Notes: generated by a model not told the origin, from the sequence alone. Counted from the first letter of the stretch, positions 1-64,000 are shown. The stretch is 64,000 nucleotides of DNA from an uncultured virus (IMG/VR IMGVR_UViG_3300028025_000094) (IMGVR_UViG_3300028025_000094); one strand, 5' to 3'. Numbers and translations: made by a program.

Positions 1-1
1 T

Positions 2-271
2 CAGGCTGGTGGACTTACATATGAATCCGTAGATGCTATCATGGATACATTAGTTGAAGCATACCAAGGATACGCAGGAAGAATAAAATTCGGTGGTCAA
101 TATACTATGATTAATTATGCTGACGTTGATGCATTTGCGTGGTTGGGTGGTATCGAAGAAATAATTAAACAGTTAAGGGAAACAATCGAATATTCTGATG
201 TTCAAAACATCCTTGATGAATTATTAGCTGCAGTTTCCAAGTTCAAATATCTATTAACGCTTAAAAAATAA
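2..271 (+). CDS. 5'-truncated ferritin/Dps-like (DUF5856-type) phage protein
   Basis: Frame open from window edge; DTLVEAYQG..GRI and QNILDELL...KYLLTLK pattern. Confidence 0.5.
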   Translation, partial: QAGGLTYESVDAIMDTLVEAYQGYAGRIKFGGQYTMINYADVDAFAWLGGIEEIIKQLRETIEYSDVQNILDELLAAVSKFKYLLTLKK

Positions 272-918
272 TGAGGCATCTTAAACCTTTTGATGAGTTG
301 TTTGAAGGTCTAGGATCATCTACCGTTCTCAACTTTTCTAGGGAGGATGTTAAAAATCGTGAATCCTATAAAGATCTGATTGCATCTGGCTTCAAGGATA
401 TAACACCTCCAAGATCTGAAGAGGGTACATTCAGATTCTCGCATCCATCATTCGATGGCATGGATTATTTAATTTACACAACGGGATACATCAGGAGACA
501 GGATACAACTAACGATGGACCCTGGCGTAATACATCAATGGTAACACAATCAGTAATACCTCCGGATGCGGTAAGAAGTGATTATAGACGTGACGAAACC
601 GGTAAGATGGATTGGGTCACGAGACGCCCATCAAATTCCAGTATTATATATGGAAGACCAATTAAAAGTCCAGAGGATTATGATATAAAATTTGAGTGGC
701 TAAAAAACATCGCAGATAAAAAAATTGCAAAATTAACCGGTACGAAATATATCCCCAATCCCAATCCCAAAGTTGTTATGGACGGATTTATTAAATTTGC
801 CCAATCCTCTCCTGCTGCAGCATTAAAGGTTAAACGAACGTTTCCCAAGATATGGGACGAAATTAAAACCCTTCCCGATATGGATACGTTAGCGGATCTT
901 GCAGATCTTGGATTTTAA
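271..918 (+). CDS. Putative internal virion protein with N-terminal leader and C-terminal LADLGF tag
   Basis: Starts MRHLKPFDELFEG, ends FPKIWDEIKTLPDMDTLADLADLGF; core resembles 17102..17671. Confidence 0.6.
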   Translation: MRHLKPFDELFEGLGSSTVLNFSREDVKNRESYKDLIASGFKDITPPRSEEGTFRFSHPSFDGMDYLIYTTGYIRRQDTTNDGPWRNTSMVTQSVIPPDAVRSDYRRDETGKMDWVTRRPSNSSIIYGRPIKSPEDYDIKFEWLKNIADKKIAKLTGTKYIPNPNPKVVMDGFIKFAQSSPAAALKVKRTFPKIWDEIKTLPDMDTLADLADLGF

Positions 919-954
919 TCCGGAACAATTTCACACCTTATCGATAAAAAGAGA

Positions 955-1332
955 ATGAAACTAGAATCATTCGAATTTTTAATTAAATCCCTCGCTAGTA
1001 ATTTTAAGACCGATCATTCATTTTATGAGTTGGGTCTTGATATTAGCAATATTACCGATCCATACCATCAGATCATAACTCATCTTCTAAGGGTCTACTA
1101 CGGGGAAACAGGTGAAGATTGGATATCCTGGTATTTGTGGGAAAGGAAAGAAGGTGATGAGGATCAAGCATGGGATGAGAATAAAAATCCAATATGCTAT
1201 GATATACCTTCTCTATGGAAGCATGTTGAAGAACTGAGGGTGTCCTCAGATTTTCAGGAGTATGTTCCACCGAGAAAAATGAATGAAGAAGAAAGGGAAG
1301 AACTATTAAATAATCTTTTCAAACACAAATAA
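955..1332 (+). CDS. Hypothetical protein
   Basis: 125-aa ORF in tightly packed + run. Confidence 0.6.
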   Translation: MKLESFEFLIKSLASNFKTDHSFYELGLDISNITDPYHQIITHLLRVYYGETGEDWISWYLWERKEGDEDQAWDENKNPICYDIPSLWKHVEELRVSSDFQEYVPPRKMNEEEREELLNNLFKHK

Positions 1333-1338
1333 TAAGAC

Positions 1339-1740
1339 ATGGGATTTCATAGTAGACATATAAGTGATGATTCTTTAATAGCATTTGCTAAAAATGAATT
1401 AGGTAGTTTTGATACCTACATGAGAAACGCAGACTCGTATAACCTAACCGGGGAATATACATCTTGCTTTTGGGATTTTTATCAGGAGGAGAAAGAAGCC
1501 AGGGAATCTCTTTGGAATATTTTAAGAAATGAATCTGAGAATAAAGACCATTTGATTAATACCGTTTGTAAATTATGGGAAACGGCAACGAATGAAAAAA
1601 ATAATTTTGACCAGCTAGAGGGGATACTTAATTATTTAGATCTTGCTGAAAAAATAGGAAACCCTGAAGAAAATATCCACATTAAAAAATTAATAGAAAT
1701 ATTAAAAGAAAGAGTTAAAAAAAATATAAACAATGAATAA
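1339..1740 (+). CDS. Hypothetical protein
   Basis: 133-aa ORF, overlaps next start. Confidence 0.6.
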   Translation: MGFHSRHISDDSLIAFAKNELGSFDTYMRNADSYNLTGEYTSCFWDFYQEEKEARESLWNILRNESENKDHLINTVCKLWETATNEKNNFDQLEGILNYLDLAEKIGNPEENIHIKKLIEILKERVKKNINNE

Positions 1741-1999
1741 CGAACAACCCCAAATACAAATTAACATAGCAGGTGCGCCTTGGATTACATGCGACTGCGG
1801 AAGTCATCTTTTTAGATCACTTATGATGATAAAAAAGATTTCTCAGTTTGAATCCCCAACCCTGAGGGAGGAACAGGTGCCAATCGATATTGTAGTCTGT
1901 GAGAGCTGTGGAAAAATACCTAATTTTTTAACCTCAAGAATTAAAGACATCCCAACTGAACTTCTAGCAAAACCCCTTGTTGTTACAGATGAAAAATAA
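1733..1999 (+). CDS. Zinc-ribbon-like protein
   Basis: CDCG and CESCG cysteine pairs. Confidence 0.6.
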   Translation: MNNEQPQIQINIAGAPWITCDCGSHLFRSLMMIKKISQFESPTLREEQVPIDIVVCESCGKIPNFLTSRIKDIPTELLAKPLVVTDEK

Positions 2000-2213
2000 T
2001 GAAACCATTCCTGAATTATCTTTTGATGAGGAAAAAATAAACTTTCTTTTAAAGAATGCAGAAAAACTACATCTTGTTATGTCTAAAGAACAGATAGATT
2101 TTCTTGTTTCCTCCCTGAAAGAAAATCTAGAAAAAATAGAGGAAACAATTAATACTCTGAAAGATCAGGAAAGCGATACTGAAGAAACTGAAGAAAAAAA
2201 CAACCATGAATAA
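1989..2213 (+). CDS. Hypothetical acidic coiled-coil protein
   Basis: ATG 1989, overlaps both neighbours. Confidence 0.5.
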   Translation: MKNNETIPELSFDEEKINFLLKNAEKLHLVMSKEQIDFLVSSLKENLEKIEETINTLKDQESDTEETEEKNNHE

Positions 2214-3477
2214 ATTAGATAAACAATATCAAAATCTACTTCAGGACATTTTAGATAATGGAGTTGTAAAATCTGATAGGACAGGAACTGGTACTATTTC
2301 CGTTTTTGGTACACAGATACGTCACAAGATGAGCGAGGGATTTCCCTTACTCACAACTAAAAAAATGGCTTGGAAATCTGTAGTAACCGAATTACTGTGG
2401 TTTCTGAGAGGTGATACCAATATTAAATTTCTGGTAGATAACGATTGTCATATCTGGGACGGAGATGCGTATAAAAGGTACGAGAATGTTTATGAGATAG
2501 AAAGCAGAGAGAGTACATACGCTTTGGAAGAACTTCATATGTTATCGGATTTGACGAAAGAACAGTTTATTGAAAGAATAAAAACCGAGAATGATTTTGC
2601 TAAGAAGTGGGGTGAATTAGGTCCGATCTATGGTAAGCAATGGAGAAGCTGGGTAGGAGAAAATAAAAGAGCTAAAGGAAGTTTATCTGCAACAACAACG
2701 TTTGGATATATTGACCAAATTCAAAATCTGATAGAGGATCTTAGAACAAATCCAGATAGTAGAAGATTAATGGTATCTGCCTGGAACGTCGGTGAGCTAG
2801 ACCAAATGGTATTACCACCTTGTCATTATGGATTTCAAGTTTATACGACCGAACTGAGTGATATAAGAAGATATAATATTTGGTTCAATAACAACTACGA
2901 AACCGGTATGGAGAGATTTTTTGATCCTAACAATCTACCCGATTTCGATAACCCATATTATACACCAACCCCAAAGAGATCAATTTCTTTAATGTGGAAT
3001 CAGAGAAGCGTAGATACATTCTTAGGATTACCTTTCAATATTGCTTCTTATGGGCTACTGTTAGAAATTATTGCAAAAGCAGTAAATATGATTCCTGATG
3101 AACTCATTGGTAATTTGGGGGATACCCATTTGTACTCTAATCACATCGAGCAAGCTAAAGAACAGATTGGTAGAAAATATACACCAGAGGAAAGAAGTGA
3201 ATTTTTGGAAAATGCAATGGGCAAAGATTCATATAGATTAGCGGTATCAGAACTTATGCCTTTCGGAGGGGGTATGAGCGAGTATTATGATTTGTATAAG
3301 ATACCATACTACACAAGAACCCCGTTTGAATTGCCTACCCTAAGATTTAATTCAGGAAACGAAAATTGGCAATTATTAGGGATTGATGAGATTATAAATT
3401 CTTTGGATCCCGATTTTACATTTAAACTTGAAAATTATCAATCGCATTCTTCAATAAAAGCACCATTATCAAATTAA
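2206..3477 (+). CDS. thyA: Thymidylate synthase with insertions
   Basis: DRTGTGT, FPLLTTKK, ELLWFLRG, LPPCH, QRSVDTFLGLPFNIASY, GDTHLYSNH. Confidence 0.97.
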   Translation: MNKLDKQYQNLLQDILDNGVVKSDRTGTGTISVFGTQIRHKMSEGFPLLTTKKMAWKSVVTELLWFLRGDTNIKFLVDNDCHIWDGDAYKRYENVYEIESRESTYALEELHMLSDLTKEQFIERIKTENDFAKKWGELGPIYGKQWRSWVGENKRAKGSLSATTTFGYIDQIQNLIEDLRTNPDSRRLMVSAWNVGELDQMVLPPCHYGFQVYTTELSDIRRYNIWFNNNYETGMERFFDPNNLPDFDNPYYTPTPKRSISLMWNQRSVDTFLGLPFNIASYGLLLEIIAKAVNMIPDELIGNLGDTHLYSNHIEQAKEQIGRKYTPEERSEFLENAMGKDSYRLAVSELMPFGGGMSEYYDLYKIPYYTRTPFELPTLRFNSGNENWQLLGIDEIINSLDPDFTFKLENYQSHSSIKAPLSN

Positions 3478-3482
3478 AATAT

Positions 3483-3752
3483 ATGACATTACAAGAACTA
3501 AAAACTTGGGTTAATGAATTACCAGAGGATCTTATGGAATTTCAAGTTGTTCATGCAGAAGTAATAAGACTGGAGGAAGATGATTCTGATGAAGATAATT
3601 TCACAGTCAGATTAGACAAGCCTATTACAGCATTAACTGTAGATATGGACAGCAAAGAGATTCTTATTATGAATGATTATGACGGAGACGTGGATGATCT
3701 GGAATTTGATGAGGATCCACACGACGGAAAGGAGTTTGGTACTAAAGAATAA
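3483..3752 (+). CDS. Hypothetical acidic protein
   Basis: 89-aa ORF directly after thyA. Confidence 0.55.
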   Translation: MTLQELKTWVNELPEDLMEFQVVHAEVIRLEEDDSDEDNFTVRLDKPITALTVDMDSKEILIMNDYDGDVDDLEFDEDPHDGKEFGTKE

Positions 3753-3759
3753 ATAGAAC

Positions 3760-4002
3760 ATGTTTATTCATATAACCCCAGACGAATTAGAAATCGAATT
3801 TAGAGAATCATGGAAACTTGGATGGATCTCACAACCAAGCATAGATTATGGCGATAATGCAATTTATGCTCTATTTGAAAACAAGCAGGTTATTATTTTT
3901 AGATTCAAGAATTACGGATGGATTAATGATAATAGATACAATAAGTATTTCATTAGCTCAGGATCAGCAGGAATAACTATTCAGATAATACCGAGTTCGT
4001 GA
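3760..4002 (+). CDS. Hypothetical protein
   Basis: 80-aa ORF in operon. Confidence 0.55.
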   Translation: MFIHITPDELEIEFRESWKLGWISQPSIDYGDNAIYALFENKQVIIFRFKNYGWINDNRYNKYFISSGSAGITIQIIPSS

Positions 4003-4010
4003 TTAATACT

Positions 4011-4154
4011 TTAATAATTTTTGTAGATCCTTATACGATAGACACCTCGATCGTCTTGATAAACGTCTTCTTCCGGTAACAGAGTCTCTTCGTCCTCCAT
4101 TTCAACTATCTCTTCTTCATATTGAAATTCTTCATAAAGTTTTAAGTACCTCAT
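4011..4154 (-). CDS. 47-aa acidic peptide with N-terminal leader (not in ORF track)
   Basis: Hand-translated MRYLKLYEEFQYEEEIVEMEDEETLLPEEDVYQDDRGVYRIRIYKNY; fills gap downstream of M28 gene. Confidence 0.6.
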   Translation of the reverse strand: MRYLKLYEEFQYEEEIVEMEDEETLLPEEDVYQDDRGVYRIRIYKNY

Positions 4155-4163
4155 TTTCAGTGA

Positions 4164-4910
4164 TTAATTTTTTAGTATTGGTATAACAATATCCTCGGTA
4201 AACTCCTTCATATCGTCAACTGAGATAGTATCTAGCGTGTCTTTTGGAGTGTGGCAATTAAATAGTAATTTAAAATCCAAATACACTCCTTCTTCCCATT
4301 TAACGGGAGATTCTTCAATATTGTCTGTTGGAGGAAGCGGATTTATAACACAAGAATCTATGCCATTTCTTCTAAATATAACGGAGTCATTAAACGGCGT
4401 TTTAATGATTGGACAATTAAATATTGATTTAATATGATCTGTTAATGGCCCAGGATAATCCCCTATAAAAAAGTATTTACCTCCCCTTCCTGTTAATTCT
4501 AAATTTAAAACCCATTCAATATCTCCGAATAATCCATCATTGATCAATTGAGAGCATCTTTGCGATCCCAATCCCCCAACCTCTTCACCATCAAGTATAA
4601 CAACATTAATCTCAGGCATGATTTTTTTAATCATGATGGCATTAATAACCGAGGCTGAATTATCGTTGGCATTATCAATATAGGGGTTAACAATATCGTG
4701 ATGTGCTACCACCATTCTATTAGAATCCCCTCTCATTACAATATTATAACAGGTTGTATCCCTGTATTCAAACGTATCTAATTCGTAGCTAATACCCTCA
4801 GATTCTAATAAACCCATTAGAAAATTAACCCTTGGTGTTGGTTTATTTGTATTTTCGAGGGCGTTACCCTTATTTCTTATTTTACAGAAATCGTATATTT
4901 TATCGTACAT
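4164..4910 (-). CDS. M28-family zinc peptidase
   Basis: VAHHD, ANDNSASV, DGEEVGGLGS, LNLE, CHTPKD ligand motifs. Confidence 0.85.
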   Translation of the reverse strand: MYDKIYDFCKIRNKGNALENTNKPTPRVNFLMGLLESEGISYELDTFEYRDTTCYNIVMRGDSNRMVVAHHDIVNPYIDNANDNSASVINAIMIKKIMPEINVVILDGEEVGGLGSQRCSQLINDGLFGDIEWVLNLELTGRGGKYFFIGDYPGPLTDHIKSIFNCPIIKTPFNDSVIFRRNGIDSCVINPLPPTDNIEESPVKWEEGVYLDFKLLFNCHTPKDTLDTISVDDMKEFTEDIVIPILKN

Positions 4911-5025
4911 ATTCTATATATCAAATATTTTTTAACTGGTAAGGACTTTTAAACCAATATCGAATAGTAACTAATTAATGTTATTAGATCCATCATTTTA
5001 GTTATAAAAAGTGAAACATTTTATG

Positions 5026-5033
5026 TACCTTTG
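5026..5033 (+). promoter_or_regulatory. Bacteroidota-type -7 promoter box (TAnnTTTG)
   Basis: TACCTTTG ~20 nt before ATG 5055. Confidence 0.6.
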
Positions 5034-5054
5034 TGATAGAAAGTAAAAAAGGAA

Positions 5055-5717
5055 ATGTCACTAAAAATAGACCATGGAAATATTTGGATCACGTCGGATA
5101 CACATTTCGGGCATGCAGGAATTGTTAGGGGAACAACCCATTGGAGAATCCTGGACGCTGATGGCAATAAGATAGTTCCTTTGGATGCTGTTAGGGATTT
5201 TGATACCGTTGAAGAAATGAACGAAATGATGATATCTAATATCAACGATTGTGTTGGTGAGCATGATACATTATTTCATATGGGGGATTGGAGCTTTGGT
5301 GGATTCGAAAACATTTCAGAATTTAGATATAGAATCAATTGTAAGAATATACACTTTATTATAGGAAATCACGATCACCATATAGAATCAAACAAGGATA
5401 ATATTAGAAGATTCTTTGCTTCTGTTAATTCATACAATGAGGTTAATGTAGCTCATAAGAGCGGAAATTTAAAATTGATACTTTGTCACTATCCTATAGT
5501 TTCTTGGAACAATATGAGGAAAAACTCTTACATGATTCACGGACACCAACATCTCAAGGGAGATCAGAGATTCGGTAATGGAAAAAGAATGGATGTTGGT
5601 ATGTGTGGGCATCCAGAATTTCGTCCTTACAATTTAGATGAGATTGTAGAAATTCTTAGAAATTGTGAAAGTTATGAAATAGAAAATAGAAGTAAGGAAG
5701 GTAAATTAATTAGATAA
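5055..5717 (+). CDS. Calcineurin-like metallophosphoesterase
   Basis: SDTHFGH, HMGDW, GNHD, CHYP, HGHQH. Confidence 0.9.
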   Translation: MSLKIDHGNIWITSDTHFGHAGIVRGTTHWRILDADGNKIVPLDAVRDFDTVEEMNEMMISNINDCVGEHDTLFHMGDWSFGGFENISEFRYRINCKNIHFIIGNHDHHIESNKDNIRRFFASVNSYNEVNVAHKSGNLKLILCHYPIVSWNNMRKNSYMIHGHQHLKGDQRFGNGKRMDVGMCGHPEFRPYNLDEIVEILRNCESYEIENRSKEGKLIR

Positions 5718-5719
5718 TA

Positions 5720-6070
5720 ATGAATGTTGATTTAGTAAAGAGAAAGGATTATTTACACGAGGATTTTTACAAAGATAGAAAAATAATCTATGGGGGCTTT
5801 AAGGGAGATATGACCTGGAATTACTATCTAACCGGTTTTGATAAATCCTTGCATCCCCTGTTAGAATCTATTAGATCTTATGTCAGGCTATTTTGGGAAG
5901 AAATGGAAGAAGAGTTTAAATCAACCAGATTTTGTGAGAAGAACTTCTTCTTATTTGATAATAAATTTTCCATAAGTTTTACGGTTAGATCATGGGGAGA
6001 CTTTATTGCAGCGGCAGAAAATAAGGGAAGAACCTACGAAGATCTTTATGAGATTAAAGATCTAGCGTAA
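5720..6070 (+). CDS. Hypothetical protein
   Basis: 116-aa ORF. Confidence 0.55.
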   Translation: MNVDLVKRKDYLHEDFYKDRKIIYGGFKGDMTWNYYLTGFDKSLHPLLESIRSYVRLFWEEMEEEFKSTRFCEKNFFLFDNKFSISFTVRSWGDFIAAAENKGRTYEDLYEIKDLA

Positions 6071-6109
6071 CTTACCTCATTTCCTCCCATATAATATTAA
6101 AATATTTTA

Positions 6110-6676
6110 ATGATCCAAAGACTAGTAAAAGAAGAACAAGATAGATCGTTTGTATTATCAGAAGATATAGAAAGCGAAGTTGCGGGAGAAATTATTCATT
6201 GGATCTATACTGTTAATCAGGAAGACCAGGCAAAGGAAAACGAGGTAGTAGATTTCAAAAGAAGACCAATGGAATTGTTGATCAATACATTTGGTGGTAG
6301 TGTCTATGACACATTTGCTATAGTGAATGCGATAGTAACCTCAAAGACTCCTATTATCACAACATGTATTGGATCTGCAATGAGCGGAGGACTTTATATT
6401 CTTGCAGCAGGCCACATCAGACTAGCTTGCCAATACTCCAACTTCATGTACCACGAATGCTCAACCGGGATGGTATCAACCTACAGAAATAAGTTGGTTG
6501 AGAACCTAGAGGAGATCCACAGAGTACAAGGATTATTAGAATCCTTCCTATGCAGCAAAACAAAGCTCAATAAGAAGACTTTGCAGAAGTATAATGATAA
6601 ACGTGCCGAATGGTATTTTGGTTCAGAAGAGGCCGTTAAATGGAAGATCATAGACGGTATTTACACCCAGTCATAA
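6110..6676 (+). CDS. clpP: ClpP-like protease (copy 1)
   Basis: INTFGGSV, CIGSAMSGG (Ser), FMYHE (His), EWYFGSEEA..KIIDGI. Confidence 0.85.
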   Translation: MIQRLVKEEQDRSFVLSEDIESEVAGEIIHWIYTVNQEDQAKENEVVDFKRRPMELLINTFGGSVYDTFAIVNAIVTSKTPIITTCIGSAMSGGLYILAAGHIRLACQYSNFMYHECSTGMVSTYRNKLVENLEEIHRVQGLLESFLCSKTKLNKKTLQKYNDKRAEWYFGSEEAVKWKIIDGIYTQS

Positions 6677-6711
6677 AAAAATCCCCAAGTCTAATAAGCT
6701 TGGGGATTTTT
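6676..6711. terminator. Bidirectional intrinsic terminator
   Basis: AAAAAATCCCCAAG-loop-CTTGGGGATTTTT between convergent genes. Confidence 0.8.
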
Positions 6712-6729
6712 GTGTGATTCTGTTATGTT

Positions 6730-7785
6730 TTATGTAGTTACATCGTACGACCAACCCTTTCCATCAAGAACAGTAAGAGCTGCTAATCCAGCTGCACCCG
6801 GCGCTGCGTTAGTTCCAAGTCCTGAACTATTATCAATAATAATATATCCATTTGTAACACTATTATCAGCTAATGCTACAAGTATGTTATCTACTGCGGT
6901 TTGAGTTAAAGCACAATCGTTAATTAATAGTTCTTGACCATCAATACCCAATGGTTGCGTTGAAGATATAATTAATTCTGTTAATTCAGTATTTCCTGCA
7001 AAATCAAAATCTTCTAAAACAGGTAAATTAGATACATCAACAGAACCTACTATACCACATTGATCAAAATCTATGTATGTTAAAGAAGTACAATCCGATA
7101 AATCAGGGAATCCTGCTGAAAAATCACTATCATCTAGACGAAGATATGTTAATGATGTACATCCACTTAAATTAATAGATGTTAGACTATGAGTGCTTGA
7201 TCCTGGTAATTCGTTATCCCCTACATCTACGTGAAGAAGATTTGATAATCCGGAGAAATTAACCGAGGTTAAATTATGGTCATCCGCTACAAATCTTTCT
7301 AGATTTATTAGGTTTTGTAAACCTGTTATTGAGGTTAATGATGCATCGTCATCTTGGCTGAAATCTAATTCTGTTACTAAACTTGCATCATCGAAACATA
7401 AGCTAGCAGTATATTCTGTATCTGAATCTTCATATGTGTGATCAATTTGTAATTCACCATCTATCACGTCGGTAACTTCTGTTCCGTCGCCCCATGTTAT
7501 TGTATAGTTAGTAGGACCAGATGTTGTAATAGTTATCTCCGAATAAGTTCCATCTGTTGTGTTGTTTACGAATTCAATACATCCGGAAGATATACTTACA
7601 CTACCAGATGCTGCTGCTCCTCCCGCCTGAATAGCTTGTGCAGCCATTCTAGCATTCATTGATTCAGCAATTGCTAGATATTCTTCTTCCTCCTGTCTAG
7701 CTTTCCATTGCTGTTCTAATTGTTCTTCTGTGAGATTTAAGCCGTTAAAACGGGTTAAATAGTTTTCTCTTATTTGCTTATTCAT
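6730..7785 (-). CDS. PKD-like plus leucine-rich-repeat protein, probably structural
   Basis: ITWGDG..HTY motif; LTSINLSGCTSLTYL-type LRRs; GATATATA box upstream. Confidence 0.65.
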   Translation of the reverse strand: MNKQIRENYLTRFNGLNLTEEQLEQQWKARQEEEEYLAIAESMNARMAAQAIQAGGAAASGSVSISSGCIEFVNNTTDGTYSEITITTSGPTNYTITWGDGTEVTDVIDGELQIDHTYEDSDTEYTASLCFDDASLVTELDFSQDDDASLTSITGLQNLINLERFVADDHNLTSVNFSGLSNLLHVDVGDNELPGSSTHSLTSINLSGCTSLTYLRLDDSDFSAGFPDLSDCTSLTYIDFDQCGIVGSVDVSNLPVLEDFDFAGNTELTELIISSTQPLGIDGQELLINDCALTQTAVDNILVALADNSVTNGYIIIDNSSGLGTNAAPGAAGLAALTVLDGKGWSYDVTT

Positions 7786-7811
7786 TATTTAGCTTTAGAT
7801 ATTATTTGACT

Positions 7812-7870
7812 TATATATCACCGTTTTATAGAATAAATTACCAGATGATACCTAGCATATAAGATATATA
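7812..7870. promoter_or_regulatory. Divergent pair of GATATATA boxes (putative late promoters)
   Basis: TATATATC 7812-7819 (minus) and GATATATA 7863-7870 (plus). Confidence 0.6.
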
Positions 7871-7916
7871 AAACTATTATTCTAACAGACTCAAAAAATA
7901 ATGAATAGATAAAACA

Positions 7917-8813
7917 ATGATTACGAAATACTCAGATTTTTTATTCGAAGCCCAATTTAATAATGGGGGATACAGTGTAGATACAATTAGATCTATTCAA
8001 CAAAAATTGATAGACGATAAGATCCTACCTCAAAAGAACGCAGCGGGAAAAGATAATACCGATGGAAAATTTGGGGAATTGACAAAAGGAGCTTTAGCCC
8101 AGTATCAGCAAAAGAGATCTTTAAAGGATCAGACTGGAGCAATAAATAAAGAAACCCTGGATGCTATGAGCATCAAAACTGGATTGGTAAATCAAAGTGA
8201 TCTACAGTCTTCCACCTCATCCAGCGATTTGAAACAACAATCAGGTTCGCAACCAGAATTAAAAGCACAGGATCTTCAGACATATGGTAAATTTACACCA
8301 GGTAAGGATAAATCTTCACCGTTAGTCATTGTCTTCGGAGGTATTCCTGTCGGAGGAAAAGAAAGCGGGGATTACATGTATGACTATTTTAATAAAACGG
8401 GGGACAAGTATAACCTATTTGTAGCTAAATCACACAGAATAAACGGAGCAGAGGCTTATCAGTCTTTAAAGAATAAGATTAGCTCTGGTGAAATAACTCC
8501 TAGCAAAAAAATCCTATATCTTTTCTCTGGCGGTTATAGACCGGGTCAATCTGCTCTTACCAAGTTCAAACCTGAGGAATTTGATAAAATCATGCTGGTT
8601 GATATCTGGATGGGTAATTCGTCAGTTTCTAGCTTCTATAAAGATCTTGCATCAAAATATAAGGATAAGGTTGAATATTATTACACTGACTATGGTGCTA
8701 ATAATTCATCTGCTAGAGATTCTATTGCATCCTCTGTAGCAAAGAAAGAAAAAGTCTCAGGGCACATGGCATCTAATATCAATGCTATTAACAGTTTACT
8801 TAAAATAGCATAA
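7917..8813 (+). CDS. Peptidoglycan-binding domain plus alpha/beta-hydrolase-like domain, with N-terminal leader
   Basis: MITKYSDFLFEA; DGKFGELTKGALAQYQ (PG_binding_1-like); LFSGG elbow-like motif and C-terminal His. Confidence 0.55.
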   Translation: MITKYSDFLFEAQFNNGGYSVDTIRSIQQKLIDDKILPQKNAAGKDNTDGKFGELTKGALAQYQQKRSLKDQTGAINKETLDAMSIKTGLVNQSDLQSSTSSSDLKQQSGSQPELKAQDLQTYGKFTPGKDKSSPLVIVFGGIPVGGKESGDYMYDYFNKTGDKYNLFVAKSHRINGAEAYQSLKNKISSGEITPSKKILYLFSGGYRPGQSALTKFKPEEFDKIMLVDIWMGNSSVSSFYKDLASKYKDKVEYYYTDYGANNSSARDSIASSVAKKEKVSGHMASNINAINSLLKIA

Positions 8814-8868
8814 CTAAATAGATTTAGGAGTAAACTAGCTTTGAATATATAAATCAAAAATATTAAGC

Positions 8869-10371
8869 ATGATCACAAGTTATTCTTCATTTAATGGCAA
8901 TCCTTTTAGTTTAAGAGAGAATGTTATGGCAAAATTAGAAATGAAAGAATTTTCTAATTTATTCGACAATACGCTTTTTGAATCTTCCTCTGATAACTTA
9001 CTTCTAGAGAAAGCATATTCCACATATGAACTAGGTCTATTGTACGAGAACAGAAAAGATTGGTTCGGAGACAATAAACAGATTTATGCTTTAGAGAGTG
9101 GAGATCAGTGTATTCTTTTCAAGAACAATGCATTATTTCTTGTTTCGTTGTCTACCTACAAAATACTAAATGAACAATTAAGCTGGGATAATGTTGAATC
9201 GATATGGAATAGCACTAAAGAAAAAGCTAAAGAATCTATTAATGCAGTCGCAGATGCTAATAAACAGATATTCGATGTTGTGTCTGATGGTGCTAAAAAA
9301 GCCTGGGAATTTTCCAAAAGGGTCGCTATCACTGTTATAGATTTTGTTAAACATGATCCATTAACAGCAGGAGCAATTTTCTTACAACTTATGTCAGCAA
9401 TAATTTCCTTCATCCCCGGAGTGGGACAAGGGGTGGGACCAGTTCTTTTAGCACTGGCTGGTACTTTAGATATTATTGGAGGAACAATTAGTATTAAAGG
9501 AGCGTGGGATAAATTTTCTACCATACAAGCAGTAAAAGGATCTGCTGGATCAATTCCGGCTAAAGCAACTTCTTCATTTTCTGCTGGTGCTCCACAGCTT
9601 GTCTCTGGGTGTGTTTCAATCCTTTTAGGTCTGAACGATGTGGTATCCTGTCCGAAGGCTGCATTGCCGGGAGTAGGAGCTACAAGTACTGCTCTTAGAG
9701 GTGCTTCTGAAAGCTGGTCAAGAACAATGGTTGCAGAGGTAGCACGTTCTTCTGAGAATCTTCTTTCTGGTATTGCTTCAGAAGCAACTGCCAAGCTAGG
9801 TCCTGCAATAGCCGAGGGTGCTGCTAAATTCATGAGTAAAGGTGGATCTGGTCTTGCGGCAGCTGCAATGAGTATAATAATGGTAAAAGTTGGAAAATCC
9901 ATACTTGGAAATTTATTCGATCTTGTCCTTGGTTCAATGGCTGGTATCACCACCGGAATATCATTCGTTCTTTCCCTTCCTACTAAAGCAGCAGAAGGAC
10001 TTAGAAAATTAATAGATGCTGCTGAAAGTCCTATTGCAAAACTTTTAATCCTCCCACTGGAAAAAATAATAGAGCCTCTTGTTAGAGCACTTGGCAAATT
10101 ATTGGACGTTCACGTTAAGCCTATGATAGACGGATTTAAAATATACATAAAGGCAATCATTGATAACCGTAAGGTTTTGGAAGGATTTGTTAAAGCGTCA
10201 GAAATTGAAGGCGGAGAACAATTAGTTAAATCCCAAACATCCCAGGTTAAGCCAAAGAATGCTCAGGTGTCTAAAGAGGATCTTTCTAAAATAAAGCAGA
10301 TAGATAAATCTGTTAAGAAAAACGAATCGCTCGACCATATACAGGGGTTTGAAGATTTTTCCCCTATTTAG
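8869..10371 (+). CDS. Ala/Gly-rich membrane-helix protein, tandem paralogue A
   Basis: 500 aa, hydrophobic hairpin AIFLQLMSAIISFIPGVGQGVGPVLLALAG; collinear with next gene. Confidence 0.65.
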   Translation: MITSYSSFNGNPFSLRENVMAKLEMKEFSNLFDNTLFESSSDNLLLEKAYSTYELGLLYENRKDWFGDNKQIYALESGDQCILFKNNALFLVSLSTYKILNEQLSWDNVESIWNSTKEKAKESINAVADANKQIFDVVSDGAKKAWEFSKRVAITVIDFVKHDPLTAGAIFLQLMSAIISFIPGVGQGVGPVLLALAGTLDIIGGTISIKGAWDKFSTIQAVKGSAGSIPAKATSSFSAGAPQLVSGCVSILLGLNDVVSCPKAALPGVGATSTALRGASESWSRTMVAEVARSSENLLSGIASEATAKLGPAIAEGAAKFMSKGGSGLAAAAMSIIMVKVGKSILGNLFDLVLGSMAGITTGISFVLSLPTKAAEGLRKLIDAAESPIAKLLILPLEKIIEPLVRALGKLLDVHVKPMIDGFKIYIKAIIDNRKVLEGFVKASEIEGGEQLVKSQTSQVKPKNAQVSKEDLSKIKQIDKSVKKNESLDHIQGFEDFSPI

Positions 10372-10443
10372 ATTAAGATCCGGTGGAATGCCTGTAATTG
10401 ATGCTCAATTGCTGATGGATATATAAACAAAAACATAGAACCA

Positions 10444-11931
10444 ATGATAACAAGCTATTCATCATTCAATAACAACCCATTCAGTTTAAAGGAGAATGTA
10501 ATGGCAAAATTAGAAATGAAAGAATTTTCTAATCTATTCGATAACACTCTTTTTGAATCAGATTCGGACGGTTTACTTCTAGAGAAAGCATATTCCACTT
10601 ATGAATTAGGATTATTATATGAGAATAGAAAAGATTGGTTTGAAGATAATGATCGGATTTATTTTATAGATGGGGAAGGAGGGCAAACCTTATTATTCAA
10701 AAATGAGTCACTCTTTTTTGTATCTGCGGCAACCCTTAAAATGCTTAAAGAACAATGGACATGGGGAGACGTTGAGGGAGCATGGGATAGCGTTAAAGCT
10801 TCTGCATCATCAGCGATTGATACGGTAAAAGCAGCTAATCAAAAAGCATGGGACACTATCTCAGATGGTGCTAAAAAGGTTTGGGAATTTTCTAAAAGAA
10901 TAGCATCGGCAGCGGTTGAGTTTGTTAAAAGCGATCCGCTTACATGCGCTGCTTTGTTTCTTCAGCTTATGTCCGGTATTATTTCCTTCATTCCTGCTGC
11001 AGGTCAAGTTGCAGGTCCTATTTGTCTAACTCTTGCTGGAATTATAGAGGTTTATGTAGGAGTTGGTAAAATAGGTAAGGCCTGGAAAAAATTCTCAAAG
11101 ATTGAAGTTTCAAACGGAGCTAAAGCAGTAACAGCCTTTAGCGAGGGTGCTCCTTATCTTATAGCAGGTTCCGTATCAATATTACTAGGTTTAAATGATG
11201 TGATAACTGCTCCTAAAGCTGCTATTCCTGCAGCTGGTGCAACTAGCATAGCACTTAGAGCAACATCAGCTAAATGGTCATCAAGCTTTGCCGGTCAGGT
11301 AGCACATTCTGCAGAACATTTTATAACGAATGTTGCAGGTAAAGGTGCAGGTAAAATAGGCCCAACATTGATTGGACCGGTTAGTAAATTTATGGATAGT
11401 GGAGGATCCGCTCTTGCTGCAACATTAACAAGTATTATTATGATAAAGACGGGTAAATCCGTTCTTGGATCACTCTTCGATGGTTTTTTAACTGGAATAG
11501 CAGAGGTTGCTTCTCTATTTTCGTTTGTTCTTTCCCTACCAACCAAGGCATCTCAGATGATGGAAAAATTAATAGCTGCTGCACAAAGTCCGATTTCAGA
11601 AATTCTTATTGCACCTCTAAAAAACATAATCAATCCTGTTGTTAAATTTCTCGGTAAGTTGTTAGACACCTATATAAGACCTATGATAGATGGATTAAGT
11701 GGATACTTAAAAGCGATTGTAAAAGAAAGAAAAACCCTAGAGTCTTATGCGAACCAAATGGAAGTGAAGGACACACAACAGGTTGTTAAGAACCAGGTTC
11801 AGAAAGTCAAAACAAAAGAAGTGGAGGTCTCCAAACAGGATCTTGCTAAGATAAACGCTGTCAAGAAACAGGTCAAGAAAAATGAATCACTTAATCACAT
11901 ACAGATGTTTGAAAATTTTAAAATATCATAG
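10444..11931 (+). CDS. Ala/Gly-rich membrane-helix protein, tandem paralogue B
   Basis: 495 aa, near-identical N-terminus to 8869; own GATATATA box 10418-10425. Confidence 0.65.
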   Translation: MITSYSSFNNNPFSLKENVMAKLEMKEFSNLFDNTLFESDSDGLLLEKAYSTYELGLLYENRKDWFEDNDRIYFIDGEGGQTLLFKNESLFFVSAATLKMLKEQWTWGDVEGAWDSVKASASSAIDTVKAANQKAWDTISDGAKKVWEFSKRIASAAVEFVKSDPLTCAALFLQLMSGIISFIPAAGQVAGPICLTLAGIIEVYVGVGKIGKAWKKFSKIEVSNGAKAVTAFSEGAPYLIAGSVSILLGLNDVITAPKAAIPAAGATSIALRATSAKWSSSFAGQVAHSAEHFITNVAGKGAGKIGPTLIGPVSKFMDSGGSALAATLTSIIMIKTGKSVLGSLFDGFLTGIAEVASLFSFVLSLPTKASQMMEKLIAAAQSPISEILIAPLKNIINPVVKFLGKLLDTYIRPMIDGLSGYLKAIVKERKTLESYANQMEVKDTQQVVKNQVQKVKTKEVEVSKQDLAKINAVKKQVKKNESLNHIQMFENFKIS

Positions 11932-12726
11932 TTGAAAAAGATCGTTTCGTTCTCTCTTTTTGAATCATCATATACAGATTCTTATTATGGAGAATATCCA
12001 TTAGAAGAAATCTGTGATAAGTATCTACCTAGATCAGAAAGATGGATTTCTATGCGGGATTCCATAACCGGATCAGGAAAAATAATTTCGATAGAACCGA
12101 TTGAAAGCGATTATGAAGACGGCGATGCTTATTTCGCAGGAACCGAATCAACTCAAGATCGGATAGTAATAAGATTATCAGAGATGGGTGATGAGAATGA
12201 ATTTAAAGGTTCCATAGCCCATGAGACTCTCCACGGATTGCAATTTATTGCATTAGGTCCTGATATTTTTCTGAAGGATTTTTTTGGTGAACTTAAAGAG
12301 GAATTTTCAAAACTTTCCGATGCTCTAGAGTGGTCTTATTTTATGCTTTGCATTTATCTAATAAATCCCATTGAGAAAGAAGCATGGGAAGCACAATCTT
12401 ATCTAGATAGGCCACAAACATATGTTGATCTGATAGAATTCTTAGATGGTTGCTCCGATACTCAAGCATTTGAAGGATTTATTGATTATCTTCTGGAGAA
12501 AGGACTAGTAGAAAATGAGTACATCAAGAATTTTTCAGAATTCCCAGAACTCTGGATAGAGAGTTACAAACATGATGCTAAGAATAGTGACTATCCTTTA
12601 GATCCTGTGATGATGGCTACAGAAGGTAAGGATTTTTCATTCTTCATGAAATACTATCTCAAGAGATTTGAAAAGGAGCTTTTACCCTGGATGAAGAAGA
12701 TGCAAACGCTTCCCCTAATTAATTAA
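11932..12726 (+). CDS. Zincin-like metalloprotease with N-terminal leader
   Basis: IAHETLHGLQ (HExxH) and downstream EKEA; TTG start MKKIVSFSLFES. Confidence 0.6.
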   Translation: MKKIVSFSLFESSYTDSYYGEYPLEEICDKYLPRSERWISMRDSITGSGKIISIEPIESDYEDGDAYFAGTESTQDRIVIRLSEMGDENEFKGSIAHETLHGLQFIALGPDIFLKDFFGELKEEFSKLSDALEWSYFMLCIYLINPIEKEAWEAQSYLDRPQTYVDLIEFLDGCSDTQAFEGFIDYLLEKGLVENEYIKNFSEFPELWIESYKHDAKNSDYPLDPVMMATEGKDFSFFMKYYLKRFEKELLPWMKKMQTLPLIN

Positions 12727-12759
12727 ATCAAGACATTTTTTATTCTGTAATTTTCTTAT

Positions 12760-12767
12760 TATATTTG
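12760..12767 (+). promoter_or_regulatory. Bacteroidota-type -7 promoter box
   Basis: TATATTTG just upstream of ATG 12779, head of RNA-repair operon. Confidence 0.6.
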
Positions 12768-12778
12768 CTATAATAGTT

Positions 12779-13195
12779 ATGGAAAAGTACAACCTATTTT
12801 TAGATGACGTTAGGGATCCTTCAGCGTGTCTGAATTATAAGACTAAGTTCATGCCCGAAAATCGTAGGGCATATTCTTCGGATGATTGGGTGATTGTGAG
12901 GAGTTATTCAGAATTCGCCGAGACGATAAAATCAAAATTTGCTTCTGGAGAATTTCCTGGATTGGTTTCGTTCGATCACGATCTAGCAGATATCCATTAT
13001 GACCCAGAAACATTTCAAGAGTCATTCGAATATCACGAAGAGACTGGAGCAGATTGTGCAAATTTTATGGTTCACTTCTGTTTAGAGAATGAATTGAACC
13101 TACCAGAATTTTATGTGCACAGTGCTAATCCACTAGGAGCACAAAGGATCTATGATAACATGCAAGATTATTTCAGATACAAAGGAAGATTCTAA
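12779..13195 (+). CDS. Cyclic-phosphate-processing receiver-domain protein
   Basis: LFLDDVRDP, VRSY, SFDHDL, TG.DC, VHSANPLG. Confidence 0.8.
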   Translation: MEKYNLFLDDVRDPSACLNYKTKFMPENRRAYSSDDWVIVRSYSEFAETIKSKFASGEFPGLVSFDHDLADIHYDPETFQESFEYHEETGADCANFMVHFCLENELNLPEFYVHSANPLGAQRIYDNMQDYFRYKGRF

Positions 13196-13197
13196 AA

Positions 13198-14310
13198 ATG
13201 ACAATCGAACAATTAAGAAATAGCGGAACAATCATATTCGAGGGAATCGTCGGATCACAGGCTTATGGGATAGCAACACCCACTTCAGATATTGATAAGA
13301 AGGGCGTGTTCATCCAGGACGAAGATAGCATACTTGGATTTGGTTACATCGATCAAGTTAGCGACACCAAGAATGATCAAACATTTTATGAGATTAAAAG
13401 ATTCATAGAATTGCTAGCAAGCAATAACCCTAACATTCTTGAATTATTAAATCTTCCGGATGATTGCATCGTTTATAAAGATCCTATCTTTGATCTAGTA
13501 TTGGAACACAAGAATGACTTTATAACTAAGATGTGCCGTCATTCTTTTGGAGGATATGCAGTCGAGCAAATCAGAAAGGCGAGGGGATTGAATAAAAAGA
13601 TTACAAATCCAATGGACCCAAAGAGAAAGGGAGTTTTGGATTTTTGTTATGTTATAGATTCGGGTAAGTCCGTTCGGGTCGAGGAATATATGGAAGAGTA
13701 CAGGCTCAAGCCTGAATATTGTGGATTAGTTTCTTTGGATCATATGAAGTACATGTATTCAGTTTATTACGATAGAGTAGCGGAACTTAACGGGAAAGGA
13801 ATTAAGATGGGAGTTTGCTCTAGTTTAGAATTCAAAGGAATAGTGAGTAGTGAAGAAAACTCAAATGACGTTTGTACAAGTAGTGTACCTAAAGGTATGT
13901 TACCAGATTTCGTGTTATATTTTAACAAAGAGGGATATTCAAGTTACTGTAAAGACTATAAGGAATATTTTGAGTGGGTGGAGAAAAGAAATCCTGAAAG
14001 ATATAATGATAACATGGGTCATGGGGGAAATTATGACGGAAAGAATTTAGCACACTGTCATAGACTTCTGGATATGGCAATTGAAATAGGAGAAGGGAAA
14101 GGAATTAATATAAGAAGAAATAATAGGGAAGAATTACTAAGCATCAGAAAAGGAGAATGGGACTACGATAAATTAGTAGAGGATGCTGAGAATAAGATTA
14201 AAAAAATGGACGAGGTGTTTGAATCTTCAAATCTACCCAAATCTTTAGATAGGGATTTTCTTAATGAACTGTTGTTAAAAATTAGAAAAGAATACTATGG
14301 AAAAAAATAA
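13198..14310 (+). CDS. RlaP/Nuc-transf family nucleotidyltransferase
   Basis: GSQAYG.ATPTSDIDKKG, NNPNILELL, YDGKNLAHCHRLL. Confidence 0.88.
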   Translation: MTIEQLRNSGTIIFEGIVGSQAYGIATPTSDIDKKGVFIQDEDSILGFGYIDQVSDTKNDQTFYEIKRFIELLASNNPNILELLNLPDDCIVYKDPIFDLVLEHKNDFITKMCRHSFGGYAVEQIRKARGLNKKITNPMDPKRKGVLDFCYVIDSGKSVRVEEYMEEYRLKPEYCGLVSLDHMKYMYSVYYDRVAELNGKGIKMGVCSSLEFKGIVSSEENSNDVCTSSVPKGMLPDFVLYFNKEGYSSYCKDYKEYFEWVEKRNPERYNDNMGHGGNYDGKNLAHCHRLLDMAIEIGEGKGINIRRNNREELLSIRKGEWDYDKLVEDAENKIKKMDEVFESSNLPKSLDRDFLNELLLKIRKEYYGKK

Positions 14311-14587
14311 TGAACTTTTTTTAAAGTGTGACTGTCACACAGAAGCTATAGAAATTCAATACTGGGAAGATGAGCAAAGTTTTTATTTTTCTTTTTGGGA
14401 CTACGGAAGAAGTAAGATCTCCTGGATTCCTTGGAAAAAAAAGATTGGGATGATCTGGAGAATTCTTAAAGGAAAGGATCTATACGCAGATATGGTTATA
14501 TTGGATTATACAAAAGCAAAAGAAGTAGCGGATTTTATAAACAAAAAATTGGAAGAAGATGTACAAAGCAACAGTACTAAAAATTAA
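14297..14587 (+). CDS. Hypothetical protein
   Basis: 96 aa with CDCH, overlaps both neighbours. Confidence 0.55.
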   Translation: MEKNNELFLKCDCHTEAIEIQYWEDEQSFYFSFWDYGRSKISWIPWKKKIGMIWRILKGKDLYADMVILDYTKAKEVADFINKKLEEDVQSNSTKN

Positions 14588-15869
14588 AAACGTTAGAACC
14601 CATCCAAATGCTGATCGGGTTAAACTTGCAACATGTCACGGCAATCAAGTTGTTGTTGGACTTGAGGTAGAAGAAGGACATATGGGGGTATATTTCCCAG
14701 CTGACGGGCAATTAAGCCACGAGTTTTGTCATGCTAATAATTTATACAGAATAGCTGATCTTAATAAATTTCCAAAAGATAAAGGGGGAATGTTTGATTC
14801 TAACAGAAGGGTGAGAGCTCAAAAGTTTAGAGGCGAGATATCTGACGGATTCTGGGTACCACTTCATTATTTTGGATTTCTTCAGGTTAGTGGATTAGAC
14901 GTGGAAGGTTTTGAATTTGATGAATGGTGCGGAGTTCATATCTGCAATAAATACATTACACCTACTACGGCATCAGCACAGAAGAATAATGCTAAAAAAA
15001 CAAAGACCGCTAAAACGTCGGTGATGTTTAAAGAGCATTTTGATACTGAACACTTTGGTAAGTACCTTGATGAATTCAAAAAGGAGGAGCTAATAGTCAT
15101 CACAGAAAAACTTCACGGAACCTCAGGAAGAGTTGCTCATGTTTTAATAGATCGGAATTTAACCTGGAAAGATAAGATTGCAAAATTCCTAGGGGTTAAA
15201 GTTGCAGAGCAAGAATGGGGATATTTAAACGGGACAAGAAGAGTTGTATTAGAGGAAACGACAGGAACCCAATATCACGATCCTACAATTAGAGAAATCG
15301 CATTTAATAAATTCAAGGGAAATTTAAGAAAGGGAGAAACAGTATACTTCGAAATAGTTGGATATGAAACCAGTGGTACCCCGATTATGCCGGGTGTTGA
15401 TGTTACCAAACTTAATGATAATGAGTTACTTAAAAAGTATGGCAACCTAATGTATTATTCATATGGATGTGAACCTTTAACCTGTGAAATATATGTTTAT
15501 AGAATAACTATAACTAATGAGGATGGTCAATCTGTAGATCTTTGTTGGAATGATGTCAAAGCCAGATCTTTAGAAATTGGGGTCAATCACGTTCCTGAGA
15601 TGGGAACAACCTCTATGGATAAACTATGGGATCATAACAGAACAGGAGATGAAAAGGACGTTCAGGATCATCTTTTTAAAATGGTAGACTATTTAGCTCA
15701 GGGAAATTCCCTTCTTGATAGCAGACATCTTAAAGAAGGAGTTTGTGTAAGAATAGATCAACACGGAATTAGACCTAAGGTATACAAGCACAAAAGTTTT
15801 AACTTTAAGGTTCTTGAAGGAATAATTAAGGATTCAGGAGTTATTGATTCGGAAGAAGCACAAGGATAA
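14559..15869 (+). CDS. Rnl2-type RNA ligase with N-terminal OB-like domain
   Basis: HPNADR N-terminus, TEKLHGTS (motif I), FEIVG, EGVCVR, YKHKSFNF. Confidence 0.85.
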   Translation: MYKATVLKIKNVRTHPNADRVKLATCHGNQVVVGLEVEEGHMGVYFPADGQLSHEFCHANNLYRIADLNKFPKDKGGMFDSNRRVRAQKFRGEISDGFWVPLHYFGFLQVSGLDVEGFEFDEWCGVHICNKYITPTTASAQKNNAKKTKTAKTSVMFKEHFDTEHFGKYLDEFKKEELIVITEKLHGTSGRVAHVLIDRNLTWKDKIAKFLGVKVAEQEWGYLNGTRRVVLEETTGTQYHDPTIREIAFNKFKGNLRKGETVYFEIVGYETSGTPIMPGVDVTKLNDNELLKKYGNLMYYSYGCEPLTCEIYVYRITITNEDGQSVDLCWNDVKARSLEIGVNHVPEMGTTSMDKLWDHNRTGDEKDVQDHLFKMVDYLAQGNSLLDSRHLKEGVCVRIDQHGIRPKVYKHKSFNFKVLEGIIKDSGVIDSEEAQG

Positions 15870-15889
15870 TTTTTAAAATAAAATAATAT

Positions 15890-16300
15890 ATGTCAGATTA
15901 CGCTTACAACAAAAAATACAAGGAGCTGGTTGAACAGGAGGCCATTCTAAAAGAAGAAATTCTTAAATTCCTAAACCCCCTTCCTAACAGTGAGGACATC
16001 GTCAAGAAATTTGAAGCTATAATAGGGATTTCTGGGGAAAAAATAGAAATCATTGATGAAGAGCTAAACGACCTTGAATGGGATAAGGATAATGAGATAG
16101 ACGAAAAAGATAGCGAAATCAAGGATCTCGAAAGAAAGGTAGAAGATATGGAGGATCAATTAGAAAATTTAGGAGTAGGCGGATCTGGAAATAGTTTAGA
16201 TGATGTAATGAAACTGGAATTATGGCAGGTAGCTAAAGATAAATTTACCTTAACCCAATTGGAGGAAAAATTTGGGGGAAGTAAATGGCAAATAATGTAA
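15890..16300 (+). CDS. Coiled-coil hypothetical protein
   Basis: Heptad-rich acidic ORF. Confidence 0.55.
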   Translation: MSDYAYNKKYKELVEQEAILKEEILKFLNPLPNSEDIVKKFEAIIGISGEKIEIIDEELNDLEWDKDNEIDEKDSEIKDLERKVEDMEDQLENLGVGGSGNSLDDVMKLELWQVAKDKFTLTQLEEKFGGSKWQIM

Positions 16301-16304
16301 ACCG

Positions 16305-16400
16305 ATGACGGGTAAAATCGTGGGTTTATTTTTGATTGCTGTCGGTATTCTAATAGCTTATGTCATATGGAGATCACCAATAAAAGAAAATAAGGATTAA
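16305..16400 (+). CDS. 31-aa single-pass membrane peptide (not in ORF track)
   Basis: MTGKIVGLFLIAVGILIAYVIWRSPIKENKD exactly fills the gap. Confidence 0.5.
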   Translation: MTGKIVGLFLIAVGILIAYVIWRSPIKENKD

Positions 16401-16401
16401 A

Positions 16402-17034
16402 ATGAAAATAGGATTTGCAAACAGTTTTTTTGATTCACTCGAAAGAATGAGCACACACCAGACATGGTGGTACAGAACATACGAGACCATTAGGTATGGG
16501 ATCCCAAGATTTTTTAAAAATGTTTGGAGATTTAAAAATGAATTGTATAATTTCTACGGATGGGATTATTCTTACAATCTTTCAATTTTTAGAAGGAGCC
16601 TGGAGATAACAGCAGATCATCTAGAAAAGAATGGAATTGAGGTTGATGATTCTAGACTAAAGAAAATTGAAAAAATTAGAAGAGCCATAGAACTTCTAAA
16701 TAATGTGAAGGGAAATTCCCATATTGAAATGGCAGAAAAAGAGCTTGGGAAGCTTTTTCTTTCCGACTGGAATTTTGAGGAGGTACCAGATTCTAATGGA
16801 TCTATGAGACTAATAGACAACGAAACACCCGAACAGAAGAAACATAATAGCAAGGTGTTTGCTAGATCTAACGAGATTGAGGAAGAAGAGTGGAACGAGC
16901 TCTGGAAAATAATAAAGGGTCAGGATCATAAGAATTATAAAAAACACCTGAATAAGTCTAAGATCTCAGGGAATGATACTGACGCTTGGTCAGAATGGTT
17001 CGACGGATCGGGTATCAGAGGATGGTGGGATTAA
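16402..17034 (+). CDS. Hypothetical phage protein
   Basis: 210 aa ending GIRGWWD. Confidence 0.6.
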   Translation: MKIGFANSFFDSLERMSTHQTWWYRTYETIRYGIPRFFKNVWRFKNELYNFYGWDYSYNLSIFRRSLEITADHLEKNGIEVDDSRLKKIEKIRRAIELLNNVKGNSHIEMAEKELGKLFLSDWNFEEVPDSNGSMRLIDNETPEQKKHNSKVFARSNEIEEEEWNELWKIIKGQDHKNYKKHLNKSKISGNDTDAWSEWFDGSGIRGWWD

Positions 17035-17101
17035 AATACCCTAAAGAACTTGATATGGTTTGTTTTGTTCAAAATGATATATAAAGAAACAAAATTAAAA
17101 G

Positions 17102-17671
17102 ATGGCCCAGAATTTCAAATTTAATAATCTTCACGATTTAGATGAGGTAAGAAAACCAAAGAAGTGTCCAATATTTGACTTTGGACCATTGAGGGAATCA
17201 GAGCTTTATCGTGATTTGATATCATTAGGATATATGGAGGTTAACGCACAGGGAGAGCCCAGATTAGAAAACGAAACATTCCAGGGAGAAAGACAAGGAA
17301 ATTTAAGATTTATGCATCCAAGATTCAGACTTTCGATTCGAATGAACCTTAATGGAGCTATTTGGGAAGATGCACCATCAGGAAGAGCATATAGAATTAA
17401 TATTGAATATGATCATGATCCTAAATGGTATAAGGAATGCCTAGGATTAAAAGATTATGAGAATAGACTTCAATATCTTATTAAAAAGCTCTTATATTCT
17501 GATGGATTTATCACATCCAAGGAATTAACAACAGTAGAAAGTGGAACTGAGATTATTCTAAGAAAAATTGACGAAAACATAGAGAACATCAAAAAGCTAA
17601 GAACCGTTCCACCTAGTCTAGAAAAAAATGTAGAATATCTAAAGGTAGCATCGGAATATGGTCTATTTTAA
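17102..17671 (+). CDS. Paralogue of 271..918 with variant C-terminal tag
   Basis: LYRDLISLGY..LRFMHPRF..DYENRLQYL; ends VASEYGLF; GATATATA 17076-17083. Confidence 0.55.
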   Translation: MAQNFKFNNLHDLDEVRKPKKCPIFDFGPLRESELYRDLISLGYMEVNAQGEPRLENETFQGERQGNLRFMHPRFRLSIRMNLNGAIWEDAPSGRAYRINIEYDHDPKWYKECLGLKDYENRLQYLIKKLLYSDGFITSKELTTVESGTEIILRKIDENIENIKKLRTVPPSLEKNVEYLKVASEYGLF

Positions 17672-17686
17672 CCCATATAATTTAAA

Positions 17687-17720
17687 TAAAAAAAGCCAAT
17701 CCTTAATGATTGGCTTTTTT
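17687..17720. terminator. Bidirectional intrinsic terminator
   Basis: AAAAAAAGCCAATC-loop-GATTGGCTTTTTT at convergent junction. Confidence 0.7.
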
Positions 17721-18470
17721 GTTGAGTATATCTCCCAATAGGGATACGCCACGCCTTATTACAGCTCCGTAGCTGCATTTATTTGCAAATTCTATACATT
17801 CATCTATATCTTTATCTTTAAGCTTATAATACACAAATGCTGACATAAAAGTGTCTCCTGCCCCTACAACATCTACGACATTAGCATTTTCAGTCGGATA
17901 GGTCTTACCTTTATAGGTAGCTCCATTACCTCCCGAAGTCACTATGAGTGAATCTGTTATGCTATCCATCATAGTTGGATTGTGCTTTGGATTCTTAAAT
18001 TCCTTATCGTTTATTTTTATCCAATCTATTCCTATTGCCCATGTATCCAATGCTTTTTTAGTGTCCATAAAACTGAGCTTAGCAACAGAACATATTTCTC
18101 TGATGTCCTCTGGTTCTAAAAATCCTTTATTATAATCGGAAACTATAACAGCATCAAAGCTTGCTATGTAATCCTTGGGAACATATTCAAGTCTTTGAAC
18201 ACTATCGTTCTCATCCGTTCTAAGAAGTATATAATTGGACTTTTCCTCAACAAACCTAGTTTTTATCGCAGGAACAGGATTACCTAAAAACTCAACCTCA
18301 AATTCACCAACTGATTCTAGATTTTTAAATACATTTCCTGCCATCCCGAAATTTTCTTTCTCGTATGTAGGGATCATCACCGGGGTAGGAGCTTCTGGGT
18401 TTAATCTCTCTATCTTCCCATAAACAAATTTGTCAATACCATATTCCCCTATCACTAGTATTTTTTTCAT
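17703..18470 (-). CDS. PfkB kinase, HldE/RfaE domain I-like (heptose-7-phosphate kinase)
   Basis: RLNPEAPTPV, GMAGNV, KTRF, SDYNKG, DVVGAGDTF. Confidence 0.85.
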   Translation of the reverse strand: MKKILVIGEYGIDKFVYGKIERLNPEAPTPVMIPTYEKENFGMAGNVFKNLESVGEFEVEFLGNPVPAIKTRFVEEKSNYILLRTDENDSVQRLEYVPKDYIASFDAVIVSDYNKGFLEPEDIREICSVAKLSFMDTKKALDTWAIGIDWIKINDKEFKNPKHNPTMMDSITDSLIVTSGGNGATYKGKTYPTENANVVDVVGAGDTFMSAFVYYKLKDKDIDECIEFANKCSYGAVIRRGVSLLGDILNKKANH

Positions 18471-18861
18471 GCTCGTTTATTATTTTTTCTACTATGCCCG
18501 TAGTTGAATCTAGTGATCTTGGATAGAATAAAATCTCTCCAATATGTTCGGATCCTATTATTTCTTTTCCTGTGTAATCACTTCCTATAACCATAATGTC
18601 TGGCTGCCAATCAATGATTCTAGCAACCAGCTCGTCATCACTATCAAAATGTACAACAGAATCAACACCGCTAATAGATGATATAATTTCCATCCGATCA
18701 TGTAAAGTTGTGAAGGGTCTAGATATTCCTTTTTTTGAACGAATTCTTTGATCCGTGTCCAATCCCACTCTGACCTTCCCAAGTGATTTAGCATGATTGA
18801 TAAGGCGTATATGCCCAATGTGTATAATATCAAAAGTCCCATTTATCCATATTTTTTTCAT
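18433..18861 (-). CDS. Cytidylyltransferase-fold enzyme, HldE/RfaE domain II-like (heptose-1-phosphate adenylyltransferase)
   Basis: NGTFDIIHIGH, KKG.SRP, GSDY, STT. Confidence 0.85.
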   Translation of the reverse strand: MKKIWINGTFDIIHIGHIRLINHAKSLGKVRVGLDTDQRIRSKKGISRPFTTLHDRMEIISSISGVDSVVHFDSDDELVARIIDWQPDIMVIGSDYTGKEIIGSEHIGEILFYPRSLDSTTGIVEKIINEHEKNTSDRGIWY

Positions 18862-18863
18862 TG

Positions 18864-19250
18864 TTAACTATTCGTTTGCGAATTTCCCTTCCATACTCTA
18901 TAAGAATCCTCGTCCTTATGTTCGGTGGACACCTCAAATATTACACCATCTTCTAGTGCTTCTAATTGATGTGGCTGTCCTGGAAGTTGTCTCACTATAT
19001 CTCCAACTTTAAGTGTAACCTCATTGACATCAGCAGTCTCTGTGTCTATCCATCTATAAATAAAAGAACCCTCGTTGACGTACCACGTCTCGTCTTTCTC
19101 CATATGATAGTGCATAGAGAATTTGCAGTCTTTCTTAAATATAAGAAGTTTGCCGCAATATTTTTCATTATTCTCAATGATCAATTCCTCCCCCCATCCT
19201 TTGGGGATCTTACATCCGCAGGTTACCTCAGGCTTTATTTTGTGTCCCAT
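18864..19250 (-). CDS. Cupin sugar-isomerase-like protein
   Basis: KGWGEE, YCGKLL, SMHYHMEKDETW, PHQL, EVST. Confidence 0.8.
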   Translation of the reverse strand: MGHKIKPEVTCGCKIPKGWGEELIIENNEKYCGKLLIFKKDCKFSMHYHMEKDETWYVNEGSFIYRWIDTETADVNEVTLKVGDIVRQLPGQPHQLEALEDGVIFEVSTEHKDEDSYRVWKGNSQTNS

Positions 19251-19545
19251 TTTGATTTTTTATTTCTTCTATTTCTTTTTCGAGTTCTTTTATTCTCATT
19301 TCTTTCCCTTCTAGGGTTTCTGCAAAGGACTTACCAAATACAGTCATTGTTTTATAGAAGGTCTTTGCGAATTCCCCGATTGCGCTTTCGTCTAATCCGG
19401 GGCCGGGAACAAACTCACCATTAGGCTTTATTGAGAAAAGAGCGGATCCCGATGATCCACTGACTGTTATAACAGACGTTACCGGTTGTACTGGTGTGAA
19501 ACTTATACAATTGGAGGATAAATCTATATCTTCTAGGGGTTCCAT
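19228..19545 (-). CDS. Hypothetical protein
   Basis: First gene of the minus-strand sugar operon. Confidence 0.5.
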   Translation of the reverse strand: MEPLEDIDLSSNCISFTPVQPVTSVITVSGSSGSALFSIKPNGEFVPGPGLDESAIGEFAKTFYKTMTVFGKSFAETLEGKEMRIKELEKEIEEIKNQNGTQNKA

Positions 19546-19616
19546 GGGGATATTTTTATATTCTATCGCATAATAGATAAAAAATTCCGGGATAGATAAG
19601 GTATATAAAAAAATTA

Positions 19617-20579
19617 ATGAAAGTATTGGGATTCAAAAAATGGTATGAAGGGAAGACTGAAAAACATGCTCATAGTGTTTCTTCGGGAGCTGGATTTTCT
19701 AGAATAGGAGAAAATATATTTAGACTCCCCCAGAAATTGCTGCAGATAGAAATAGACGTTTTAACAGAAAGTGTTGATGTCAAAAAATCTAAGAATAGAA
19801 TAGATCGATATTTTTTGTCGAGTAATCCAGATCTATATGGAGAGGATCAGATTAAATCTATTAAAAAAATTCTAGCGGAGGGTAAACAAAGGGGAAATCA
19901 ATTCTTTTTGGTTGGATACGACCTAACTTCCGCAGATCCCAAAAAGTGCTATAAAAATTCACTCAAGTCAGTAGAGGTATTTAAGAAATCTTTTGATTTC
20001 ATGGAAGCCATCCCTACCAGGGGAATGGGAAAAATGGAACCAGTCCATGAAAATTATTTATCGAAGATTCCAACAAGAATGATTAAACAGAGAATAGAAC
20101 TAATTGAATGTCACTTTAATCTAGATGACATTGAATCTGAAATTAATATTCCATTCTATTTTAACCCGAATGATTATTCTCTCCTAGAAAAATATCAGAT
20201 ATGTCTGAAAGGAATATTATTTCAAGCAATACTTAAAAATGAAAGGTTTGGACTCGATGTGAATGCTTCTAAGCCGTGGACATCATCAAAGAGGAATGAG
20301 CTAAATGAAAGTAATAAGAAAAAGGAGGATCAAGGTATTTTAATGGAAATGAAATATCCAACACCTGAAAAATCGTCTCTGCTTTACCCTCAGAATAAAC
20401 CAATTCAAACCAGTAACAAAATAACGGTTAAGGAATTAACGGAAAGAAGGGCTTTATCTATTGTTGAATATTTAAATAAGATTTCTTTTGGAATGCCGAT
20501 TGAATATTTTCCTAAAGGAATTGGGTACAAAGAAGGTAATCCTTCTTTAAATTTGGTATTTAAAAATTTAGAATCCTAG
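19617..20579 (+). CDS. Protein with degenerate OmpA-C-like domain(s)
   Basis: LTERRALSIVEYL...KGIG resembles LSxxRAxxVxxYL..GxG; earlier RGMGKMEP. Confidence 0.4.
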   Translation: MKVLGFKKWYEGKTEKHAHSVSSGAGFSRIGENIFRLPQKLLQIEIDVLTESVDVKKSKNRIDRYFLSSNPDLYGEDQIKSIKKILAEGKQRGNQFFLVGYDLTSADPKKCYKNSLKSVEVFKKSFDFMEAIPTRGMGKMEPVHENYLSKIPTRMIKQRIELIECHFNLDDIESEINIPFYFNPNDYSLLEKYQICLKGILFQAILKNERFGLDVNASKPWTSSKRNELNESNKKKEDQGILMEMKYPTPEKSSLLYPQNKPIQTSNKITVKELTERRALSIVEYLNKISFGMPIEYFPKGIGYKEGNPSLNLVFKNLES

Positions 20580-21449
20580 CTCTCCTAGATCTGCTGATGT
20601 TTTATATCCGCTATCTTCCCCGTGTATTTTTGTAATTTCCTCCCAGACAAGAGGTAGATTATTTCTAATAGAATTTAACACCCCTGGGCTTGGGTTGAGT
20701 TTAACAATTGCATCAGCTAAATCAGTATCACTTATCATTCCTTTAAAGAATTGTGCATAATTTATATCCTCTGATAAAATATTGATGAAATATTCTTTAC
20801 TCTGAATTGCTTCCTCTACAGCTTCAACTGCATATTTAGGAGTAACTGTCATATATTCTCCCATTATAAATTTGTGCATATTACGGAAAAGCTTATAATC
20901 GGGTTTGTTTGGTTTACCATAGTTATTTCCTGATAAATCTATACTTCCTGATATTAGGAAAGGACCATCGCTAATATCGGTGATCATATTGTTTTTTAGA
21001 TTAAAATCTCCGAAAACAAATCTTGGAGCACCTTTTAATGATCCAATCAAGGAGTTGCTGACATCAAAATTTTCAACCATATAAGGTGATCCCTTTAAGG
21101 ATTTTAAATTAGTACTGCTTGCATCAAAACTTTTACAACTTTTTGGAGCACCAAGCAGATTTAGTATTTCTGAGCCACTACAATCAAAATTCCCCCCGAC
21201 CTTCCCAAACGTAAATCCTAGATCTTTTATGGATTTGATTTCAATATCATTATTTATTGTTACATTATAAGCAAAATCAATATCATTAGAATCATTGTTC
21301 AATTTCCAAGAATTATAAAAGGGAACGTCGGTTAGTATAATTTTTTTCTCCGCTATAGCTCGAGAAACCGCTTCTTCTTGATCCGTTTTAAGCAGATTCT
21401 CGTTCAAGCTGTATTTTTTAGTGTTTAGAAATGAGTTGTAAGTAAACAT
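20568..21449 (-). CDS. SLKGAP-repeat protein with C-terminal ADLGELGF tag
   Basis: Likely start MFTYNSFLN at 21449; repeats VGGNFDCS/LKSLKGSP/SLKGAP; ends LPLVWEEI...TSADLGELGF. Confidence 0.65.
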   Translation of the reverse strand: MFTYNSFLNTKKYSLNENLLKTDQEEAVSRAIAEKKIILTDVPFYNSWKLNNDSNDIDFAYNVTINNDIEIKSIKDLGFTFGKVGGNFDCSGSEILNLLGAPKSCKSFDASSTNLKSLKGSPYMVENFDVSNSLIGSLKGAPRFVFGDFNLKNNMITDISDGPFLISGSIDLSGNNYGKPNKPDYKLFRNMHKFIMGEYMTVTPKYAVEAVEEAIQSKEYFINILSEDINYAQFFKGMISDTDLADAIVKLNPSPGVLNSIRNNLPLVWEEITKIHGEDSGYKTSADLGELGF

Positions 21450-21493
21450 GTTGATTATATAGATGATATATATGTCAAAATCAAAAATAGTAA

Positions 21494-22120
21494 ATGGATT
21501 CACAGCATATGTTTGAAATAACCGGAGCGATTATCATAGCAGTAATCACCGCATTAATAGGACCGGCTATTTTAGAGTACGTAAAGGTAAAATTGTCTCC
21601 TCAGCCAGCTGATCCTATAAAGAAAGAACTAGAACACTCGTGTATTATAAATGATGAATTAGAATCAATCAGAGAGGAAATGAATTCAGATAGATGCTGG
21701 ATTTCAATGTTTCATAACGGAGGTCATTATTTACATGGAAATAAATCTATGCAAAAATTCTCTATCATGTTTGAATCTAGCTCTCCTGGAGTATCAGGAG
21801 TTGGAATGATCTTTAATAACATACCGGTATCCTTATTCTCTAAATCAGTTGATGAAATCATTAAAAGTGGACATATCTATATTAAGAATTATTCGGATCC
21901 CACTATTGCTACGTTTGGTTTAAAAGAGGCTGCTACTGCTTCAGGTACGGAATCAAGTTATTCCATTGGTTTATTTGATATTAAAAATGAGCAGTGTATT
22001 GGAACAATGGGAATTGATTATTTAGATGCGACTGAATTAACAGATGACCAATTAACGATCCTAAATTCCAAAGCTCAAAGGGTTGCTGGATTCCTTTCCA
22101 CCTTTATCAGATCTAAATAA
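21494..22120 (+). CDS. Single-TM plus GAF-like protein, holin candidate
   Basis: N-terminal TM, then DRCWISMFHNGG and CIGTMGIDY GAF-like strands. Confidence 0.45.
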   Translation: MDSQHMFEITGAIIIAVITALIGPAILEYVKVKLSPQPADPIKKELEHSCIINDELESIREEMNSDRCWISMFHNGGHYLHGNKSMQKFSIMFESSSPGVSGVGMIFNNIPVSLFSKSVDEIIKSGHIYIKNYSDPTIATFGLKEAATASGTESSYSIGLFDIKNEQCIGTMGIDYLDATELTDDQLTILNSKAQRVAGFLSTFIRSK

Positions 22121-22768
22121 TTACTTATTCAAAGACCTTTCTATTTTTTCACCATCGGGTTTGCTGTAAACAATCTTTGAAGGATTAACAGTGTAACTTA
22201 CATCTTTTAATTTATCAGTATATTTTTCGCCCGTCCCCTTTTTTAGATATGCAATAGTAGAGTGTGGATGGTAATCTGGGTAGTCAGTAGTGTGTGGCAA
22301 CTTTGTTAACTCGCCGTTTATTTTATGTAAATGATCTCCGTCAACATCAAATTTTAAAACATCATATTTGTCGTTATTGAAGCAAGAAGCATTATGCAAT
22401 TTAAGCTCTTTAGGCACCCCGAATTTTGTTGATGTATCTAAAACCCTATCATCATCTATTTCGTCTGAATGTAGACCGTATAGTAATGTCGTGTGCGGTT
22501 CTTTTTCTAATCCGTATGAAGAATCTCCATCTTCTGTATAGATATCATCTTCCTCTATCAATGAGTGCATTTCACTCATTTTTGGAAAGTCGAAATAAAT
22601 CATCGAGCATCCATAATCATATGCTTCCTTGATACCCTCATCTACAGGAACACAATTAGGAACAGTTTTACCTTTCTTCTTTTTAGTTCCTATTTGTTTG
22701 TATCCTTTCCAACAAGGATTACTTTCTGTGATGTTCTGAAATTCGTCAAATTTTTTAATCAGTTTCAT
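22121..22768 (-). CDS. 2H phosphoesterase (T4 gp57B/Acb1-like) with leader and CWKGY module
   Basis: PHTTLLYG and PHSTIAY HxT motifs; N-terminus MKLIKKFDEF..ES then PCWKGYKQIG...VPNCVP. Confidence 0.75.
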   Translation of the reverse strand: MKLIKKFDEFQNITESNPCWKGYKQIGTKKKKGKTVPNCVPVDEGIKEAYDYGCSMIYFDFPKMSEMHSLIEEDDIYTEDGDSSYGLEKEPHTTLLYGLHSDEIDDDRVLDTSTKFGVPKELKLHNASCFNNDKYDVLKFDVDGDHLHKINGELTKLPHTTDYPDYHPHSTIAYLKKGTGEKYTDKLKDVSYTVNPSKIVYSKPDGEKIERSLNK

Positions 22769-22777
22769 TTTTTAATC

Positions 22778-23650
22778 TTATTTATTAGAATCCTTTTCTA
22801 TTCTTTTAATTATATTTTCTGCCACAATTTGATGACATTTCAGAGAAGGGTGATGATCCTTTGGTGTTTCTGAGAAATTTTCTGAGTCCCATTTAATTGT
22901 TAATTCCCCTTTGGAGTTTTGATTATGTCCGTCACGCTCCATTAAATCCTGCATGCTTGAATACATTCTTCCATTATAAGATATTTTAAGAAATCTTTCC
23001 TTTAGCCAATCATCTTTCTCTATCATCTCTATATACTCAGGAGGCCAAGTTAATAACAAAGTTTTTATCCCATTATTTTCGCAGTCCATAAGAAACCTCT
23101 TAACGTTTTGTAATCCTTTATTCTTATAATCTTCAAGCCAAATTTCTAGAGTTGTTTGTTTAGAATCTAGATACTTTAAAAAAAGATCAGACATTGGCGG
23201 TTCCCAAACCTGATGAAAAGCAATATCATGTATTTCTGATTCTGTTTGTAATATAAAATGTTCTCTTTGCCATTGTGTAAGCTGAAATATAACATACGAA
23301 ATCTCTTCATATTTTATACGAGGAACATGATATTCGTTGTGCCATTCTTTTGACCCTTCAATTTGGTTAAAACATTTTTCCCACCATTCTATAGCTCCCT
23401 CATTAGATCCTCCATTAGCGGGATAGACAAATTCAAAAGAATTAAAATGATCTGCAACTATTCTAGGAAATCTTACCGACTCCATGAATCTAATATGTGA
23501 CCCTGTTAAAAGTTTTGAATCATAGCAATCCGGAGGTGGTTCTTTTAGTGTTGACAAATTACTATAGTAATATAATCCCTGTCCCCACGTGAAAGAACAT
23601 CCGGCAAATATCATACCTTTTCCTACTTTAGCGTTTTCTTTGAATTCCAT
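22778..23650 (-). CDS. SGNH/GDSL-like protein
   Basis: FAGCSFTWGQG, NGGSN, DHHPS. Confidence 0.65.
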   Translation of the reverse strand: MEFKENAKVGKGMIFAGCSFTWGQGLYYYSNLSTLKEPPPDCYDSKLLTGSHIRFMESVRFPRIVADHFNSFEFVYPANGGSNEGAIEWWEKCFNQIEGSKEWHNEYHVPRIKYEEISYVIFQLTQWQREHFILQTESEIHDIAFHQVWEPPMSDLFLKYLDSKQTTLEIWLEDYKNKGLQNVKRFLMDCENNGIKTLLLTWPPEYIEMIEKDDWLKERFLKISYNGRMYSSMQDLMERDGHNQNSKGELTIKWDSENFSETPKDHHPSLKCHQIVAENIIKRIEKDSNK

Positions 23651-23657
23651 AAATATT

Positions 23658-24371
23658 TTATATTTCGAAGTGTTTTATTATTCGGTTAGCAAGTTCTATT
23701 AGTGGTTCTTTCGCTGGATGTTTTTTATTGTAAAAAAGATTAGTGTCCATAGTTGCTTCCAATATTTTTTCTTTGATCAGTAATTCTCTCTGTATGATGT
23801 CTTCTCCTATTGCTGGAAAATCATACAGACTTCCCTTTCCCTCTTCTAGCCATTCGAATGCATGACTTTCTGGACATTCTTTACCCGATATCTCTTGTCT
23901 CCAATTATCAATTCTAAATTCCACCCAATCTAAGAGATAGCTTCTCGTGCTTCTTATTGGAGCATGCCCTCCTATTATTGCCCATTTAGTTTTTGGAAAT
24001 TCCTGTTTTATCCTTGTAACCCTTCCGTATATTCTTTCCGCTAGAATATCCAGGGTTTGATCAAATCCAAATTCTTCAAACATTCCGTTTTGTGTTTCCA
24101 AAGAAGCACTTTCCCCAAGATCTCTCATAAGCTCCGAATGAAACCAAATGATCAAATCTATTTCCATAGGAGTGTCTTTAGTTGCATTAAGAAACACCTC
24201 AGCCTGAGCTAATTGGTAATGATTCTGATTTCCTCCCCAGCTTTTATTGAATGTCGGGTGACCTTTTTTTAAAAATTGAAATTCAAACCAATCTGCTGGA
24301 CTTTGGTCATGATTCCAAATATGACACGGGGTAATTCCCCAGGTGTCTCCAAGTATTAAAATGTTTGCCAT
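23658..24371 (-). CDS. SGNH/GDSL-like protein (divergent)
   Basis: ILGDTWG, WGGNQN, KKHP. Confidence 0.55.
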   Translation of the reverse strand: MANILILGDTWGITPCHIWNHDQSPADWFEFQFLKKGHPTFNKSWGGNQNHYQLAQAEVFLNATKDTPMEIDLIIWFHSELMRDLGESASLETQNGMFEEFGFDQTLDILAERIYGRVTRIKQEFPKTKWAIIGGHAPIRSTRSYLLDWVEFRIDNWRQEISGKECPESHAFEWLEEGKGSLYDFPAIGEDIIQRELLIKEKILEATMDTNLFYNKKHPAKEPLIELANRIIKHFEI

Positions 24372-25255
24372 CAGCTTTTTTTATTTTCTATAAATTCTAT
24401 TATGTTATCAGCTATAACCTGATGGCATTTCAATGAAGGATGACTATCTTGTGGCGGGATTTTGAAATTTTCATAGTCTTTATAGATCTCAAATTCTGGA
24501 TTATCAAGATTCATATGCTCTATACATTTGTATTTTTTTTCGTTATAGTTGAATGTTATCCACCTCTCATATAACCAATCATCTTTTTCTATCCATTGAA
24601 TAAACTCGTGTGGCCAAGCTAGTATATAGGTTTTTAATCCCTTAGATTCGCACTCCATTAAAAATTCTTTCACGTTATTGAGTCCTTTGACCATAAGTTC
24701 AGCATTCATTTGCCCATACACTAAATTGTTATCATTTAAATATTTTTCAAACATATCTTTATATGGTCTATCCCTATTTGGATTATTTTCCCAGTACCAT
24801 TGAATTGGTATTTCTATAACTTCTTCTTCTACCTCACATTTAAAAAGATCTCTCATCCATTGGGTTAATTGAAACACAACATGTGATACCTCATCATAAT
24901 CTATGAATTCAATCTTATTGGGAACTGATCCATGTGATTTTGAAGAAAATATAGCACCAGGATTCCTATTGGTAAAACAACTTTTCCAATAATTTACAAT
25001 TTGATCATTAGCACCCCCATTTTGTGGCTGAACCCACTCGAATGTATTGAAGTGCTTTGCTACTAATCTCGGGTATCTTACTGATTCTCTAAATCGATGG
25101 TGTGATTCTGTGTAGATGTTATAATATCCCCATGGATTATTTTGATCCCTTAGGGTTGTCAAATTGCTGTAATAATACAATCCCTGCCCCCACGTATAAG
25201 AACACCCGGCAAAGATCATTCCTTTAGTTATACTAGCATCTTTTTTTGGTATCAT
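24371..25255 (-). CDS. SGNH/GDSL-like protein
   Basis: FAGCSYTWGQG, NGGAN, DSHPS; close paralogue of 22778..23650. Confidence 0.65.
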   Translation of the reverse strand: MIPKKDASITKGMIFAGCSYTWGQGLYYYSNLTTLRDQNNPWGYYNIYTESHHRFRESVRYPRLVAKHFNTFEWVQPQNGGANDQIVNYWKSCFTNRNPGAIFSSKSHGSVPNKIEFIDYDEVSHVVFQLTQWMRDLFKCEVEEEVIEIPIQWYWENNPNRDRPYKDMFEKYLNDNNLVYGQMNAELMVKGLNNVKEFLMECESKGLKTYILAWPHEFIQWIEKDDWLYERWITFNYNEKKYKCIEHMNLDNPEFEIYKDYENFKIPPQDSHPSLKCHQVIADNIIEFIENKKS

Positions 25256-25257
25256 TT

Positions 25258-25698
25258 TTATTCTATTATCCTTCCTGCTCCCCTGTAACTTTTTTCATAC
25301 TTAGGTTCATTGATACTTGAGATCTTTACAACATCACCCCTCTGTGGTGAATGCAAAAATAATCCTTCTCCTAAATAACATCCACAATGCCAACCGCTGG
25401 GACTTCTCGTACTTCTAAAAAATATAAGATCTCCTACCTTTAAACTGTCCTTGGATATTCTAGATGTAGAGTTCCATTGTTTATAACAAACACTCGGTAT
25501 GTTTAAATTATAAACCTGCTTGTATAAATTTTTATTTAGGTTAGAGCAATCTATTCCTCTTTTAGTGCTTCCCCCTAGAAGATAGGGTGTTCCGCTCCAC
25601 TCCTTTATAAATGCTGATAAATTAGAATCTATCTTTAAATCCTGTCCTCTTACAATACCTGCCTGGAGTATTAATAAGAATAATATAATTCTTTTCAT
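25258..25698 (-). CDS. Secreted NlpC/P60 (C40) peptidase
   Basis: Signal peptide MKRIILFLL; GTPYLLGG, GIDCS, GDLIFF, WHCG, FLHS. Confidence 0.9.
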   Translation of the reverse strand: MKRIILFLLILQAGIVRGQDLKIDSNLSAFIKEWSGTPYLLGGSTKRGIDCSNLNKNLYKQVYNLNIPSVCYKQWNSTSRISKDSLKVGDLIFFRSTRSPSGWHCGCYLGEGLFLHSPQRGDVVKISSINEPKYEKSYRGAGRIIE

Positions 25699-25767
25699 TC
25701 CTCTATCTATCCTCACAAAAAAGTCCAGAATAATCTAGACTTTTAATATTTTACGAATTTCCTAAGA

Positions 25768-26250
25768 TTATTTTTGATTTTGGGAAGGATCGTCTAATTT
25801 TTGAATATACGCATCAATCAATCGACTAACAGCTTCTGGTTTATCGTCCGATTTGAATTTTACTTTTATTTTAGCCATGCCTGAAGAATCTGTATTTTTC
25901 CCGGAGTCAATTTCTATACTTTTAAGGTTGTGCACATAATTATTTTTCTTAAATAATCCTAGAATTGATTTTTTTAAATTAGAAACCTCTGCTTCACTGT
26001 CTCCAAATATTAATCTGGCTTCAAATTCTATATCAAGCTCTTCTAAACCTATAGATGAATGATCTGCTAAAATATACAAGGGGATGTCTAAATCTCTATC
26101 CCCTATTTTAAATCTCTTCATTTTAGGTACACCAGCGGAATCAAAATAATTTCTTAGTGAATTAATATGTTGCCTTTCGCTTATCCCCTTTGCGACCATT
26201 CCCGCTTCTAGTAGACCTCCTACCAGTTCTTCTATATTAAGTCTCGACAT
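25768..26250 (-). CDS. DUF2589-like protein (short type)
   Basis: DIPLYILADHSSIGLEELDIEF, IKVKF...PEAVSRLID; parallels adjacent gene. Confidence 0.65.
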   Translation of the reverse strand: MSRLNIEELVGGLLEAGMVAKGISERQHINSLRNYFDSAGVPKMKRFKIGDRDLDIPLYILADHSSIGLEELDIEFEARLIFGDSEAEVSNLKKSILGLFKKNNYVHNLKSIEIDSGKNTDSSGMAKIKVKFKSDDKPEAVSRLIDAYIQKLDDPSQNQK

Positions 26251-26309
26251 ATAAATTATTTTTTAACAAGTGAGTAAAAATATAAAAAATCTATTAAAAA
26301 TAGATGATA

Positions 26310-26333
26310 AAACGGGGGATATATCCCCCGTTT
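26310..26333. terminator. Perfect 24-bp palindrome, probable terminator
   Basis: AAACGGGGGATATATCCCCCGTTT between the two DUF2589 genes. Confidence 0.65.
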
Positions 26334-26399
26334 AAAGTTTAACCAAGTTTAGTTGACCTACTGATTATAGAATAAAATCAGATATGGTTTCTGATACTA

Positions 26400-27014
26400 T
26401 TACTTGTTTTGATCTACCGCTTGTGGAACTACAGAAGGCTCCATCATCATGTTTAACATGTCAGAAAGCTTTAGCATTCCTTCAGTAGCTGGTAATTGCT
26501 CTGCATGAACCTTTACGTTGTACTTGGCAGAGTTGTCGGTGCTTCTTGTGTTCTCCTTGTGAGTCGAAACTGATCCGCTCATAGAAACGCTGTATTTCAT
26601 ACCCCAGAAACCACCGCTAGCACTAGCATTAAGTGTCGCAGAACTATCAGAGCTATCTTTAGATTGCTCTGATTGTTTAACTTCCATTGTGAATTCAATG
26701 TCAGCAGAAGTAATAGCCAAAGAAGGCAAAGGAACTAAAGGTAGCATTGGCACCATAGAATCAATCTGCTGTAATTCCTGTTTTCCAGAGTCTGGATTCG
26801 TTACATATCTGTTCAATTGAACGTCTAAGAATCTGGTTTTAACCTTCTTGTTATTAGGATCACTCGGATCTGCTGGTTCGAAAGCAACTTCTGAAATGTA
26901 CTTCCAGGTAACGTCGTTCAGCTTTGCCTGACCCTTTGCCATCCCAACAAGGGGGGAAACAATCAGATCCTCAATCGGAAGACCTGCGAATTGTTGTGCA
27001 ATGTCGTTTGCCAT
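26400..27014 (-). CDS. DUF2589-family protein
   Basis: QFAGLPIEDLIVSPL, VPMLPLVPLPSLAI, TRSTDNSAKYNVKVHA, EGMLKLSDML. Confidence 0.75.
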   Translation of the reverse strand: MANDIAQQFAGLPIEDLIVSPLVGMAKGQAKLNDVTWKYISEVAFEPADPSDPNNKKVKTRFLDVQLNRYVTNPDSGKQELQQIDSMVPMLPLVPLPSLAITSADIEFTMEVKQSEQSKDSSDSSATLNASASGGFWGMKYSVSMSGSVSTHKENTRSTDNSAKYNVKVHAEQLPATEGMLKLSDMLNMMMEPSVVPQAVDQNK

Positions 27015-27084
27015 AATTTATTTTTTTTTATTTGTCATATGGATACCCATAATCTTTTTTATATATCAATAATCGGGAAAGGTC

Positions 27085-27291
27085 CTATTTACCAAACTTT
27101 ACCATCCCCTTATACTGCTTTTTAACATTCTCTATTTCATCTATAGCGTCTTTAAATTTTTTCTTGATGTCATCATTGACTGTGAAATTCATGATTGTTC
27201 CACAACCTGGACAAACTGAGATCGGGTGCTTCAGTATAAATGCTAGATCTAATCCCAGGGGGGTTCTGCATCCTGGACAGGGTAGTGGCAT
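27085..27291 (-). CDS. Zinc-ribbon protein
   Basis: Two CPGC motifs. Confidence 0.6.
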   Translation of the reverse strand: MPLPCPGCRTPLGLDLAFILKHPISVCPGCGTIMNFTVNDDIKKKFKDAIDEIENVKKQYKGMVKFGK

Positions 27292-27339
27292 ATATCTTTT
27301 ACTATTATAGTGTAATATTGATTATGGGAACAAAATTAT

Positions 27340-27510
27340 TCAATTTAGCACTAAATAAATAATTCCTAATATCAAAATCCCAACGACAAGAAAGAACATT
27401 AATAGGTATAAAGATGGTGAAATCCCGTAATAATTCTTATTTCTCTTAATATCCCCCACTGGTGAAGTAATTTCCACCATAAATGTTTTTTTAGTGTTGC
27501 TTCTTTTCAT
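27340..27510 (-). CDS. Small C-terminally anchored membrane protein (not in ORF track)
   Basis: 56 aa ending LLMFFLVVGILILGIIYLVLN. Confidence 0.35.
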   Translation of the reverse strand: MKRSNTKKTFMVEITSPVGDIKRNKNYYGISPSLYLLMFFLVVGILILGIIYLVLN

Positions 27511-27540
27511 TTTTTATAATGTTTATTTATATATAGAAGA

Positions 27541-28404
27541 ATGAAACACGTACAACTTTTTGAGGGATGGTTAGATTCACTTACCTCTGGATTCTCTGGA
27601 AAGAGTAAGGCAGAACCAGAAGATTATTCCTACAGGGGAACCAAATTTAGGGATGCTAAAGATATGTGGGATCATCCCGAAAGATACAACAAGGATGTCT
27701 ACAAAAATTATGATTCGGCATTAAAAGAATTAGAAACAGATCTTGGGACTAGAGAAATATTAAGTGTCTCGTTCATGGCAGATGAGGTTTTTAGGGAGAT
27801 TCACGATTTAACAAGTCCTACAACATCTTTTGGTACTTCATCGCTTGCTGGTAATGAACCAAAACCCAAGGATCCATGTGATAATGAAATACAAATTCTT
27901 AAAATAGATCCTAATAAGGAATTTTTTTCAAATAGGTATTGGTATGAATACCACAATTTCCATTCTTATTATTTTATGAATGAAAGAATTGGATTTGTAA
28001 CTAAGGGAAGGTTTGAATATCCTGTACATTCTTTTTTCACTAAAGATTTTTATCACAGATGGTTAGAAGATACTGACAAGTTATCAGAGCTTCGTGAGGA
28101 AATAAAAAATGCTCGTAAATATAGATTTTGGAAAACAGATCCTAAGATAATTGCTAGTAGATATACAAAATGTGGGATTGATACGCTATTTAGCGTTGCT
28201 GATGAGATGGAAAGATCGCAAGGCGAAGATTTTTTAATTGCTTGTGATCTTCAGGAAAGAATTAAAAAAGATCCTAACATAACTTTCTCCCTGTTTTTCA
28301 GACTAAGAAAATCTGGATATGATAAATTACTAAAATCGTTACAGGGTGAAATCAGCGATGATACAATGAGTACAATATCAGACTTAGGAGAATTAGGATT
28401 CTAA
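27541..28404 (+). CDS. Leader-bearing protein with C-terminal SDLGELGF tag
   Basis: Starts MKHVQLFEGW, ends TMSTISDLGELGF. Confidence 0.65.
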   Translation: MKHVQLFEGWLDSLTSGFSGKSKAEPEDYSYRGTKFRDAKDMWDHPERYNKDVYKNYDSALKELETDLGTREILSVSFMADEVFREIHDLTSPTTSFGTSSLAGNEPKPKDPCDNEIQILKIDPNKEFFSNRYWYEYHNFHSYYFMNERIGFVTKGRFEYPVHSFFTKDFYHRWLEDTDKLSELREEIKNARKYRFWKTDPKIIASRYTKCGIDTLFSVADEMERSQGEDFLIACDLQERIKKDPNITFSLFFRLRKSGYDKLLKSLQGEISDDTMSTISDLGELGF

Positions 28405-28405
28405 T

Positions 28406-28436
28406 AAAAAAGGTCTAGAAAAACTAGACCTTTTTA
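28406..28436. terminator. Bidirectional intrinsic terminator
   Basis: AAAAAAGGTCTAG-AAAAA-CTAGACCTTTTT. Confidence 0.8.
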
Positions 28437-28438
28437 AT

Positions 28439-29281
28439 TTATGCCAATAAAGCGTAATACTCTTTAAAGTGTTTTAGTCGATCAGCAAGACCTATTGTTC
28501 CACCATTTACTCTTTTAGTAACTGCTGTCACTGTTGCTTCGTCTGCACCCTTATCGCAAATAGACCAAAGCTTATTTGAATCGAAGAAGAATGCTGCAGA
28601 AGCTAATGGGTATTTAGTAGCAACTAAATCTGAACCAGCAACACAGTCTTCACCAATGAACTTACTAAATTTGGTGTAGTTGTCTCTGCCCGTTAATTGG
28701 ATATAACCTCTACCTCTAAATTTGTAACCGTCCTTAGAAGCTTCATCGCCGTTTGCCATTCTGTTAGCATAAACCTTTGATGCAATTAATTCAGGTTTTC
28801 TCTCATACTTCTTTGCTAGATCTTCTGTTGGAAAGTATTTTTTGAATGTTCCCATTAATCCCTTAGCTGAATAGTTAAGGTTTTCGTTTACTGCTTTAAA
28901 TCCACCACTTTCATGACCACATTGGGAAAGAAAATGAGCTAATCTTAAAGGCGTAGTGATATTGAATTTAGCAGCGGTGTCAGGGATCTGTGCGATTACT
29001 GAATCAGGAATGTGCCCTTTAAGTTTTTCTAATTTGAATGAACTTGGAGGAATTGCTGCTGAAACAGGAACCGGTGCAGGGTTCGGTGAGGCTGCCCCCG
29101 CTGGAAACATTTTTGCCCAAGTTCCGTCTCCTACAAGACCATCTGGTGTTAAACCATTAGCTGATTGCCAATCTTTAACTGCTTTTTCTGTGCCAGGTCC
29201 GAAAGAGCCGTCTGCTCCTAGACCTAAAAATGACTGGAGTTTTTTTACGTCTTCTCCTTTAGACCCGACTTTTAGTAACAT
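28439..29281 (-). CDS. Endolysin: PG-binding domain plus GH19 lysozyme/chitinase domain
   Basis: GADGSFGPGTEKAVKDWQ; AHFLSQCGHES, ENLNYS, FRGRGYIQLTGRDNY, TKRVNGG. Confidence 0.92.
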   Translation of the reverse strand: MLLKVGSKGEDVKKLQSFLGLGADGSFGPGTEKAVKDWQSANGLTPDGLVGDGTWAKMFPAGAASPNPAPVPVSAAIPPSSFKLEKLKGHIPDSVIAQIPDTAAKFNITTPLRLAHFLSQCGHESGGFKAVNENLNYSAKGLMGTFKKYFPTEDLAKKYERKPELIASKVYANRMANGDEASKDGYKFRGRGYIQLTGRDNYTKFSKFIGEDCVAGSDLVATKYPLASAAFFFDSNKLWSICDKGADEATVTAVTKRVNGGTIGLADRLKHFKEYYALLA

Positions 29282-29299
29282 AGGGTATATTTTTTATTC

Positions 29300-29333
29300 T
29301 ATATATCTATTTAGTCCCGATCCTGGATATATA
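29300..29333. promoter_or_regulatory. Divergent pair of GATATATA boxes
   Basis: TATATATC 29300-29307 and GATATATA 29326-29333 in a 57-bp intergenic gap. Confidence 0.6.
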
Positions 29334-29338
29334 AAAAT

Positions 29339-30301
29339 ATGTTACAGTCTAGCGGTCTTATTAAATTTTCGGATATCAGAACAGAGCTTGCTGTGCCCTC
29401 ACAAGCACCCTTTTTATTAGGAGCAGCAATTGCCGGAGAATATGCAGCTCTCACTTGTTCTGATCCTAGACCAGATCTAATAAATCCTGGTAATACGTCT
29501 GAGTGGTATTCGTATGATCATTCAGAAATATGCGCGGGTGGTTGTCCAACTGTTACCGGGGCAGGGGCTTCGATGCAGCCGTGTATAGGAGGAACGATTG
29601 ATGATTACATGGGAGCAAGTGTTTCTTTAGACGGAAATGTTGACATTGATAGTAACTTTACAGTAGACGTATCATATACTAGTCTTGGAGCTTCATGCTC
29701 GGGAACAACCAGTACTATATCATTATCTGTTCTAATTTTAGCTGGTGACAGCTGGGGAAATCTTGATGCGTGCTCTGGAGGAGGATATTTTCCTTCAGGT
29801 GCTAATATATGTTCAGTCTGTATTTCTGCTTGGGACAACCCAAATGTTTCGATAGGTGCTGCGGTTGGATGTGGAGGTGAGGCACTTTGCTCGCCAACAC
29901 CGACCCCGACGCCAACTCCTACCCCAACTCCTACACCGACGCCTACTCCGACGCCTACTCCGACGCCTACTCCGACGCCTACACCAACACCGACGCCTAG
30001 TCCGGAAGGAGGACCAGCATCCGGAAATTGCTTCAATGTAACATATCCATCCGGATCTGTCCCTATCGATCTTTATGTTAGATACAGGGCATTCTCCGAT
30101 GACATCGTTACTGATACACTAGTAGGTTCATTATTGTCAATAGATAATGGGAATGGAACATATACGTCTGTAGTGTGTGCTAGTACAATAATCGGTTACG
30201 ATATTCCGGTTTTTGTACAGGGTGGTTTAGAGATAGTGTGGGATTATCCTTGGATCCAAACCGGATCATGTAATCTTGAGGGTCAATGTATACCTACCTA
30301 G
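29339..30301 (+). CDS. Cys-rich two-domain protein with Pro-Thr linker, probably surface/structural
   Basis: [20 protein letters not shown]-terminus; (PT)17 linker. Confidence 0.6.
29894..29998 (+). repeat. Coding (Pro-Thr)17 repeat with internal 12-bp tandem CCGACGCCTACT
   Basis: Read directly. Confidence 0.9.
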
Positions 30302-30309
30302 TATATTAA

Positions 30310-30564
30310 TTAAAATTTAGTGATTGCTAGCCATTTACCAAACATAGATCCTGCTACGAAGAATATAGGAACTATCCAATCACCCTTTAGTAGAGAATTT
30401 ACGCCTATTGTTAAGCTGAGAAGAGCAACAATTGAGATAAGAAAGGAGTTGGTCATAGACTTTTTAAGATCCACACCATCGTTGTATTTGATTTCTTGGA
30501 CTTTTAAGATAGCCATTGCAGCCTGAAGAATAAAGATTACCAGGCAAGTAATAAGTTGATTCAT
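30310..30564 (-). CDS. Small multi-pass membrane protein
   Basis: Three hydrophobic segments in 84 aa. Confidence 0.6.
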   Translation of the reverse strand: MNQLITCLVIFILQAAMAILKVQEIKYNDGVDLKKSMTNSFLISIVALLSLTIGVNSLLKGDWIVPIFFVAGSMFGKWLAITKF

Positions 30565-30570
30565 AAGATT

Positions 30571-30744
30571 TTACATCAGTCTCTCTATCGGCTTAAGTGT
30601 GGGCTGATAGATGGGTTTAATTTGAGATTTACACTTGAGACATTTATAGTTCTCTATCTCTCTTTTGTTCCCCTTCTTTTTCTTAGACTCCTCAAACATA
30701 TCAGAATGGTAGGAGAATTCCTCAAATTTTTCTAGGTGCTTCAT
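30571..30744 (-). CDS. 57-aa peptide with N-terminal leader (not in ORF track)
   Basis: Hand-translated MKHLEKFEEFSYHSDMFEES...CLKC...; AATATATA just upstream. Confidence 0.6.
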   Translation of the reverse strand: MKHLEKFEEFSYHSDMFEESKKKKGNKREIENYKCLKCKSQIKPIYQPTLKPIERLM

Positions 30745-30786
30745 AGTCTTCTATATATTACATTTTTTATTTCCGAAAATGAATTC

Positions 30787-30794
30787 TAGATTTG
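30787..30794 (+). promoter_or_regulatory. Bacteroidota-type -7 promoter box
   Basis: TAGATTTG before ATG 30810, head of a long + run. Confidence 0.55.
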
Positions 30795-30809
30795 TAGAAA
30801 ATAAATCGG

Positions 30810-31151
30810 ATGGAGGAAGATAAAGATATACAATACATGAGGGTAGCTCTGGGTATGTGTGGGGTTGGGGTTAGTAACTGCACGGCAGAAATTATACTTA
30901 AAGTTTTTGAGGTAACAAAAAAGATGGGAGGGGATTTTGACCTCTCAACAGCTATTAAAATACAAACCGAGATTGAAGAGAAGTACACCCAGAAATTTAC
31001 CGCATCAATTACAGTAAAAGGATTAGAAGAATTTTACGATAATACTGTGGATCAATTCCACACAAGACCGGAGGAGGATCCGCTAACAGTTACTATGATG
31101 ATGGATGCTCTTAAAAATTTAATAGAACAGCATAAAGATATACCCATTTAA
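30810..31151 (+). CDS. Hypothetical protein
   Basis: 113-aa ORF. Confidence 0.55.
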   Translation: MEEDKDIQYMRVALGMCGVGVSNCTAEIILKVFEVTKKMGGDFDLSTAIKIQTEIEEKYTQKFTASITVKGLEEFYDNTVDQFHTRPEEDPLTVTMMMDALKNLIEQHKDIPI

Positions 31152-31174
31152 TATTAACCCCAAACTAACCGACC

Positions 31175-31621
31175 ATGGACATTGTTATTGATTTTGATGG
31201 CACCTGCGTTACCCACGCATTCCCTGCAGTGGGACTGGACATAGGAGCTGAACCTATTTTAAAAAAGATACTAGATAACGGGCACAATCTAATTCTTTTC
31301 ACTATGAGAAGTGATCTTCCGTCCCCAACATATAGAAATCAGGGAAAGATGTTACCCCCTGGTAATTATCTACAAGATGCTGTAAATTGGTTCTCTGATA
31401 GGGAAATTAAACTATACGGAATTCAAAGAAATCCGTCACAAGATTCCTGGACAAGCTCACCAAAAGCTTATGGGCAATTGATCATCGATGATGCTGCTTT
31501 GGGATGCCCACTAGTATTTGATGAAAGCATCTCGGGAAGACCTTTTGTTGATTGGGAAGCAGTAAATGATATGATGGAATATATGGGATTTTTTAGAAAT
31601 AAATCAGAAGACAATGAGTAG
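31175..31621 (+). CDS. Capless HAD-family phosphatase
   Basis: IDFDGT, LILFTMR, SPK...IIDD. Confidence 0.8.
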   Translation: MDIVIDFDGTCVTHAFPAVGLDIGAEPILKKILDNGHNLILFTMRSDLPSPTYRNQGKMLPPGNYLQDAVNWFSDREIKLYGIQRNPSQDSWTSSPKAYGQLIIDDAALGCPLVFDESISGRPFVDWEAVNDMMEYMGFFRNKSEDNE

Positions 31622-31856
31622 AGAAAGTGGATTTGGAATCAACCCAGAGAGCGGTGAAATTCTAGAGGCAGCTTGGGGATGGGACGAAGTTCCTGGATTT
31701 AAACCAGGTTACTTCTTTCAGATATTTAAATACAACCCTATTGAAGACGAGGAAGATTGTATCGTCAACGAAGGGTTTCTGGAAGGAATATCTTTAGAAA
31801 AACTTGAAAATTTAAAATCTCTATGGAAGGTAAGAAAGACAAGGTATACAGGATAG
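31614..31856 (+). CDS. Hypothetical protein
   Basis: Overlapping operon ORF. Confidence 0.5.
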   Translation: MSRESGFGINPESGEILEAAWGWDEVPGFKPGYFFQIFKYNPIEDEEDCIVNEGFLEGISLEKLENLKSLWKVRKTRYTG

Positions 31857-32110
31857 TAGAAAATAACTTTTATCAGCGAGGTGAAATAAGTAAGGACCAT
31901 ACCAGTTATCACGTAGAGGTTCAAAAAAGATTCTTATGGAGAAAATATTGGAGTTCTATAAAAGAGCCTCACTATGATCATAGCTATAGAATAGAATTTA
32001 AGAGGATCGAAGACGCACAAAAGTTGATAGAGAAATTAAGGAGTGCAGAAAGAATTAACGGCTGGAGCGAAAGGGTTGTTGGAGGAGATCCCCGATTTGA
32101 GAAAATATAA
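31823..32110 (+). CDS. Hypothetical protein
   Basis: YRIVE..VQKRFLW phage-type small protein. Confidence 0.5.
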   Translation: MEGKKDKVYRIVENNFYQRGEISKDHTSYHVEVQKRFLWRKYWSSIKEPHYDHSYRIEFKRIEDAQKLIEKLRSAERINGWSERVVGGDPRFEKI

Positions 32111-32118
32111 TTAAAAAA

Positions 32119-32814
32119 ATGAATAACAGATTATTTATAATAGGAGATAGCTTTGCCGCACCCTCCAATGATGCCTCGTTTTACGGAAAGATTTTACAGG
32201 AGGATTTTCCCAGAATGAAGGTGGCTTGGGCCGGACAGAGCAGCAGGGATTTACAATCTATCATAGATGATTGGATTAAACTCATACCACACCTTACAGA
32301 GAATGATTATCTCATAGTTGCTATCCCTGTTTTTTACCGAACAAGATTACCACTTGCTGAAAAAAATTGGTATAATATGGATTTGAATAGAATAAATTTT
32401 ACAAATAGATTTGTAGGAACTCCCTCGTATGCAAATGGAACGGAGCTGGAATTCTTCGGAAGCTCTTTTGACGCACAGCATTTGGAAAAACTTCTTAGCA
32501 ATCAGAGAGTTATCAATTCAACAGCAGTTTCGGAGATTAATTTTTTTGAGATTATAGAATCATTAAGAAAAATAACCAAAGCAAAAAACTATGCCTTTTC
32601 CTGGTCAGAATTTGAAAGATCCCCAAAGCCTTTCGACGATTGTGTAGAATTAAAAAGAAAGATCGGAATATGGAGAACTATAAGAGATGATTTCTTTGAA
32701 TTTGGATCGGATAATCCACTCAACGAGCACGATAGGCATTGGCAAAAAGATACGCACCTCGCTTTTGCTAAAATGATTATCGAGGAATTTGATATTAAAA
32801 AAAATATAATCTAG
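32119..32814 (+). CDS. SGNH/GDSL-like protein
   Basis: IIGDSF and DRHW. Confidence 0.55.
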   Translation: MNNRLFIIGDSFAAPSNDASFYGKILQEDFPRMKVAWAGQSSRDLQSIIDDWIKLIPHLTENDYLIVAIPVFYRTRLPLAEKNWYNMDLNRINFTNRFVGTPSYANGTELEFFGSSFDAQHLEKLLSNQRVINSTAVSEINFFEIIESLRKITKAKNYAFSWSEFERSPKPFDDCVELKRKIGIWRTIRDDFFEFGSDNPLNEHDRHWQKDTHLAFAKMIIEEFDIKKNII

Positions 32815-32819
32815 AGTAT

Positions 32820-33026
32820 ATGAGTGATCAATTTAATTATGTGATAGCAAGAAGATGGCGTGATGATAGTAATGAATTATGTTGTTACGCATACAACAAT
32901 ACAGTTTTCTATGGAGATATGAAAGATGCTATCTCAACTAGGAATTTTATCAGGGGAAGAGCAGATGGACATAATGAGGAGTATGAGATTTATAAAATAG
33001 AAGATAAATTTTTAAAAATAGATTGA
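32820..33026 (+). CDS. Hypothetical protein
   Basis: Operon ORF. Confidence 0.5.
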   Translation: MSDQFNYVIARRWRDDSNELCCYAYNNTVFYGDMKDAISTRNFIRGRADGHNEEYEIYKIEDKFLKID

Positions 33027-33027
33027 T

Positions 33028-33219
33028 ATGAGCGATAATTCAAAATCTGGCGGAATGAGTCTAATGAGTGGTATGTTCCTTCTATTCCTAGGATTAAAAC
33101 TGGGAAAAGTAATAGACTGGTCTTGGTGGTGGGTGACATCACCGCTCTGGGGAGGTGCTGCTTTATTATTACTGGTAGTAATCATAGCTGCAATATTAGT
33201 ATTAATAAAAAAATTATAA
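33028..33219 (+). CDS. Small two-TM phage membrane protein
   Basis: LKLGKVIDWSWWWVTSPLW motif. Confidence 0.7.
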   Translation: MSDNSKSGGMSLMSGMFLLFLGLKLGKVIDWSWWWVTSPLWGGAALLLLVVIIAAILVLIKKL

Positions 33220-33221
33220 GT

Positions 33222-33482
33222 ATGTTATTTAAATATAAGATAAGTCTAGAAGTTGAGGTTGATTTCGAAGCACCATTGCTTGGTACAGATACAACTAGGA
33301 TAAGTCGCAAACAAACCGATGCAATTGCAAAGGCAACCTTAGCAGAAATAACTAAATTAGGAACCACATCCTATATTGTTATCGACAGAGATATAGAAGG
33401 AGATAATCTGAATGGTAAAATTAAAAGCGAGATTATTTTAAGAAGCCACCGAATGATAGAAGAAGATAAAAAAAATAAATAA
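33222..33482 (+). CDS. Hypothetical protein
   Basis: ATG 33222 right after previous stop. Confidence 0.5.
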   Translation: MLFKYKISLEVEVDFEAPLLGTDTTRISRKQTDAIAKATLAEITKLGTTSYIVIDRDIEGDNLNGKIKSEIILRSHRMIEEDKKNK

Positions 33483-33483
33483 A

Positions 33484-33786
33484 ATGGATCAACAACTATT
33501 AACGTTAGAAGGTGATATGTCTAACTATCAAAAAGTAAAGGACATTGTATTAGGTAAATTAGTTTCTGAGGGATTACTTGAGAAAAGTGATGCCGACGAA
33601 TTTTCAGAGAGATGCCAGGTCCTAGTTTATAAAGGAACATGGTTCAGTAAATGGTTTGACAAGAACGTAAAAGCAAATGGCTCCGGAGATAAGCAGAGTT
33701 ATTATATGAGAATTATCGAGCTGAGAGAAAAAGAAGATGAAGTTGATAGACTACTTAGAAGAACCACAGGAAATTATGACGAATAA
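33484..33786 (+). CDS. Hypothetical protein
   Basis: Operon ORF. Confidence 0.55.
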   Translation: MDQQLLTLEGDMSNYQKVKDIVLGKLVSEGLLEKSDADEFSERCQVLVYKGTWFSKWFDKNVKANGSGDKQSYYMRIIELREKEDEVDRLLRRTTGNYDE

Positions 33787-33803
33787 TAAAAAACAAATAA
33801 CAT

Positions 33804-34019
33804 ATGAAGATTATTGTACAACAAAACAGCGATACTGCTAAAGTTGAAATTGATACTAAAGATTGTAATTATCAGTGGTCTTTTAGAGAGGCACTTATTT
33901 TAGCAATGCAAATAGAGGGATTTGAAAAATCTTTTATTGATGCAGTTTTTAATCAAGAGGAAATAGACTTGAGATGTGAGCCTATGAGTGATGAAGATTG
34001 TAATATGCGATCAAATTAA
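33804..34019 (+). CDS. Hypothetical protein
   Basis: Operon ORF. Confidence 0.5.
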   Translation: MKIIVQQNSDTAKVEIDTKDCNYQWSFREALILAMQIEGFEKSFIDAVFNQEEIDLRCEPMSDEDCNMRSN

Positions 34020-34033
34020 CCAAAACAAATAAT

Positions 34034-34708
34034 ATGATATATGTTTCCATTGATATCGAGACCTCAGGTCTTGATCACACAAAACATTCAGTACTTTCTA
34101 TAGGAGCAATCATAGAAGACACTGAAAAAAAGTTACCATTTCTAAAATGTCCTAGATTTAATGCTATCATTTTACAGAATGAGATAACAGGATCTCCAAG
34201 AGCTATTGATATGAATAGTTCTATCATAGGATCTATGGGAAGATATCTGGAGGCAAGTAAAGAAGATAGAGAGAAATTAGAATTAGCAGAGACGTGTGTT
34301 TACGGTGGAGGATATGAATTCTGGGAAAAGGACGAAGTAGTAAAAGCCTTCTATTGTTTTCTTTGGAATAATGGATTTGCAACCCTGGATACACCATCGA
34401 TGCACATTGGGGGTAAATTAAAACCCATCATTGATGGAAAGACTAAACCCATCACAATCAATGTTGCTGGAAAAAACTTTGGGACCTTTGATAAGTTATT
34501 CTTGCAGGAATTACCTTGGTGGCAAAAATTAGTAAGAACCCGTCAAAGAGTTTTGGATCCAGCTATTCTATGCGTTGATTGGAAGAATGATACGTCATTA
34601 CCTTCTCTTACCCAATGTAAAGAGAAACTGGGAATAGAAGGAATAGTAACACATAATGCATTAGATGATGCATGGGATGTAATTGAAATACTTAGAAAAT
34701 TTTATTAG
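34034..34708 (+). CDS. DEDDh 3'-5' exonuclease
   Basis: SIDIETSGL, GKNFGTFD, THNALDDA. Confidence 0.85.
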   Translation: MIYVSIDIETSGLDHTKHSVLSIGAIIEDTEKKLPFLKCPRFNAIILQNEITGSPRAIDMNSSIIGSMGRYLEASKEDREKLELAETCVYGGGYEFWEKDEVVKAFYCFLWNNGFATLDTPSMHIGGKLKPIIDGKTKPITINVAGKNFGTFDKLFLQELPWWQKLVRTRQRVLDPAILCVDWKNDTSLPSLTQCKEKLGIEGIVTHNALDDAWDVIEILRKFY

Positions 34709-34715
34709 GATGAAA

Positions 34716-35753
34716 TTATAATAACTGAAATTCCCTTGGTAATTCGCCAGGGGTTTTTTCTGCTCGTGTGTTTTTTAGAAATGGCCCTTTGAAGTTCATC
34801 TTGTTTCTTGATATACTATAAAGGTGCATCTGTGTGGGATCATACAAAGATTCCTGTAGATTATGAGGCGTGAAATAAGAAATGCCAAGATTGGGTAGGA
34901 CTAGAAAAACTCCTTCAACATCTTTTAGAATTTGTTGAAGAGCAGTAATCGAAAAAAGATTATCGATTGTTTCTTTTGTACAAGTAATCTCTCCACATCC
35001 AGTTTGAAATAGATTCATCGATATTGGTTTAATCTTAGATAATAAAACTTGATCTCTAAAATTAAACATTGAGTGATATGCTGCTAATAATGGATCGTCA
35101 TCCAGATCATGAACTAAAAACCCATTTACTATTTTTCGAAGTTCTCCATTAACCTTTACCACGTTCTGGTCTTTATAAAAAGGTATTCCATCTTCCCCAG
35201 GTAATAAGAATTTCTCTAGAAGCATTCTAAAAGTTCTTACCTCGCTCGTTTTAGTTGTGTAAAGATTCTTACCTCCAAATATCCCAAGGTGCCCAAAATT
35301 CATGATTGCAAGATTAAGAATTAGACCTAAATCATTATATTCAGTGAATCGTTCTGAGAACGTAAAGATGCCTCCTTCTGATACTTTCTTTACCTCATAC
35401 TTCTTTTTATCCGGAAGTATTAGATCTGTATCGTCAGTTCCACCTGAGATTGCATCTTTTATGCAAAGACAAAGAAGTACTTCCCCCATTCCTATTTTGT
35501 CTGATGTTATCTTTAGAAGATCCTGGAATAGTAAACCTATTTGGGTGTTATTGAAAGATATAATTTCATTTATCTCAACAGCAAAGATTGATGGATGTTC
35601 AACCTCATAATGATCTAGGTAATCATTAAAAAATTCTTCCTTCACCTCGTCGGGATATTTATCAATTGTCCCGAAAATGTTTTCCTCAACGTCCTTTCTT
35701 TTCATAGGATTAACCTTTCTAAGAATGAGTTCTCTTGCTTCTTCACTTGTCAT
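34716..35753 (-). CDS. PD-(D/E)xK nuclease-like protein
   Basis: GMGEVLL...DTDLIL..KYEVK. Confidence 0.45.
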   Translation of the reverse strand: MTSEEARELILRKVNPMKRKDVEENIFGTIDKYPDEVKEEFFNDYLDHYEVEHPSIFAVEINEIISFNNTQIGLLFQDLLKITSDKIGMGEVLLCLCIKDAISGGTDDTDLILPDKKKYEVKKVSEGGIFTFSERFTEYNDLGLILNLAIMNFGHLGIFGGKNLYTTKTSEVRTFRMLLEKFLLPGEDGIPFYKDQNVVKVNGELRKIVNGFLVHDLDDDPLLAAYHSMFNFRDQVLLSKIKPISMNLFQTGCGEITCTKETIDNLFSITALQQILKDVEGVFLVLPNLGISYFTPHNLQESLYDPTQMHLYSISRNKMNFKGPFLKNTRAEKTPGELPREFQLL

Positions 35754-35829
35754 AATGTATTTTATCCCACGTTACCAAAAAAGTTACGGATTAAAAATTA
35801 TTTCATATATTTGTAAAAATGTAAAATGG

Positions 35830-36273
35830 ATGATAGTTCCTATATTAATTGCTGATAAAAAGAATCTAAATGATAGGTATTATGATACTAAATCGCTTGA
35901 GAAAATAATATCAGATTATAACAAAGAGGAGGAAAGAATTGGACAATGTTTCGGGGTTTTTAGAACCGAGCCAGATTATTATCCTTACGGAGAGAGGGGA
36001 CTTGTAAGCATCAGAGATATTGCATTCACCGTTGATTCTATGGAGATAGAAGGAAAGATTCTAATAGCGGATATAAATATTTTGAAAACCCCTGCAGGAA
36101 ACGATCTAAAAGGAGTGATTGATCTGGTTGTGTTTAGAACCTGTGTTTGGGGAAATCTAGAAGAAGATGGAAGGGTGGAGATAGAAAATTTGATTTCAAT
36201 AAATGCCATATATTCAGTTCATGATTCCTTCAGAAGAATAAAAGAGATAAATGAAAAATCTATTTACATCTAA
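35830..36273 (+). CDS. Degenerate T4 gp21-like prohead protease paralogue
   Basis: NLNDRYY and ILKTPAGNDLK match N.NGR.Y and IL.TP.G..L; His/Ser motifs absent; TATATTTG 35806-35813 upstream. Confidence 0.5.
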   Translation: MIVPILIADKKNLNDRYYDTKSLEKIISDYNKEEERIGQCFGVFRTEPDYYPYGERGLVSIRDIAFTVDSMEIEGKILIADINILKTPAGNDLKGVIDLVVFRTCVWGNLEEDGRVEIENLISINAIYSVHDSFRRIKEINEKSIYI

Positions 36274-36739
36274 CACATCATCACAGGGTATAGTTTTTAC
36301 ACCATCCTCCGGGACATCGATTTATTCACTAGCTGGATCATCTTCCGGAAATATTGGAATAGGTACAATTAATCCATCTTCTAAGATGACAATTTATTCT
36401 AATGGATCTGTCGGAATGTCAGGAACTTCTTTCTCCAATCAGGTCTTTGTTGGCGGAATTTTTGAGGAGCTAAGACCTAAATTTTTTGATATAGTTCTAA
36501 ATGAATCTTCAAGATTTGATGGCGAATCTGTAGCAAAGATTTATGATATGCTTAAAGCCTGTGGAGGAACTACCGGAGTTGTATTAGATATCTTCGTCAG
36601 GTTTAAGGATATCCTTAATGAAAAAAGAATTGGTAGAAATACAGAGATCGCACTGTATGATCTTTTTGTTAAGAAGATATACTATAGTTGGGTCGAACCA
36701 GATTCACTCATTAATATTTTTGAAAAGATAGATGGCTAA
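36251..36739 (+). CDS. Hypothetical protein with GNIGIGT motif
   Basis: GNIGIGTINPSSKMTI. Confidence 0.5.
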   Translation: MKNLFTSNTSSQGIVFTPSSGTSIYSLAGSSSGNIGIGTINPSSKMTIYSNGSVGMSGTSFSNQVFVGGIFEELRPKFFDIVLNESSRFDGESVAKIYDMLKACGGTTGVVLDIFVRFKDILNEKRIGRNTEIALYDLFVKKIYYSWVEPDSLINIFEKIDG

Positions 36740-37154
36740 AAAGAAAAAACCAGATCTAGTAGTTTGGAACGAGGAGAACGGGTACTACCAAAGAAGTCTC
36801 ACGTATGGATCGAATTTAGGAGCTCCTGCTATACAGATAGAAGATATTAGCGGATGGAAAAAGATCGCAGCAGCGGACGTTAATAAGCAGTTTAAATCAA
36901 AGTTTGACGAGCTCAAGGCAGAATATGAAACCCTGGTAGAAGAATACCGTTGGAATGATCTGATATTCAAAGCACAATACAATTTCAAACCAGTTATAGG
37001 TGAAACTTATCATTTATATGTAAGGGAAGACGAGTCAATATTCCTTTCACTGATTGAGCCTTCTTCCTGGGAACAGAAATACATAGGAAGCTTTAAACTC
37101 ACATCCACCCAAAAATGGAAGAAGGTAAAACCAACAAAAAAGAAGATAAGGTAA
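36732..37154 (+). CDS. DUF2452-like protein
   Basis: YNFKPVIGETYHLY, FLSLIEPSSW, GSFKL. Confidence 0.7.
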   Translation: MAKKKKPDLVVWNEENGYYQRSLTYGSNLGAPAIQIEDISGWKKIAAADVNKQFKSKFDELKAEYETLVEEYRWNDLIFKAQYNFKPVIGETYHLYVREDESIFLSLIEPSSWEQKYIGSFKLTSTQKWKKVKPTKKKIR

Positions 37155-37227
37155 TCCCGTGGGTTATAACATTTATTTTTTACGGAACCTTTCTTTACTT
37201 TTACCACTATTAAAATAAAATATAAAA

Positions 37228-37791
37228 ATGGGATTACAATTATCTTTACCTAAAGAAAGAAGTTTACACCTTGCTCAACAGGTTGATCAGGCATCAATCA
37301 ACGCAATAACTAAATCCATTATAGAAATTAATGAGAGCGATCTGCACGTTTCAAAAATATCGGAAGTCCATGGTTTTACTTATAATCCTAAACCAATAGA
37401 ATTGTACATAGATTCCTACGGGGGGTATGTTTATCAGTGTCTTGGGTTGCTCGGTGTAATAGAAAATTCTAAAATACCAGTCCATACTATCGTAACAGGA
37501 TGCGCAATGAGTTGTGGATTTATGATAGCGATTACGGGACACAAAAGATATGCGTATAACCATGCTACTTTTATGTATCACCAGGTCAGTTCAGGAACAG
37601 GCGGAAAATTAAAAGACATGGAGGAAGATATCATCGAAACCAAAAGACTTCAAAAATTTATTGAAGAACATACACTATCCAAAACTAAGCTTACTGAAAA
37701 GGATCTTGAAAAATGCTACGACCAAAAGAAAGATTGGTATTTTACATCTAAGCAGGCATTGAAGAGTGGAATTATAGATGCTATTATCTAG
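37228..37791 (+). CDS. clpP: ClpP-like protease (copy 2)
   Basis: IDSYGGYV, GCAMSCG, FMYHQ, KDWYFTSKQA..GIIDAII; full Ser-His-Asp triad. Confidence 0.88.
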   Translation: MGLQLSLPKERSLHLAQQVDQASINAITKSIIEINESDLHVSKISEVHGFTYNPKPIELYIDSYGGYVYQCLGLLGVIENSKIPVHTIVTGCAMSCGFMIAITGHKRYAYNHATFMYHQVSSGTGGKLKDMEEDIIETKRLQKFIEEHTLSKTKLTEKDLEKCYDQKKDWYFTSKQALKSGIIDAII

Positions 37792-37803
37792 AACTAAAAA
37801 TAT

Positions 37804-38124
37804 ATGAAAATAGATTTAACAGGAGAAAATATCGAGATCGGAAGAAATGATGAATGGATCTTTTATAAGAATCGTTTAACTTCCAGTGCTACCGAATGGG
37901 CAAGAGATAAATGGAAATTAAAAAACATCGCTGCTTTATACGTCGAGGAAAAGAAGGTGTATGGAAAATTTGCAGAGAATCTTTTCGATGTTCAACCAGA
38001 CACACGGGAAAAAACCTACATCCTAGTAAATACCAAAACCAATGAACCTATCTATGAATCTACGAGCTATGAATCCCTCTTGTATCATATAGATTTCATA
38101 GGAATAGCTAAATCATTTAAATAA
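37804..38124 (+). CDS. Hypothetical protein
   Basis: 106-aa ORF. Confidence 0.55.
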   Translation: MKIDLTGENIEIGRNDEWIFYKNRLTSSATEWARDKWKLKNIAALYVEEKKVYGKFAENLFDVQPDTREKTYILVNTKTNEPIYESTSYESLLYHIDFIGIAKSFK

Positions 38125-38134
38125 AACAGCTAAT

Positions 38135-38296
38135 ATGAAATACCTAATAATCCTTGCAGCAATTTCTGTTATTCTGATATTTAGCACATTTTTCATCGAA
38201 GAAAAGATAATATCAAACCTCCCAGAAACTAGTAGATTTAAAAAGTGGTGGAGGAAGAGTATTGTTGGGGATGTGAATGATATGAATCACAGATAA
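38135..38296 (+). CDS. 53-aa membrane-anchored peptide (not in ORF track)
   Basis: MKYLIILAAISVILIFSTFF..SRFKKWWRK. Confidence 0.5.
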   Translation: MKYLIILAAISVILIFSTFFIEEKIISNLPETSRFKKWWRKSIVGDVNDMNHR

Positions 38297-38315
38297 CATC
38301 TTCGTTCTTTCCTAA

Positions 38316-38744
38316 TTATTTAGATTTTATCGATTTATCGTAAACAGTCTCTGTGTATCCCATGATGCCCATTTTTTTGAGGTCTTTCTGATACACAAGA
38401 TCTTCTGAGTGTCCGCTTAGAATTTTTTTGATAGCATATTCTTCTATTGCTTTAGCATCGCCCGTTCCAAAATTTGATTTTATGGTATCTGCCATATTAC
38501 TTTCTTCACCCGTCATTTGATCCGGGGTTTTGGTTTTGAGTAAATTGACCTGCTTAGTCCAATAATTTTTAATTGCAGTAAATACAGAATTATAACTTGC
38601 ATTACCCTGAATTGCACTATTAATGTTACTTCTTGCTTGGGTATCGCTCTTGTATGCCTCCATTGTTTCTTTTACTGATGCCTTTTTGATAACATCAGAC
38701 TGCTCATTTAAAATGAACCCTTTATAATTGACTAGGTTTTGCAT
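38316..38744 (-). CDS. Leader-bearing hypothetical protein
   Basis: MQNLVNYKGFILNEQ; AATATATA upstream. Confidence 0.55.
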   Translation of the reverse strand: MQNLVNYKGFILNEQSDVIKKASVKETMEAYKSDTQARSNINSAIQGNASYNSVFTAIKNYWTKQVNLLKTKTPDQMTGEESNMADTIKSNFGTGDAKAIEEYAIKKILSGHSEDLVYQKDLKKMGIMGYTETVYDKSIKSK

Positions 38745-38793
38745 ATGTCTTATATATTCATTGTACCCAAAAGAATATATAGAAGAAAGGGAT

Positions 38794-39654
38794 ATGAAAA
38801 AACTAATAATACTTTTATCTTTAATTCCTACCCTAGCTTTAGCTCAGGTTAGCACGTGGAGAAATCCTACTCCACCAGCAGCACCAGCACCACAGAGAAC
38901 AACATCTCCTTCATCTCCACAACAATCTGTACAACAGAGAAATAATGTAAGCAGTTGGAGAAATGAAACACCAAGAGAATACAACAGCCCTAAAAATACC
39001 AAACCCGGATCGAATATTATTATAAGAGATCCATTTTTTAATGATTGGGGATGGAACAATTGGGGCTGGGGATGGAACAGATGGAATACGTGGGGAGCAC
39101 CTGGATTTGGGTGGAACCACTGGTCTCCTGGATTTTATCATAATGATTGGGGATACAGACAACCAGCAAGAGTCTATGTTTACGATAACGGTAAAAGAGA
39201 CACAATAAAAGGCAAGAAGCCTGTTATTAGTTTTGGTATACAAAGAACATCTGATAAACAAATAGGTGGATTTTTTACAATGGGAGGCAAGGGATATTTT
39301 ATAATGGAGTATAACTCAAGCTTAGAAAGAGACAGATCTACATTTTTCCCATTTGGCAATATAACACAAATAGACTTCCCCCTAGTTGACGATCTAGTAC
39401 AGAGAAACAGTTTCTATATAGGAGCTGGTAAAAGAATCAAAAGAACCGGGGTACATTTTATGATAGGAACGATAAGCGAAGATGTAAGATGGAGAGGTAA
39501 AGATGATATAGGATATATCACCTTCCCTAAATATCTAGACAGATTCACAACAATGAAAGTTGGTGCCCTGCACGATTATAAGAATCTAACACTAAAGGTA
39601 GATTATGATCCGGTAATTAATACTGGAACATTTGGTCTGGGAGTAAATTTTTAG
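38794..39654 (+). CDS. Outer-membrane beta-barrel-like secreted protein
   Basis: Signal peptide MKKLIILLSLIPTLALA-Q, Trp/Gly-rich linker, amphipathic strands, terminal FGLGVNF. Confidence 0.65.
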   Translation: MKKLIILLSLIPTLALAQVSTWRNPTPPAAPAPQRTTSPSSPQQSVQQRNNVSSWRNETPREYNSPKNTKPGSNIIIRDPFFNDWGWNNWGWGWNRWNTWGAPGFGWNHWSPGFYHNDWGYRQPARVYVYDNGKRDTIKGKKPVISFGIQRTSDKQIGGFFTMGGKGYFIMEYNSSLERDRSTFFPFGNITQIDFPLVDDLVQRNSFYIGAGKRIKRTGVHFMIGTISEDVRWRGKDDIGYITFPKYLDRFTTMKVGALHDYKNLTLKVDYDPVINTGTFGLGVNF

Positions 39655-39688
39655 AAAAATTCAATACATTTGCTCAAACCCCTTTTAT

Positions 39689-40012
39689 ATGAGCACAAGA
39701 AACCAAAGGATCCTTTATAAGATGTCATCGGAAATAGCTAATATGATGAAGTTAGATCTCGTTGGAGTTAGTAGGGTGGAAACATTTCTTGGAGGATTCC
39801 AAAGTGGTTCCCTGAAAGGCATTACTGTAAATCTTAAAAGATTTTACAAACTAGTTGAAGCAAATGGTGTTAAACAAAAACAAAGAAGGGGTATAGGATA
39901 TAAAGTAGATCTTGTAATTCGTAATAACGAGAAATTCAATAAAGAAATAGAAGATCCCGGATTTGTCAAAATAGAAAATCCTACATTTTTTTCTTCCAAT
40001 AGATTTAGTTAA
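39689..40012 (+). CDS. Hypothetical basic protein
   Basis: TACATTTG 39665-39672 upstream. Confidence 0.55.
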   Translation: MSTRNQRILYKMSSEIANMMKLDLVGVSRVETFLGGFQSGSLKGITVNLKRFYKLVEANGVKQKQRRGIGYKVDLVIRNNEKFNKEIEDPGFVKIENPTFFSSNRFS

Positions 40013-40162
40013 ATTTAAGGGTAACTAAAACCCCTGATATGAGAAAGCCAGAAAAAAAAGATCAATCGAATATTCCATTTAATATATGGATGAATCACAT
40101 CCAGGTAGAATTGGAAAAAAATTATATCAAGCTAGGAAAAATTAGAAGAAGGGAAACCCAGT

Positions 40163-40876
40163 CTAGATAAGATTTTTTTCGAACTGATCATAGGCCCATT
40201 TTAAATAATCATAACCAGCTTCGACATTCTTAGAAACCTTTAAAGGTGGTTTAGATCCTTTGTATTTTTTAGGATCTATCTTTTTCAATTGCTTCCATGC
40301 AGAATCGCCTATCTGAAATAGACCCTTAAAACTTGGATTCGATTTAGGATTCGGATCGAATCTAGACTCTTTATAAGCAACTGTTGTTAAGAAATGATCT
40401 GGAAAATCGGAAGGCTTGATCCTAAATAAAGCAGCCTTTATTTTAGCGTTCTTTGGATTGTTAATTTCTTTTAAAGCTTCCCCCTCTAATTTTTTCCAGG
40501 TGTCTCTTTGATACATTAGAAATGCCATAACAGCTTCTCTATCCTTTCCGTCTCTTACAATATCATATCCTGTATAAGAGCTGGGCATATTATTAAGCAT
40601 ATTTCTTCTTAATGTTGGATCTAATTTTTCTTTTCCCTTGATAATATTAACTAATTTAGCTGCTCCCGTCGGTCCTTGCTGATGCGGGAGATATAACATA
40701 TGTGGTCCGTTGATTATCTCTATTGTCTTGGAGGTCGTTGATTTTTTATCAACTGCCTTAGGTTTGCTGGTGAAAAATCCCAGAACAGTTTTCTTGAATT
40801 TGTCCCAGACTCCTTCCTGCTCATCTATTCTTTCGGAATAATCATTAAACTCCTTATACTCTTTCAGATATCTCAT
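40163..40876 (-). CDS. SLT-type lytic transglycosylase with N-terminal leader
   Basis: VAYKESRFDP, KGLFQI, NVEAGYDYL; starts MRYLKEYKEF. Confidence 0.7.
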   Translation of the reverse strand: MRYLKEYKEFNDYSERIDEQEGVWDKFKKTVLGFFTSKPKAVDKKSTTSKTIEIINGPHMLYLPHQQGPTGAAKLVNIIKGKEKLDPTLRRNMLNNMPSSYTGYDIVRDGKDREAVMAFLMYQRDTWKKLEGEALKEINNPKNAKIKAALFRIKPSDFPDHFLTTVAYKESRFDPNPKSNPSFKGLFQIGDSAWKQLKKIDPKKYKGSKPPLKVSKNVEAGYDYLKWAYDQFEKNLI

Positions 40877-40888
40877 TACGCTATATAT

Positions 40889-41416
40889 TTAAATCTTTGG
40901 ATCTGGTTCTGTTAATAGATCGTCTAGCCATCCAGGCACTGATCCCATTTCTTCTATTGTTTTTAGCTCCGTCACGCTCCGATTTCCCATAGTATATTGT
41001 TTACCATTAAATGATGAAGGAGCTGTAAATACGAATCCTCTAAAAAGAACATCGATATGGATACCAGCGTAGGATCTGCCCAGAATATTTGGCATCTTCT
41101 CCTCTTCGTGAAAATAAATATGGTATCCTCCGTTTCTGGTTTTTTCATAGACGAAATCGTCTATTGAGCAATTATTTAATTCCATTAAGGAATCGAAAAG
41201 TAATACGGAGGATCCAATATTATCAATATCTATACAAACAATCGGGGAGTTATCTATTCTTAGACAGGTGACATCATATTCGGATTTGGGCTCTTCTATT
41301 AAATCTAGAGGAACCTTCTCCCTGATCATTTTTATCTTACCCCTTTCACCTCGATACTTGCCAAGAAAAATAGGAACTCCCAGGGATTTCCACTTGTTTG
41401 CGTAGAGTAGGTTCAT
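40889..41416 (-). CDS. Stand-alone Prim-Pol (bifunctional primase/polymerase N-terminal) domain
   Basis: VCIDID, KTRNGGYHIYF, IDV..GFVFTAPS. Confidence 0.75.
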   Translation of the reverse strand: MNLLYANKWKSLGVPIFLGKYRGERGKIKMIREKVPLDLIEEPKSEYDVTCLRIDNSPIVCIDIDNIGSSVLLFDSLMELNNCSIDDFVYEKTRNGGYHIYFHEEEKMPNILGRSYAGIHIDVLFRGFVFTAPSSFNGKQYTMGNRSVTELKTIEEMGSVPGWLDDLLTEPDPKI

Positions 41417-41418
41417 AA

Positions 41419-42174
41419 TTAAAATCCAAATTCTCCTAGATCTGATAAGGTAATTACTTCGTCACCGAATTTACTGATCATTAAATCAAATAGTTCTGGA
41501 ACTTGTTTCCTAATAATAGACATTGTTTGAGGTGTACATTCGTGATTAAAATCGGTTTTTGCTAATTCTGATATAAAATCTTTTTGAATATATTTACTGC
41601 ATCCAACTATTGAAAGAGCCACATCTTCAAAGTTTATTGAAGCACAGCTAACCATTGATCCAATTAGATCAAAATCATATTCATCCTCGTAATCATATCC
41701 TCCATCATCTTTATTCAGATTCTTTAAATGATATAAAGAGACTATTTCCTTCTTATCATTTTTTAATTCCGTGATTACATCCTCTATTGTCTCCTTATCA
41801 TCAACGCTTCTCTCCCAATTTTTGATTTCCACATTAGGAGGAAGAAAAAATGTCACAATAAATATATTGCCATATACTATTGAATGTTCAGTATCCCATT
41901 CCCCTGTATTTTGTTCCGCGTCTTTGCAATCTTCCCACTCAGCAGTACCTTTCTCATAATGGTCACAATCATCATCAAAATGATCAGTCCAACATTGTCC
42001 AGGTACAGAATCTGACATGTCTGGCATCGATGTGCTAATTGGGATTAATTCAAAGTCCATGTAACAATAATTCTCATTAGTACCTAAAGGGACTAGAAAA
42101 AATGTCCGATATGCCATTTCGGTGTTCCCAGATTCTAAAATAGAAAAATTTTTAAAATTCTTGATGATTTTCAT
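41419..42174 (-). CDS. Leader-bearing acidic protein with C-terminal SDLGEFGF tag
   Basis: MKIIKNFKNFSILES ... IRKQVPELFDLM..ITLSDLGEFGF. Confidence 0.65.
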   Translation of the reverse strand: MKIIKNFKNFSILESGNTEMAYRTFFLVPLGTNENYCYMDFELIPISTSMPDMSDSVPGQCWTDHFDDDCDHYEKGTAEWEDCKDAEQNTGEWDTEHSIVYGNIFIVTFFLPPNVEIKNWERSVDDKETIEDVITELKNDKKEIVSLYHLKNLNKDDGGYDYEDEYDFDLIGSMVSCASINFEDVALSIVGCSKYIQKDFISELAKTDFNHECTPQTMSIIRKQVPELFDLMISKFGDEVITLSDLGEFGF

Positions 42175-42198
42175 TCTTTACTTATTATAGACAGCTAA

Positions 42199-42435
42199 CT
42201 AGGATATTTCAGTTCGTACCCATCCAGTTCTCTCCAATCCTTCTAGCCATTGTGGGATATCCTTCGCTATTATCATAGACGAATCAGTTTCTTTGTGTGT
42301 TTTGAGATCGAGTTTTCTGACGTATATGAACCAATCGTCATCTTCAGATTCCTGTATTAGACAGTAATTTCTAGCTTTGGGCTTTTCTAATTTATATAAA
42401 ATCTTACCATATTTGTCTTTATATGTTGATTTCAT
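42199..42435 (-). CDS. Hypothetical protein
   Basis: 78-aa ORF in operon. Confidence 0.5.
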   Translation of the reverse strand: MKSTYKDKYGKILYKLEKPKARNYCLIQESEDDDWFIYVRKLDLKTHKETDSSMIIAKDIPQWLEGLERTGWVRTEIS

Positions 42436-42437
42436 GA

Positions 42438-43286
42438 TTAGAAGCCAAGTTCAGTAAGATCTGCAAGGGTTTCTGCTCCACCACCTGTTGATTTTTGTAG
42501 CTCTTCCCAAAGACCTGGGTAATATTTTTTAACGAAGTTCATTACTCGATAATCCCCGCTATTTAATATTATATCCTGAATTTCTTTTCTTCTTTCTTCA
42601 CCTGGTCCTAAATCCTGGCGTCCGCAAGCGCTAGCGATCATACCAGATACAATCTCGGTGAAGAGGCTGTATTCCTGTATTGATTCTGGATTTCTTGAAT
42701 GCTCCTTTGCGAAATATTCTTTATTTGATTCGATTGAAACATTGATTAGTGCCTCTGCTACCATGCCTTCGATAATATCGGGATACTTTGAAGAAATGTC
42801 TTTGGCAAATACTACACCGGATCTAAATCCTCCCTTTATATCCTTTTGTATATCCCTTCTAGGATCGGTCGACCTTAATCTGATTGATAGCATTTCTTTG
42901 TTCTTTCCAGATACTATAACACTTGCAGAAGCTAATAATAGTTTTGCCGGGCTTGTTTTATCCCACGTTCTTAGGGGCTTAACTATAAACCTTTTGAAAT
43001 ACTCAAAATCCTCGTTTCCCTGGAATGGAACAGATGGTGTACCTAGATCTGAATTGGTTAATTTGACAGCTGTTAGTTTATTGTCTTCTGGCAGAATTAT
43101 ATTAACTCCACTTTCTAAAGCAACCTTCTGGGTAGCACCTACCTCTTGGCCTGTTATTTCCTCCCTTCTTATTCCCATAGCTTCGCATAATGCTGCCCAT
43201 TTTGGAGAGGTGAAAAGACCACTTATATCTACATTATCTTCCGATAATTCACTCTCAAATAATCTAAATAGCTTAATGTGCTTCAT
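42438..43286 (-). CDS. Leader-bearing protein with C-terminal ADLTELGF tag
   Basis: MKHIKLFRLFES ... VKKYYPGLWEEL..ETLADLTELGF. Confidence 0.65.
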   Translation of the reverse strand: MKHIKLFRLFESELSEDNVDISGLFTSPKWAALCEAMGIRREEITGQEVGATQKVALESGVNIILPEDNKLTAVKLTNSDLGTPSVPFQGNEDFEYFKRFIVKPLRTWDKTSPAKLLLASASVIVSGKNKEMLSIRLRSTDPRRDIQKDIKGGFRSGVVFAKDISSKYPDIIEGMVAEALINVSIESNKEYFAKEHSRNPESIQEYSLFTEIVSGMIASACGRQDLGPGEERRKEIQDIILNSGDYRVMNFVKKYYPGLWEELQKSTGGGAETLADLTELGF

Positions 43287-43439
43287 TTTTAATCTTGTAT
43301 TTAGTATATATATTCAAAAGACAATCTCCACTTTTTATTATTCCCGGAGTCCCCTTTACATAAGGGCTTTACTCCTCCTTGAATGATATAAAATAAAGGT
43401 TAGATGTTTGAATATATAAAGGAATATAAATTACCAAAA

Positions 43440-43634
43440 ATGAAACAAGTAATTGAAAAAATTAAGGGTATCATAGATCTGGTTAAAAAGCTACTAGTAA
43501 AAGGAACTTCTGAAGAGAAGAAAGAACAAATAAAAGAACTTACTGAGGAAGTTTTTGAGGTTGTTGAAGAGGTCAAAGAAGTTAAAAAAGCTATTAAACC
43601 AAAATCTAAGGCTCAGCCTAAGGTTAAAAAATAA
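43440..43634 (+). CDS. Small Lys/Glu-rich protein
   Basis: ATG 43440 after AATATATAAA box. Confidence 0.45.
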   Translation: MKQVIEKIKGIIDLVKKLLVKGTSEEKKEQIKELTEEVFEVVEEVKEVKKAIKPKSKAQPKVKK

Positions 43635-43688
43635 TTTAAGACAGTTGGGGTTTGAAGACCCCACTTAGGGCCGGAAAGTTATTTCCGT

Positions 43689-43720
43689 AAGGCAGGAATT
43701 CGCTACTCCTGCCTTTTTTT
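43689..43720 (+). terminator. Intrinsic terminator preceded by two further hairpins
   Basis: AAGGCAGGA-ATTCGCTAC-TCCTGCCTTTTTTT. Confidence 0.75.
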
Positions 43721-43735
43721 GATGATATATAAAAC

Positions 43736-44071
43736 ATGGGAGATAATAAAATTTTTGAAGGCTACGACGATAAACTCGATAAGGATATAAGGGATTTCTT
43801 CGGTCTTTATTTTACGAGAAAGATAAAAATAGATAACTGTGACGACGTGCTAATTTTTAGCGGGCCTTTGGAAAATGATGCAGAGGCAAATCAAATCATA
43901 GACGATCTTAAAGATGCTTTGGATGAGATCGGTGATAATATGCGAAGCGACGGCGAAATATTAAATGAATTCGGGATCGACGACTTTCTTTATGAAAATC
44001 CAACTTACTTGGAAAAATTAAATTCGTTGGGGTACTCCGTAGACTATGAGGAGATAAAAAAAGGATATTAG
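43736..44071 (+). CDS. Acidic hypothetical protein
   Basis: MGDNKIFEG; GATATATA 43724-43731. Confidence 0.55.
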   Translation: MGDNKIFEGYDDKLDKDIRDFFGLYFTRKIKIDNCDDVLIFSGPLENDAEANQIIDDLKDALDEIGDNMRSDGEILNEFGIDDFLYENPTYLEKLNSLGYSVDYEEIKKGY

Positions 44072-44079
44072 AAAGTGCT

Positions 44080-45282
44080 TTAGAATCCAAGCTCACCTAA
44101 ATCCGCCAGAGTCTCTAACCCACTTGGGTCATTACCACTAAGATTTTTGTAAATATTCCATAGTTCAGGAAGATTCTTTCTTATATTACTTAATCCCTCA
44201 GCAGGAATAGATAAACCTTTCATTTCTTTTGCTATTAATTTGAAAAATACGGTATCGCTGATTTCAATTTCATCCTCTCCCTCCATTCCCTTAGCGAAAA
44301 TATCCATAGCAAATCTTACAAATGCTTTTAGAATTTCGTACATATGTATTTGCTTTTTGTCTGGAAGTTCATTGTCTATGTATTTAGTATCTACTGATGA
44401 TTTTAGTTCTATAAATGCTTTAGCTGCTGTTGTTTCAACCTCCTTGCATTTTTCTATTGTATCACCTACATGAATATCAACACCTGACATGAAATAACTC
44501 ATCTTCAATTTTTTGGGTACTTCCGAAAACGAAATGGCAATAGGTACGTTTCTAAAATGAAGATCATATAAGGAAGCTCCTTCAATGCCCCTATTTCCTG
44601 AGGATTGGAGTACTATATCTGCTAATTTTATCAGGGGTGAATCTGTTTTATTGCCCGTATAATTCCAAAAACCATTTGCGAAACTTTGACACACTATTTC
44701 TATACGAGAATCTCTAACCGATTTTTCCCTTCTTACTAAACCTATAAAATTTAAAATTTGATTCCATCTCGGGGAAGAAAAAATAGGAGAATGCTCATCC
44801 ATTGGTTCTTTTCCCCCAAAATATGCTTTAGAAAAATGCTTTCTGGTTTCAGGAATGTTTAGATTTTTACCTATTAGATTATTAATCTCCTGATCTACAA
44901 ATTTCTTGTACTCCTTTATAGGCATACCCTGGGGTCTTATGGAAGTACTGTTTGCAATAAATTCAACCCACACCCCTCTAATACAGTCTGTGAGCGAATC
45001 ATAAATTCCCTCGCCATACGTTCTTCCTGTAGACTCTACCGCATGGTACCATTTCCCGTTTTCTAGCTGAGTGATATAGGTTTTACCCCTAAGATTATTT
45101 ATTTCTACCTTACCGGTTTTTCTTGCTTTATACAGTATTTCGCCTGCATCCAGGCGGGAAGGTTTTGCCAGAGCTAATAGATCTTTACCCTCGGTCGTAT
45201 TCTCCAATGCATTTACTATCTCGTCAGTTACTGATTGTCTAGTAGCTGCTTCAAATAATTGGAATGTCTTTACATATTTCAT
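44080..45282 (-). CDS. Leader-bearing protein with C-terminal ADLGELGF tag
   Basis: MKYVKTFQLFEA ... IRKNLPELWNIY..ETLADLGELGF. Confidence 0.65.
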   Translation of the reverse strand: MKYVKTFQLFEAATRQSVTDEIVNALENTTEGKDLLALAKPSRLDAGEILYKARKTGKVEINNLRGKTYITQLENGKWYHAVESTGRTYGEGIYDSLTDCIRGVWVEFIANSTSIRPQGMPIKEYKKFVDQEINNLIGKNLNIPETRKHFSKAYFGGKEPMDEHSPIFSSPRWNQILNFIGLVRREKSVRDSRIEIVCQSFANGFWNYTGNKTDSPLIKLADIVLQSSGNRGIEGASLYDLHFRNVPIAISFSEVPKKLKMSYFMSGVDIHVGDTIEKCKEVETTAAKAFIELKSSVDTKYIDNELPDKKQIHMYEILKAFVRFAMDIFAKGMEGEDEIEISDTVFFKLIAKEMKGLSIPAEGLSNIRKNLPELWNIYKNLSGNDPSGLETLADLGELGF

Positions 45283-45341
45283 GTTATGTCTATTACTGAG
45301 TATTATATATTATGAAGAAACATTTTCTTAATTTGACATTC

Positions 45342-46193
45342 TTAAGCGTTCTGATCAACGAATCCAAAACAAACAGTACAATAAAATTCAGTAACAGTGT
45401 AGGTGAAACTCACGCTACTTAGTGTACCGTCTATACGAATAATATTAAATCCTTCAGTTCCTGTGAATTGAGTGTATTGAGTTCCGTTTACTGAATTTTG
45501 ATACGTCGTACTGGTACTCCAGATTGGTGTAAAGGGAGCAGTTGATTGAACCGGAACATTTAATGATGGATTACCAACACTAGCAAATGCAACTAAAGGA
45601 TTCGTAACCGGTTGACTGAATGTTGCTGTAAATACCCCATTGCTAGTATTTCGAATTTGGTTTCCACTTAGAGGAACTCCATATTCCAGAGGGAATGTCG
45701 TTGGACTGTACATGCCATTCTCAGTTGCCATGCCTCCATTACTTTGTGTAATTGCAACGGTAATACCGTTTTGCCCAGATCCACTTGCTGTGGTACTAGT
45801 AATAGAACTGATATTCATCCATTGAAATCCTGAACTACCGAAACCTGTATATGAAGTCCAATATCCGTTATTATTCAACCAGGTCTTAGCTTGTATCATA
45901 GTAGCAAATGTTTGACCTGTTTTATTTAAAACTAATTCCAGAAAGCTTTCTTCAGTTAAAAACTTACTTCTCCAGAACCCAACAGATGCTGTTATTCCAG
46001 GAATCGGGGTTGGATGTAATCCGTCAGGTTGTGAGTATGCTATCACATAACCTAAATCTTCATCTGGTCCGTTCCAGAAATCTGGAGATTCTGAAAATCC
46101 ACCAGATGGAATTCCGATTGCTAGGTCACCAACCTGTTCGGTACCGTTTATATTGGATCCTGTGTTATATGCAAATGGTCTAGCTGTTGGCAT
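45342..46193 (-). CDS. Ser/Thr/Gly-rich beta protein, probably structural
   Basis: MPTARPFAYNTG..GTEQVGDLAIG..FWNGPDE N-domain; GATATATA box 46215-46222. Confidence 0.55.
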   Translation of the reverse strand: MPTARPFAYNTGSNINGTEQVGDLAIGIPSGGFSESPDFWNGPDEDLGYVIAYSQPDGLHPTPIPGITASVGFWRSKFLTEESFLELVLNKTGQTFATMIQAKTWLNNNGYWTSYTGFGSSGFQWMNISSITSTTASGSGQNGITVAITQSNGGMATENGMYSPTTFPLEYGVPLSGNQIRNTSNGVFTATFSQPVTNPLVAFASVGNPSLNVPVQSTAPFTPIWSTSTTYQNSVNGTQYTQFTGTEGFNIIRIDGTLSSVSFTYTVTEFYCTVCFGFVDQNA

Positions 46194-46283
46194 TTTGAAT
46201 AATATTAATTGTCTTATATATCACTCATTTCTACATTCCGGAAAGATCCCATACATTTGTATAGAGAATCAAAAAGCTTAATA

Positions 46284-46586
46284 ATGCCTCCACGCGGATA
46301 TAACCAGCACTTCGTTTCTTTCATTTATTTGTGTTATGATAAAATTAGAGGATTGTATTCCCTTGAAACAAATGAGGTCCCTAGTAATGGGGATGAATCC
46401 TTCACAGCCAAGTTCGTATTCGAATTACACGCTCGGCACGGGTGTTATGATATGGGTAAATTCATAAGCAGCATTAATAACAATGACGAACTTAGCGATC
46501 TGCCGGCTGATGTTTTTGCTAAATGGATAATGGTCAACCAGAAGCATCTTACACATTTGCCAGAAACAATTTGGGAATCTATCTAA
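46284..46586 (+). CDS. Hypothetical protein
   Basis: ATG 46284 after TACATTTG 46252-46259. Confidence 0.5.
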   Translation: MPPRGYNQHFVSFIYLCYDKIRGLYSLETNEVPSNGDESFTAKFVFELHARHGCYDMGKFISSINNNDELSDLPADVFAKWIMVNQKHLTHLPETIWESI

Positions 46587-46616
46587 TGGATATAACTATA
46601 ATATAGAAAATACTAT

Positions 46617-46907
46617 ATGGAATATTTCTGCGGCACCTGCAATTCAACATTTCCAGACACAATGATTCTGGATAAGACAACAATCATAGAACAGACAGAA
46701 ACACACGTTCTTTACGAGGGTAATACGTTCTGTCCCCGATGCCAAAACAAAAGTGTTTACTGCAAATCTAATGCACTCATGGTTCCTAAACTAAGGGGAA
46801 CATTCGTGGATAGGATTCAGGGATATGGAGATAAACATGATGTGGTTTCTTCTCGAGTATCAACTGAGCCTAGAGTAACAAAATTAGAAAAGAGACCTAT
46901 CGAGTAG
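46617..46907 (+). CDS. Zinc-ribbon-like protein
   Basis: CGTC and CPRC. Confidence 0.55.
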   Translation: MEYFCGTCNSTFPDTMILDKTTIIEQTETHVLYEGNTFCPRCQNKSVYCKSNALMVPKLRGTFVDRIQGYGDKHDVVSSRVSTEPRVTKLEKRPIE

Positions 46908-46909
46908 CT

Positions 46910-47110
46910 ATGAATCGGAATTCTAAGAATTGGCAAACTACTTTTATTGCGGGTTATTTAACGTCCCTTTCTAATGCAGGAAGAAAAAGAGTTGCTAAGG
47001 GAGGTAAGCATCCTTTTATTAATAATCTTAGATCTGATGAATGGAAATGGTTTTTGGATAAATCCAGAATTGATTTGATAGATGATATTAAGTGGATAAA
47101 AATTAAATAG
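46910..47110 (+). CDS. Hypothetical protein
   Basis: Operon ORF. Confidence 0.45.
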   Translation: MNRNSKNWQTTFIAGYLTSLSNAGRKRVAKGGKHPFINNLRSDEWKWFLDKSRIDLIDDIKWIKIK

Positions 47111-47138
47111 TGATTTTTAGATGGAATAGATAGTAAAG

Positions 47139-47969
47139 ATGTCAAACAAAAAAATCATAAACTTTACTCCAACAGGAACTCAAACAACAAGAGAAAATTC
47201 CTACGCTCCCCTGACCCCGGATGAAATAATAGAGGAGGTTCATATGGCATACGATTTGGGAATTACTATGACCCATATTCATGCAAGAGACCCAGAGACC
47301 TTTGAAAATTCTTACAAGAAGGAAATTTATGGCCCTATTATAGAAGGAATCAGAAAGCATTGTCCGGATTTAACAATCTGTGTCTCTCTAACAGGAAGAT
47401 TATATCCGGAGTTTGAAAAAAGATCAGAGGTACTTAGTCTTTATCCTGATATGGGATCACTGACTATGTCTTCCCTTAATTTTCCGAAGGGTGCATCCCA
47501 GAACGATCCTTCGATGATAATAAGATTGATAGAAGCAATGAATGAGTATGGTGTGAATCCAGAAATAGAATGCTTTGATTCTGGCATGTTGAATTATACA
47601 AACTATCTACAGGAAAAAACAATCTTACCGGATTTGATTTATGTCAATATGATTTTTGGTAATATGTTCAATGCACAGGCAGACGTTCATACTATATCAT
47701 CTATTATAGCAAACAGAAAGGAAGGTTCTTTAATGTGTTTTGGTGGAATAGGAAAAGATCAGTTGAAATCAAATATCATGGGTCTATTATACGCAGATGG
47801 AATTAGAATAGGCCTGGAGGATAATCTATACTACACAGAAAAGAATAAAGCAACCAATAAGGAATTGCTAATTAGATCTCACGAGATAATCGGAAAACTT
47901 GGATCGGAAATAATGACCCCTGCAGAATTTAAATCAATGGGATTTGGAAATAAGAAGATGAATGCTTAG
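47139..47969 (+). CDS. Beta-keto acid cleavage enzyme (BKACE/DUF849, Kce-like)
   Basis: IINFTPTG, PLTPDEI, THIHARD, PDMGSL, PEIECFD, IRIGLEDN. Confidence 0.9.
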   Translation: MSNKKIINFTPTGTQTTRENSYAPLTPDEIIEEVHMAYDLGITMTHIHARDPETFENSYKKEIYGPIIEGIRKHCPDLTICVSLTGRLYPEFEKRSEVLSLYPDMGSLTMSSLNFPKGASQNDPSMIIRLIEAMNEYGVNPEIECFDSGMLNYTNYLQEKTILPDLIYVNMIFGNMFNAQADVHTISSIIANRKEGSLMCFGGIGKDQLKSNIMGLLYADGIRIGLEDNLYYTEKNKATNKELLIRSHEIIGKLGSEIMTPAEFKSMGFGNKKMNA

Positions 47970-48606
47970 TAATGAATTAACCATATTAGGAATGAGCGAA
48001 GGATGTATATCTATGATATTTGATATCCTTGAATCCAATAATCAATTTCCAAAGATAAGTATTGTTAATAATTTAGGTATAATCCCAACTAAAGAATATC
48101 TGAGAGAAAGTTTTATCATAGATCAAATCACAGAATTTGAAAACATCGATGGAGATTTTATTATCGGAGCATCAAAACCTAAAGTCAAGATGAAGATAAT
48201 GGACCTTTATAAAAGAGTACCTATATCCAATTTTGTTAAATTGATTAGTAGTAAATGCGACATCTCAAATACGACAGTTTTAGGTAACGGTTCGATTGTT
48301 AATTCTATGACTTGCATAGCTGCACATACAACGATAAAAGACTTTGTATTTATTAACAGGGGATGTACCATAGGGCATCATACTGTAATAAACAATTACG
48401 TGACCCTAAATCCTGCGGTGAACATTGCTAGCAATGTTACGGTGGGAGAATCGACTTTAATAGGTATAGGAACAAACATAATAGACGGAATAAATATAGG
48501 ATCAAACTCCATTATAGGAGCGGGATCTGTAGTGACTAAAGATATTCCTGATGGTGTTATAGCATACGGATCCCCGTGCAAAATAATAAGAGCCAATGAA
48601 GCATAA
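47962..48606 (+). CDS. NeuD/PglD-type hexapeptide acyltransferase
   Basis: Hexapeptide repeats, TIGHH, IIGAGSVVTKDIP..YGSP. Confidence 0.88.
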   Translation: MLSNELTILGMSEGCISMIFDILESNNQFPKISIVNNLGIIPTKEYLRESFIIDQITEFENIDGDFIIGASKPKVKMKIMDLYKRVPISNFVKLISSKCDISNTTVLGNGSIVNSMTCIAAHTTIKDFVFINRGCTIGHHTVINNYVTLNPAVNIASNVTVGESTLIGIGTNIIDGINIGSNSIIGAGSVVTKDIPDGVIAYGSPCKIIRANEA

Positions 48607-49195
48607 TCCATACAGAATAGTTGAGATGTTCGAAGAAGAGATTGCAGAATATGCAGGATCTAAATATGCTATAGCAGTTGATAATTGCACTGATGCCATT
48701 TTTCTTTGCTGTGTCTATCATAAGGTTAGTGAAGTAACAATTCCTAAAAAAACGTACCTTTCGGTTCCCCAGGCAATCATGGCTGCAGGTGGTAAGGTAT
48801 TTTTTGATGATATTGAATGGAAGGGAATATATCAGCTTTCTCCGTACCCTATCTATGACGCTGCTAGAAGATTCACGTCAGAAATGTACATTAAAGATTC
48901 ATTCATGTGTCTTTCATTCCATCCTAAGAAACATCTTAAGCTTAGAAAGGGAGGTATGATTCTCACTGATGATAGGGAGGCAATGGAATGGCTTAAGAAA
49001 GCTAGACATGAAGGAAGATCTGCAATCCCATATACGATGGACAATATAAAATTCATGGGGTGGAACATGTATATGACTCCTCCTGATGCTGCAGAAGGTC
49101 TTTGGATGATGTCAGGAATAGCTAAAGAAAACCAGGACGGCCAAGAAGATTATCCAGATCTGACAATAAACGATCTCTTCAAATTAAATAAATAA
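48596..49195 (+). CDS. Shortened DegT/DnrJ PLP aminotransferase
   Basis: FEEEIAEYAG..AVDNCTDA, YDAA, SFHPKKHL..GGMILT; only 199 aa. Confidence 0.78.
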   Translation: MKHNPYRIVEMFEEEIAEYAGSKYAIAVDNCTDAIFLCCVYHKVSEVTIPKKTYLSVPQAIMAAGGKVFFDDIEWKGIYQLSPYPIYDAARRFTSEMYIKDSFMCLSFHPKKHLKLRKGGMILTDDREAMEWLKKARHEGRSAIPYTMDNIKFMGWNMYMTPPDAAEGLWMMSGIAKENQDGQEDYPDLTINDLFKLNK

Positions 49196-49199
49196 ATAA

Positions 49200-49766
49200 A
49201 TGCTTCATATAGTTACCCCCCTTTATAGATATGAGACACTTCATATGGTTTATGCTTCGATACCAAAGAATGAAGATATCACTTGGCACATAGCAAGATC
49301 GTCCAGAAGAGATCCGGGCGAATCCCTTGACTTTATTAAGAGCGATAAAAGAATCAGATATTACGAATTAGATTGTCCGGATACTGATACCGCAACTAAA
49401 AGAAATACATGCTTTGCAGAAATAAGTGATGGATATTTTTGCTTTATAGATGATGATACTGAATTTCATCCTGCTATGTACTCAACATATATTGAATGCT
49501 CATCTTCGAATTTTATCGGGATGATGACGGGGAATCAATTATCCAAGAGCGGGGTAATAAGAGTAAAAGCAGGTCCCCCGAGACATGGAGGGATTGATAC
49601 AGGAAATGTACTAGCGCACCATTCATGTCTTAGAGAATGTAAGTGGCCAGAAAAAATTCCAGGGGCACTTCCCAGTGATTGTTTATTTTGGAAAGATGTT
49701 CATTCTTTTTATAAAGAATATAAAACTACAGATCTTGTGATTTCCGTTTATAACTCTCTGAAATAG
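49200..49766 (+). CDS. GT-A fold glycosyltransferase-like protein
   Basis: IVTP, KRN, FCFIDDD, IDTG, SDCLF. Confidence 0.7.
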   Translation: MLHIVTPLYRYETLHMVYASIPKNEDITWHIARSSRRDPGESLDFIKSDKRIRYYELDCPDTDTATKRNTCFAEISDGYFCFIDDDTEFHPAMYSTYIECSSSNFIGMMTGNQLSKSGVIRVKAGPPRHGGIDTGNVLAHHSCLRECKWPEKIPGALPSDCLFWKDVHSFYKEYKTTDLVISVYNSLK

Positions 49767-50047
49767 AGATAATTCCCCCTCCACATTTTATATTCGCGGG
49801 ATTACGCCATACATTTGGCTTATTAAATTAACATCAGTCTCTCAAAAAATTATTACGATGTGATAACAATGAGAGTTATATGATGCTTAAATATAATTTC
49901 GCTCGTTCTTTAAATTACCAATTAGCAAGTCCTATCCCAAGCGAGGTAGGCATTTTTATAAATTGTTTTACCTATAAAAATATAAAGGGATAGATAACAA
50001 CCCAGCCCATTAAAAAATGTGCTGGCCAATTTTAATAATGGGAGAAT

Positions 50048-50539
50048 ATGAAATCAAAAATAACAATATTATCTTTACTCTTATTTTTTACTTTTCTACC
50101 TCAGATAAAATCTAAGGGGGTAAATAGTAAATTGGAGCAGCCAAAGGTATCCTTAGGAATAAGCTATCTGAGATTATATGAGCAAATTATTAAAGCAGGA
50201 GTTAAATTCCCTGAGATTGTATTTGCCCAAGCCGTATTGGAAAGTGCACATTTCAAATCACCTCTTTTTGAGAGAGGAAATAATCTCTTTGGTATGCAAT
50301 ATCCAAAAAAGAGAGAAACCACGGCCATCAGTAGTACTAATGGATATTCTAGATATGAAAATTGGCATGAGAGTGTTTATGATTATAAGCTCTGGCAGGA
50401 TTTTCTTTTTGACAAAAGAGGAGAATTAACACAAGATGAATATTTTGCATATTTGAATAGATGGTATGCAGAGGATAAAAAATATGTAGCTAAGGTGAAG
50501 AATAAAATAAAAGAGTTTTCTTTTATGTTCGGTTCTTAA
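50048..50539 (+). CDS. GH73 glucosaminidase/muramidase with signal anchor
   Basis: AQAVLESAHF, NNLFGM, YAEDKKY. Confidence 0.85.
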   Translation: MKSKITILSLLLFFTFLPQIKSKGVNSKLEQPKVSLGISYLRLYEQIIKAGVKFPEIVFAQAVLESAHFKSPLFERGNNLFGMQYPKKRETTAISSTNGYSRYENWHESVYDYKLWQDFLFDKRGELTQDEYFAYLNRWYAEDKKYVAKVKNKIKEFSFMFGS

Positions 50540-50955
50540 ATAGTGATACCCTCCCACTTAGAGCAATCCCTTTCAATCACATATAAATTCTTGGGTACAC
50601 AGGAAAGGTCCAGATTCATCGAACTTCCAACAGTCTTCATAAATGCATATCTGGTTACCTCCTTTGTTCTATCACTTAGCTGATTGAAATAAACTGCAGT
50701 ATATCTGTTGCTTGATATTCCATTCTCTAGACTGATGTCTATCGTAATACGGGAATAGCTTTTTAGATTCTTGCAATTTCTATTCGGTATTTTACCTGGT
50801 ACGGGACTTAAATAGGATCGATTGTACATAAGTATAAATCCCTCCTTCCGATCTACATAATCCAGATCCTCTATATCTCCTATGTGTCTATGTGAATGCC
50901 CTGCCATATACTCCAAAAGTAAGTAATTTTTTTCTCCTGCCATATATAATGACAC
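50536..50955 (-). CDS. Hypothetical protein (start uncertain)
   Basis: Only long ORF filling the interval. Confidence 0.4.
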   Translation of the reverse strand: MSLYMAGEKNYLLLEYMAGHSHRHIGDIEDLDYVDRKEGFILMYNRSYLSPVPGKIPNRNCKNLKSYSRITIDISLENGISSNRYTAVYFNQLSDRTKEVTRYAFMKTVGSSMNLDLSCVPKNLYVIERDCSKWEGITI

Positions 50956-50993
50956 ATTTTATTATTCCGCTTACTATCGATAAATTTATATCA

Positions 50994-51377
50994 ATGAAAA
51001 ACAACACACTAGGACTTAAATTTAAAGTACCCAATTTCGATTTAGAATGGGAAGAAGCCATTAGGTATCCAGAATTTGAAGACATGGGTAAGGAAAAATG
51101 GCTAGAGCTAGCTTCTGGCGGGTATCTAATAAAATACTCAGAGATCAAGGGAATGTTGGGAAATGTTGACTTGGACTTTGACTCCCTAGAGGTCCAAAAG
51201 AAATTCCGTTTCCAAAGGGCAATAAGAGAGGGCAGGGTAGAATTATCTATTGTGGTTAAATTTAGCGACCAGTACTATGATCTGATGTCAGGCAATACCA
51301 GATTGGCGGGATTGGTTAGAATGGGTATAGATCCTCCTTTATGGGTTATACCTGCACCCGACACTTATTATAAATAA
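50994..51377 (+). CDS. ParB/Srx-like domain protein
   Basis: IVVK..YYDLMSGNTRLA. Confidence 0.55.
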   Translation: MKNNTLGLKFKVPNFDLEWEEAIRYPEFEDMGKEKWLELASGGYLIKYSEIKGMLGNVDLDFDSLEVQKKFRFQRAIREGRVELSIVVKFSDQYYDLMSGNTRLAGLVRMGIDPPLWVIPAPDTYYK

Positions 51378-51427
51378 GATGTACAGATGACGTAATTTTT
51401 ATCACTTTAGATTCTATAAAAAAGACT

Positions 51428-51727
51428 ATGAAAGGAACAATACGCAAGGACCAGGAAAAAGGATGGACGATTAAATTTGAAGAATCCGAATTGCCTCTTC
51501 ATCCGGATGATGTTGATGAAATTAACGGATGGGATAAGATCTTTGATAACGTGGAAGCTAGAATACTATCCCAGCCTGAATGTGACTTCGAGATAGTAAC
51601 TGGTTTTAATAGTAGTGGTCCAGAACACTTTCCGGATTACGCAAAGTTCATAAAAGAGGAAGACGAGGATGATTTTAGTGATCTTGACGCAACACTGATG
51701 GATGGTATAGAAGAAGATTCAGAATAA
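51428..51727 (+). CDS. Hypothetical acidic protein
   Basis: LPLHPDD; DLDATLMDGIE tail. Confidence 0.55.
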   Translation: MKGTIRKDQEKGWTIKFEESELPLHPDDVDEINGWDKIFDNVEARILSQPECDFEIVTGFNSSGPEHFPDYAKFIKEEDEDDFSDLDATLMDGIEEDSE

Positions 51728-51739
51728 AAGAATAATTCA

Positions 51740-52612
51740 ATGAGGATATTTTTACTGGGTGATTCGTTCACAGATAACGTTTACCCACAATTACTTGAAA
51801 GTATAAAGAATGGTGATACCAGAGAGCATCGGAGTGGAACTTTAAAATACACAGAAAAGCTAAAGAATAAAAATTTACCGGATCCACTTCATTTTGAAGA
51901 TTACCTTAGAATGTGGGGTCATGATGTTATTAATTTTGGTTCTAATGGATGCACCAACTATGATATCTTTTACAAATTCGTTCGAATAGATTCCAAATTT
52001 AGAGAAGGCGATAGAATCATCATAAACTGGACCGGGATGAACAGATATAATTGGATAGGTAAAGCCGGAAATAGTATATCAATTAACGGCGGAAAGCCTG
52101 ATGATTATGAAACCAACCCCAAAACAAAAATTCTGTTTGACCAATATCTACACCGAATGGAAAGCAGCAAACCTGGTGGTTATCTATTTAATCATATGGC
52201 CCCTTTTGCAGAATATCTACTAAATCTTCATGAGAGGTATAAACCCATTATGTGGGTTCCTAGTGATTTTCCAAACGATGCTTTCAAAGAACAAAGATTC
52301 TACACCAACTGTCCATCTAACGAGGTCTTCAAAGAGATAATACCAGAATTTGATAAATTGAAAATCTCAGGCGAGACGGATATAGATGATAGCCATTACG
52401 GTAGATGGGGGAATTTCTATTGCGCTGTTATCTTTAATACAATTCTGGAATACACCAAAGATGCTGATCACGACGGATATTACACGAAGGATAGGGAACT
52501 ATCAAATAAAATAGAGCAAGCAATTCTAGAATCTAAGCCTGATATTACCCCCTTATACCCTAATCCCTTTATGAAAATATTAGATCGGCATTCCAAAAAA
52601 AATCTTATTTAG
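51740..52612 (+). CDS. SGNH/GDSL-like protein
   Basis: LLGDSFT, GSNGCTN, INWT..NR, DSHY. Confidence 0.65.
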   Translation: MRIFLLGDSFTDNVYPQLLESIKNGDTREHRSGTLKYTEKLKNKNLPDPLHFEDYLRMWGHDVINFGSNGCTNYDIFYKFVRIDSKFREGDRIIINWTGMNRYNWIGKAGNSISINGGKPDDYETNPKTKILFDQYLHRMESSKPGGYLFNHMAPFAEYLLNLHERYKPIMWVPSDFPNDAFKEQRFYTNCPSNEVFKEIIPEFDKLKISGETDIDDSHYGRWGNFYCAVIFNTILEYTKDADHDGYYTKDRELSNKIEQAILESKPDITPLYPNPFMKILDRHSKKNLI

Positions 52613-52728
52613 ATATTCATCAATAGATAAAGCCCTCTTCAAGAAAGGATCGCAAGAAAGATAGATATATAAATCAGATTAGCACAAAAAATGAAGGGAT
52701 TTGATACCCCAGATGTTTTTATATGCTT

Positions 52729-52740
52729 AATATATAAATA
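52729..52740 (+). promoter_or_regulatory. AATATATAAATA box, includes T4-late consensus TATAAATA
   Basis: 6 nt before ATG 52747; second GATATATA at 52664-52671. Confidence 0.55.
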
Positions 52741-52746
52741 AAAACG

Positions 52747-55026
52747 ATGAGAAGATTTCATAAGAGAATCCAAGAAGCTGAAGAATCCGGAGAGGAAATA
52801 GTACAAAAAGCATACGAAGTTTTTGGGGTGGATCTGACCCAATTGGCAAAAACCGGAAAATTAGAGCCAGTTATAGGAAGGGACAATGAGCTTGGACAGT
52901 TAATTTGGGTATTAGGCAGAAAAACAAAAAACAACCCAGTTGTAATCGGAGAACCTGGCGTGGGTAAGACAGCAGCAGTAGAAAAATTAGCACAAGTTAT
53001 AGCTGAAGGAAATTGTCCAGCGTTTTTAAGTGATAAAAAAATCATTTCTATTGACATAAATAAGGTCATAGCAGCTGGAGCTTTAGGAGCCCTTATTCAA
53101 GAGGTCGAAGAAGAAGGGCTAATCCTTTTCATGGACGAAATACACACCCTTAAAAAACCAGACCATTACGATGCTTTAAAACCTGCTTTAGCGAGAGGTA
53201 CTTTAAGCCTTATCGGTGCAACTACTTTAGGTGAATATAGGGAAAGCTTAGAAAAAGATGGAGCTATGGAAAGAAGGTTTCAGAAAGTATTCGTAGATGA
53301 ACCTAGTTTTTCAGAGTGTCTTGAAATATTAAATGGAATAAAGAACAAATATGCTCAGTTTCATAATGTTGAATACACTGATGAGGCAATAGTATCTTTT
53401 ATAAAACTTTCTCAAAGGTATATTACTGATAGATTTTTACCAGACAAAGCAATCGATTTAATGGATGAAACCGGGGCAAAAATTAGAATGTCCAGGACAA
53501 AAAATCCAAAAATAATTGAACTAGAGAAAAACCTTATTATAGCAATTGAAGATGTCAATAGACTTTCGAAAGAACAAAAATTTGAGGAATCTTATGAAGC
53601 TAATCTAGAGGTAAAAAGAATTCAGGATGAATTAAAAAATACTAGTACTGAAATTTCAGGAGAAACCCCTATTGTGATTACTAAAGAACTTGTTGAAGAG
53701 GTAGTTTCAAAGAAAACTAGAATCCCGATCGAAAAAGTTTCCAGAGACGAAAAACAATCTCTAAAGGGTTTACAAAATCGTTTAAAAGTTGCGGTGATTG
53801 GACAAGACCAAGCAATAGATGCTGTTACTAGAATTATCAAAAGAACCAAAGCAGGTCTAAAGGATCCAAATCGACCAGAAGGGGTATTTTTATTTCTTGG
53901 TCCTACTGGGGTTGGTAAAACATATCTAGTAAAGCAATTAGCTAAAGAGGTCTTCGGTGATCCTAACAGAATGTTTAGATTGGACATGAGTGAGTTTAGT
54001 GAACCGCATACTGTGTCTAGACTTTTTGGTTCTCCTCCAGGTTACGTTGGATATGGGGAAGGAACTCAATTCACAGAAAAAATTAGAAGAAATCCACACG
54101 CCATAGTTCTTCTTGATGAGTTAGAAAAAGCACATCCTAAGGTTTTACAGGCATGGCTTCAGGTTTTTGAAGATGGTCACATGACAGATGGCCAGGGGAG
54201 AAAGGTCGATTTTAGAAACACTATCATTATAATGACCTCTAATATTGGAGCCAAAGCCCAACAGTCTCAGCCCAAACCATTTGGGTTTGCTGCAGGCTCA
54301 GCTTCTTTCGACGAAGAAGCACAAAGAACCAAAGATTTCCAAGCTGAACTTAAAAAAGCTTTACCCCCGGAATTTATAAACAGAATAGATGAAATAATAA
54401 TTTTTAATGCTTTAGGAAAAGATTCCTTAATTAACATAGTGGATGGGGAAATGCAAAAGGTTGCCGATAAACTTAAGGAAAGAAATATCGAACTTACCTG
54501 GGGAAACTCCATTAAAGAATTACTTATTCAACAAGGATATGATAAGGAAATGGGAGCAAGGCCAATGAGAAGAGCAATTCAAAAATTTGTCGAGGACCCT
54601 ATTGCCAATGCAATTATAGAAGATGATATTGATATTGAAGACAAAATACACCTTGAGTATAATATCTCTACCCAAAAATTAATTATCAACGGTAATGAAG
54701 TTAGTGAAAAAAAATATAGTGGATTAAAAACTAAATATAAATTGTTTGAAAACAGGGAAAACTCTAATTATTCTAGAAAGGTTATGAAATTTGAATCTTT
54801 TTTTGGAGCAGAAACACAGCCAGGTACTAAACCGGTTACAACACCAGAGGAAGATCCGGATCCGGAACCTAAAAAACCGGTTAAACCTGTAAATCCAAAC
54901 GATCCTGTTACTGTACCATCTATAAATCCAGGGCCGAAAGCAGAGAAAAAGTTTTCTGAGATGGATGTTGTAAGAAGATTTGAGATGCTAAAAAGAAAAG
55001 AATCTGTTAAGAGATATGGAAAATAA
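52747..55026 (+). CDS. ClpC-like AAA+ unfoldase lacking the N-domain, with Pro-rich C-terminal extension
   Basis: GEPGVGKT and GPTGVGKT Walker A, FMDEIH/LLDELEKAH Walker B, GSPPGYVGY pore loop, UVR-like M domain, PFGF loop, GARPMRR. Confidence 0.92.
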   Translation: MRRFHKRIQEAEESGEEIVQKAYEVFGVDLTQLAKTGKLEPVIGRDNELGQLIWVLGRKTKNNPVVIGEPGVGKTAAVEKLAQVIAEGNCPAFLSDKKIISIDINKVIAAGALGALIQEVEEEGLILFMDEIHTLKKPDHYDALKPALARGTLSLIGATTLGEYRESLEKDGAMERRFQKVFVDEPSFSECLEILNGIKNKYAQFHNVEYTDEAIVSFIKLSQRYITDRFLPDKAIDLMDETGAKIRMSRTKNPKIIELEKNLIIAIEDVNRLSKEQKFEESYEANLEVKRIQDELKNTSTEISGETPIVITKELVEEVVSKKTRIPIEKVSRDEKQSLKGLQNRLKVAVIGQDQAIDAVTRIIKRTKAGLKDPNRPEGVFLFLGPTGVGKTYLVKQLAKEVFGDPNRMFRLDMSEFSEPHTVSRLFGSPPGYVGYGEGTQFTEKIRRNPHAIVLLDELEKAHPKVLQAWLQVFEDGHMTDGQGRKVDFRNTIIIMTSNIGAKAQQSQPKPFGFAAGSASFDEEAQRTKDFQAELKKALPPEFINRIDEIIIFNALGKDSLINIVDGEMQKVADKLKERNIELTWGNSIKELLIQQGYDKEMGARPMRRAIQKFVEDPIANAIIEDDIDIEDKIHLEYNISTQKLIINGNEVSEKKYSGLKTKYKLFENRENSNYSRKVMKFESFFGAETQPGTKPVTTPEEDPDPEPKKPVKPVNPNDPVTVPSINPGPKAEKKFSEMDVVRRFEMLKRKESVKRYGK

Positions 55027-56068
55027 AATGAATAGAATAGGAGACTTTAAGAATTTTTCAGAGGCTATGAGAACTAAGGATCTCTCTTCTATTCCTGGCA
55101 AAATCCCAGGTGAAGAAGATTATATAGCAAAAGTTACCGATAGAGCCAAAACAAGATTAGGAATAGAGAGAGCAAGAGAGGGAGATGCAGGAATGGCAAT
55201 CGGTCCTTTAATGCAAGAATTAAGTAGATCTACTTCATTGTCCCTTGGTTATGAGAAGGAATTAAGTCAACTTGCAGAGGAAGTAATTATAGGTTTATAT
55301 AAACCGATAATTGATGCTTATAATATTAAATTGGATATAGCAATAGACAGTGGAAACGGAATTAGAAGGATGATAGATAATGCATTTGCTGAACAGAAAC
55401 CTTTGGAACCTAATCCAAAATTATCACCAACAGTAAAAGCAAGAGGAGTTGATTTCAGTATGTTGATCCACGAAGCAGTAAAAGGGATTTGGGAAGTAAT
55501 GTCATTAGGATCCATTCCCAAAGATCCTGCACTTGCTCAAGCAATAGAATCCCAATTTGGTCTTAAAGATGAACCTGATGAGTGGAAATATGGTCCAGAG
55601 ATAGCAGCTGATCTTAGAGATTTTGTTAACCAAAACCCTAAGACAGACCAATACAAAAATGTAAGAGAAGAACTTTGGAAATACATGGTAAATCCAATAA
55701 ATTTACCAACCGATGAGTTTTTGTTACTGATGAAGGGTATTCTTTCTAATACAGAAGAAGCCAGAATAAAGGTAGATTTGATTATAGATAAACTTGTAAT
55801 AGACATTGAAAAGAGAGATCGATATGCCAGGGACTTAGCAAAATATAATTTTGAGATGGCTGAGTATGAAAGAAAGATGGAAGAATGGAATAGAAGAAAC
55901 AAAGCCGCTGACCAATTCAAGACCCCAAGCATTAACATAAAGAAAGATGTCGAAATAGAAGGCGACTACAGTCAAATGTCACAGAAAAGATTATCAGATG
56001 AATTATCACAAGCTTTAGATGCTAGAGATTTTGATAAGGTAAAGATTATTTCTCAATATATAAAATAG
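55016..56068 (+). CDS. Conserved phage protein with C-terminal UVR-like helix pair
   Basis: ARGVDFSMLIHEAVKG; ends LSQALDARDFDKVKIISQYI; overlaps Clp ATPase stop. Confidence 0.55.
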   Translation: MENKMNRIGDFKNFSEAMRTKDLSSIPGKIPGEEDYIAKVTDRAKTRLGIERAREGDAGMAIGPLMQELSRSTSLSLGYEKELSQLAEEVIIGLYKPIIDAYNIKLDIAIDSGNGIRRMIDNAFAEQKPLEPNPKLSPTVKARGVDFSMLIHEAVKGIWEVMSLGSIPKDPALAQAIESQFGLKDEPDEWKYGPEIAADLRDFVNQNPKTDQYKNVREELWKYMVNPINLPTDEFLLLMKGILSNTEEARIKVDLIIDKLVIDIEKRDRYARDLAKYNFEMAEYERKMEEWNRRNKAADQFKTPSINIKKDVEIEGDYSQMSQKRLSDELSQALDARDFDKVKIISQYIK

Positions 56069-56072
56069 GGAC

Positions 56073-56348
56073 ATGGAAAATATTAAAGAAGTAGAAAAAA
56101 GAAAACTCATTAACCTAATTATACAGGGAGAAGCTAAGAATACCAAGCATATTCTTCAAATGCCAGAAGTGAGAGATGGTTTAAAAGGTATATTAGGAGA
56201 TCAAAAGGGTGAAGAACTATTTAGATCTCTTAGCAACTTATCCATGGCAGCAGATAGATTAGACTGGCTAGAAAATCCAGAAAGAAGAGGTGCTATGATG
56301 CAAACCGGTAGTAGTTTTGGAGGAGCGGTAAATATCGAATGGTCTTAA
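56073..56348 (+). CDS. Hypothetical protein, third gene of Clp operon
   Basis: EKRKLINLIIQGEAK...LDWL. Confidence 0.55.
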   Translation: MENIKEVEKRKLINLIIQGEAKNTKHILQMPEVRDGLKGILGDQKGEELFRSLSNLSMAADRLDWLENPERRGAMMQTGSSFGGAVNIEWS

Positions 56349-56370
56349 ACCTGAAATATATTCAGCATCG

Positions 56371-57930
56371 TTAGGAATCTACCATTTGTTTAACCTTATC
56401 TAATATCAAATCCTTATTATTAAGTATTTTTTGGGTTTTTGCTATAATTGGATCACTTTCACCCCCCTGTTTTAGTACGTTTTGTTGAAGTCTTTCTACC
56501 TGATCAAATATTTCTTGCGTTGATTGATAGATTTTATTCATATTCTCCTTACTAACAAAAGGTCTTACGATGTCACTAAAAACACCAAGAACAGAAAGAG
56601 AGAAAATACCGTTTTCCCTAAAGAATTCGTAAATTTCTTCCTCAGAAATAATTCCACCGCTCTTAAAAATATCGGTTACTACTCCTACAATTTCTATCCA
56701 TTCTTGTTCTGGAATATCCCCTTGAATATTTTTACTCGAAAGACCAAAAAGAGATGATAGGATATTTTCTTTACCCGACATAGTAACACTTTTACCTCTT
56801 ACGCTCTTTCCTAAAATCTTTTCTAATATTTGCTTGATTTGGATCTCTGAATTTAATCTGCCTATTATTTCTTGAACCATAATTTTTGGATAGCCCAATG
56901 ATAAAAAATGCTCCTCCGGATTTCTAGACCACATAATATGTTTATCATTAAGATCATGAGATGTAGTTACATCTCCATCATAATCTATGGTAGTACCTGT
57001 TAGAAACATTGCATCTGCTGCGGATAAGCTGTAATTAAATATATTAACTTGAATTGCATTTTTAGTATAATCATTCCATGATCCCCTATTAATACACCAG
57101 TTAGCTATACTACAAAGCTTTTCCTGTGCTCTTCTGTTTCTTAAACTTAAAGCAAGATATGGAGATTTAAAATATAGGATTCCTGCTTCTGGACTAAGAT
57201 TTTTGACGTCTTCAATTTTTTTATCCATACCAACAGTATTGTACCCGCCAACGTATTCTGTAATGTAATCTATTATTTTCTGGATTGGGTAATTCTCCAT
57301 CGCTTTTATCTTATCTAAAAGTCTACGGGTAATAGTTCTTTTGTCGTCGTCTTTGTCTAGCTGATCTAAGACATTGGCTAGATTGTAAAGTTCCTGCTGA
57401 TCTCCTGGAGTGAGATTTCTAAATTCATTTCTTGGATTAACCGGGAGATTATCCACCAGCCATTTGGCGGAAAGGTTTCTTTCTAGAGTTCGAATAGCAT
57501 CGGTTAAACGTTCAAACCCAGATATAGTTGAAACTGCTGGGTCTTCATTTGCATATTCTTCGATTGTTTTTGGAAGGCGTGAAATAAGACTTTGCCTTTC
57601 TTTAAGCCACCGCATAAGCCCAAATAAATTCCTAATCTGTCCGTCGGCATTTAAGTTTGTACCCTGACCCACTGTAATTCCCTGATCAAAACGGAATCTT
57701 ACGAATGGATAGGTATATCCTGGATTTTTTTTAGTTAGCTCTAAAACTTCTTTATAGTTCCTATCATCAAATGCTTTTTGAATTTCCTCTGGTGTTAATT
57801 CCTCCTTGGATTTTCTATAAATTCTTTCAGCATAATATTTTTGAATGAAGGATTTAGCAGCCTGAACATTTTCGTTTAGGATAATTGATTCGCTATGTAA
57901 AGTAAATGTTTTAAAGGTATTCAGCCGCAT
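56371..57930 (-). CDS. Large leader-bearing phage protein
   Basis: MRLNTFKTF..ILNEN; ANWCIN motif; GATATATA box 57950-57957. Confidence 0.6.
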   Translation of the reverse strand: MRLNTFKTFTLHSESIILNENVQAAKSFIQKYYAERIYRKSKEELTPEEIQKAFDDRNYKEVLELTKKNPGYTYPFVRFRFDQGITVGQGTNLNADGQIRNLFGLMRWLKERQSLISRLPKTIEEYANEDPAVSTISGFERLTDAIRTLERNLSAKWLVDNLPVNPRNEFRNLTPGDQQELYNLANVLDQLDKDDDKRTITRRLLDKIKAMENYPIQKIIDYITEYVGGYNTVGMDKKIEDVKNLSPEAGILYFKSPYLALSLRNRRAQEKLCSIANWCINRGSWNDYTKNAIQVNIFNYSLSAADAMFLTGTTIDYDGDVTTSHDLNDKHIMWSRNPEEHFLSLGYPKIMVQEIIGRLNSEIQIKQILEKILGKSVRGKSVTMSGKENILSSLFGLSSKNIQGDIPEQEWIEIVGVVTDIFKSGGIISEEEIYEFFRENGIFSLSVLGVFSDIVRPFVSKENMNKIYQSTQEIFDQVERLQQNVLKQGGESDPIIAKTQKILNNKDLILDKVKQMVDS

Positions 57931-57963
57931 TTTCTATAAAATATTCATTTATATATCTTATTT

Positions 57964-58527
57964 CTATATAGCACCAAGTAAGAAATAAAGGGACTCTGGA
58001 AAAACCTGGATATCTTCCTTATAATTGATTTTGGACATTCCAGATCCGATCCACTCGTACCTTTTATGATTAAAAGAAGACGGGCTGGTAAAGGCCCTCA
58101 TGTTTGTTAGAATATCAAAATTGATCCCGGAAATCCCTTTAAAGTGCTCCGTTTTTATTTCAAGATCTCCTAGCCTAAAATAAACATGAATTCCACCGTT
58201 CAAACTTTTCTCCATCAATAAAGATTCTGGGTCGATTTCTTTATCCATTAGTAGCTTATAAAAGGAAGGGACCGATTCGGGGGTATTTGCTTCTACGTCT
58301 AAACATATTAGACCAGATCCCTGAAGGATAATTCCTAGGAAATTGTATTCATCATTTAAATCCCCATGGGAGTCTAAAATTTGATCAGTAAGACGAATGG
58401 TTTTTTTAAAGAGTTTTTTGCTACTATGTTCCGCCTCTACTTTCAGTGCCATTGATTCAACTCCTATCGATCTCCATTTTCTAGCGGCATCTAAGATTGA
58501 ATTGTTCATGCTAGAATAGTTCTTCAA
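57964..58527 (-). CDS. Stand-alone Prim-Pol domain (copy 2)
   Basis: LICLDVE, KSLNGGIHVYF, FDIL..AFTSPS. Confidence 0.72.
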   Translation of the reverse strand: MKNYSSMNNSILDAARKWRSIGVESMALKVEAEHSSKKLFKKTIRLTDQILDSHGDLNDEYNFLGIILQGSGLICLDVEANTPESVPSFYKLLMDKEIDPESLLMEKSLNGGIHVYFRLGDLEIKTEHFKGISGINFDILTNMRAFTSPSSFNHKRYEWIGSGMSKINYKEDIQVFPESLYFLLGAI

Positions 58528-59335
58528 TTACACAATTTTCTGGAAGGTCTTCTCTATCTATTTTTAAATAGTCGACGAGTGAATCGCCCCAATAAATAGG
58601 TGCATCACGAACTAAATTTGAGACCTCATCAAAAAATTCTCTCATTTTAACAAGATCAGGATCCTTATCCCGGGTCGGACCGTTCAATAGTCCAATTCTC
58701 ATGAAGTCGCAATGCTCATGAACAGCTTTTATCATTTTGAGTGTAGATTCAAAATCTATTATAGGTTCAAAACTAGCAAATGTCTTGAACCCCATTTTCT
58801 TTAATCTAATAAGGCTTTGAGCCCTTTCTTCGTTCGATCCTGCTCCAACTTCAATCTCATCGTGACCTGTTAGAGAAAAGCCGAAAGCGAATAGATCTAT
58901 TTTTGGGGTCTGTCCCCATACTGTTTTTTGTTCCTCGAATTCCCTAACAAAGTCATCATTCATCCAATCGGTGCACTTAGTCAGCACTTTGAATGGAACA
59001 TCAAGATCGTGACAGATTTTCATCGCACCATAGGTTAAACCTTTGGTCTCTGGTAACATAGCATCGGTTGTGAGTGAGAAAAAAAGACGACCTCTACTTT
59101 GGAGTGAATCTAGATTTTCCTTTACCTCCTCTTCGAATACTTCTAGAGCATGGGGTTCGTTTCTGAAATGCTTGATTAGTTTAACTTTTTCCCCAGTCCA
59201 GTTATGTTTTAGGATATAAGAACAACAGCAATATATGCAAGCGTTAGCACATCCAATATAAAAATTACAAGTCCAAGGACTTCTTCTTCCACCCTTTTCC
59301 CTATAAACTAAGGAATTCCATTTTTTTACAGGCAT
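58511..59335 (-). CDS. Radical SAM protein
   Basis: NFYIGCANACIYC (CxxxCxxC), VLTK, ASFEPI. Confidence 0.85.
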   Translation of the reverse strand: MPVKKWNSLVYREKGGRRSPWTCNFYIGCANACIYCCCSYILKHNWTGEKVKLIKHFRNEPHALEVFEEEVKENLDSLQSRGRLFFSLTTDAMLPETKGLTYGAMKICHDLDVPFKVLTKCTDWMNDDFVREFEEQKTVWGQTPKIDLFAFGFSLTGHDEIEVGAGSNEERAQSLIRLKKMGFKTFASFEPIIDFESTLKMIKAVHEHCDFMRIGLLNGPTRDKDPDLVKMREFFDEVSNLVRDAPIYWGDSLVDYLKIDREDLPENCVIEELF

Positions 59336-59356
59336 ATAGTAATTGAGAGTTTATCT

Positions 59357-59794
59357 TTACTTTCTTAGAGGTAGAATTATAATTCCTGGAAATTTATCTT
59401 TAATCTTTTCACAAATATCTTCGGGTTCAACTCCTGAGAATTTACCTTCTCCGTCGTAGGAAAGATCCTCGATAATCCCATGCACAACCCTTTTAAATTC
59501 CTCACCATTATTAGTGATAGCCATATATGTAGCATAATACATTTCCGAATTCCCGTATTCTTGAAATGTAGATGTTTTTCTATCAGCATTTTCTTCTTCG
59601 TCCGCATCTTGATCATCGCCATCGCCAAAATCGTAAGCATTATATCCAGCATCTGACCAAGCTGAATATACATCCTCTTCGTCTGGTGCATCTAGAGGGG
59701 TGTTACTGAAATCATCAACCATTGGCCATCCGTGATAATCGTCCGGAAGAAGTGTGAAAAAAATAACTTCCATGTTGTTTTCGCTATTTGACAT
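59357..59794 (-). CDS. Acidic hypothetical protein
   Basis: 145-aa Asp/Glu-rich ORF. Confidence 0.55.
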   Translation of the reverse strand: MSNSENNMEVIFFTLLPDDYHGWPMVDDFSNTPLDAPDEEDVYSAWSDAGYNAYDFGDGDDQDADEEENADRKTSTFQEYGNSEMYYATYMAITNNGEEFKRVVHGIIEDLSYDGEGKFSGVEPEDICEKIKDKFPGIIILPLRK

Positions 59795-59862
59795 TCTATT
59801 TTTAATTATATTTTTTATATCCCAACTTCAAATTCAAGTTTCGGAATTAATTTTTGAATGGA

Positions 59863-60210
59863 TTAAAACAAATCCAGTTTGGAAAGCCTACCTAGTCTGG
59901 AAAAATCTTCCAGCTCAGTTCTTTGTAAAACCTCTGCTTTTGTTTCGGGGTCAGAGTCTAAATGATGTAATAAGGTAGGATCTTTTTTAAATATATCATC
60001 AAGAATAGCTTCAAGAGTTATTCCCTCCCTTTCTGCTGCAGATTTTAATTCCTGAAAAAATTCTGGGTGCTGGTTTTTTATGGGAGAGTAGATATTAAGA
60101 GCAGCATTAGGATCATTTTTCATGACCTGTAAAACCTGCTCTGCTGCTTGACTGTAAGATATTTCGCTTTCGTTAAGAGCGAATCTATTAAAGTGCTTGA
60201 TATACTTCAT
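59863..60210 (-). CDS. Leader-bearing protein with variant C-terminal tag
   Basis: MKYIKHFNRFALNES; IKNQHPEFFQEL; ends LGRLSKLDLF; GATATATA box 60227-60234. Confidence 0.6.
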   Translation of the reverse strand: MKYIKHFNRFALNESEISYSQAAEQVLQVMKNDPNAALNIYSPIKNQHPEFFQELKSAAEREGITLEAILDDIFKKDPTLLHHLDSDPETKAEVLQRTELEDFSRLGRLSKLDLF

Positions 60211-60302
60211 GTCTTTTATTTTTATTTATATATCTATCTTAGAAGATTATAGAGTGCTCGAACTCTTCACCTTCTTCGTATCTATAAAAGTAAACTCCAA
60301 CC

Positions 60303-60512
60303 ATGATAGATCAACCAGTAGATGATGAACTAACAAAGAAATTCAAAACAGCCAAGAGACTTTTTCAAGACTACAGGTATAAGGTAGTATCGGGAGATCC
60401 GGAGCAGGCTTCTTATAATACCGAGCAGGCAAATTTCTGGCTGGGTAAGTATAGAGCATTAAAAGAGGAGTTAAATCATAGAAACAATCCAGAGAAACCC
60501 ACAGGCGTTTAA
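60303..60512 (+). CDS. Hypothetical protein
   Basis: 69-aa ORF followed by terminator. Confidence 0.5.
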   Translation: MIDQPVDDELTKKFKTAKRLFQDYRYKVVSGDPEQASYNTEQANFWLGKYRALKEELNHRNNPEKPTGV

Positions 60513-60518
60513 ACAGAG

Positions 60519-60546
60519 AAGGCTTAGAGAAATCTAAGCCTTTTTT
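60519..60546 (+). terminator. Intrinsic terminator
   Basis: AAGGCTTAGA-GAAA-TCTAAGCCTTTTTT. Confidence 0.8.
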
Positions 60547-60567
60547 GTGGGCGATATATAAAGAATC

Positions 60568-61356
60568 ATGATTAAAGCATCTAAAAAATATGAAAATTTG
60601 GTCACCTTTGGTTGTTCTTTTACAACAGGTCACCTATTAGGTAACGAAGGGTCTTGGGGATTTTTTCTTGCTAAATTATTAAACTCCGGGCACGTAAATA
60701 AAGGTGGAGGGGGTTCAAATACAAATATAGTTACGAATGTCATAAATTATTGTGAAACCAACGATATGAGTAACTCGTGTGTTGGTATTCAATGGAGCGA
60801 TGTAACTAGAAGGGAATATTGGGATGATAAGAACGGGGGATATTATACATTGGGGATCGGAACTTTCGATCCTGTGCATAGAATTTTTGAAAGGGAAACC
60901 GAGCATGACAATTCCTTGACCTTTATTCAAAAGAACCAACCCTTTTTCGGAGAAATGTGGTTCAATCTCGCCGAAAACACTCTCAGAACCATAATTGCAA
61001 TAATCAGTGTTAAATCCTATTTGAAAAGTAAGAATATCGATTTTATAATGTTCGAAGGGATCAATTCAATTAAGAATATAAATAAATCTTTTTATCCTCA
61101 AAATTATTTGATTGATATTGACAACCCCCATGTTACAGATTCAAATAATTTTGGACTATTAAAAAACGAGATCCGAATGTCGCTGTTAAATGACATCACA
61201 TTTTATAGTGAATTAGGAGATTGGATGAACGCCATGCATAATCACCCTCATTTCGATCCATCCATTAATGACGGACATCCACATGAGGAGATAGTAAATT
61301 GGTGGGCTAATAATTTATTCAGTCATATCAAGAACGTGGAAAATTTGAATTCATAA
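60568..61356 (+). CDS. SGNH/GDSL-like protein
   Basis: TFGCSFTTG, GGGSN, IQWS..RRE, DGHP; GATATATA 60553-60560. Confidence 0.68.
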   Translation: MIKASKKYENLVTFGCSFTTGHLLGNEGSWGFFLAKLLNSGHVNKGGGGSNTNIVTNVINYCETNDMSNSCVGIQWSDVTRREYWDDKNGGYYTLGIGTFDPVHRIFERETEHDNSLTFIQKNQPFFGEMWFNLAENTLRTIIAIISVKSYLKSKNIDFIMFEGINSIKNINKSFYPQNYLIDIDNPHVTDSNNFGLLKNEIRMSLLNDITFYSELGDWMNAMHNHPHFDPSINDGHPHEEIVNWWANNLFSHIKNVENLNS

Positions 61357-61364
61357 GTATAGTG

Positions 61365-62147
61365 ATGAAAAAAAGATTCTTTTCTTTTGGCTGCAGTTTC
61401 ACAAAGGCATGGGAAAATCCCACTTGGGCAGATTTTATTGGGATCGAATTTGAAAACCTTTATAATTTTGCCATGCCTGGTTCTTCGAATAATTTGATTA
61501 TGCAGAGATTCGTTGAAGCAGATTCCCATTACAAATTCAACAAAGAGACTGATGTTATAATGATTGCCATCAGTGGTCTTGGCCGTTATTCCTTTCCTGT
61601 CACGATTGGAGATGAAGATTTTTTCTACAGTAGGGGAGATTTGGATGTAAGCCAATCAAGTGCTAAAGATACCAAAGAGGTATCTGAAAATTTCGAATTT
61701 GTCAGAACAAAATTTTGGAAGAAGAGATTTTCTGTTTTCGATTCATATATTTCCATCAAGGTAATGAAAGATATTCTTTCAGCAAGAAATATAGAACATC
61801 GCATTTTAGCTGCAATTGATTATAAGATTTATCTTGACAACGCCCAGGTTTTCGGGATCGGGGATGAATTATTATCCAAAATAGAAGAAATGGTAGGCAT
61901 GTTAGATGTCAAAGAATCCATCAGCGAATTTGATAATTTTAAGCTTCATCATCCTTCCCAGCAAACTCACTACGATTTTGTAAAAAAACATCTACCCCAG
62001 TTTTTGGGAGCAGCATCGGAGAAGCTGTTAAATATTAATTTCAATAAGAAGTACTACGATTACATTTTAAAGATCCATCCCGGTTATCAAGGATTGGGTG
62101 CATACGACGGAAGTGGTAGCAAAAGTTACTGCTTGGGATATTTTTAG
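61365..62147 (+). CDS. SGNH/GDSL-like protein
   Basis: SFGCSFT, PTWAD, PGSSN, LHHPS. Confidence 0.68.
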   Translation: MKKRFFSFGCSFTKAWENPTWADFIGIEFENLYNFAMPGSSNNLIMQRFVEADSHYKFNKETDVIMIAISGLGRYSFPVTIGDEDFFYSRGDLDVSQSSAKDTKEVSENFEFVRTKFWKKRFSVFDSYISIKVMKDILSARNIEHRILAAIDYKIYLDNAQVFGIGDELLSKIEEMVGMLDVKESISEFDNFKLHHPSQQTHYDFVKKHLPQFLGAASEKLLNINFNKKYYDYILKIHPGYQGLGAYDGSGSKSYCLGYF

Positions 62148-62232
62148 TGGGGGAACATTTTTAAATTCCGGAAAAATCCTTTAAATTTGATCTTCTCTGG
62201 TAAAAATATTTAATCAAAACAAATAGAACAAA

Positions 62233-62433
62233 ATGGAATCAGCGGCACAAACAGCAATTAACGAGGCTCGTGAAATCATGGAAGGATTCGATGACCACGG
62301 AGGCACCCTAGTTTTTTATAACCAGGAGAGCTACACCCTAACACAGGAGCAAATGACCAAGATTGCAGGTGCTCTTTACCTAGCGGACTGTGAAATTGGT
62401 GAACGGACCTCCAATCAACCTAAATGTAATTAA
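62233..62433 (+). CDS. Hypothetical protein
   Basis: TAAATTTG 62182-62189 upstream. Confidence 0.5.
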   Translation: MESAAQTAINEAREIMEGFDDHGGTLVFYNQESYTLTQEQMTKIAGALYLADCEIGERTSNQPKCN

Positions 62434-62445
62434 AACGAATAAATT

Positions 62446-62640
62446 ATGGGATGGAAATCAACAGTAGACATTACAAGAGAGCAAGCAATTAGTCTTGCTA
62501 CTAAAGAACTAGCTAAGAAAATAGGAGAGATTCACACTATGTCTGATACAGAATTAGAAGACTTACTAGAAGAATTAGGATATGGCGAGACTCAAGGTAT
62601 GGAATACTTTGGACATAATTTTAATATAACACACGAATAA
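62446..62640 (+). CDS. Hypothetical protein
   Basis: MGWKSTVDITREQAI small phage protein. Confidence 0.55.
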   Translation: MGWKSTVDITREQAISLATKELAKKIGEIHTMSDTELEDLLEELGYGETQGMEYFGHNFNITHE

Positions 62641-62643
62641 TCT

Positions 62644-62979
62644 ATGAAAACAGCAATGCAACTAATGTTAGAAGATTTAGAATTAAGATATAAAGTACTA
62701 TCTAAGGCAGAAATGCTACAAGCGTGTGGTGCAATAGAAGGAACTATTGACTATGCTAAATCTTTAATTATAAAAGAAAAAGAGCAGATAGTAGAATCAT
62801 TTGATAGTGGCATATATGTTGGAACATACGCAGTAGATAAAGATGGAGAAGATTACTACAACCAAACCTATAATCCGACTATCAGTAAAATAACCATTAC
62901 AGAAATTAATACCCAAAAGCAGCACATCATTGACATGATGAAAGATGATGAAGATTTAGGATTGTATAGTCCCATATAA
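62644..62979 (+). CDS. Hypothetical phage protein (EKEQI..YYNQTY type)
   Basis: MKTAMQ..KEKEQIVESF..GEDYYNQTY. Confidence 0.6.
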   Translation: MKTAMQLMLEDLELRYKVLSKAEMLQACGAIEGTIDYAKSLIIKEKEQIVESFDSGIYVGTYAVDKDGEDYYNQTYNPTISKITITEINTQKQHIIDMMKDDEDLGLYSPI

Positions 62980-63046
62980 TTCAGAATCCCCAGCATCCGA
63001 TCCAACGCATAGGCCAAAGAACTCGATATATAAGGGAAAACAAGGC

Positions 63047-63208
63047 ATGTACAAGATAGCACAAGGATCCAATACCACTGAATTAGAAACGCAGGTCAAT
63101 GCACTCATCCTAGAAGGGTACGCTCCCTCAGGTAGTATGGTGGTGATAAGTGATACCAGAAGAGATAACTCCCTCAAGTATATGCAACCAATGTACAATC
63201 CAGCATAG
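63047..63208 (+). CDS. 53-aa DUF1737-like protein (not in ORF track)
   Basis: MYKIAQGSNTTELETQVNALILEGYAPSGSMVV...YMQPM; GATATATA 63025-63032. Confidence 0.5.
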   Translation: MYKIAQGSNTTELETQVNALILEGYAPSGSMVVISDTRRDNSLKYMQPMYNPA

Positions 63209-63211
63209 ACT

Positions 63212-63772
63212 ATGAAACACATTCTGCTATACGAGAACTTTCTTTCCCCGATAGATGGCATAGAGATATTCCCAAGCAAGAGCAAGGCTTATCATCTCAC
63301 CCCTGACATCTACCTAGACAGTATCCAGAAAGAGGGACTCACACCTCGCACAGAAAGCAAGCTAGCTCCACATCCGGAGAGAATCTACCTTTATCTCAAC
63401 CCTTCAAGCTCGCTTAAGACCCTAGCGGGTGCTCTATGGCATGCTAGCTCATATAAGGACAGGGTAAAGAAATACCATATCCTAGAGATAGATCTGACAC
63501 AATTACCAGATCACAAGTTCTATGCAGATCCACATAGTTCTCTATCCTATGTAGCAATCTACACCAACCAGAGTATACCCCCATCTGCCTTTAAGGTCCT
63601 GGGAACAATCCCCGTAGAGAAGTTTCCTCCCCAGAAGGAGATAGATGATACCCCGACATACGTAAGAGAGCCACGAGATGAAGGACCATCCAAATGGGAG
63701 GAGCTCGGAAAGATGCTAGACAAATTACCAGCAGATAAGCAGACTATAAACCTAAAGGATTTAGTGGGTTAA
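63212..63772 (+). CDS. Tpt1/KptA-like ADP-ribosyltransferase-fold protein with leader
   Basis: MKHILLYENF; AYHLT...SIQKEGLTPR..ERIYL..ILEID..IPPSA. Confidence 0.6.
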   Translation: MKHILLYENFLSPIDGIEIFPSKSKAYHLTPDIYLDSIQKEGLTPRTESKLAPHPERIYLYLNPSSSLKTLAGALWHASSYKDRVKKYHILEIDLTQLPDHKFYADPHSSLSYVAIYTNQSIPPSAFKVLGTIPVEKFPPQKEIDDTPTYVREPRDEGPSKWEELGKMLDKLPADKQTINLKDLVG

Positions 63773-63802
63773 AAAGATATATAAATGAAAATAACGAAGG
63801 CA

Positions 63803-64000
63803 ATGAAACACATTAAACTTTTTGAGGGTTGGAGAGAGGGATATGACGACGATCTTGAGGATCGAGAATTGTACAGGGAGCTGAAACACGACGACGAGGA
63901 ATCGGATCCATATCTTTCCGACAGGGAAAAAGAGGAGCAATATAGGATGTTATCCGGTGAGTGGGTTTACGGCGAGGATTCTTCAGATGATATACTAATT
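63803..64000 (+). CDS. 3'-truncated leader-bearing protein
   Basis: MKHIKLFEGW; open to window end; GATATATA 63776-63783. Confidence 0.6.
   Translation, partial: MKHIKLFEGWREGYDDDLEDRELYRELKHDDEESDPYLSDREKEEQYRMLSGEWVYGEDSSDDILI

Follow-up and report, generated by a model that had tools for sequence, protein, structure and literature searches.

Introduction

Bacteriophage T4 injects a few unrelated proteins that are loaded into the head by a short N-terminal address and serve to disarm the host. The consensus for cleavage by gp21-type proteases is [LI]-x-E. C-terminal signals that place unrelated cargo in an HK97-fold shell are also known, namely the cargo-loading peptides of encapsulins and the C-terminal tail of the HK97 prohead protease. 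A further arrangement is found in SOCS-box and F-box proteins and in poxvirus Ank-PRANC proteins, in which variable binders, including leucine-rich repeats (LRRs), are combined with a small constant helical end domain that plugs into a common machine.

According to the account of the T4 internal proteins in PMC3012670, these unrelated proteins have only the capsid-targeting sequence (CTS) in common. For the T4 protein Alt, PMC5694885 describes the removal of 6 N-terminal and 63 C-terminal residues by gp21, at ITE-6 and LTE-619, and the authors ask there whether the removed pieces target, tether or control. We checked these cleavage coordinates on the Alt sequence and confirmed the 63-residue C-terminal piece. 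Here we analyze a DNA stretch of 64,000 nucleotides (nt) from an uncultured virus (IMGVR_UViG_3300028025_000094), referred to as the window, for which an initial annotation had pointed to a C-terminal module of about 30 amino acids (aa) on six otherwise dissimilar proteins.

Results

The sequence T[LIS][AS]DL[GAT][ED][LF]GF directly precedes a TAA stop codon in six ORFs of the window, at the coordinates that had been reported (Table 1, proteins A to F). Among the 917 stop-to-stop ORFs of at least 30 aa, exactly these six end with DLx[ED][LF]GF; for DL[GAT][ED][LF]GF followed by a stop codon, residue frequencies give a chance expectation of 2e-4. L-G-F or F-G-F is the last tripeptide in 6/6 proteins. 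The most divergent of the six modules is that of protein C, the core of which forms a singleton cluster, and the core of protein A clusters with P0028, P0036 and P0057. Proteins B and F have 19 and 23 homologues, respectively, all without a name. A syntenic copy of protein E is present in L035, and the adjacency of a DUF5856 gene and a tagged gene seen at gene A recurs in L037 and G010.

Table 1 Tagged proteins and further features of the window
Feature	Position (nt)	Strand	Leader	Module (nt)	C-terminal end	Remarks
DUF5856 gene, 5' end cut by window edge	2..271	+				Abuts tagged gene A
Tagged protein A, 215 aa	271..918	+	MRHLKPF..	~751-915	..TLADLADLGF	HMM 44.1 bits, flush
ClpP-like protein 1	6110..6676	+				Context
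Relative of protein A core	17102..17671	+			..ASEYGLF	Module degenerate or lost; no HMM match (E>10)
Tagged protein B, 293 aa	20568..21449	-	Degenerate	~20571-20735	..TSADLGELGF	BspA-like LRR core; HMM 57.1 bits
Leader-only protein, Acb1 / 2H-phosphoesterase-like	22121..22768	-	Present			Without module
Tagged protein C, 287 aa	27541..28404	+	MKHVQLFE..	~28237-28401	..TISDLGELGF	HMM 38.8 bits
ClpP-like protein 2 (ClpP2)	37228..37791	+				Context; candidate partner
Leader-only protein, SLT lytic transglycosylase domain	40163..40876	-	Present			Without module
Tagged protein D, 251 aa	41419..42174	-	MKIIKNF..	~41422-41586	..TLSDLGEFGF	HMM 55.9 bits
Tagged protein E, 282 aa	42438..43286	-	MKHIKLF..	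~42441-42605	..TLADLTELGF	HMM 66.1 bits
Tagged protein F, 400 aa	44080..45282	-	MKYVKTF..			HMM 51.1 bits
ClpC-type AAA+ ATPase without N-domain	52747..55026	+				Context; FGF aligns with the LGF ClpP-docking loop of ClpC1
Small leader protein, 115 aa	59863..60210	-	Present		..SKLDLF	Marginal internal half-module, HMM 12.2 bits, E 0.024, HMM positions 15-40
Leader-only protein, 186 aa	63212..63772	+	Present			Ends homologous to G001 protein

The conserved unit proved to be larger than annotated. It comprises about 55 residues, and the apparent tag corresponds to its last helix and a three-residue L-G-F hook. AlphaFold2 predicted a compact arrangement of four helices for the module alone (pLDDT 89.7, pTM 0.72). 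The same four helices were predicted in full-length protein F (pLDDT 84.9, pTM 0.77), where they span residues 343-355, 361-370, 372-381 and 386-397 and are followed by L-G-F. In the AlphaFold2 model, TLADLGE is part of the fourth helix and only L-G-F lies beyond it. Across 56 sequences, G59 and F60 are invariant, D54, L55 and G56 are nearly so, and the upstream helices show conservative variation. Conservation peaks in the last ten residues, the final two of which are the invariant positions. The last helix also contains a conserved GxxG.

The module had no match when the six proteins were searched against Pfam and PHROGs or when two of them were scanned against NCBIfam. A PDB sequence search with the module gave a best E value of 1.2, and Foldseek searches of PDB and BFVD with the module model gave a best E value of >1. 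In a VIA fold search, the best PDB neighbor was the FliG middle domain (Z 5.2, rmsd 3.3, 57 aligned residues), which is below the noise guide of the tool. These results agree with the initial annotation, in which no named family was known for the module. By these searches, the C-terminal unit is a previously unnamed domain family with a predicted four-helix fold.

The codons of the copies differ, which had been taken as a sign of selection at the protein level. Within the last 10 codons, identical codons were used in 46 of 114 same-residue pairs (0.40), and codon usage predicts 0.42. Since codon identity among the copies corresponds to the codon-usage expectation, this points to selection on the protein. 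Similarity between the six proteins as detected by BLASTP was limited to the last 30 to 50 residues, except for the pairs B/F and B/E, in which it extended over about 110 to 120 residues. The six proteins are spread over six of 13 core clusters. When only the cores were compared by hhalign, the probability was at most 10.9% in 43 of 43 between-cluster pairs, compared to 99.5% and 95.4% in two within-cluster pairs used as controls. Altogether, at least 13 cores without mutual relationship carry the module. LRR binders are among them, and the architectures differ, with an LRR solenoid in one case and a mixed alpha/beta core in protein F. Judged from these sequence comparisons, the module is portable and is carried by cores without mutual relationship, and the six proteins are not full-length homologues. 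Of the proposed free C-terminal signal, portability is supported. The module is not a short free peptide; it is predicted to be a folded four-helix domain (pLDDT of about 90).

A profile search of 1.84 billion representative proteins yielded 59 matches, of which 52 were true members and 7 were repeat proteins. G-F is the exact C-terminus in all 52 true members, with zero length variation after the Phe residue. The flush end was also found in 20 of 20 significant matches among 3,178 local ORFs and in all module copies in 15 metagenome loci. Thus, the strictly C-terminal position first seen in the window applies generally to the family. A folded domain that simply stops at its last helix could explain this flush end in part. 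The module carriers are uncultured aquatic jumbo phages only, frequently with tandem gene clusters, and no cultured relative was found in the search. G007 and G010 contain one copy each of the module gene.

Of the two ORFs listed initially as motif variants, the protein ending with ..ASEYGLF lost this status in the HMM scan (Table 1). Its core is related to those of protein A and P0044. The latter belongs to the same core cluster, has a matching N-terminus and has kept a proper tail. For the protein ending with ..SKLDLF, a relationship to the module was retained at a marginal level, as a half-module; the match is internal. The half-module is duplicated in P0028.

Such duplication and decay, as in ordinary domain turnover, would fit an explanation in which a multigene family evolves rapidly but conserves the module as its structural end, by descent or by recombination of tandem paralogues. 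The module would then have a role in folding or solubility rather than in addressing and would be flush where the last helix stops. The tandem clusters, the longer similarity in B/F and B/E and the compact predicted fold are also in line with it. However, homology between the cores was not detected even by profiles, although the same method readily recovered the control pairs, and the core architectures differ. Moreover, a conservation peak in the last ten residues, with every true member ending at Phe, is unusual for a structural cap. We consider this explanation unlikely.

Self- or hetero-association was also considered, in which the four-helix units pack together and bundle the cargo proteins into one complex. 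The domain is small and helical with its conserved GxxG, and coexpression is conceivable for several members, whose genes are neighbors. However, association leaves the need for a free C-terminus unexplained, and the single copies in G007 and G010 mean that hetero-bundling cannot be the general role. We consider association distinctly unlikely.

The N-terminal leader had been ascribed to all six proteins. It is canonical in five of them and degenerate at the start of protein B. Full-length members begin with the form MKH[IL]K.F.LFE[SA], which is short and predicted to be disordered. A leader regex matched 38 of 58 tailed sequences, and most of the others are N-terminally truncated fragments, in agreement with the co-occurrence of module and leader. 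An [LI]xE motif within the first 18 residues was present in 36/38 leaders and in 15/64 controls, a comparison at the level of the sequence motif. Glu is at position 11 in 21/38 leaders, and the residue next to the Glu is Ser or Ala in 30/38. By its sequence, the leader resembles the T4 CTS. It is more common than the module: 37 leader-type ORFs were counted (a few with doubtful frames), 15 of which have the module.

In the full-length model of protein F, it is the leader (residues 1-12, pLDDT<50) that is genuinely disordered and tag-like.

The module might also be compared to the C-terminal propeptide of Alt, i.e., a domain that assists in loading the cargo or restraining it within the prohead until the head protease removes the domain. 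The 63 residues lost from Alt according to PMC5694885 are similar in number to the module, and [LI]xE sites that would release 45 to 75 residues were found in 21/47 tagged proteins, compared to a background of 0.24. However, an [LI]xE site at the domain boundary is not conserved and is missing in proteins A and F. The sole recurrent site is L-G-E before L-G-F (26/47), and most of the other proteins have Asp there. The module HMM scored -0.9 bits on the C-terminal 63 residues of Alt, showing no sequence similarity. Removal as a propeptide is thus hardly probable.

Genes of T4-type heads were found in relatives. Among 22 ClpP2-bearing records, which represent relatives at 55-69% ClpP2 identity, 13 contain Gp23 and 14 contain a gp21-type protease, and G007 carries a capsid gene, a protease gene and one tagged gene. 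No T4-type capsid or protease gene was detected in the multicopy contigs G001-G003, which are fragments, and no capsid gene was detected in the window. At the sequence level, the T4-type capsid and protease are known from related records, not from the window or G001-G003.

Engagement of a protease had been suggested as one possible function. In this explanation, L-G-F mimics the [I/L]GF loop that Clp ATPases insert into hydrophobic pockets of ClpP. ClpP of either the phage or the host would be the docking site of the tagged proteins, which could be its adaptors, inhibitors or substrates. The tripeptide corresponds to the motif through which ClpC1 and ClpX dock, as described in PMC11005422. Genes for two ClpP-like proteins and the ClpC-type ATPase lie in the window (Table 1), and protein D ends with F-G-F, the same as the ATPase loop. 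However, a three-residue match is weak and was picked after considering many known C-terminal motifs, and the residues ahead of the hook are predicted to be helical and within a folded domain instead of a flexible loop. Co-occurrence gave no support either. ClpP2 and the module are both present in the window, G007 and G010, but the module was found in only 2 of the 22 long ClpP2-bearing records and in none of the 8 records with a completeness of 90% or more, and ClpP2 family members are widespread among T4-type jumbo phages that lack the module. Furthermore, no ClpP was detected in a 111-kb contig with four tagged genes, which covers only about 33% of a genome. Docking on ClpP is therefore highly improbable.

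Discussion

We tentatively favor, with a probability of roughly 0.4, a reading by analogy with T4, in which the leader-bearing proteins are head cargo and a subset of them, the tagged proteins, has a shared docking or tether domain. The leader would act as a capsid-targeting propeptide that loads the proteins into the prohead, with a gp21-type protease cutting behind the Glu. Within the leader-bearing cargo, a subset would be marked by the C-terminal domain, most likely as a shared piece for docking or tethering. Helix 4 and the terminal hook with the free carboxylate form the most conserved face of the domain, through which it may bind one shared partner, located either in the head or, once the cargo has been ejected, in the host. 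The variable cores would supply differing activities or targets. A point against docking is that a leader which loads cargo alone, like the T4 CTS, makes a second signal needless for packaging.

A more specific and very unlikely proposal is that one common machine, for example a head or portal protein or a host or phage ring of the ClpP type, receives the invariant, free L-G-F-COOH hook in a hydrophobic pocket. Variable binders (LRR and others) that arrive ready-made from the head would then recruit different host targets to this machine.

Uncultured jumbo relatives of T4 seem to have expanded the head cargo to dozens of genes. A second, C-terminal constant domain with a free invariant end on a subset of this cargo would imply that there is more than one route for its sorting or tethering. 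The domain of about 55 residues would also provide a handle for finding the common partner. Should a host hub or a protease turn out to be this partner, the family would represent a new class of injected adaptors, and if the domain is portable in practice, it could join the T4 CTS as a tool to position foreign proteins. What is available so far is a well-defined unnamed domain family and a testable hypothesis, short of a demonstrated mechanism.

In comparison to known systems, encapsulin and HK97 signals are short peptides behind flexible linkers, whereas the unit described here is a predicted folded four-helix domain. An encapsulin-type loading peptide of 10 to 20 aa after a disordered linker does not fit the size (about 55 residues) and predicted folding of the unit. 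The [I/L]-G-F tripeptide of Clp ATPases is identical, and an ATPase with an aligned FGF is encoded in the window together with the two ClpP-like genes, but the Clp tripeptide is in a flexible internal loop, whereas L-G-F is a free C-terminus behind a helix of a folded domain. SOCS-box, F-box and Ank-PRANC proteins are alike in architecture alone, with no sequence or fold match to this domain. If the hook serves as an adaptor, the family would be a phage counterpart of the F-box, SOCS-box and PRANC adaptor families.

The Alt propeptide resembles the module as a C-terminal piece of similar length, about 60 residues, and Alt itself bears a leader, is packaged in the head and is ejected. The Alt piece belongs to one protein, whereas the present domain is common to many and lacks a conserved boundary cleavage site. 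With the T4 CTS proteins (IPI-III and Alt), the tagged proteins share (i) fast-evolving, unrelated sequences with only short conserved ends in common and (ii) an N-terminal leader of 10 to 20 residues with [LI]-x-E before a small residue. T4-type capsid and gp21-type protease genes occur in the wider clade. The CTS descriptions consulted contain no shared C-terminal domain like this one. The T4 CTS is N-terminal and disordered, whereas the domain described here is predicted to be folded, is C-terminal, comprises about 55 residues and is found on a subset of the leader proteins.

A shared C-terminal end on six window proteins

Each of the six ORFs named in the initial annotation (proteins A to F; see table) ends in T[LIS][AS]DL[GAT][ED][LF]GF followed by a TAA stop, as seen directly in the sequence. 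Across the whole window, which has 917 stop-to-stop frames 30 residues or longer, exactly these six have a DLx[ED][LF]GF end, and 2e-4 such ends are expected from residue frequencies. Of 114 codon pairs for the same residue within the last ten codons, 46 were identical (0.40), against an expectation of 0.42 from the codon usage of the window. Thus, the conservation of the tail does not reflect a DNA repeat, in line with the proposal that selection acts on the protein.

A local HMM was run on 3,178 ORFs from the window and nine related loci. All 20 significant matches were flush with the ORF end, and the six window copies scored 38.8 to 66.1 bits. In a database search, a profile of 15 tails was compared with 1.84 billion representative proteins (E≤1e-3). 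It gave 59 matches, 52 of which end in G-F and are each aligned through the last residue, so that the strictly C-terminal position described for the window also holds in the database. The other seven are long repeat proteins (e.g., TPR arrays) with internal, partial alignments; they were regarded as spurious.

Two further ORFs had been listed as variants, and this was upheld only in part. For the ORF at 17102, the module HMM gave no match when run on the ORFs of the window and the related loci. In its core, this ORF is related to A and to P0044, a database protein of the same core cluster with a proper tail; its module therefore looks decayed. The ORF at 59863 yielded a marginal match to half of the module, at an internal position.

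The shared end is attached to dissimilar cores

BLASTP among the six proteins detected similarity limited to the last 30 to 50 residues, except for the pairs B/F and B/E (approximately 110 to 120 residues). For a broader comparison, family proteins no shorter than 140 residues (n = 48) were trimmed by 15 N-terminal and 45 C-terminal residues. The trimmed cores fell into 13 BLAST clusters, with the six window proteins in six separate clusters. Core-only alignments were then compared profile against profile, using two deliberate within-cluster splits as positive controls. The control splits reached 99.5% and 95.4% probability, whereas all 43 between-cluster pairs remained at or below 10.9%. These results indicate that the six are not full-length homologues and agree with their earlier description as otherwise dissimilar proteins.

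The end belongs to a predicted four-helix domain

When 43 proteins were aligned over their last 110 residues, approximately 55 residues proved conserved. They comprise an amphipathic stretch, the pattern sP..h..IRK..P.LW..I.K.hG, a short variable linker, and T.ADLGELGF. AlphaFold2 modeled the last 60 residues of F (56-sequence alignment; mean pLDDT 89.7, pTM 0.72) as four helices at 3-15, 21-30, 32-41, and 46-57, with just L-G-F beyond helix four. The same helices recur at 343-397 when F is modeled at full length (32 sequences; pLDDT 84.9, pTM 0.77); there, the N-terminal leader, residues 1-12, is the sole long low-confidence segment. According to these models, a small folded domain ends in the presumed tag, and the disordered tag-like peptide in F is predicted to be the leader. 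The idea of a short free peptide tag is therefore not supported, since the last residues belong to the predicted domain and L-G-F alone follows the helix. Helix four and the terminal hook are the most conserved part; G and F are invariant, and no residue follows the Phe. In P0028, a database protein from the core cluster of A, the first half-module (sP..A.....FPK.W.EI) is tandemly duplicated ahead of a normal end, a sign that piecewise rebuilding of the module occurs.

In the six proteins, the module matched nothing in Pfam or PHROG, and no NCBIfam family matched it in the two proteins scanned. Among PDB sequences, the best hit of the tail profile had an E value of 1.2, and the ESM Atlas gave no usable module match. 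With the module as query, the best E value in Foldseek (PDB and BFVD) was 1.5, and exhaustive structural alignment (VIA wide) gave a best Z of 5.2 to the FliG middle domain (rmsd 3.3, 57 aligned). With full-length F, the best results were an E value of 0.74 (Foldseek) and a Z of 6.0 to Rv3902c (VIA; rmsd 2.9, 82 aligned). All these fold-search values lie under the tool guide for meaningful matches (for VIA, the guide for helical models), and neither tool found a clear fold neighbor for the core of F. The 19 homologues of B and the 23 of F are all unnamed or "hypothetical," and neither DNA nor protein searches of annotated phage records found a match to the tagged region, to protein F, or to the 500-aa neighbor. 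The module thus has no named family in these resources, as had been supposed. We dropped resemblances to beta-clamp binding motifs, SSB acidic tips, ribosomal stalk tails, and nuclear export signals, as the window offered no clamp or comparable partner for a test.

In IMG/VR, the tail pattern and profile were found in only three contigs, as clusters of three to four genes; the exact tail is also present in 15 metagenome loci. A 111-kb contig is estimated at 33% of a genome, which would make the phage approximately 330 kb long. The module represents a new and clearly bounded domain family in uncultured T4-type jumbo phages.

The leader resembles a capsid-targeting sequence

By regular expression, an MKH[IL]K.F.LFE-like leader starts 38 of the 58 tailed sequences, the remainder being mostly fragments that lack the N-terminus, confirming that leader and module co-occur. 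Within the first 18 residues, [LI]-x-E is present in 36/38 leaders vs 15/64 control ORFs. The leader Glu is at position 11 in 21/38, and the next residue is Ser or Ala in 30/38. The leader is commoner than the module: across the window and related loci, 37 ORFs are of the leader type (a few in doubtful frames), and 15 of these carry the module. A 311-aa leader protein adjoining a tagged gene at L127, a locus of the related record G007, ends in ..KFGLFD; this short hydrophobic C-terminus recalls the ends ..YGLF and ..LDLF of the window variants.

The family of ClpP-like protein 2 (ClpP2) comprises 1,241 database proteins, on contigs of up to 384 kb, and is widespread among T4-type jumbo phages. 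T4-type genes were surveyed in the ClpP2-bearing IMG/VR records of 100 kb or more (22 records, eight of them with a completeness of 90% or higher). Of these records, 13/22 (6/8 near-complete ones) have a T4 Gp23-type capsid gene and 14/22 (6/8) a gp21-type prohead protease. In T4, the capsid-targeting sequence (CTS) is all that unrelated internal proteins have in common (PMC3012670); it consists of 10 to 20 residues that mediate loading into the prohead and are then removed by gp21 (PMC5694885). Based on this precedent, the leader motif, and the T4-type genes in ClpP2-bearing relatives, it is reasonable to regard the leader as a putative CTS-like signal. If it is a capsid address, the SLT and Acb1/2H-like enzymes of the window would be delivered with the DNA.

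T4 Alt loses 63 C-terminal residues at LTE-619 (PMC5694885), and we confirmed this site and piece on the T4 record. A similarly cleavable propeptide was rejected for the module: although [LI]-x-E occurs at the boundary in 21/47 tagged proteins vs a background of 0.24, it is not conserved and is missing from A and F. Nor is the Alt piece similar in sequence to the module.

Candidate partners of the domain

A DUF5856 gene adjoins a tagged gene in all three places holding both (the window and two related loci), in two gene orders and next to tagged proteins with unrelated cores. However, only 6/25 records contain DUF5856, five of them without the module. DUF5856 is thus not coupled to the module genome-wide and was ruled out as a general partner.

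Protease engagement had also been suggested. Clp ATPases use the tripeptide L-G-F to dock into pockets of ClpP (PMC11005422). Judged by sequence, the ClpC-type ATPase and the two ClpP-like genes of the window look like a complete phage Clp set, and the ATPase has an FGF loop. For both ClpP-like proteins, the alignment to solved ClpP begins approximately 16 to 20 residues short of the canonical N-terminus. The ATPase matches just generic ClpC-like genes in annotated phage records (approximately 45% identity) and has no close relative in IMG/VR; its C-terminal extension of approximately 120 residues contains two leader-like stretches (KYKLFEN and MKFESFF). Docking of the hook in ClpP pockets is nevertheless not supported, as the module is present in only 2/22 ClpP2-bearing records and in 0/8 near-complete ones, and the match is three residues long and preceded by residues predicted to be helical. 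The two module-holding records have one copy each, flush and leader-bearing. When four ClpP2 copies (44-row alignment) were co-folded with the 60-residue module (alignment of 56 rows), without control runs, the scores were 0.00 and 0.19, with the mark set at 0.32; this counts neither for nor against binding.

Other features of the window

An ATATATA[AG] box lies upstream of 21/100 window genes, tagged and untagged alike; thus, it does not classify tagged genes, and promoter class was discarded as their marker. The box, often GATATATAA, is located 11 to 53 nt upstream of many transcription-unit starts and resembles the T4 late-promoter TATAAATA. In a few other genes, a CTATAAT-type box takes its place. 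Beside the RNA-repair-type cluster of the window, we note HAD_SAK_2 and a TROVE-domain protein in the related record G001.

Coordinates of the features discussed (window positions unless a locus is named)
Feature	Position	Strand	Remark
Protein A	271-918
Protein B	20568-21449
Protein C	27541-28404
Protein D	41419-42174
Protein E	42438-43286
Protein F	44080-45282
DUF5856 gene	2-271	(+)	adjoins tagged gene
DUF5856 gene, locus L037	1504-1935		adjoins tagged gene
DUF5856 gene, locus L128 (record G010)	1631-2077		adjoins tagged gene
Leader protein, locus L127	551-1486	(-)	adjoins tagged gene
SLT lytic transglycosylase	40163-40876	(-)	leader present, C-terminal domain absent
Acb1/2H-phosphoesterase-like protein	22121-22768	(-)	leader present, C-terminal domain absent
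ClpP-like protein 1	6110-6676	(+)	divergent; alignment to solved ClpP
ClpP-like protein 2	37228-37791	(+)	divergent; alignment to solved ClpP
ClpC-type ATPase	52747-55026	(+)	without N-domain; FGF aligns with ClpC1 LGF ClpP-docking loop
ATATATA[AG] box examples	17066-17077, 52720-52735, 56350-56370		upstream of transcription-unit starts
RNA-repair-type cluster	12779-15869	(+)	cREC_REC receiver, RlaP nucleotidyltransferase, RNA ligase with PHA02142 OB domain
Two adjacent DUF2589 genes	25768-27014	(-)	adjoin NlpC/P60 peptidase gene
NlpC/P60 peptidase gene	25258-25716

What the domain may be

The pattern that survives is a constant domain, folded according to the models, on many unrelated cores, and accompanied by the leader on every full-length member. 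From the initial view of a docking signal, the portable, stop-flush, and unnamed character was retained, while the short free peptide and the protease engagement were not. We assign a probability of about 0.4 to the reading in which the domain is a docking or tether piece shared by part of the head-loaded cargo. The main rival to this is that a fast-evolving gene family simply has the domain as its ordinary structural end. Self-association would be a further, less probable role. The module would be new within a known theme, modular signals on phage head cargo, and it differs from the C-terminal piece of T4 Alt, 63 residues cut at LTE-619, in that the module has no conserved boundary site.
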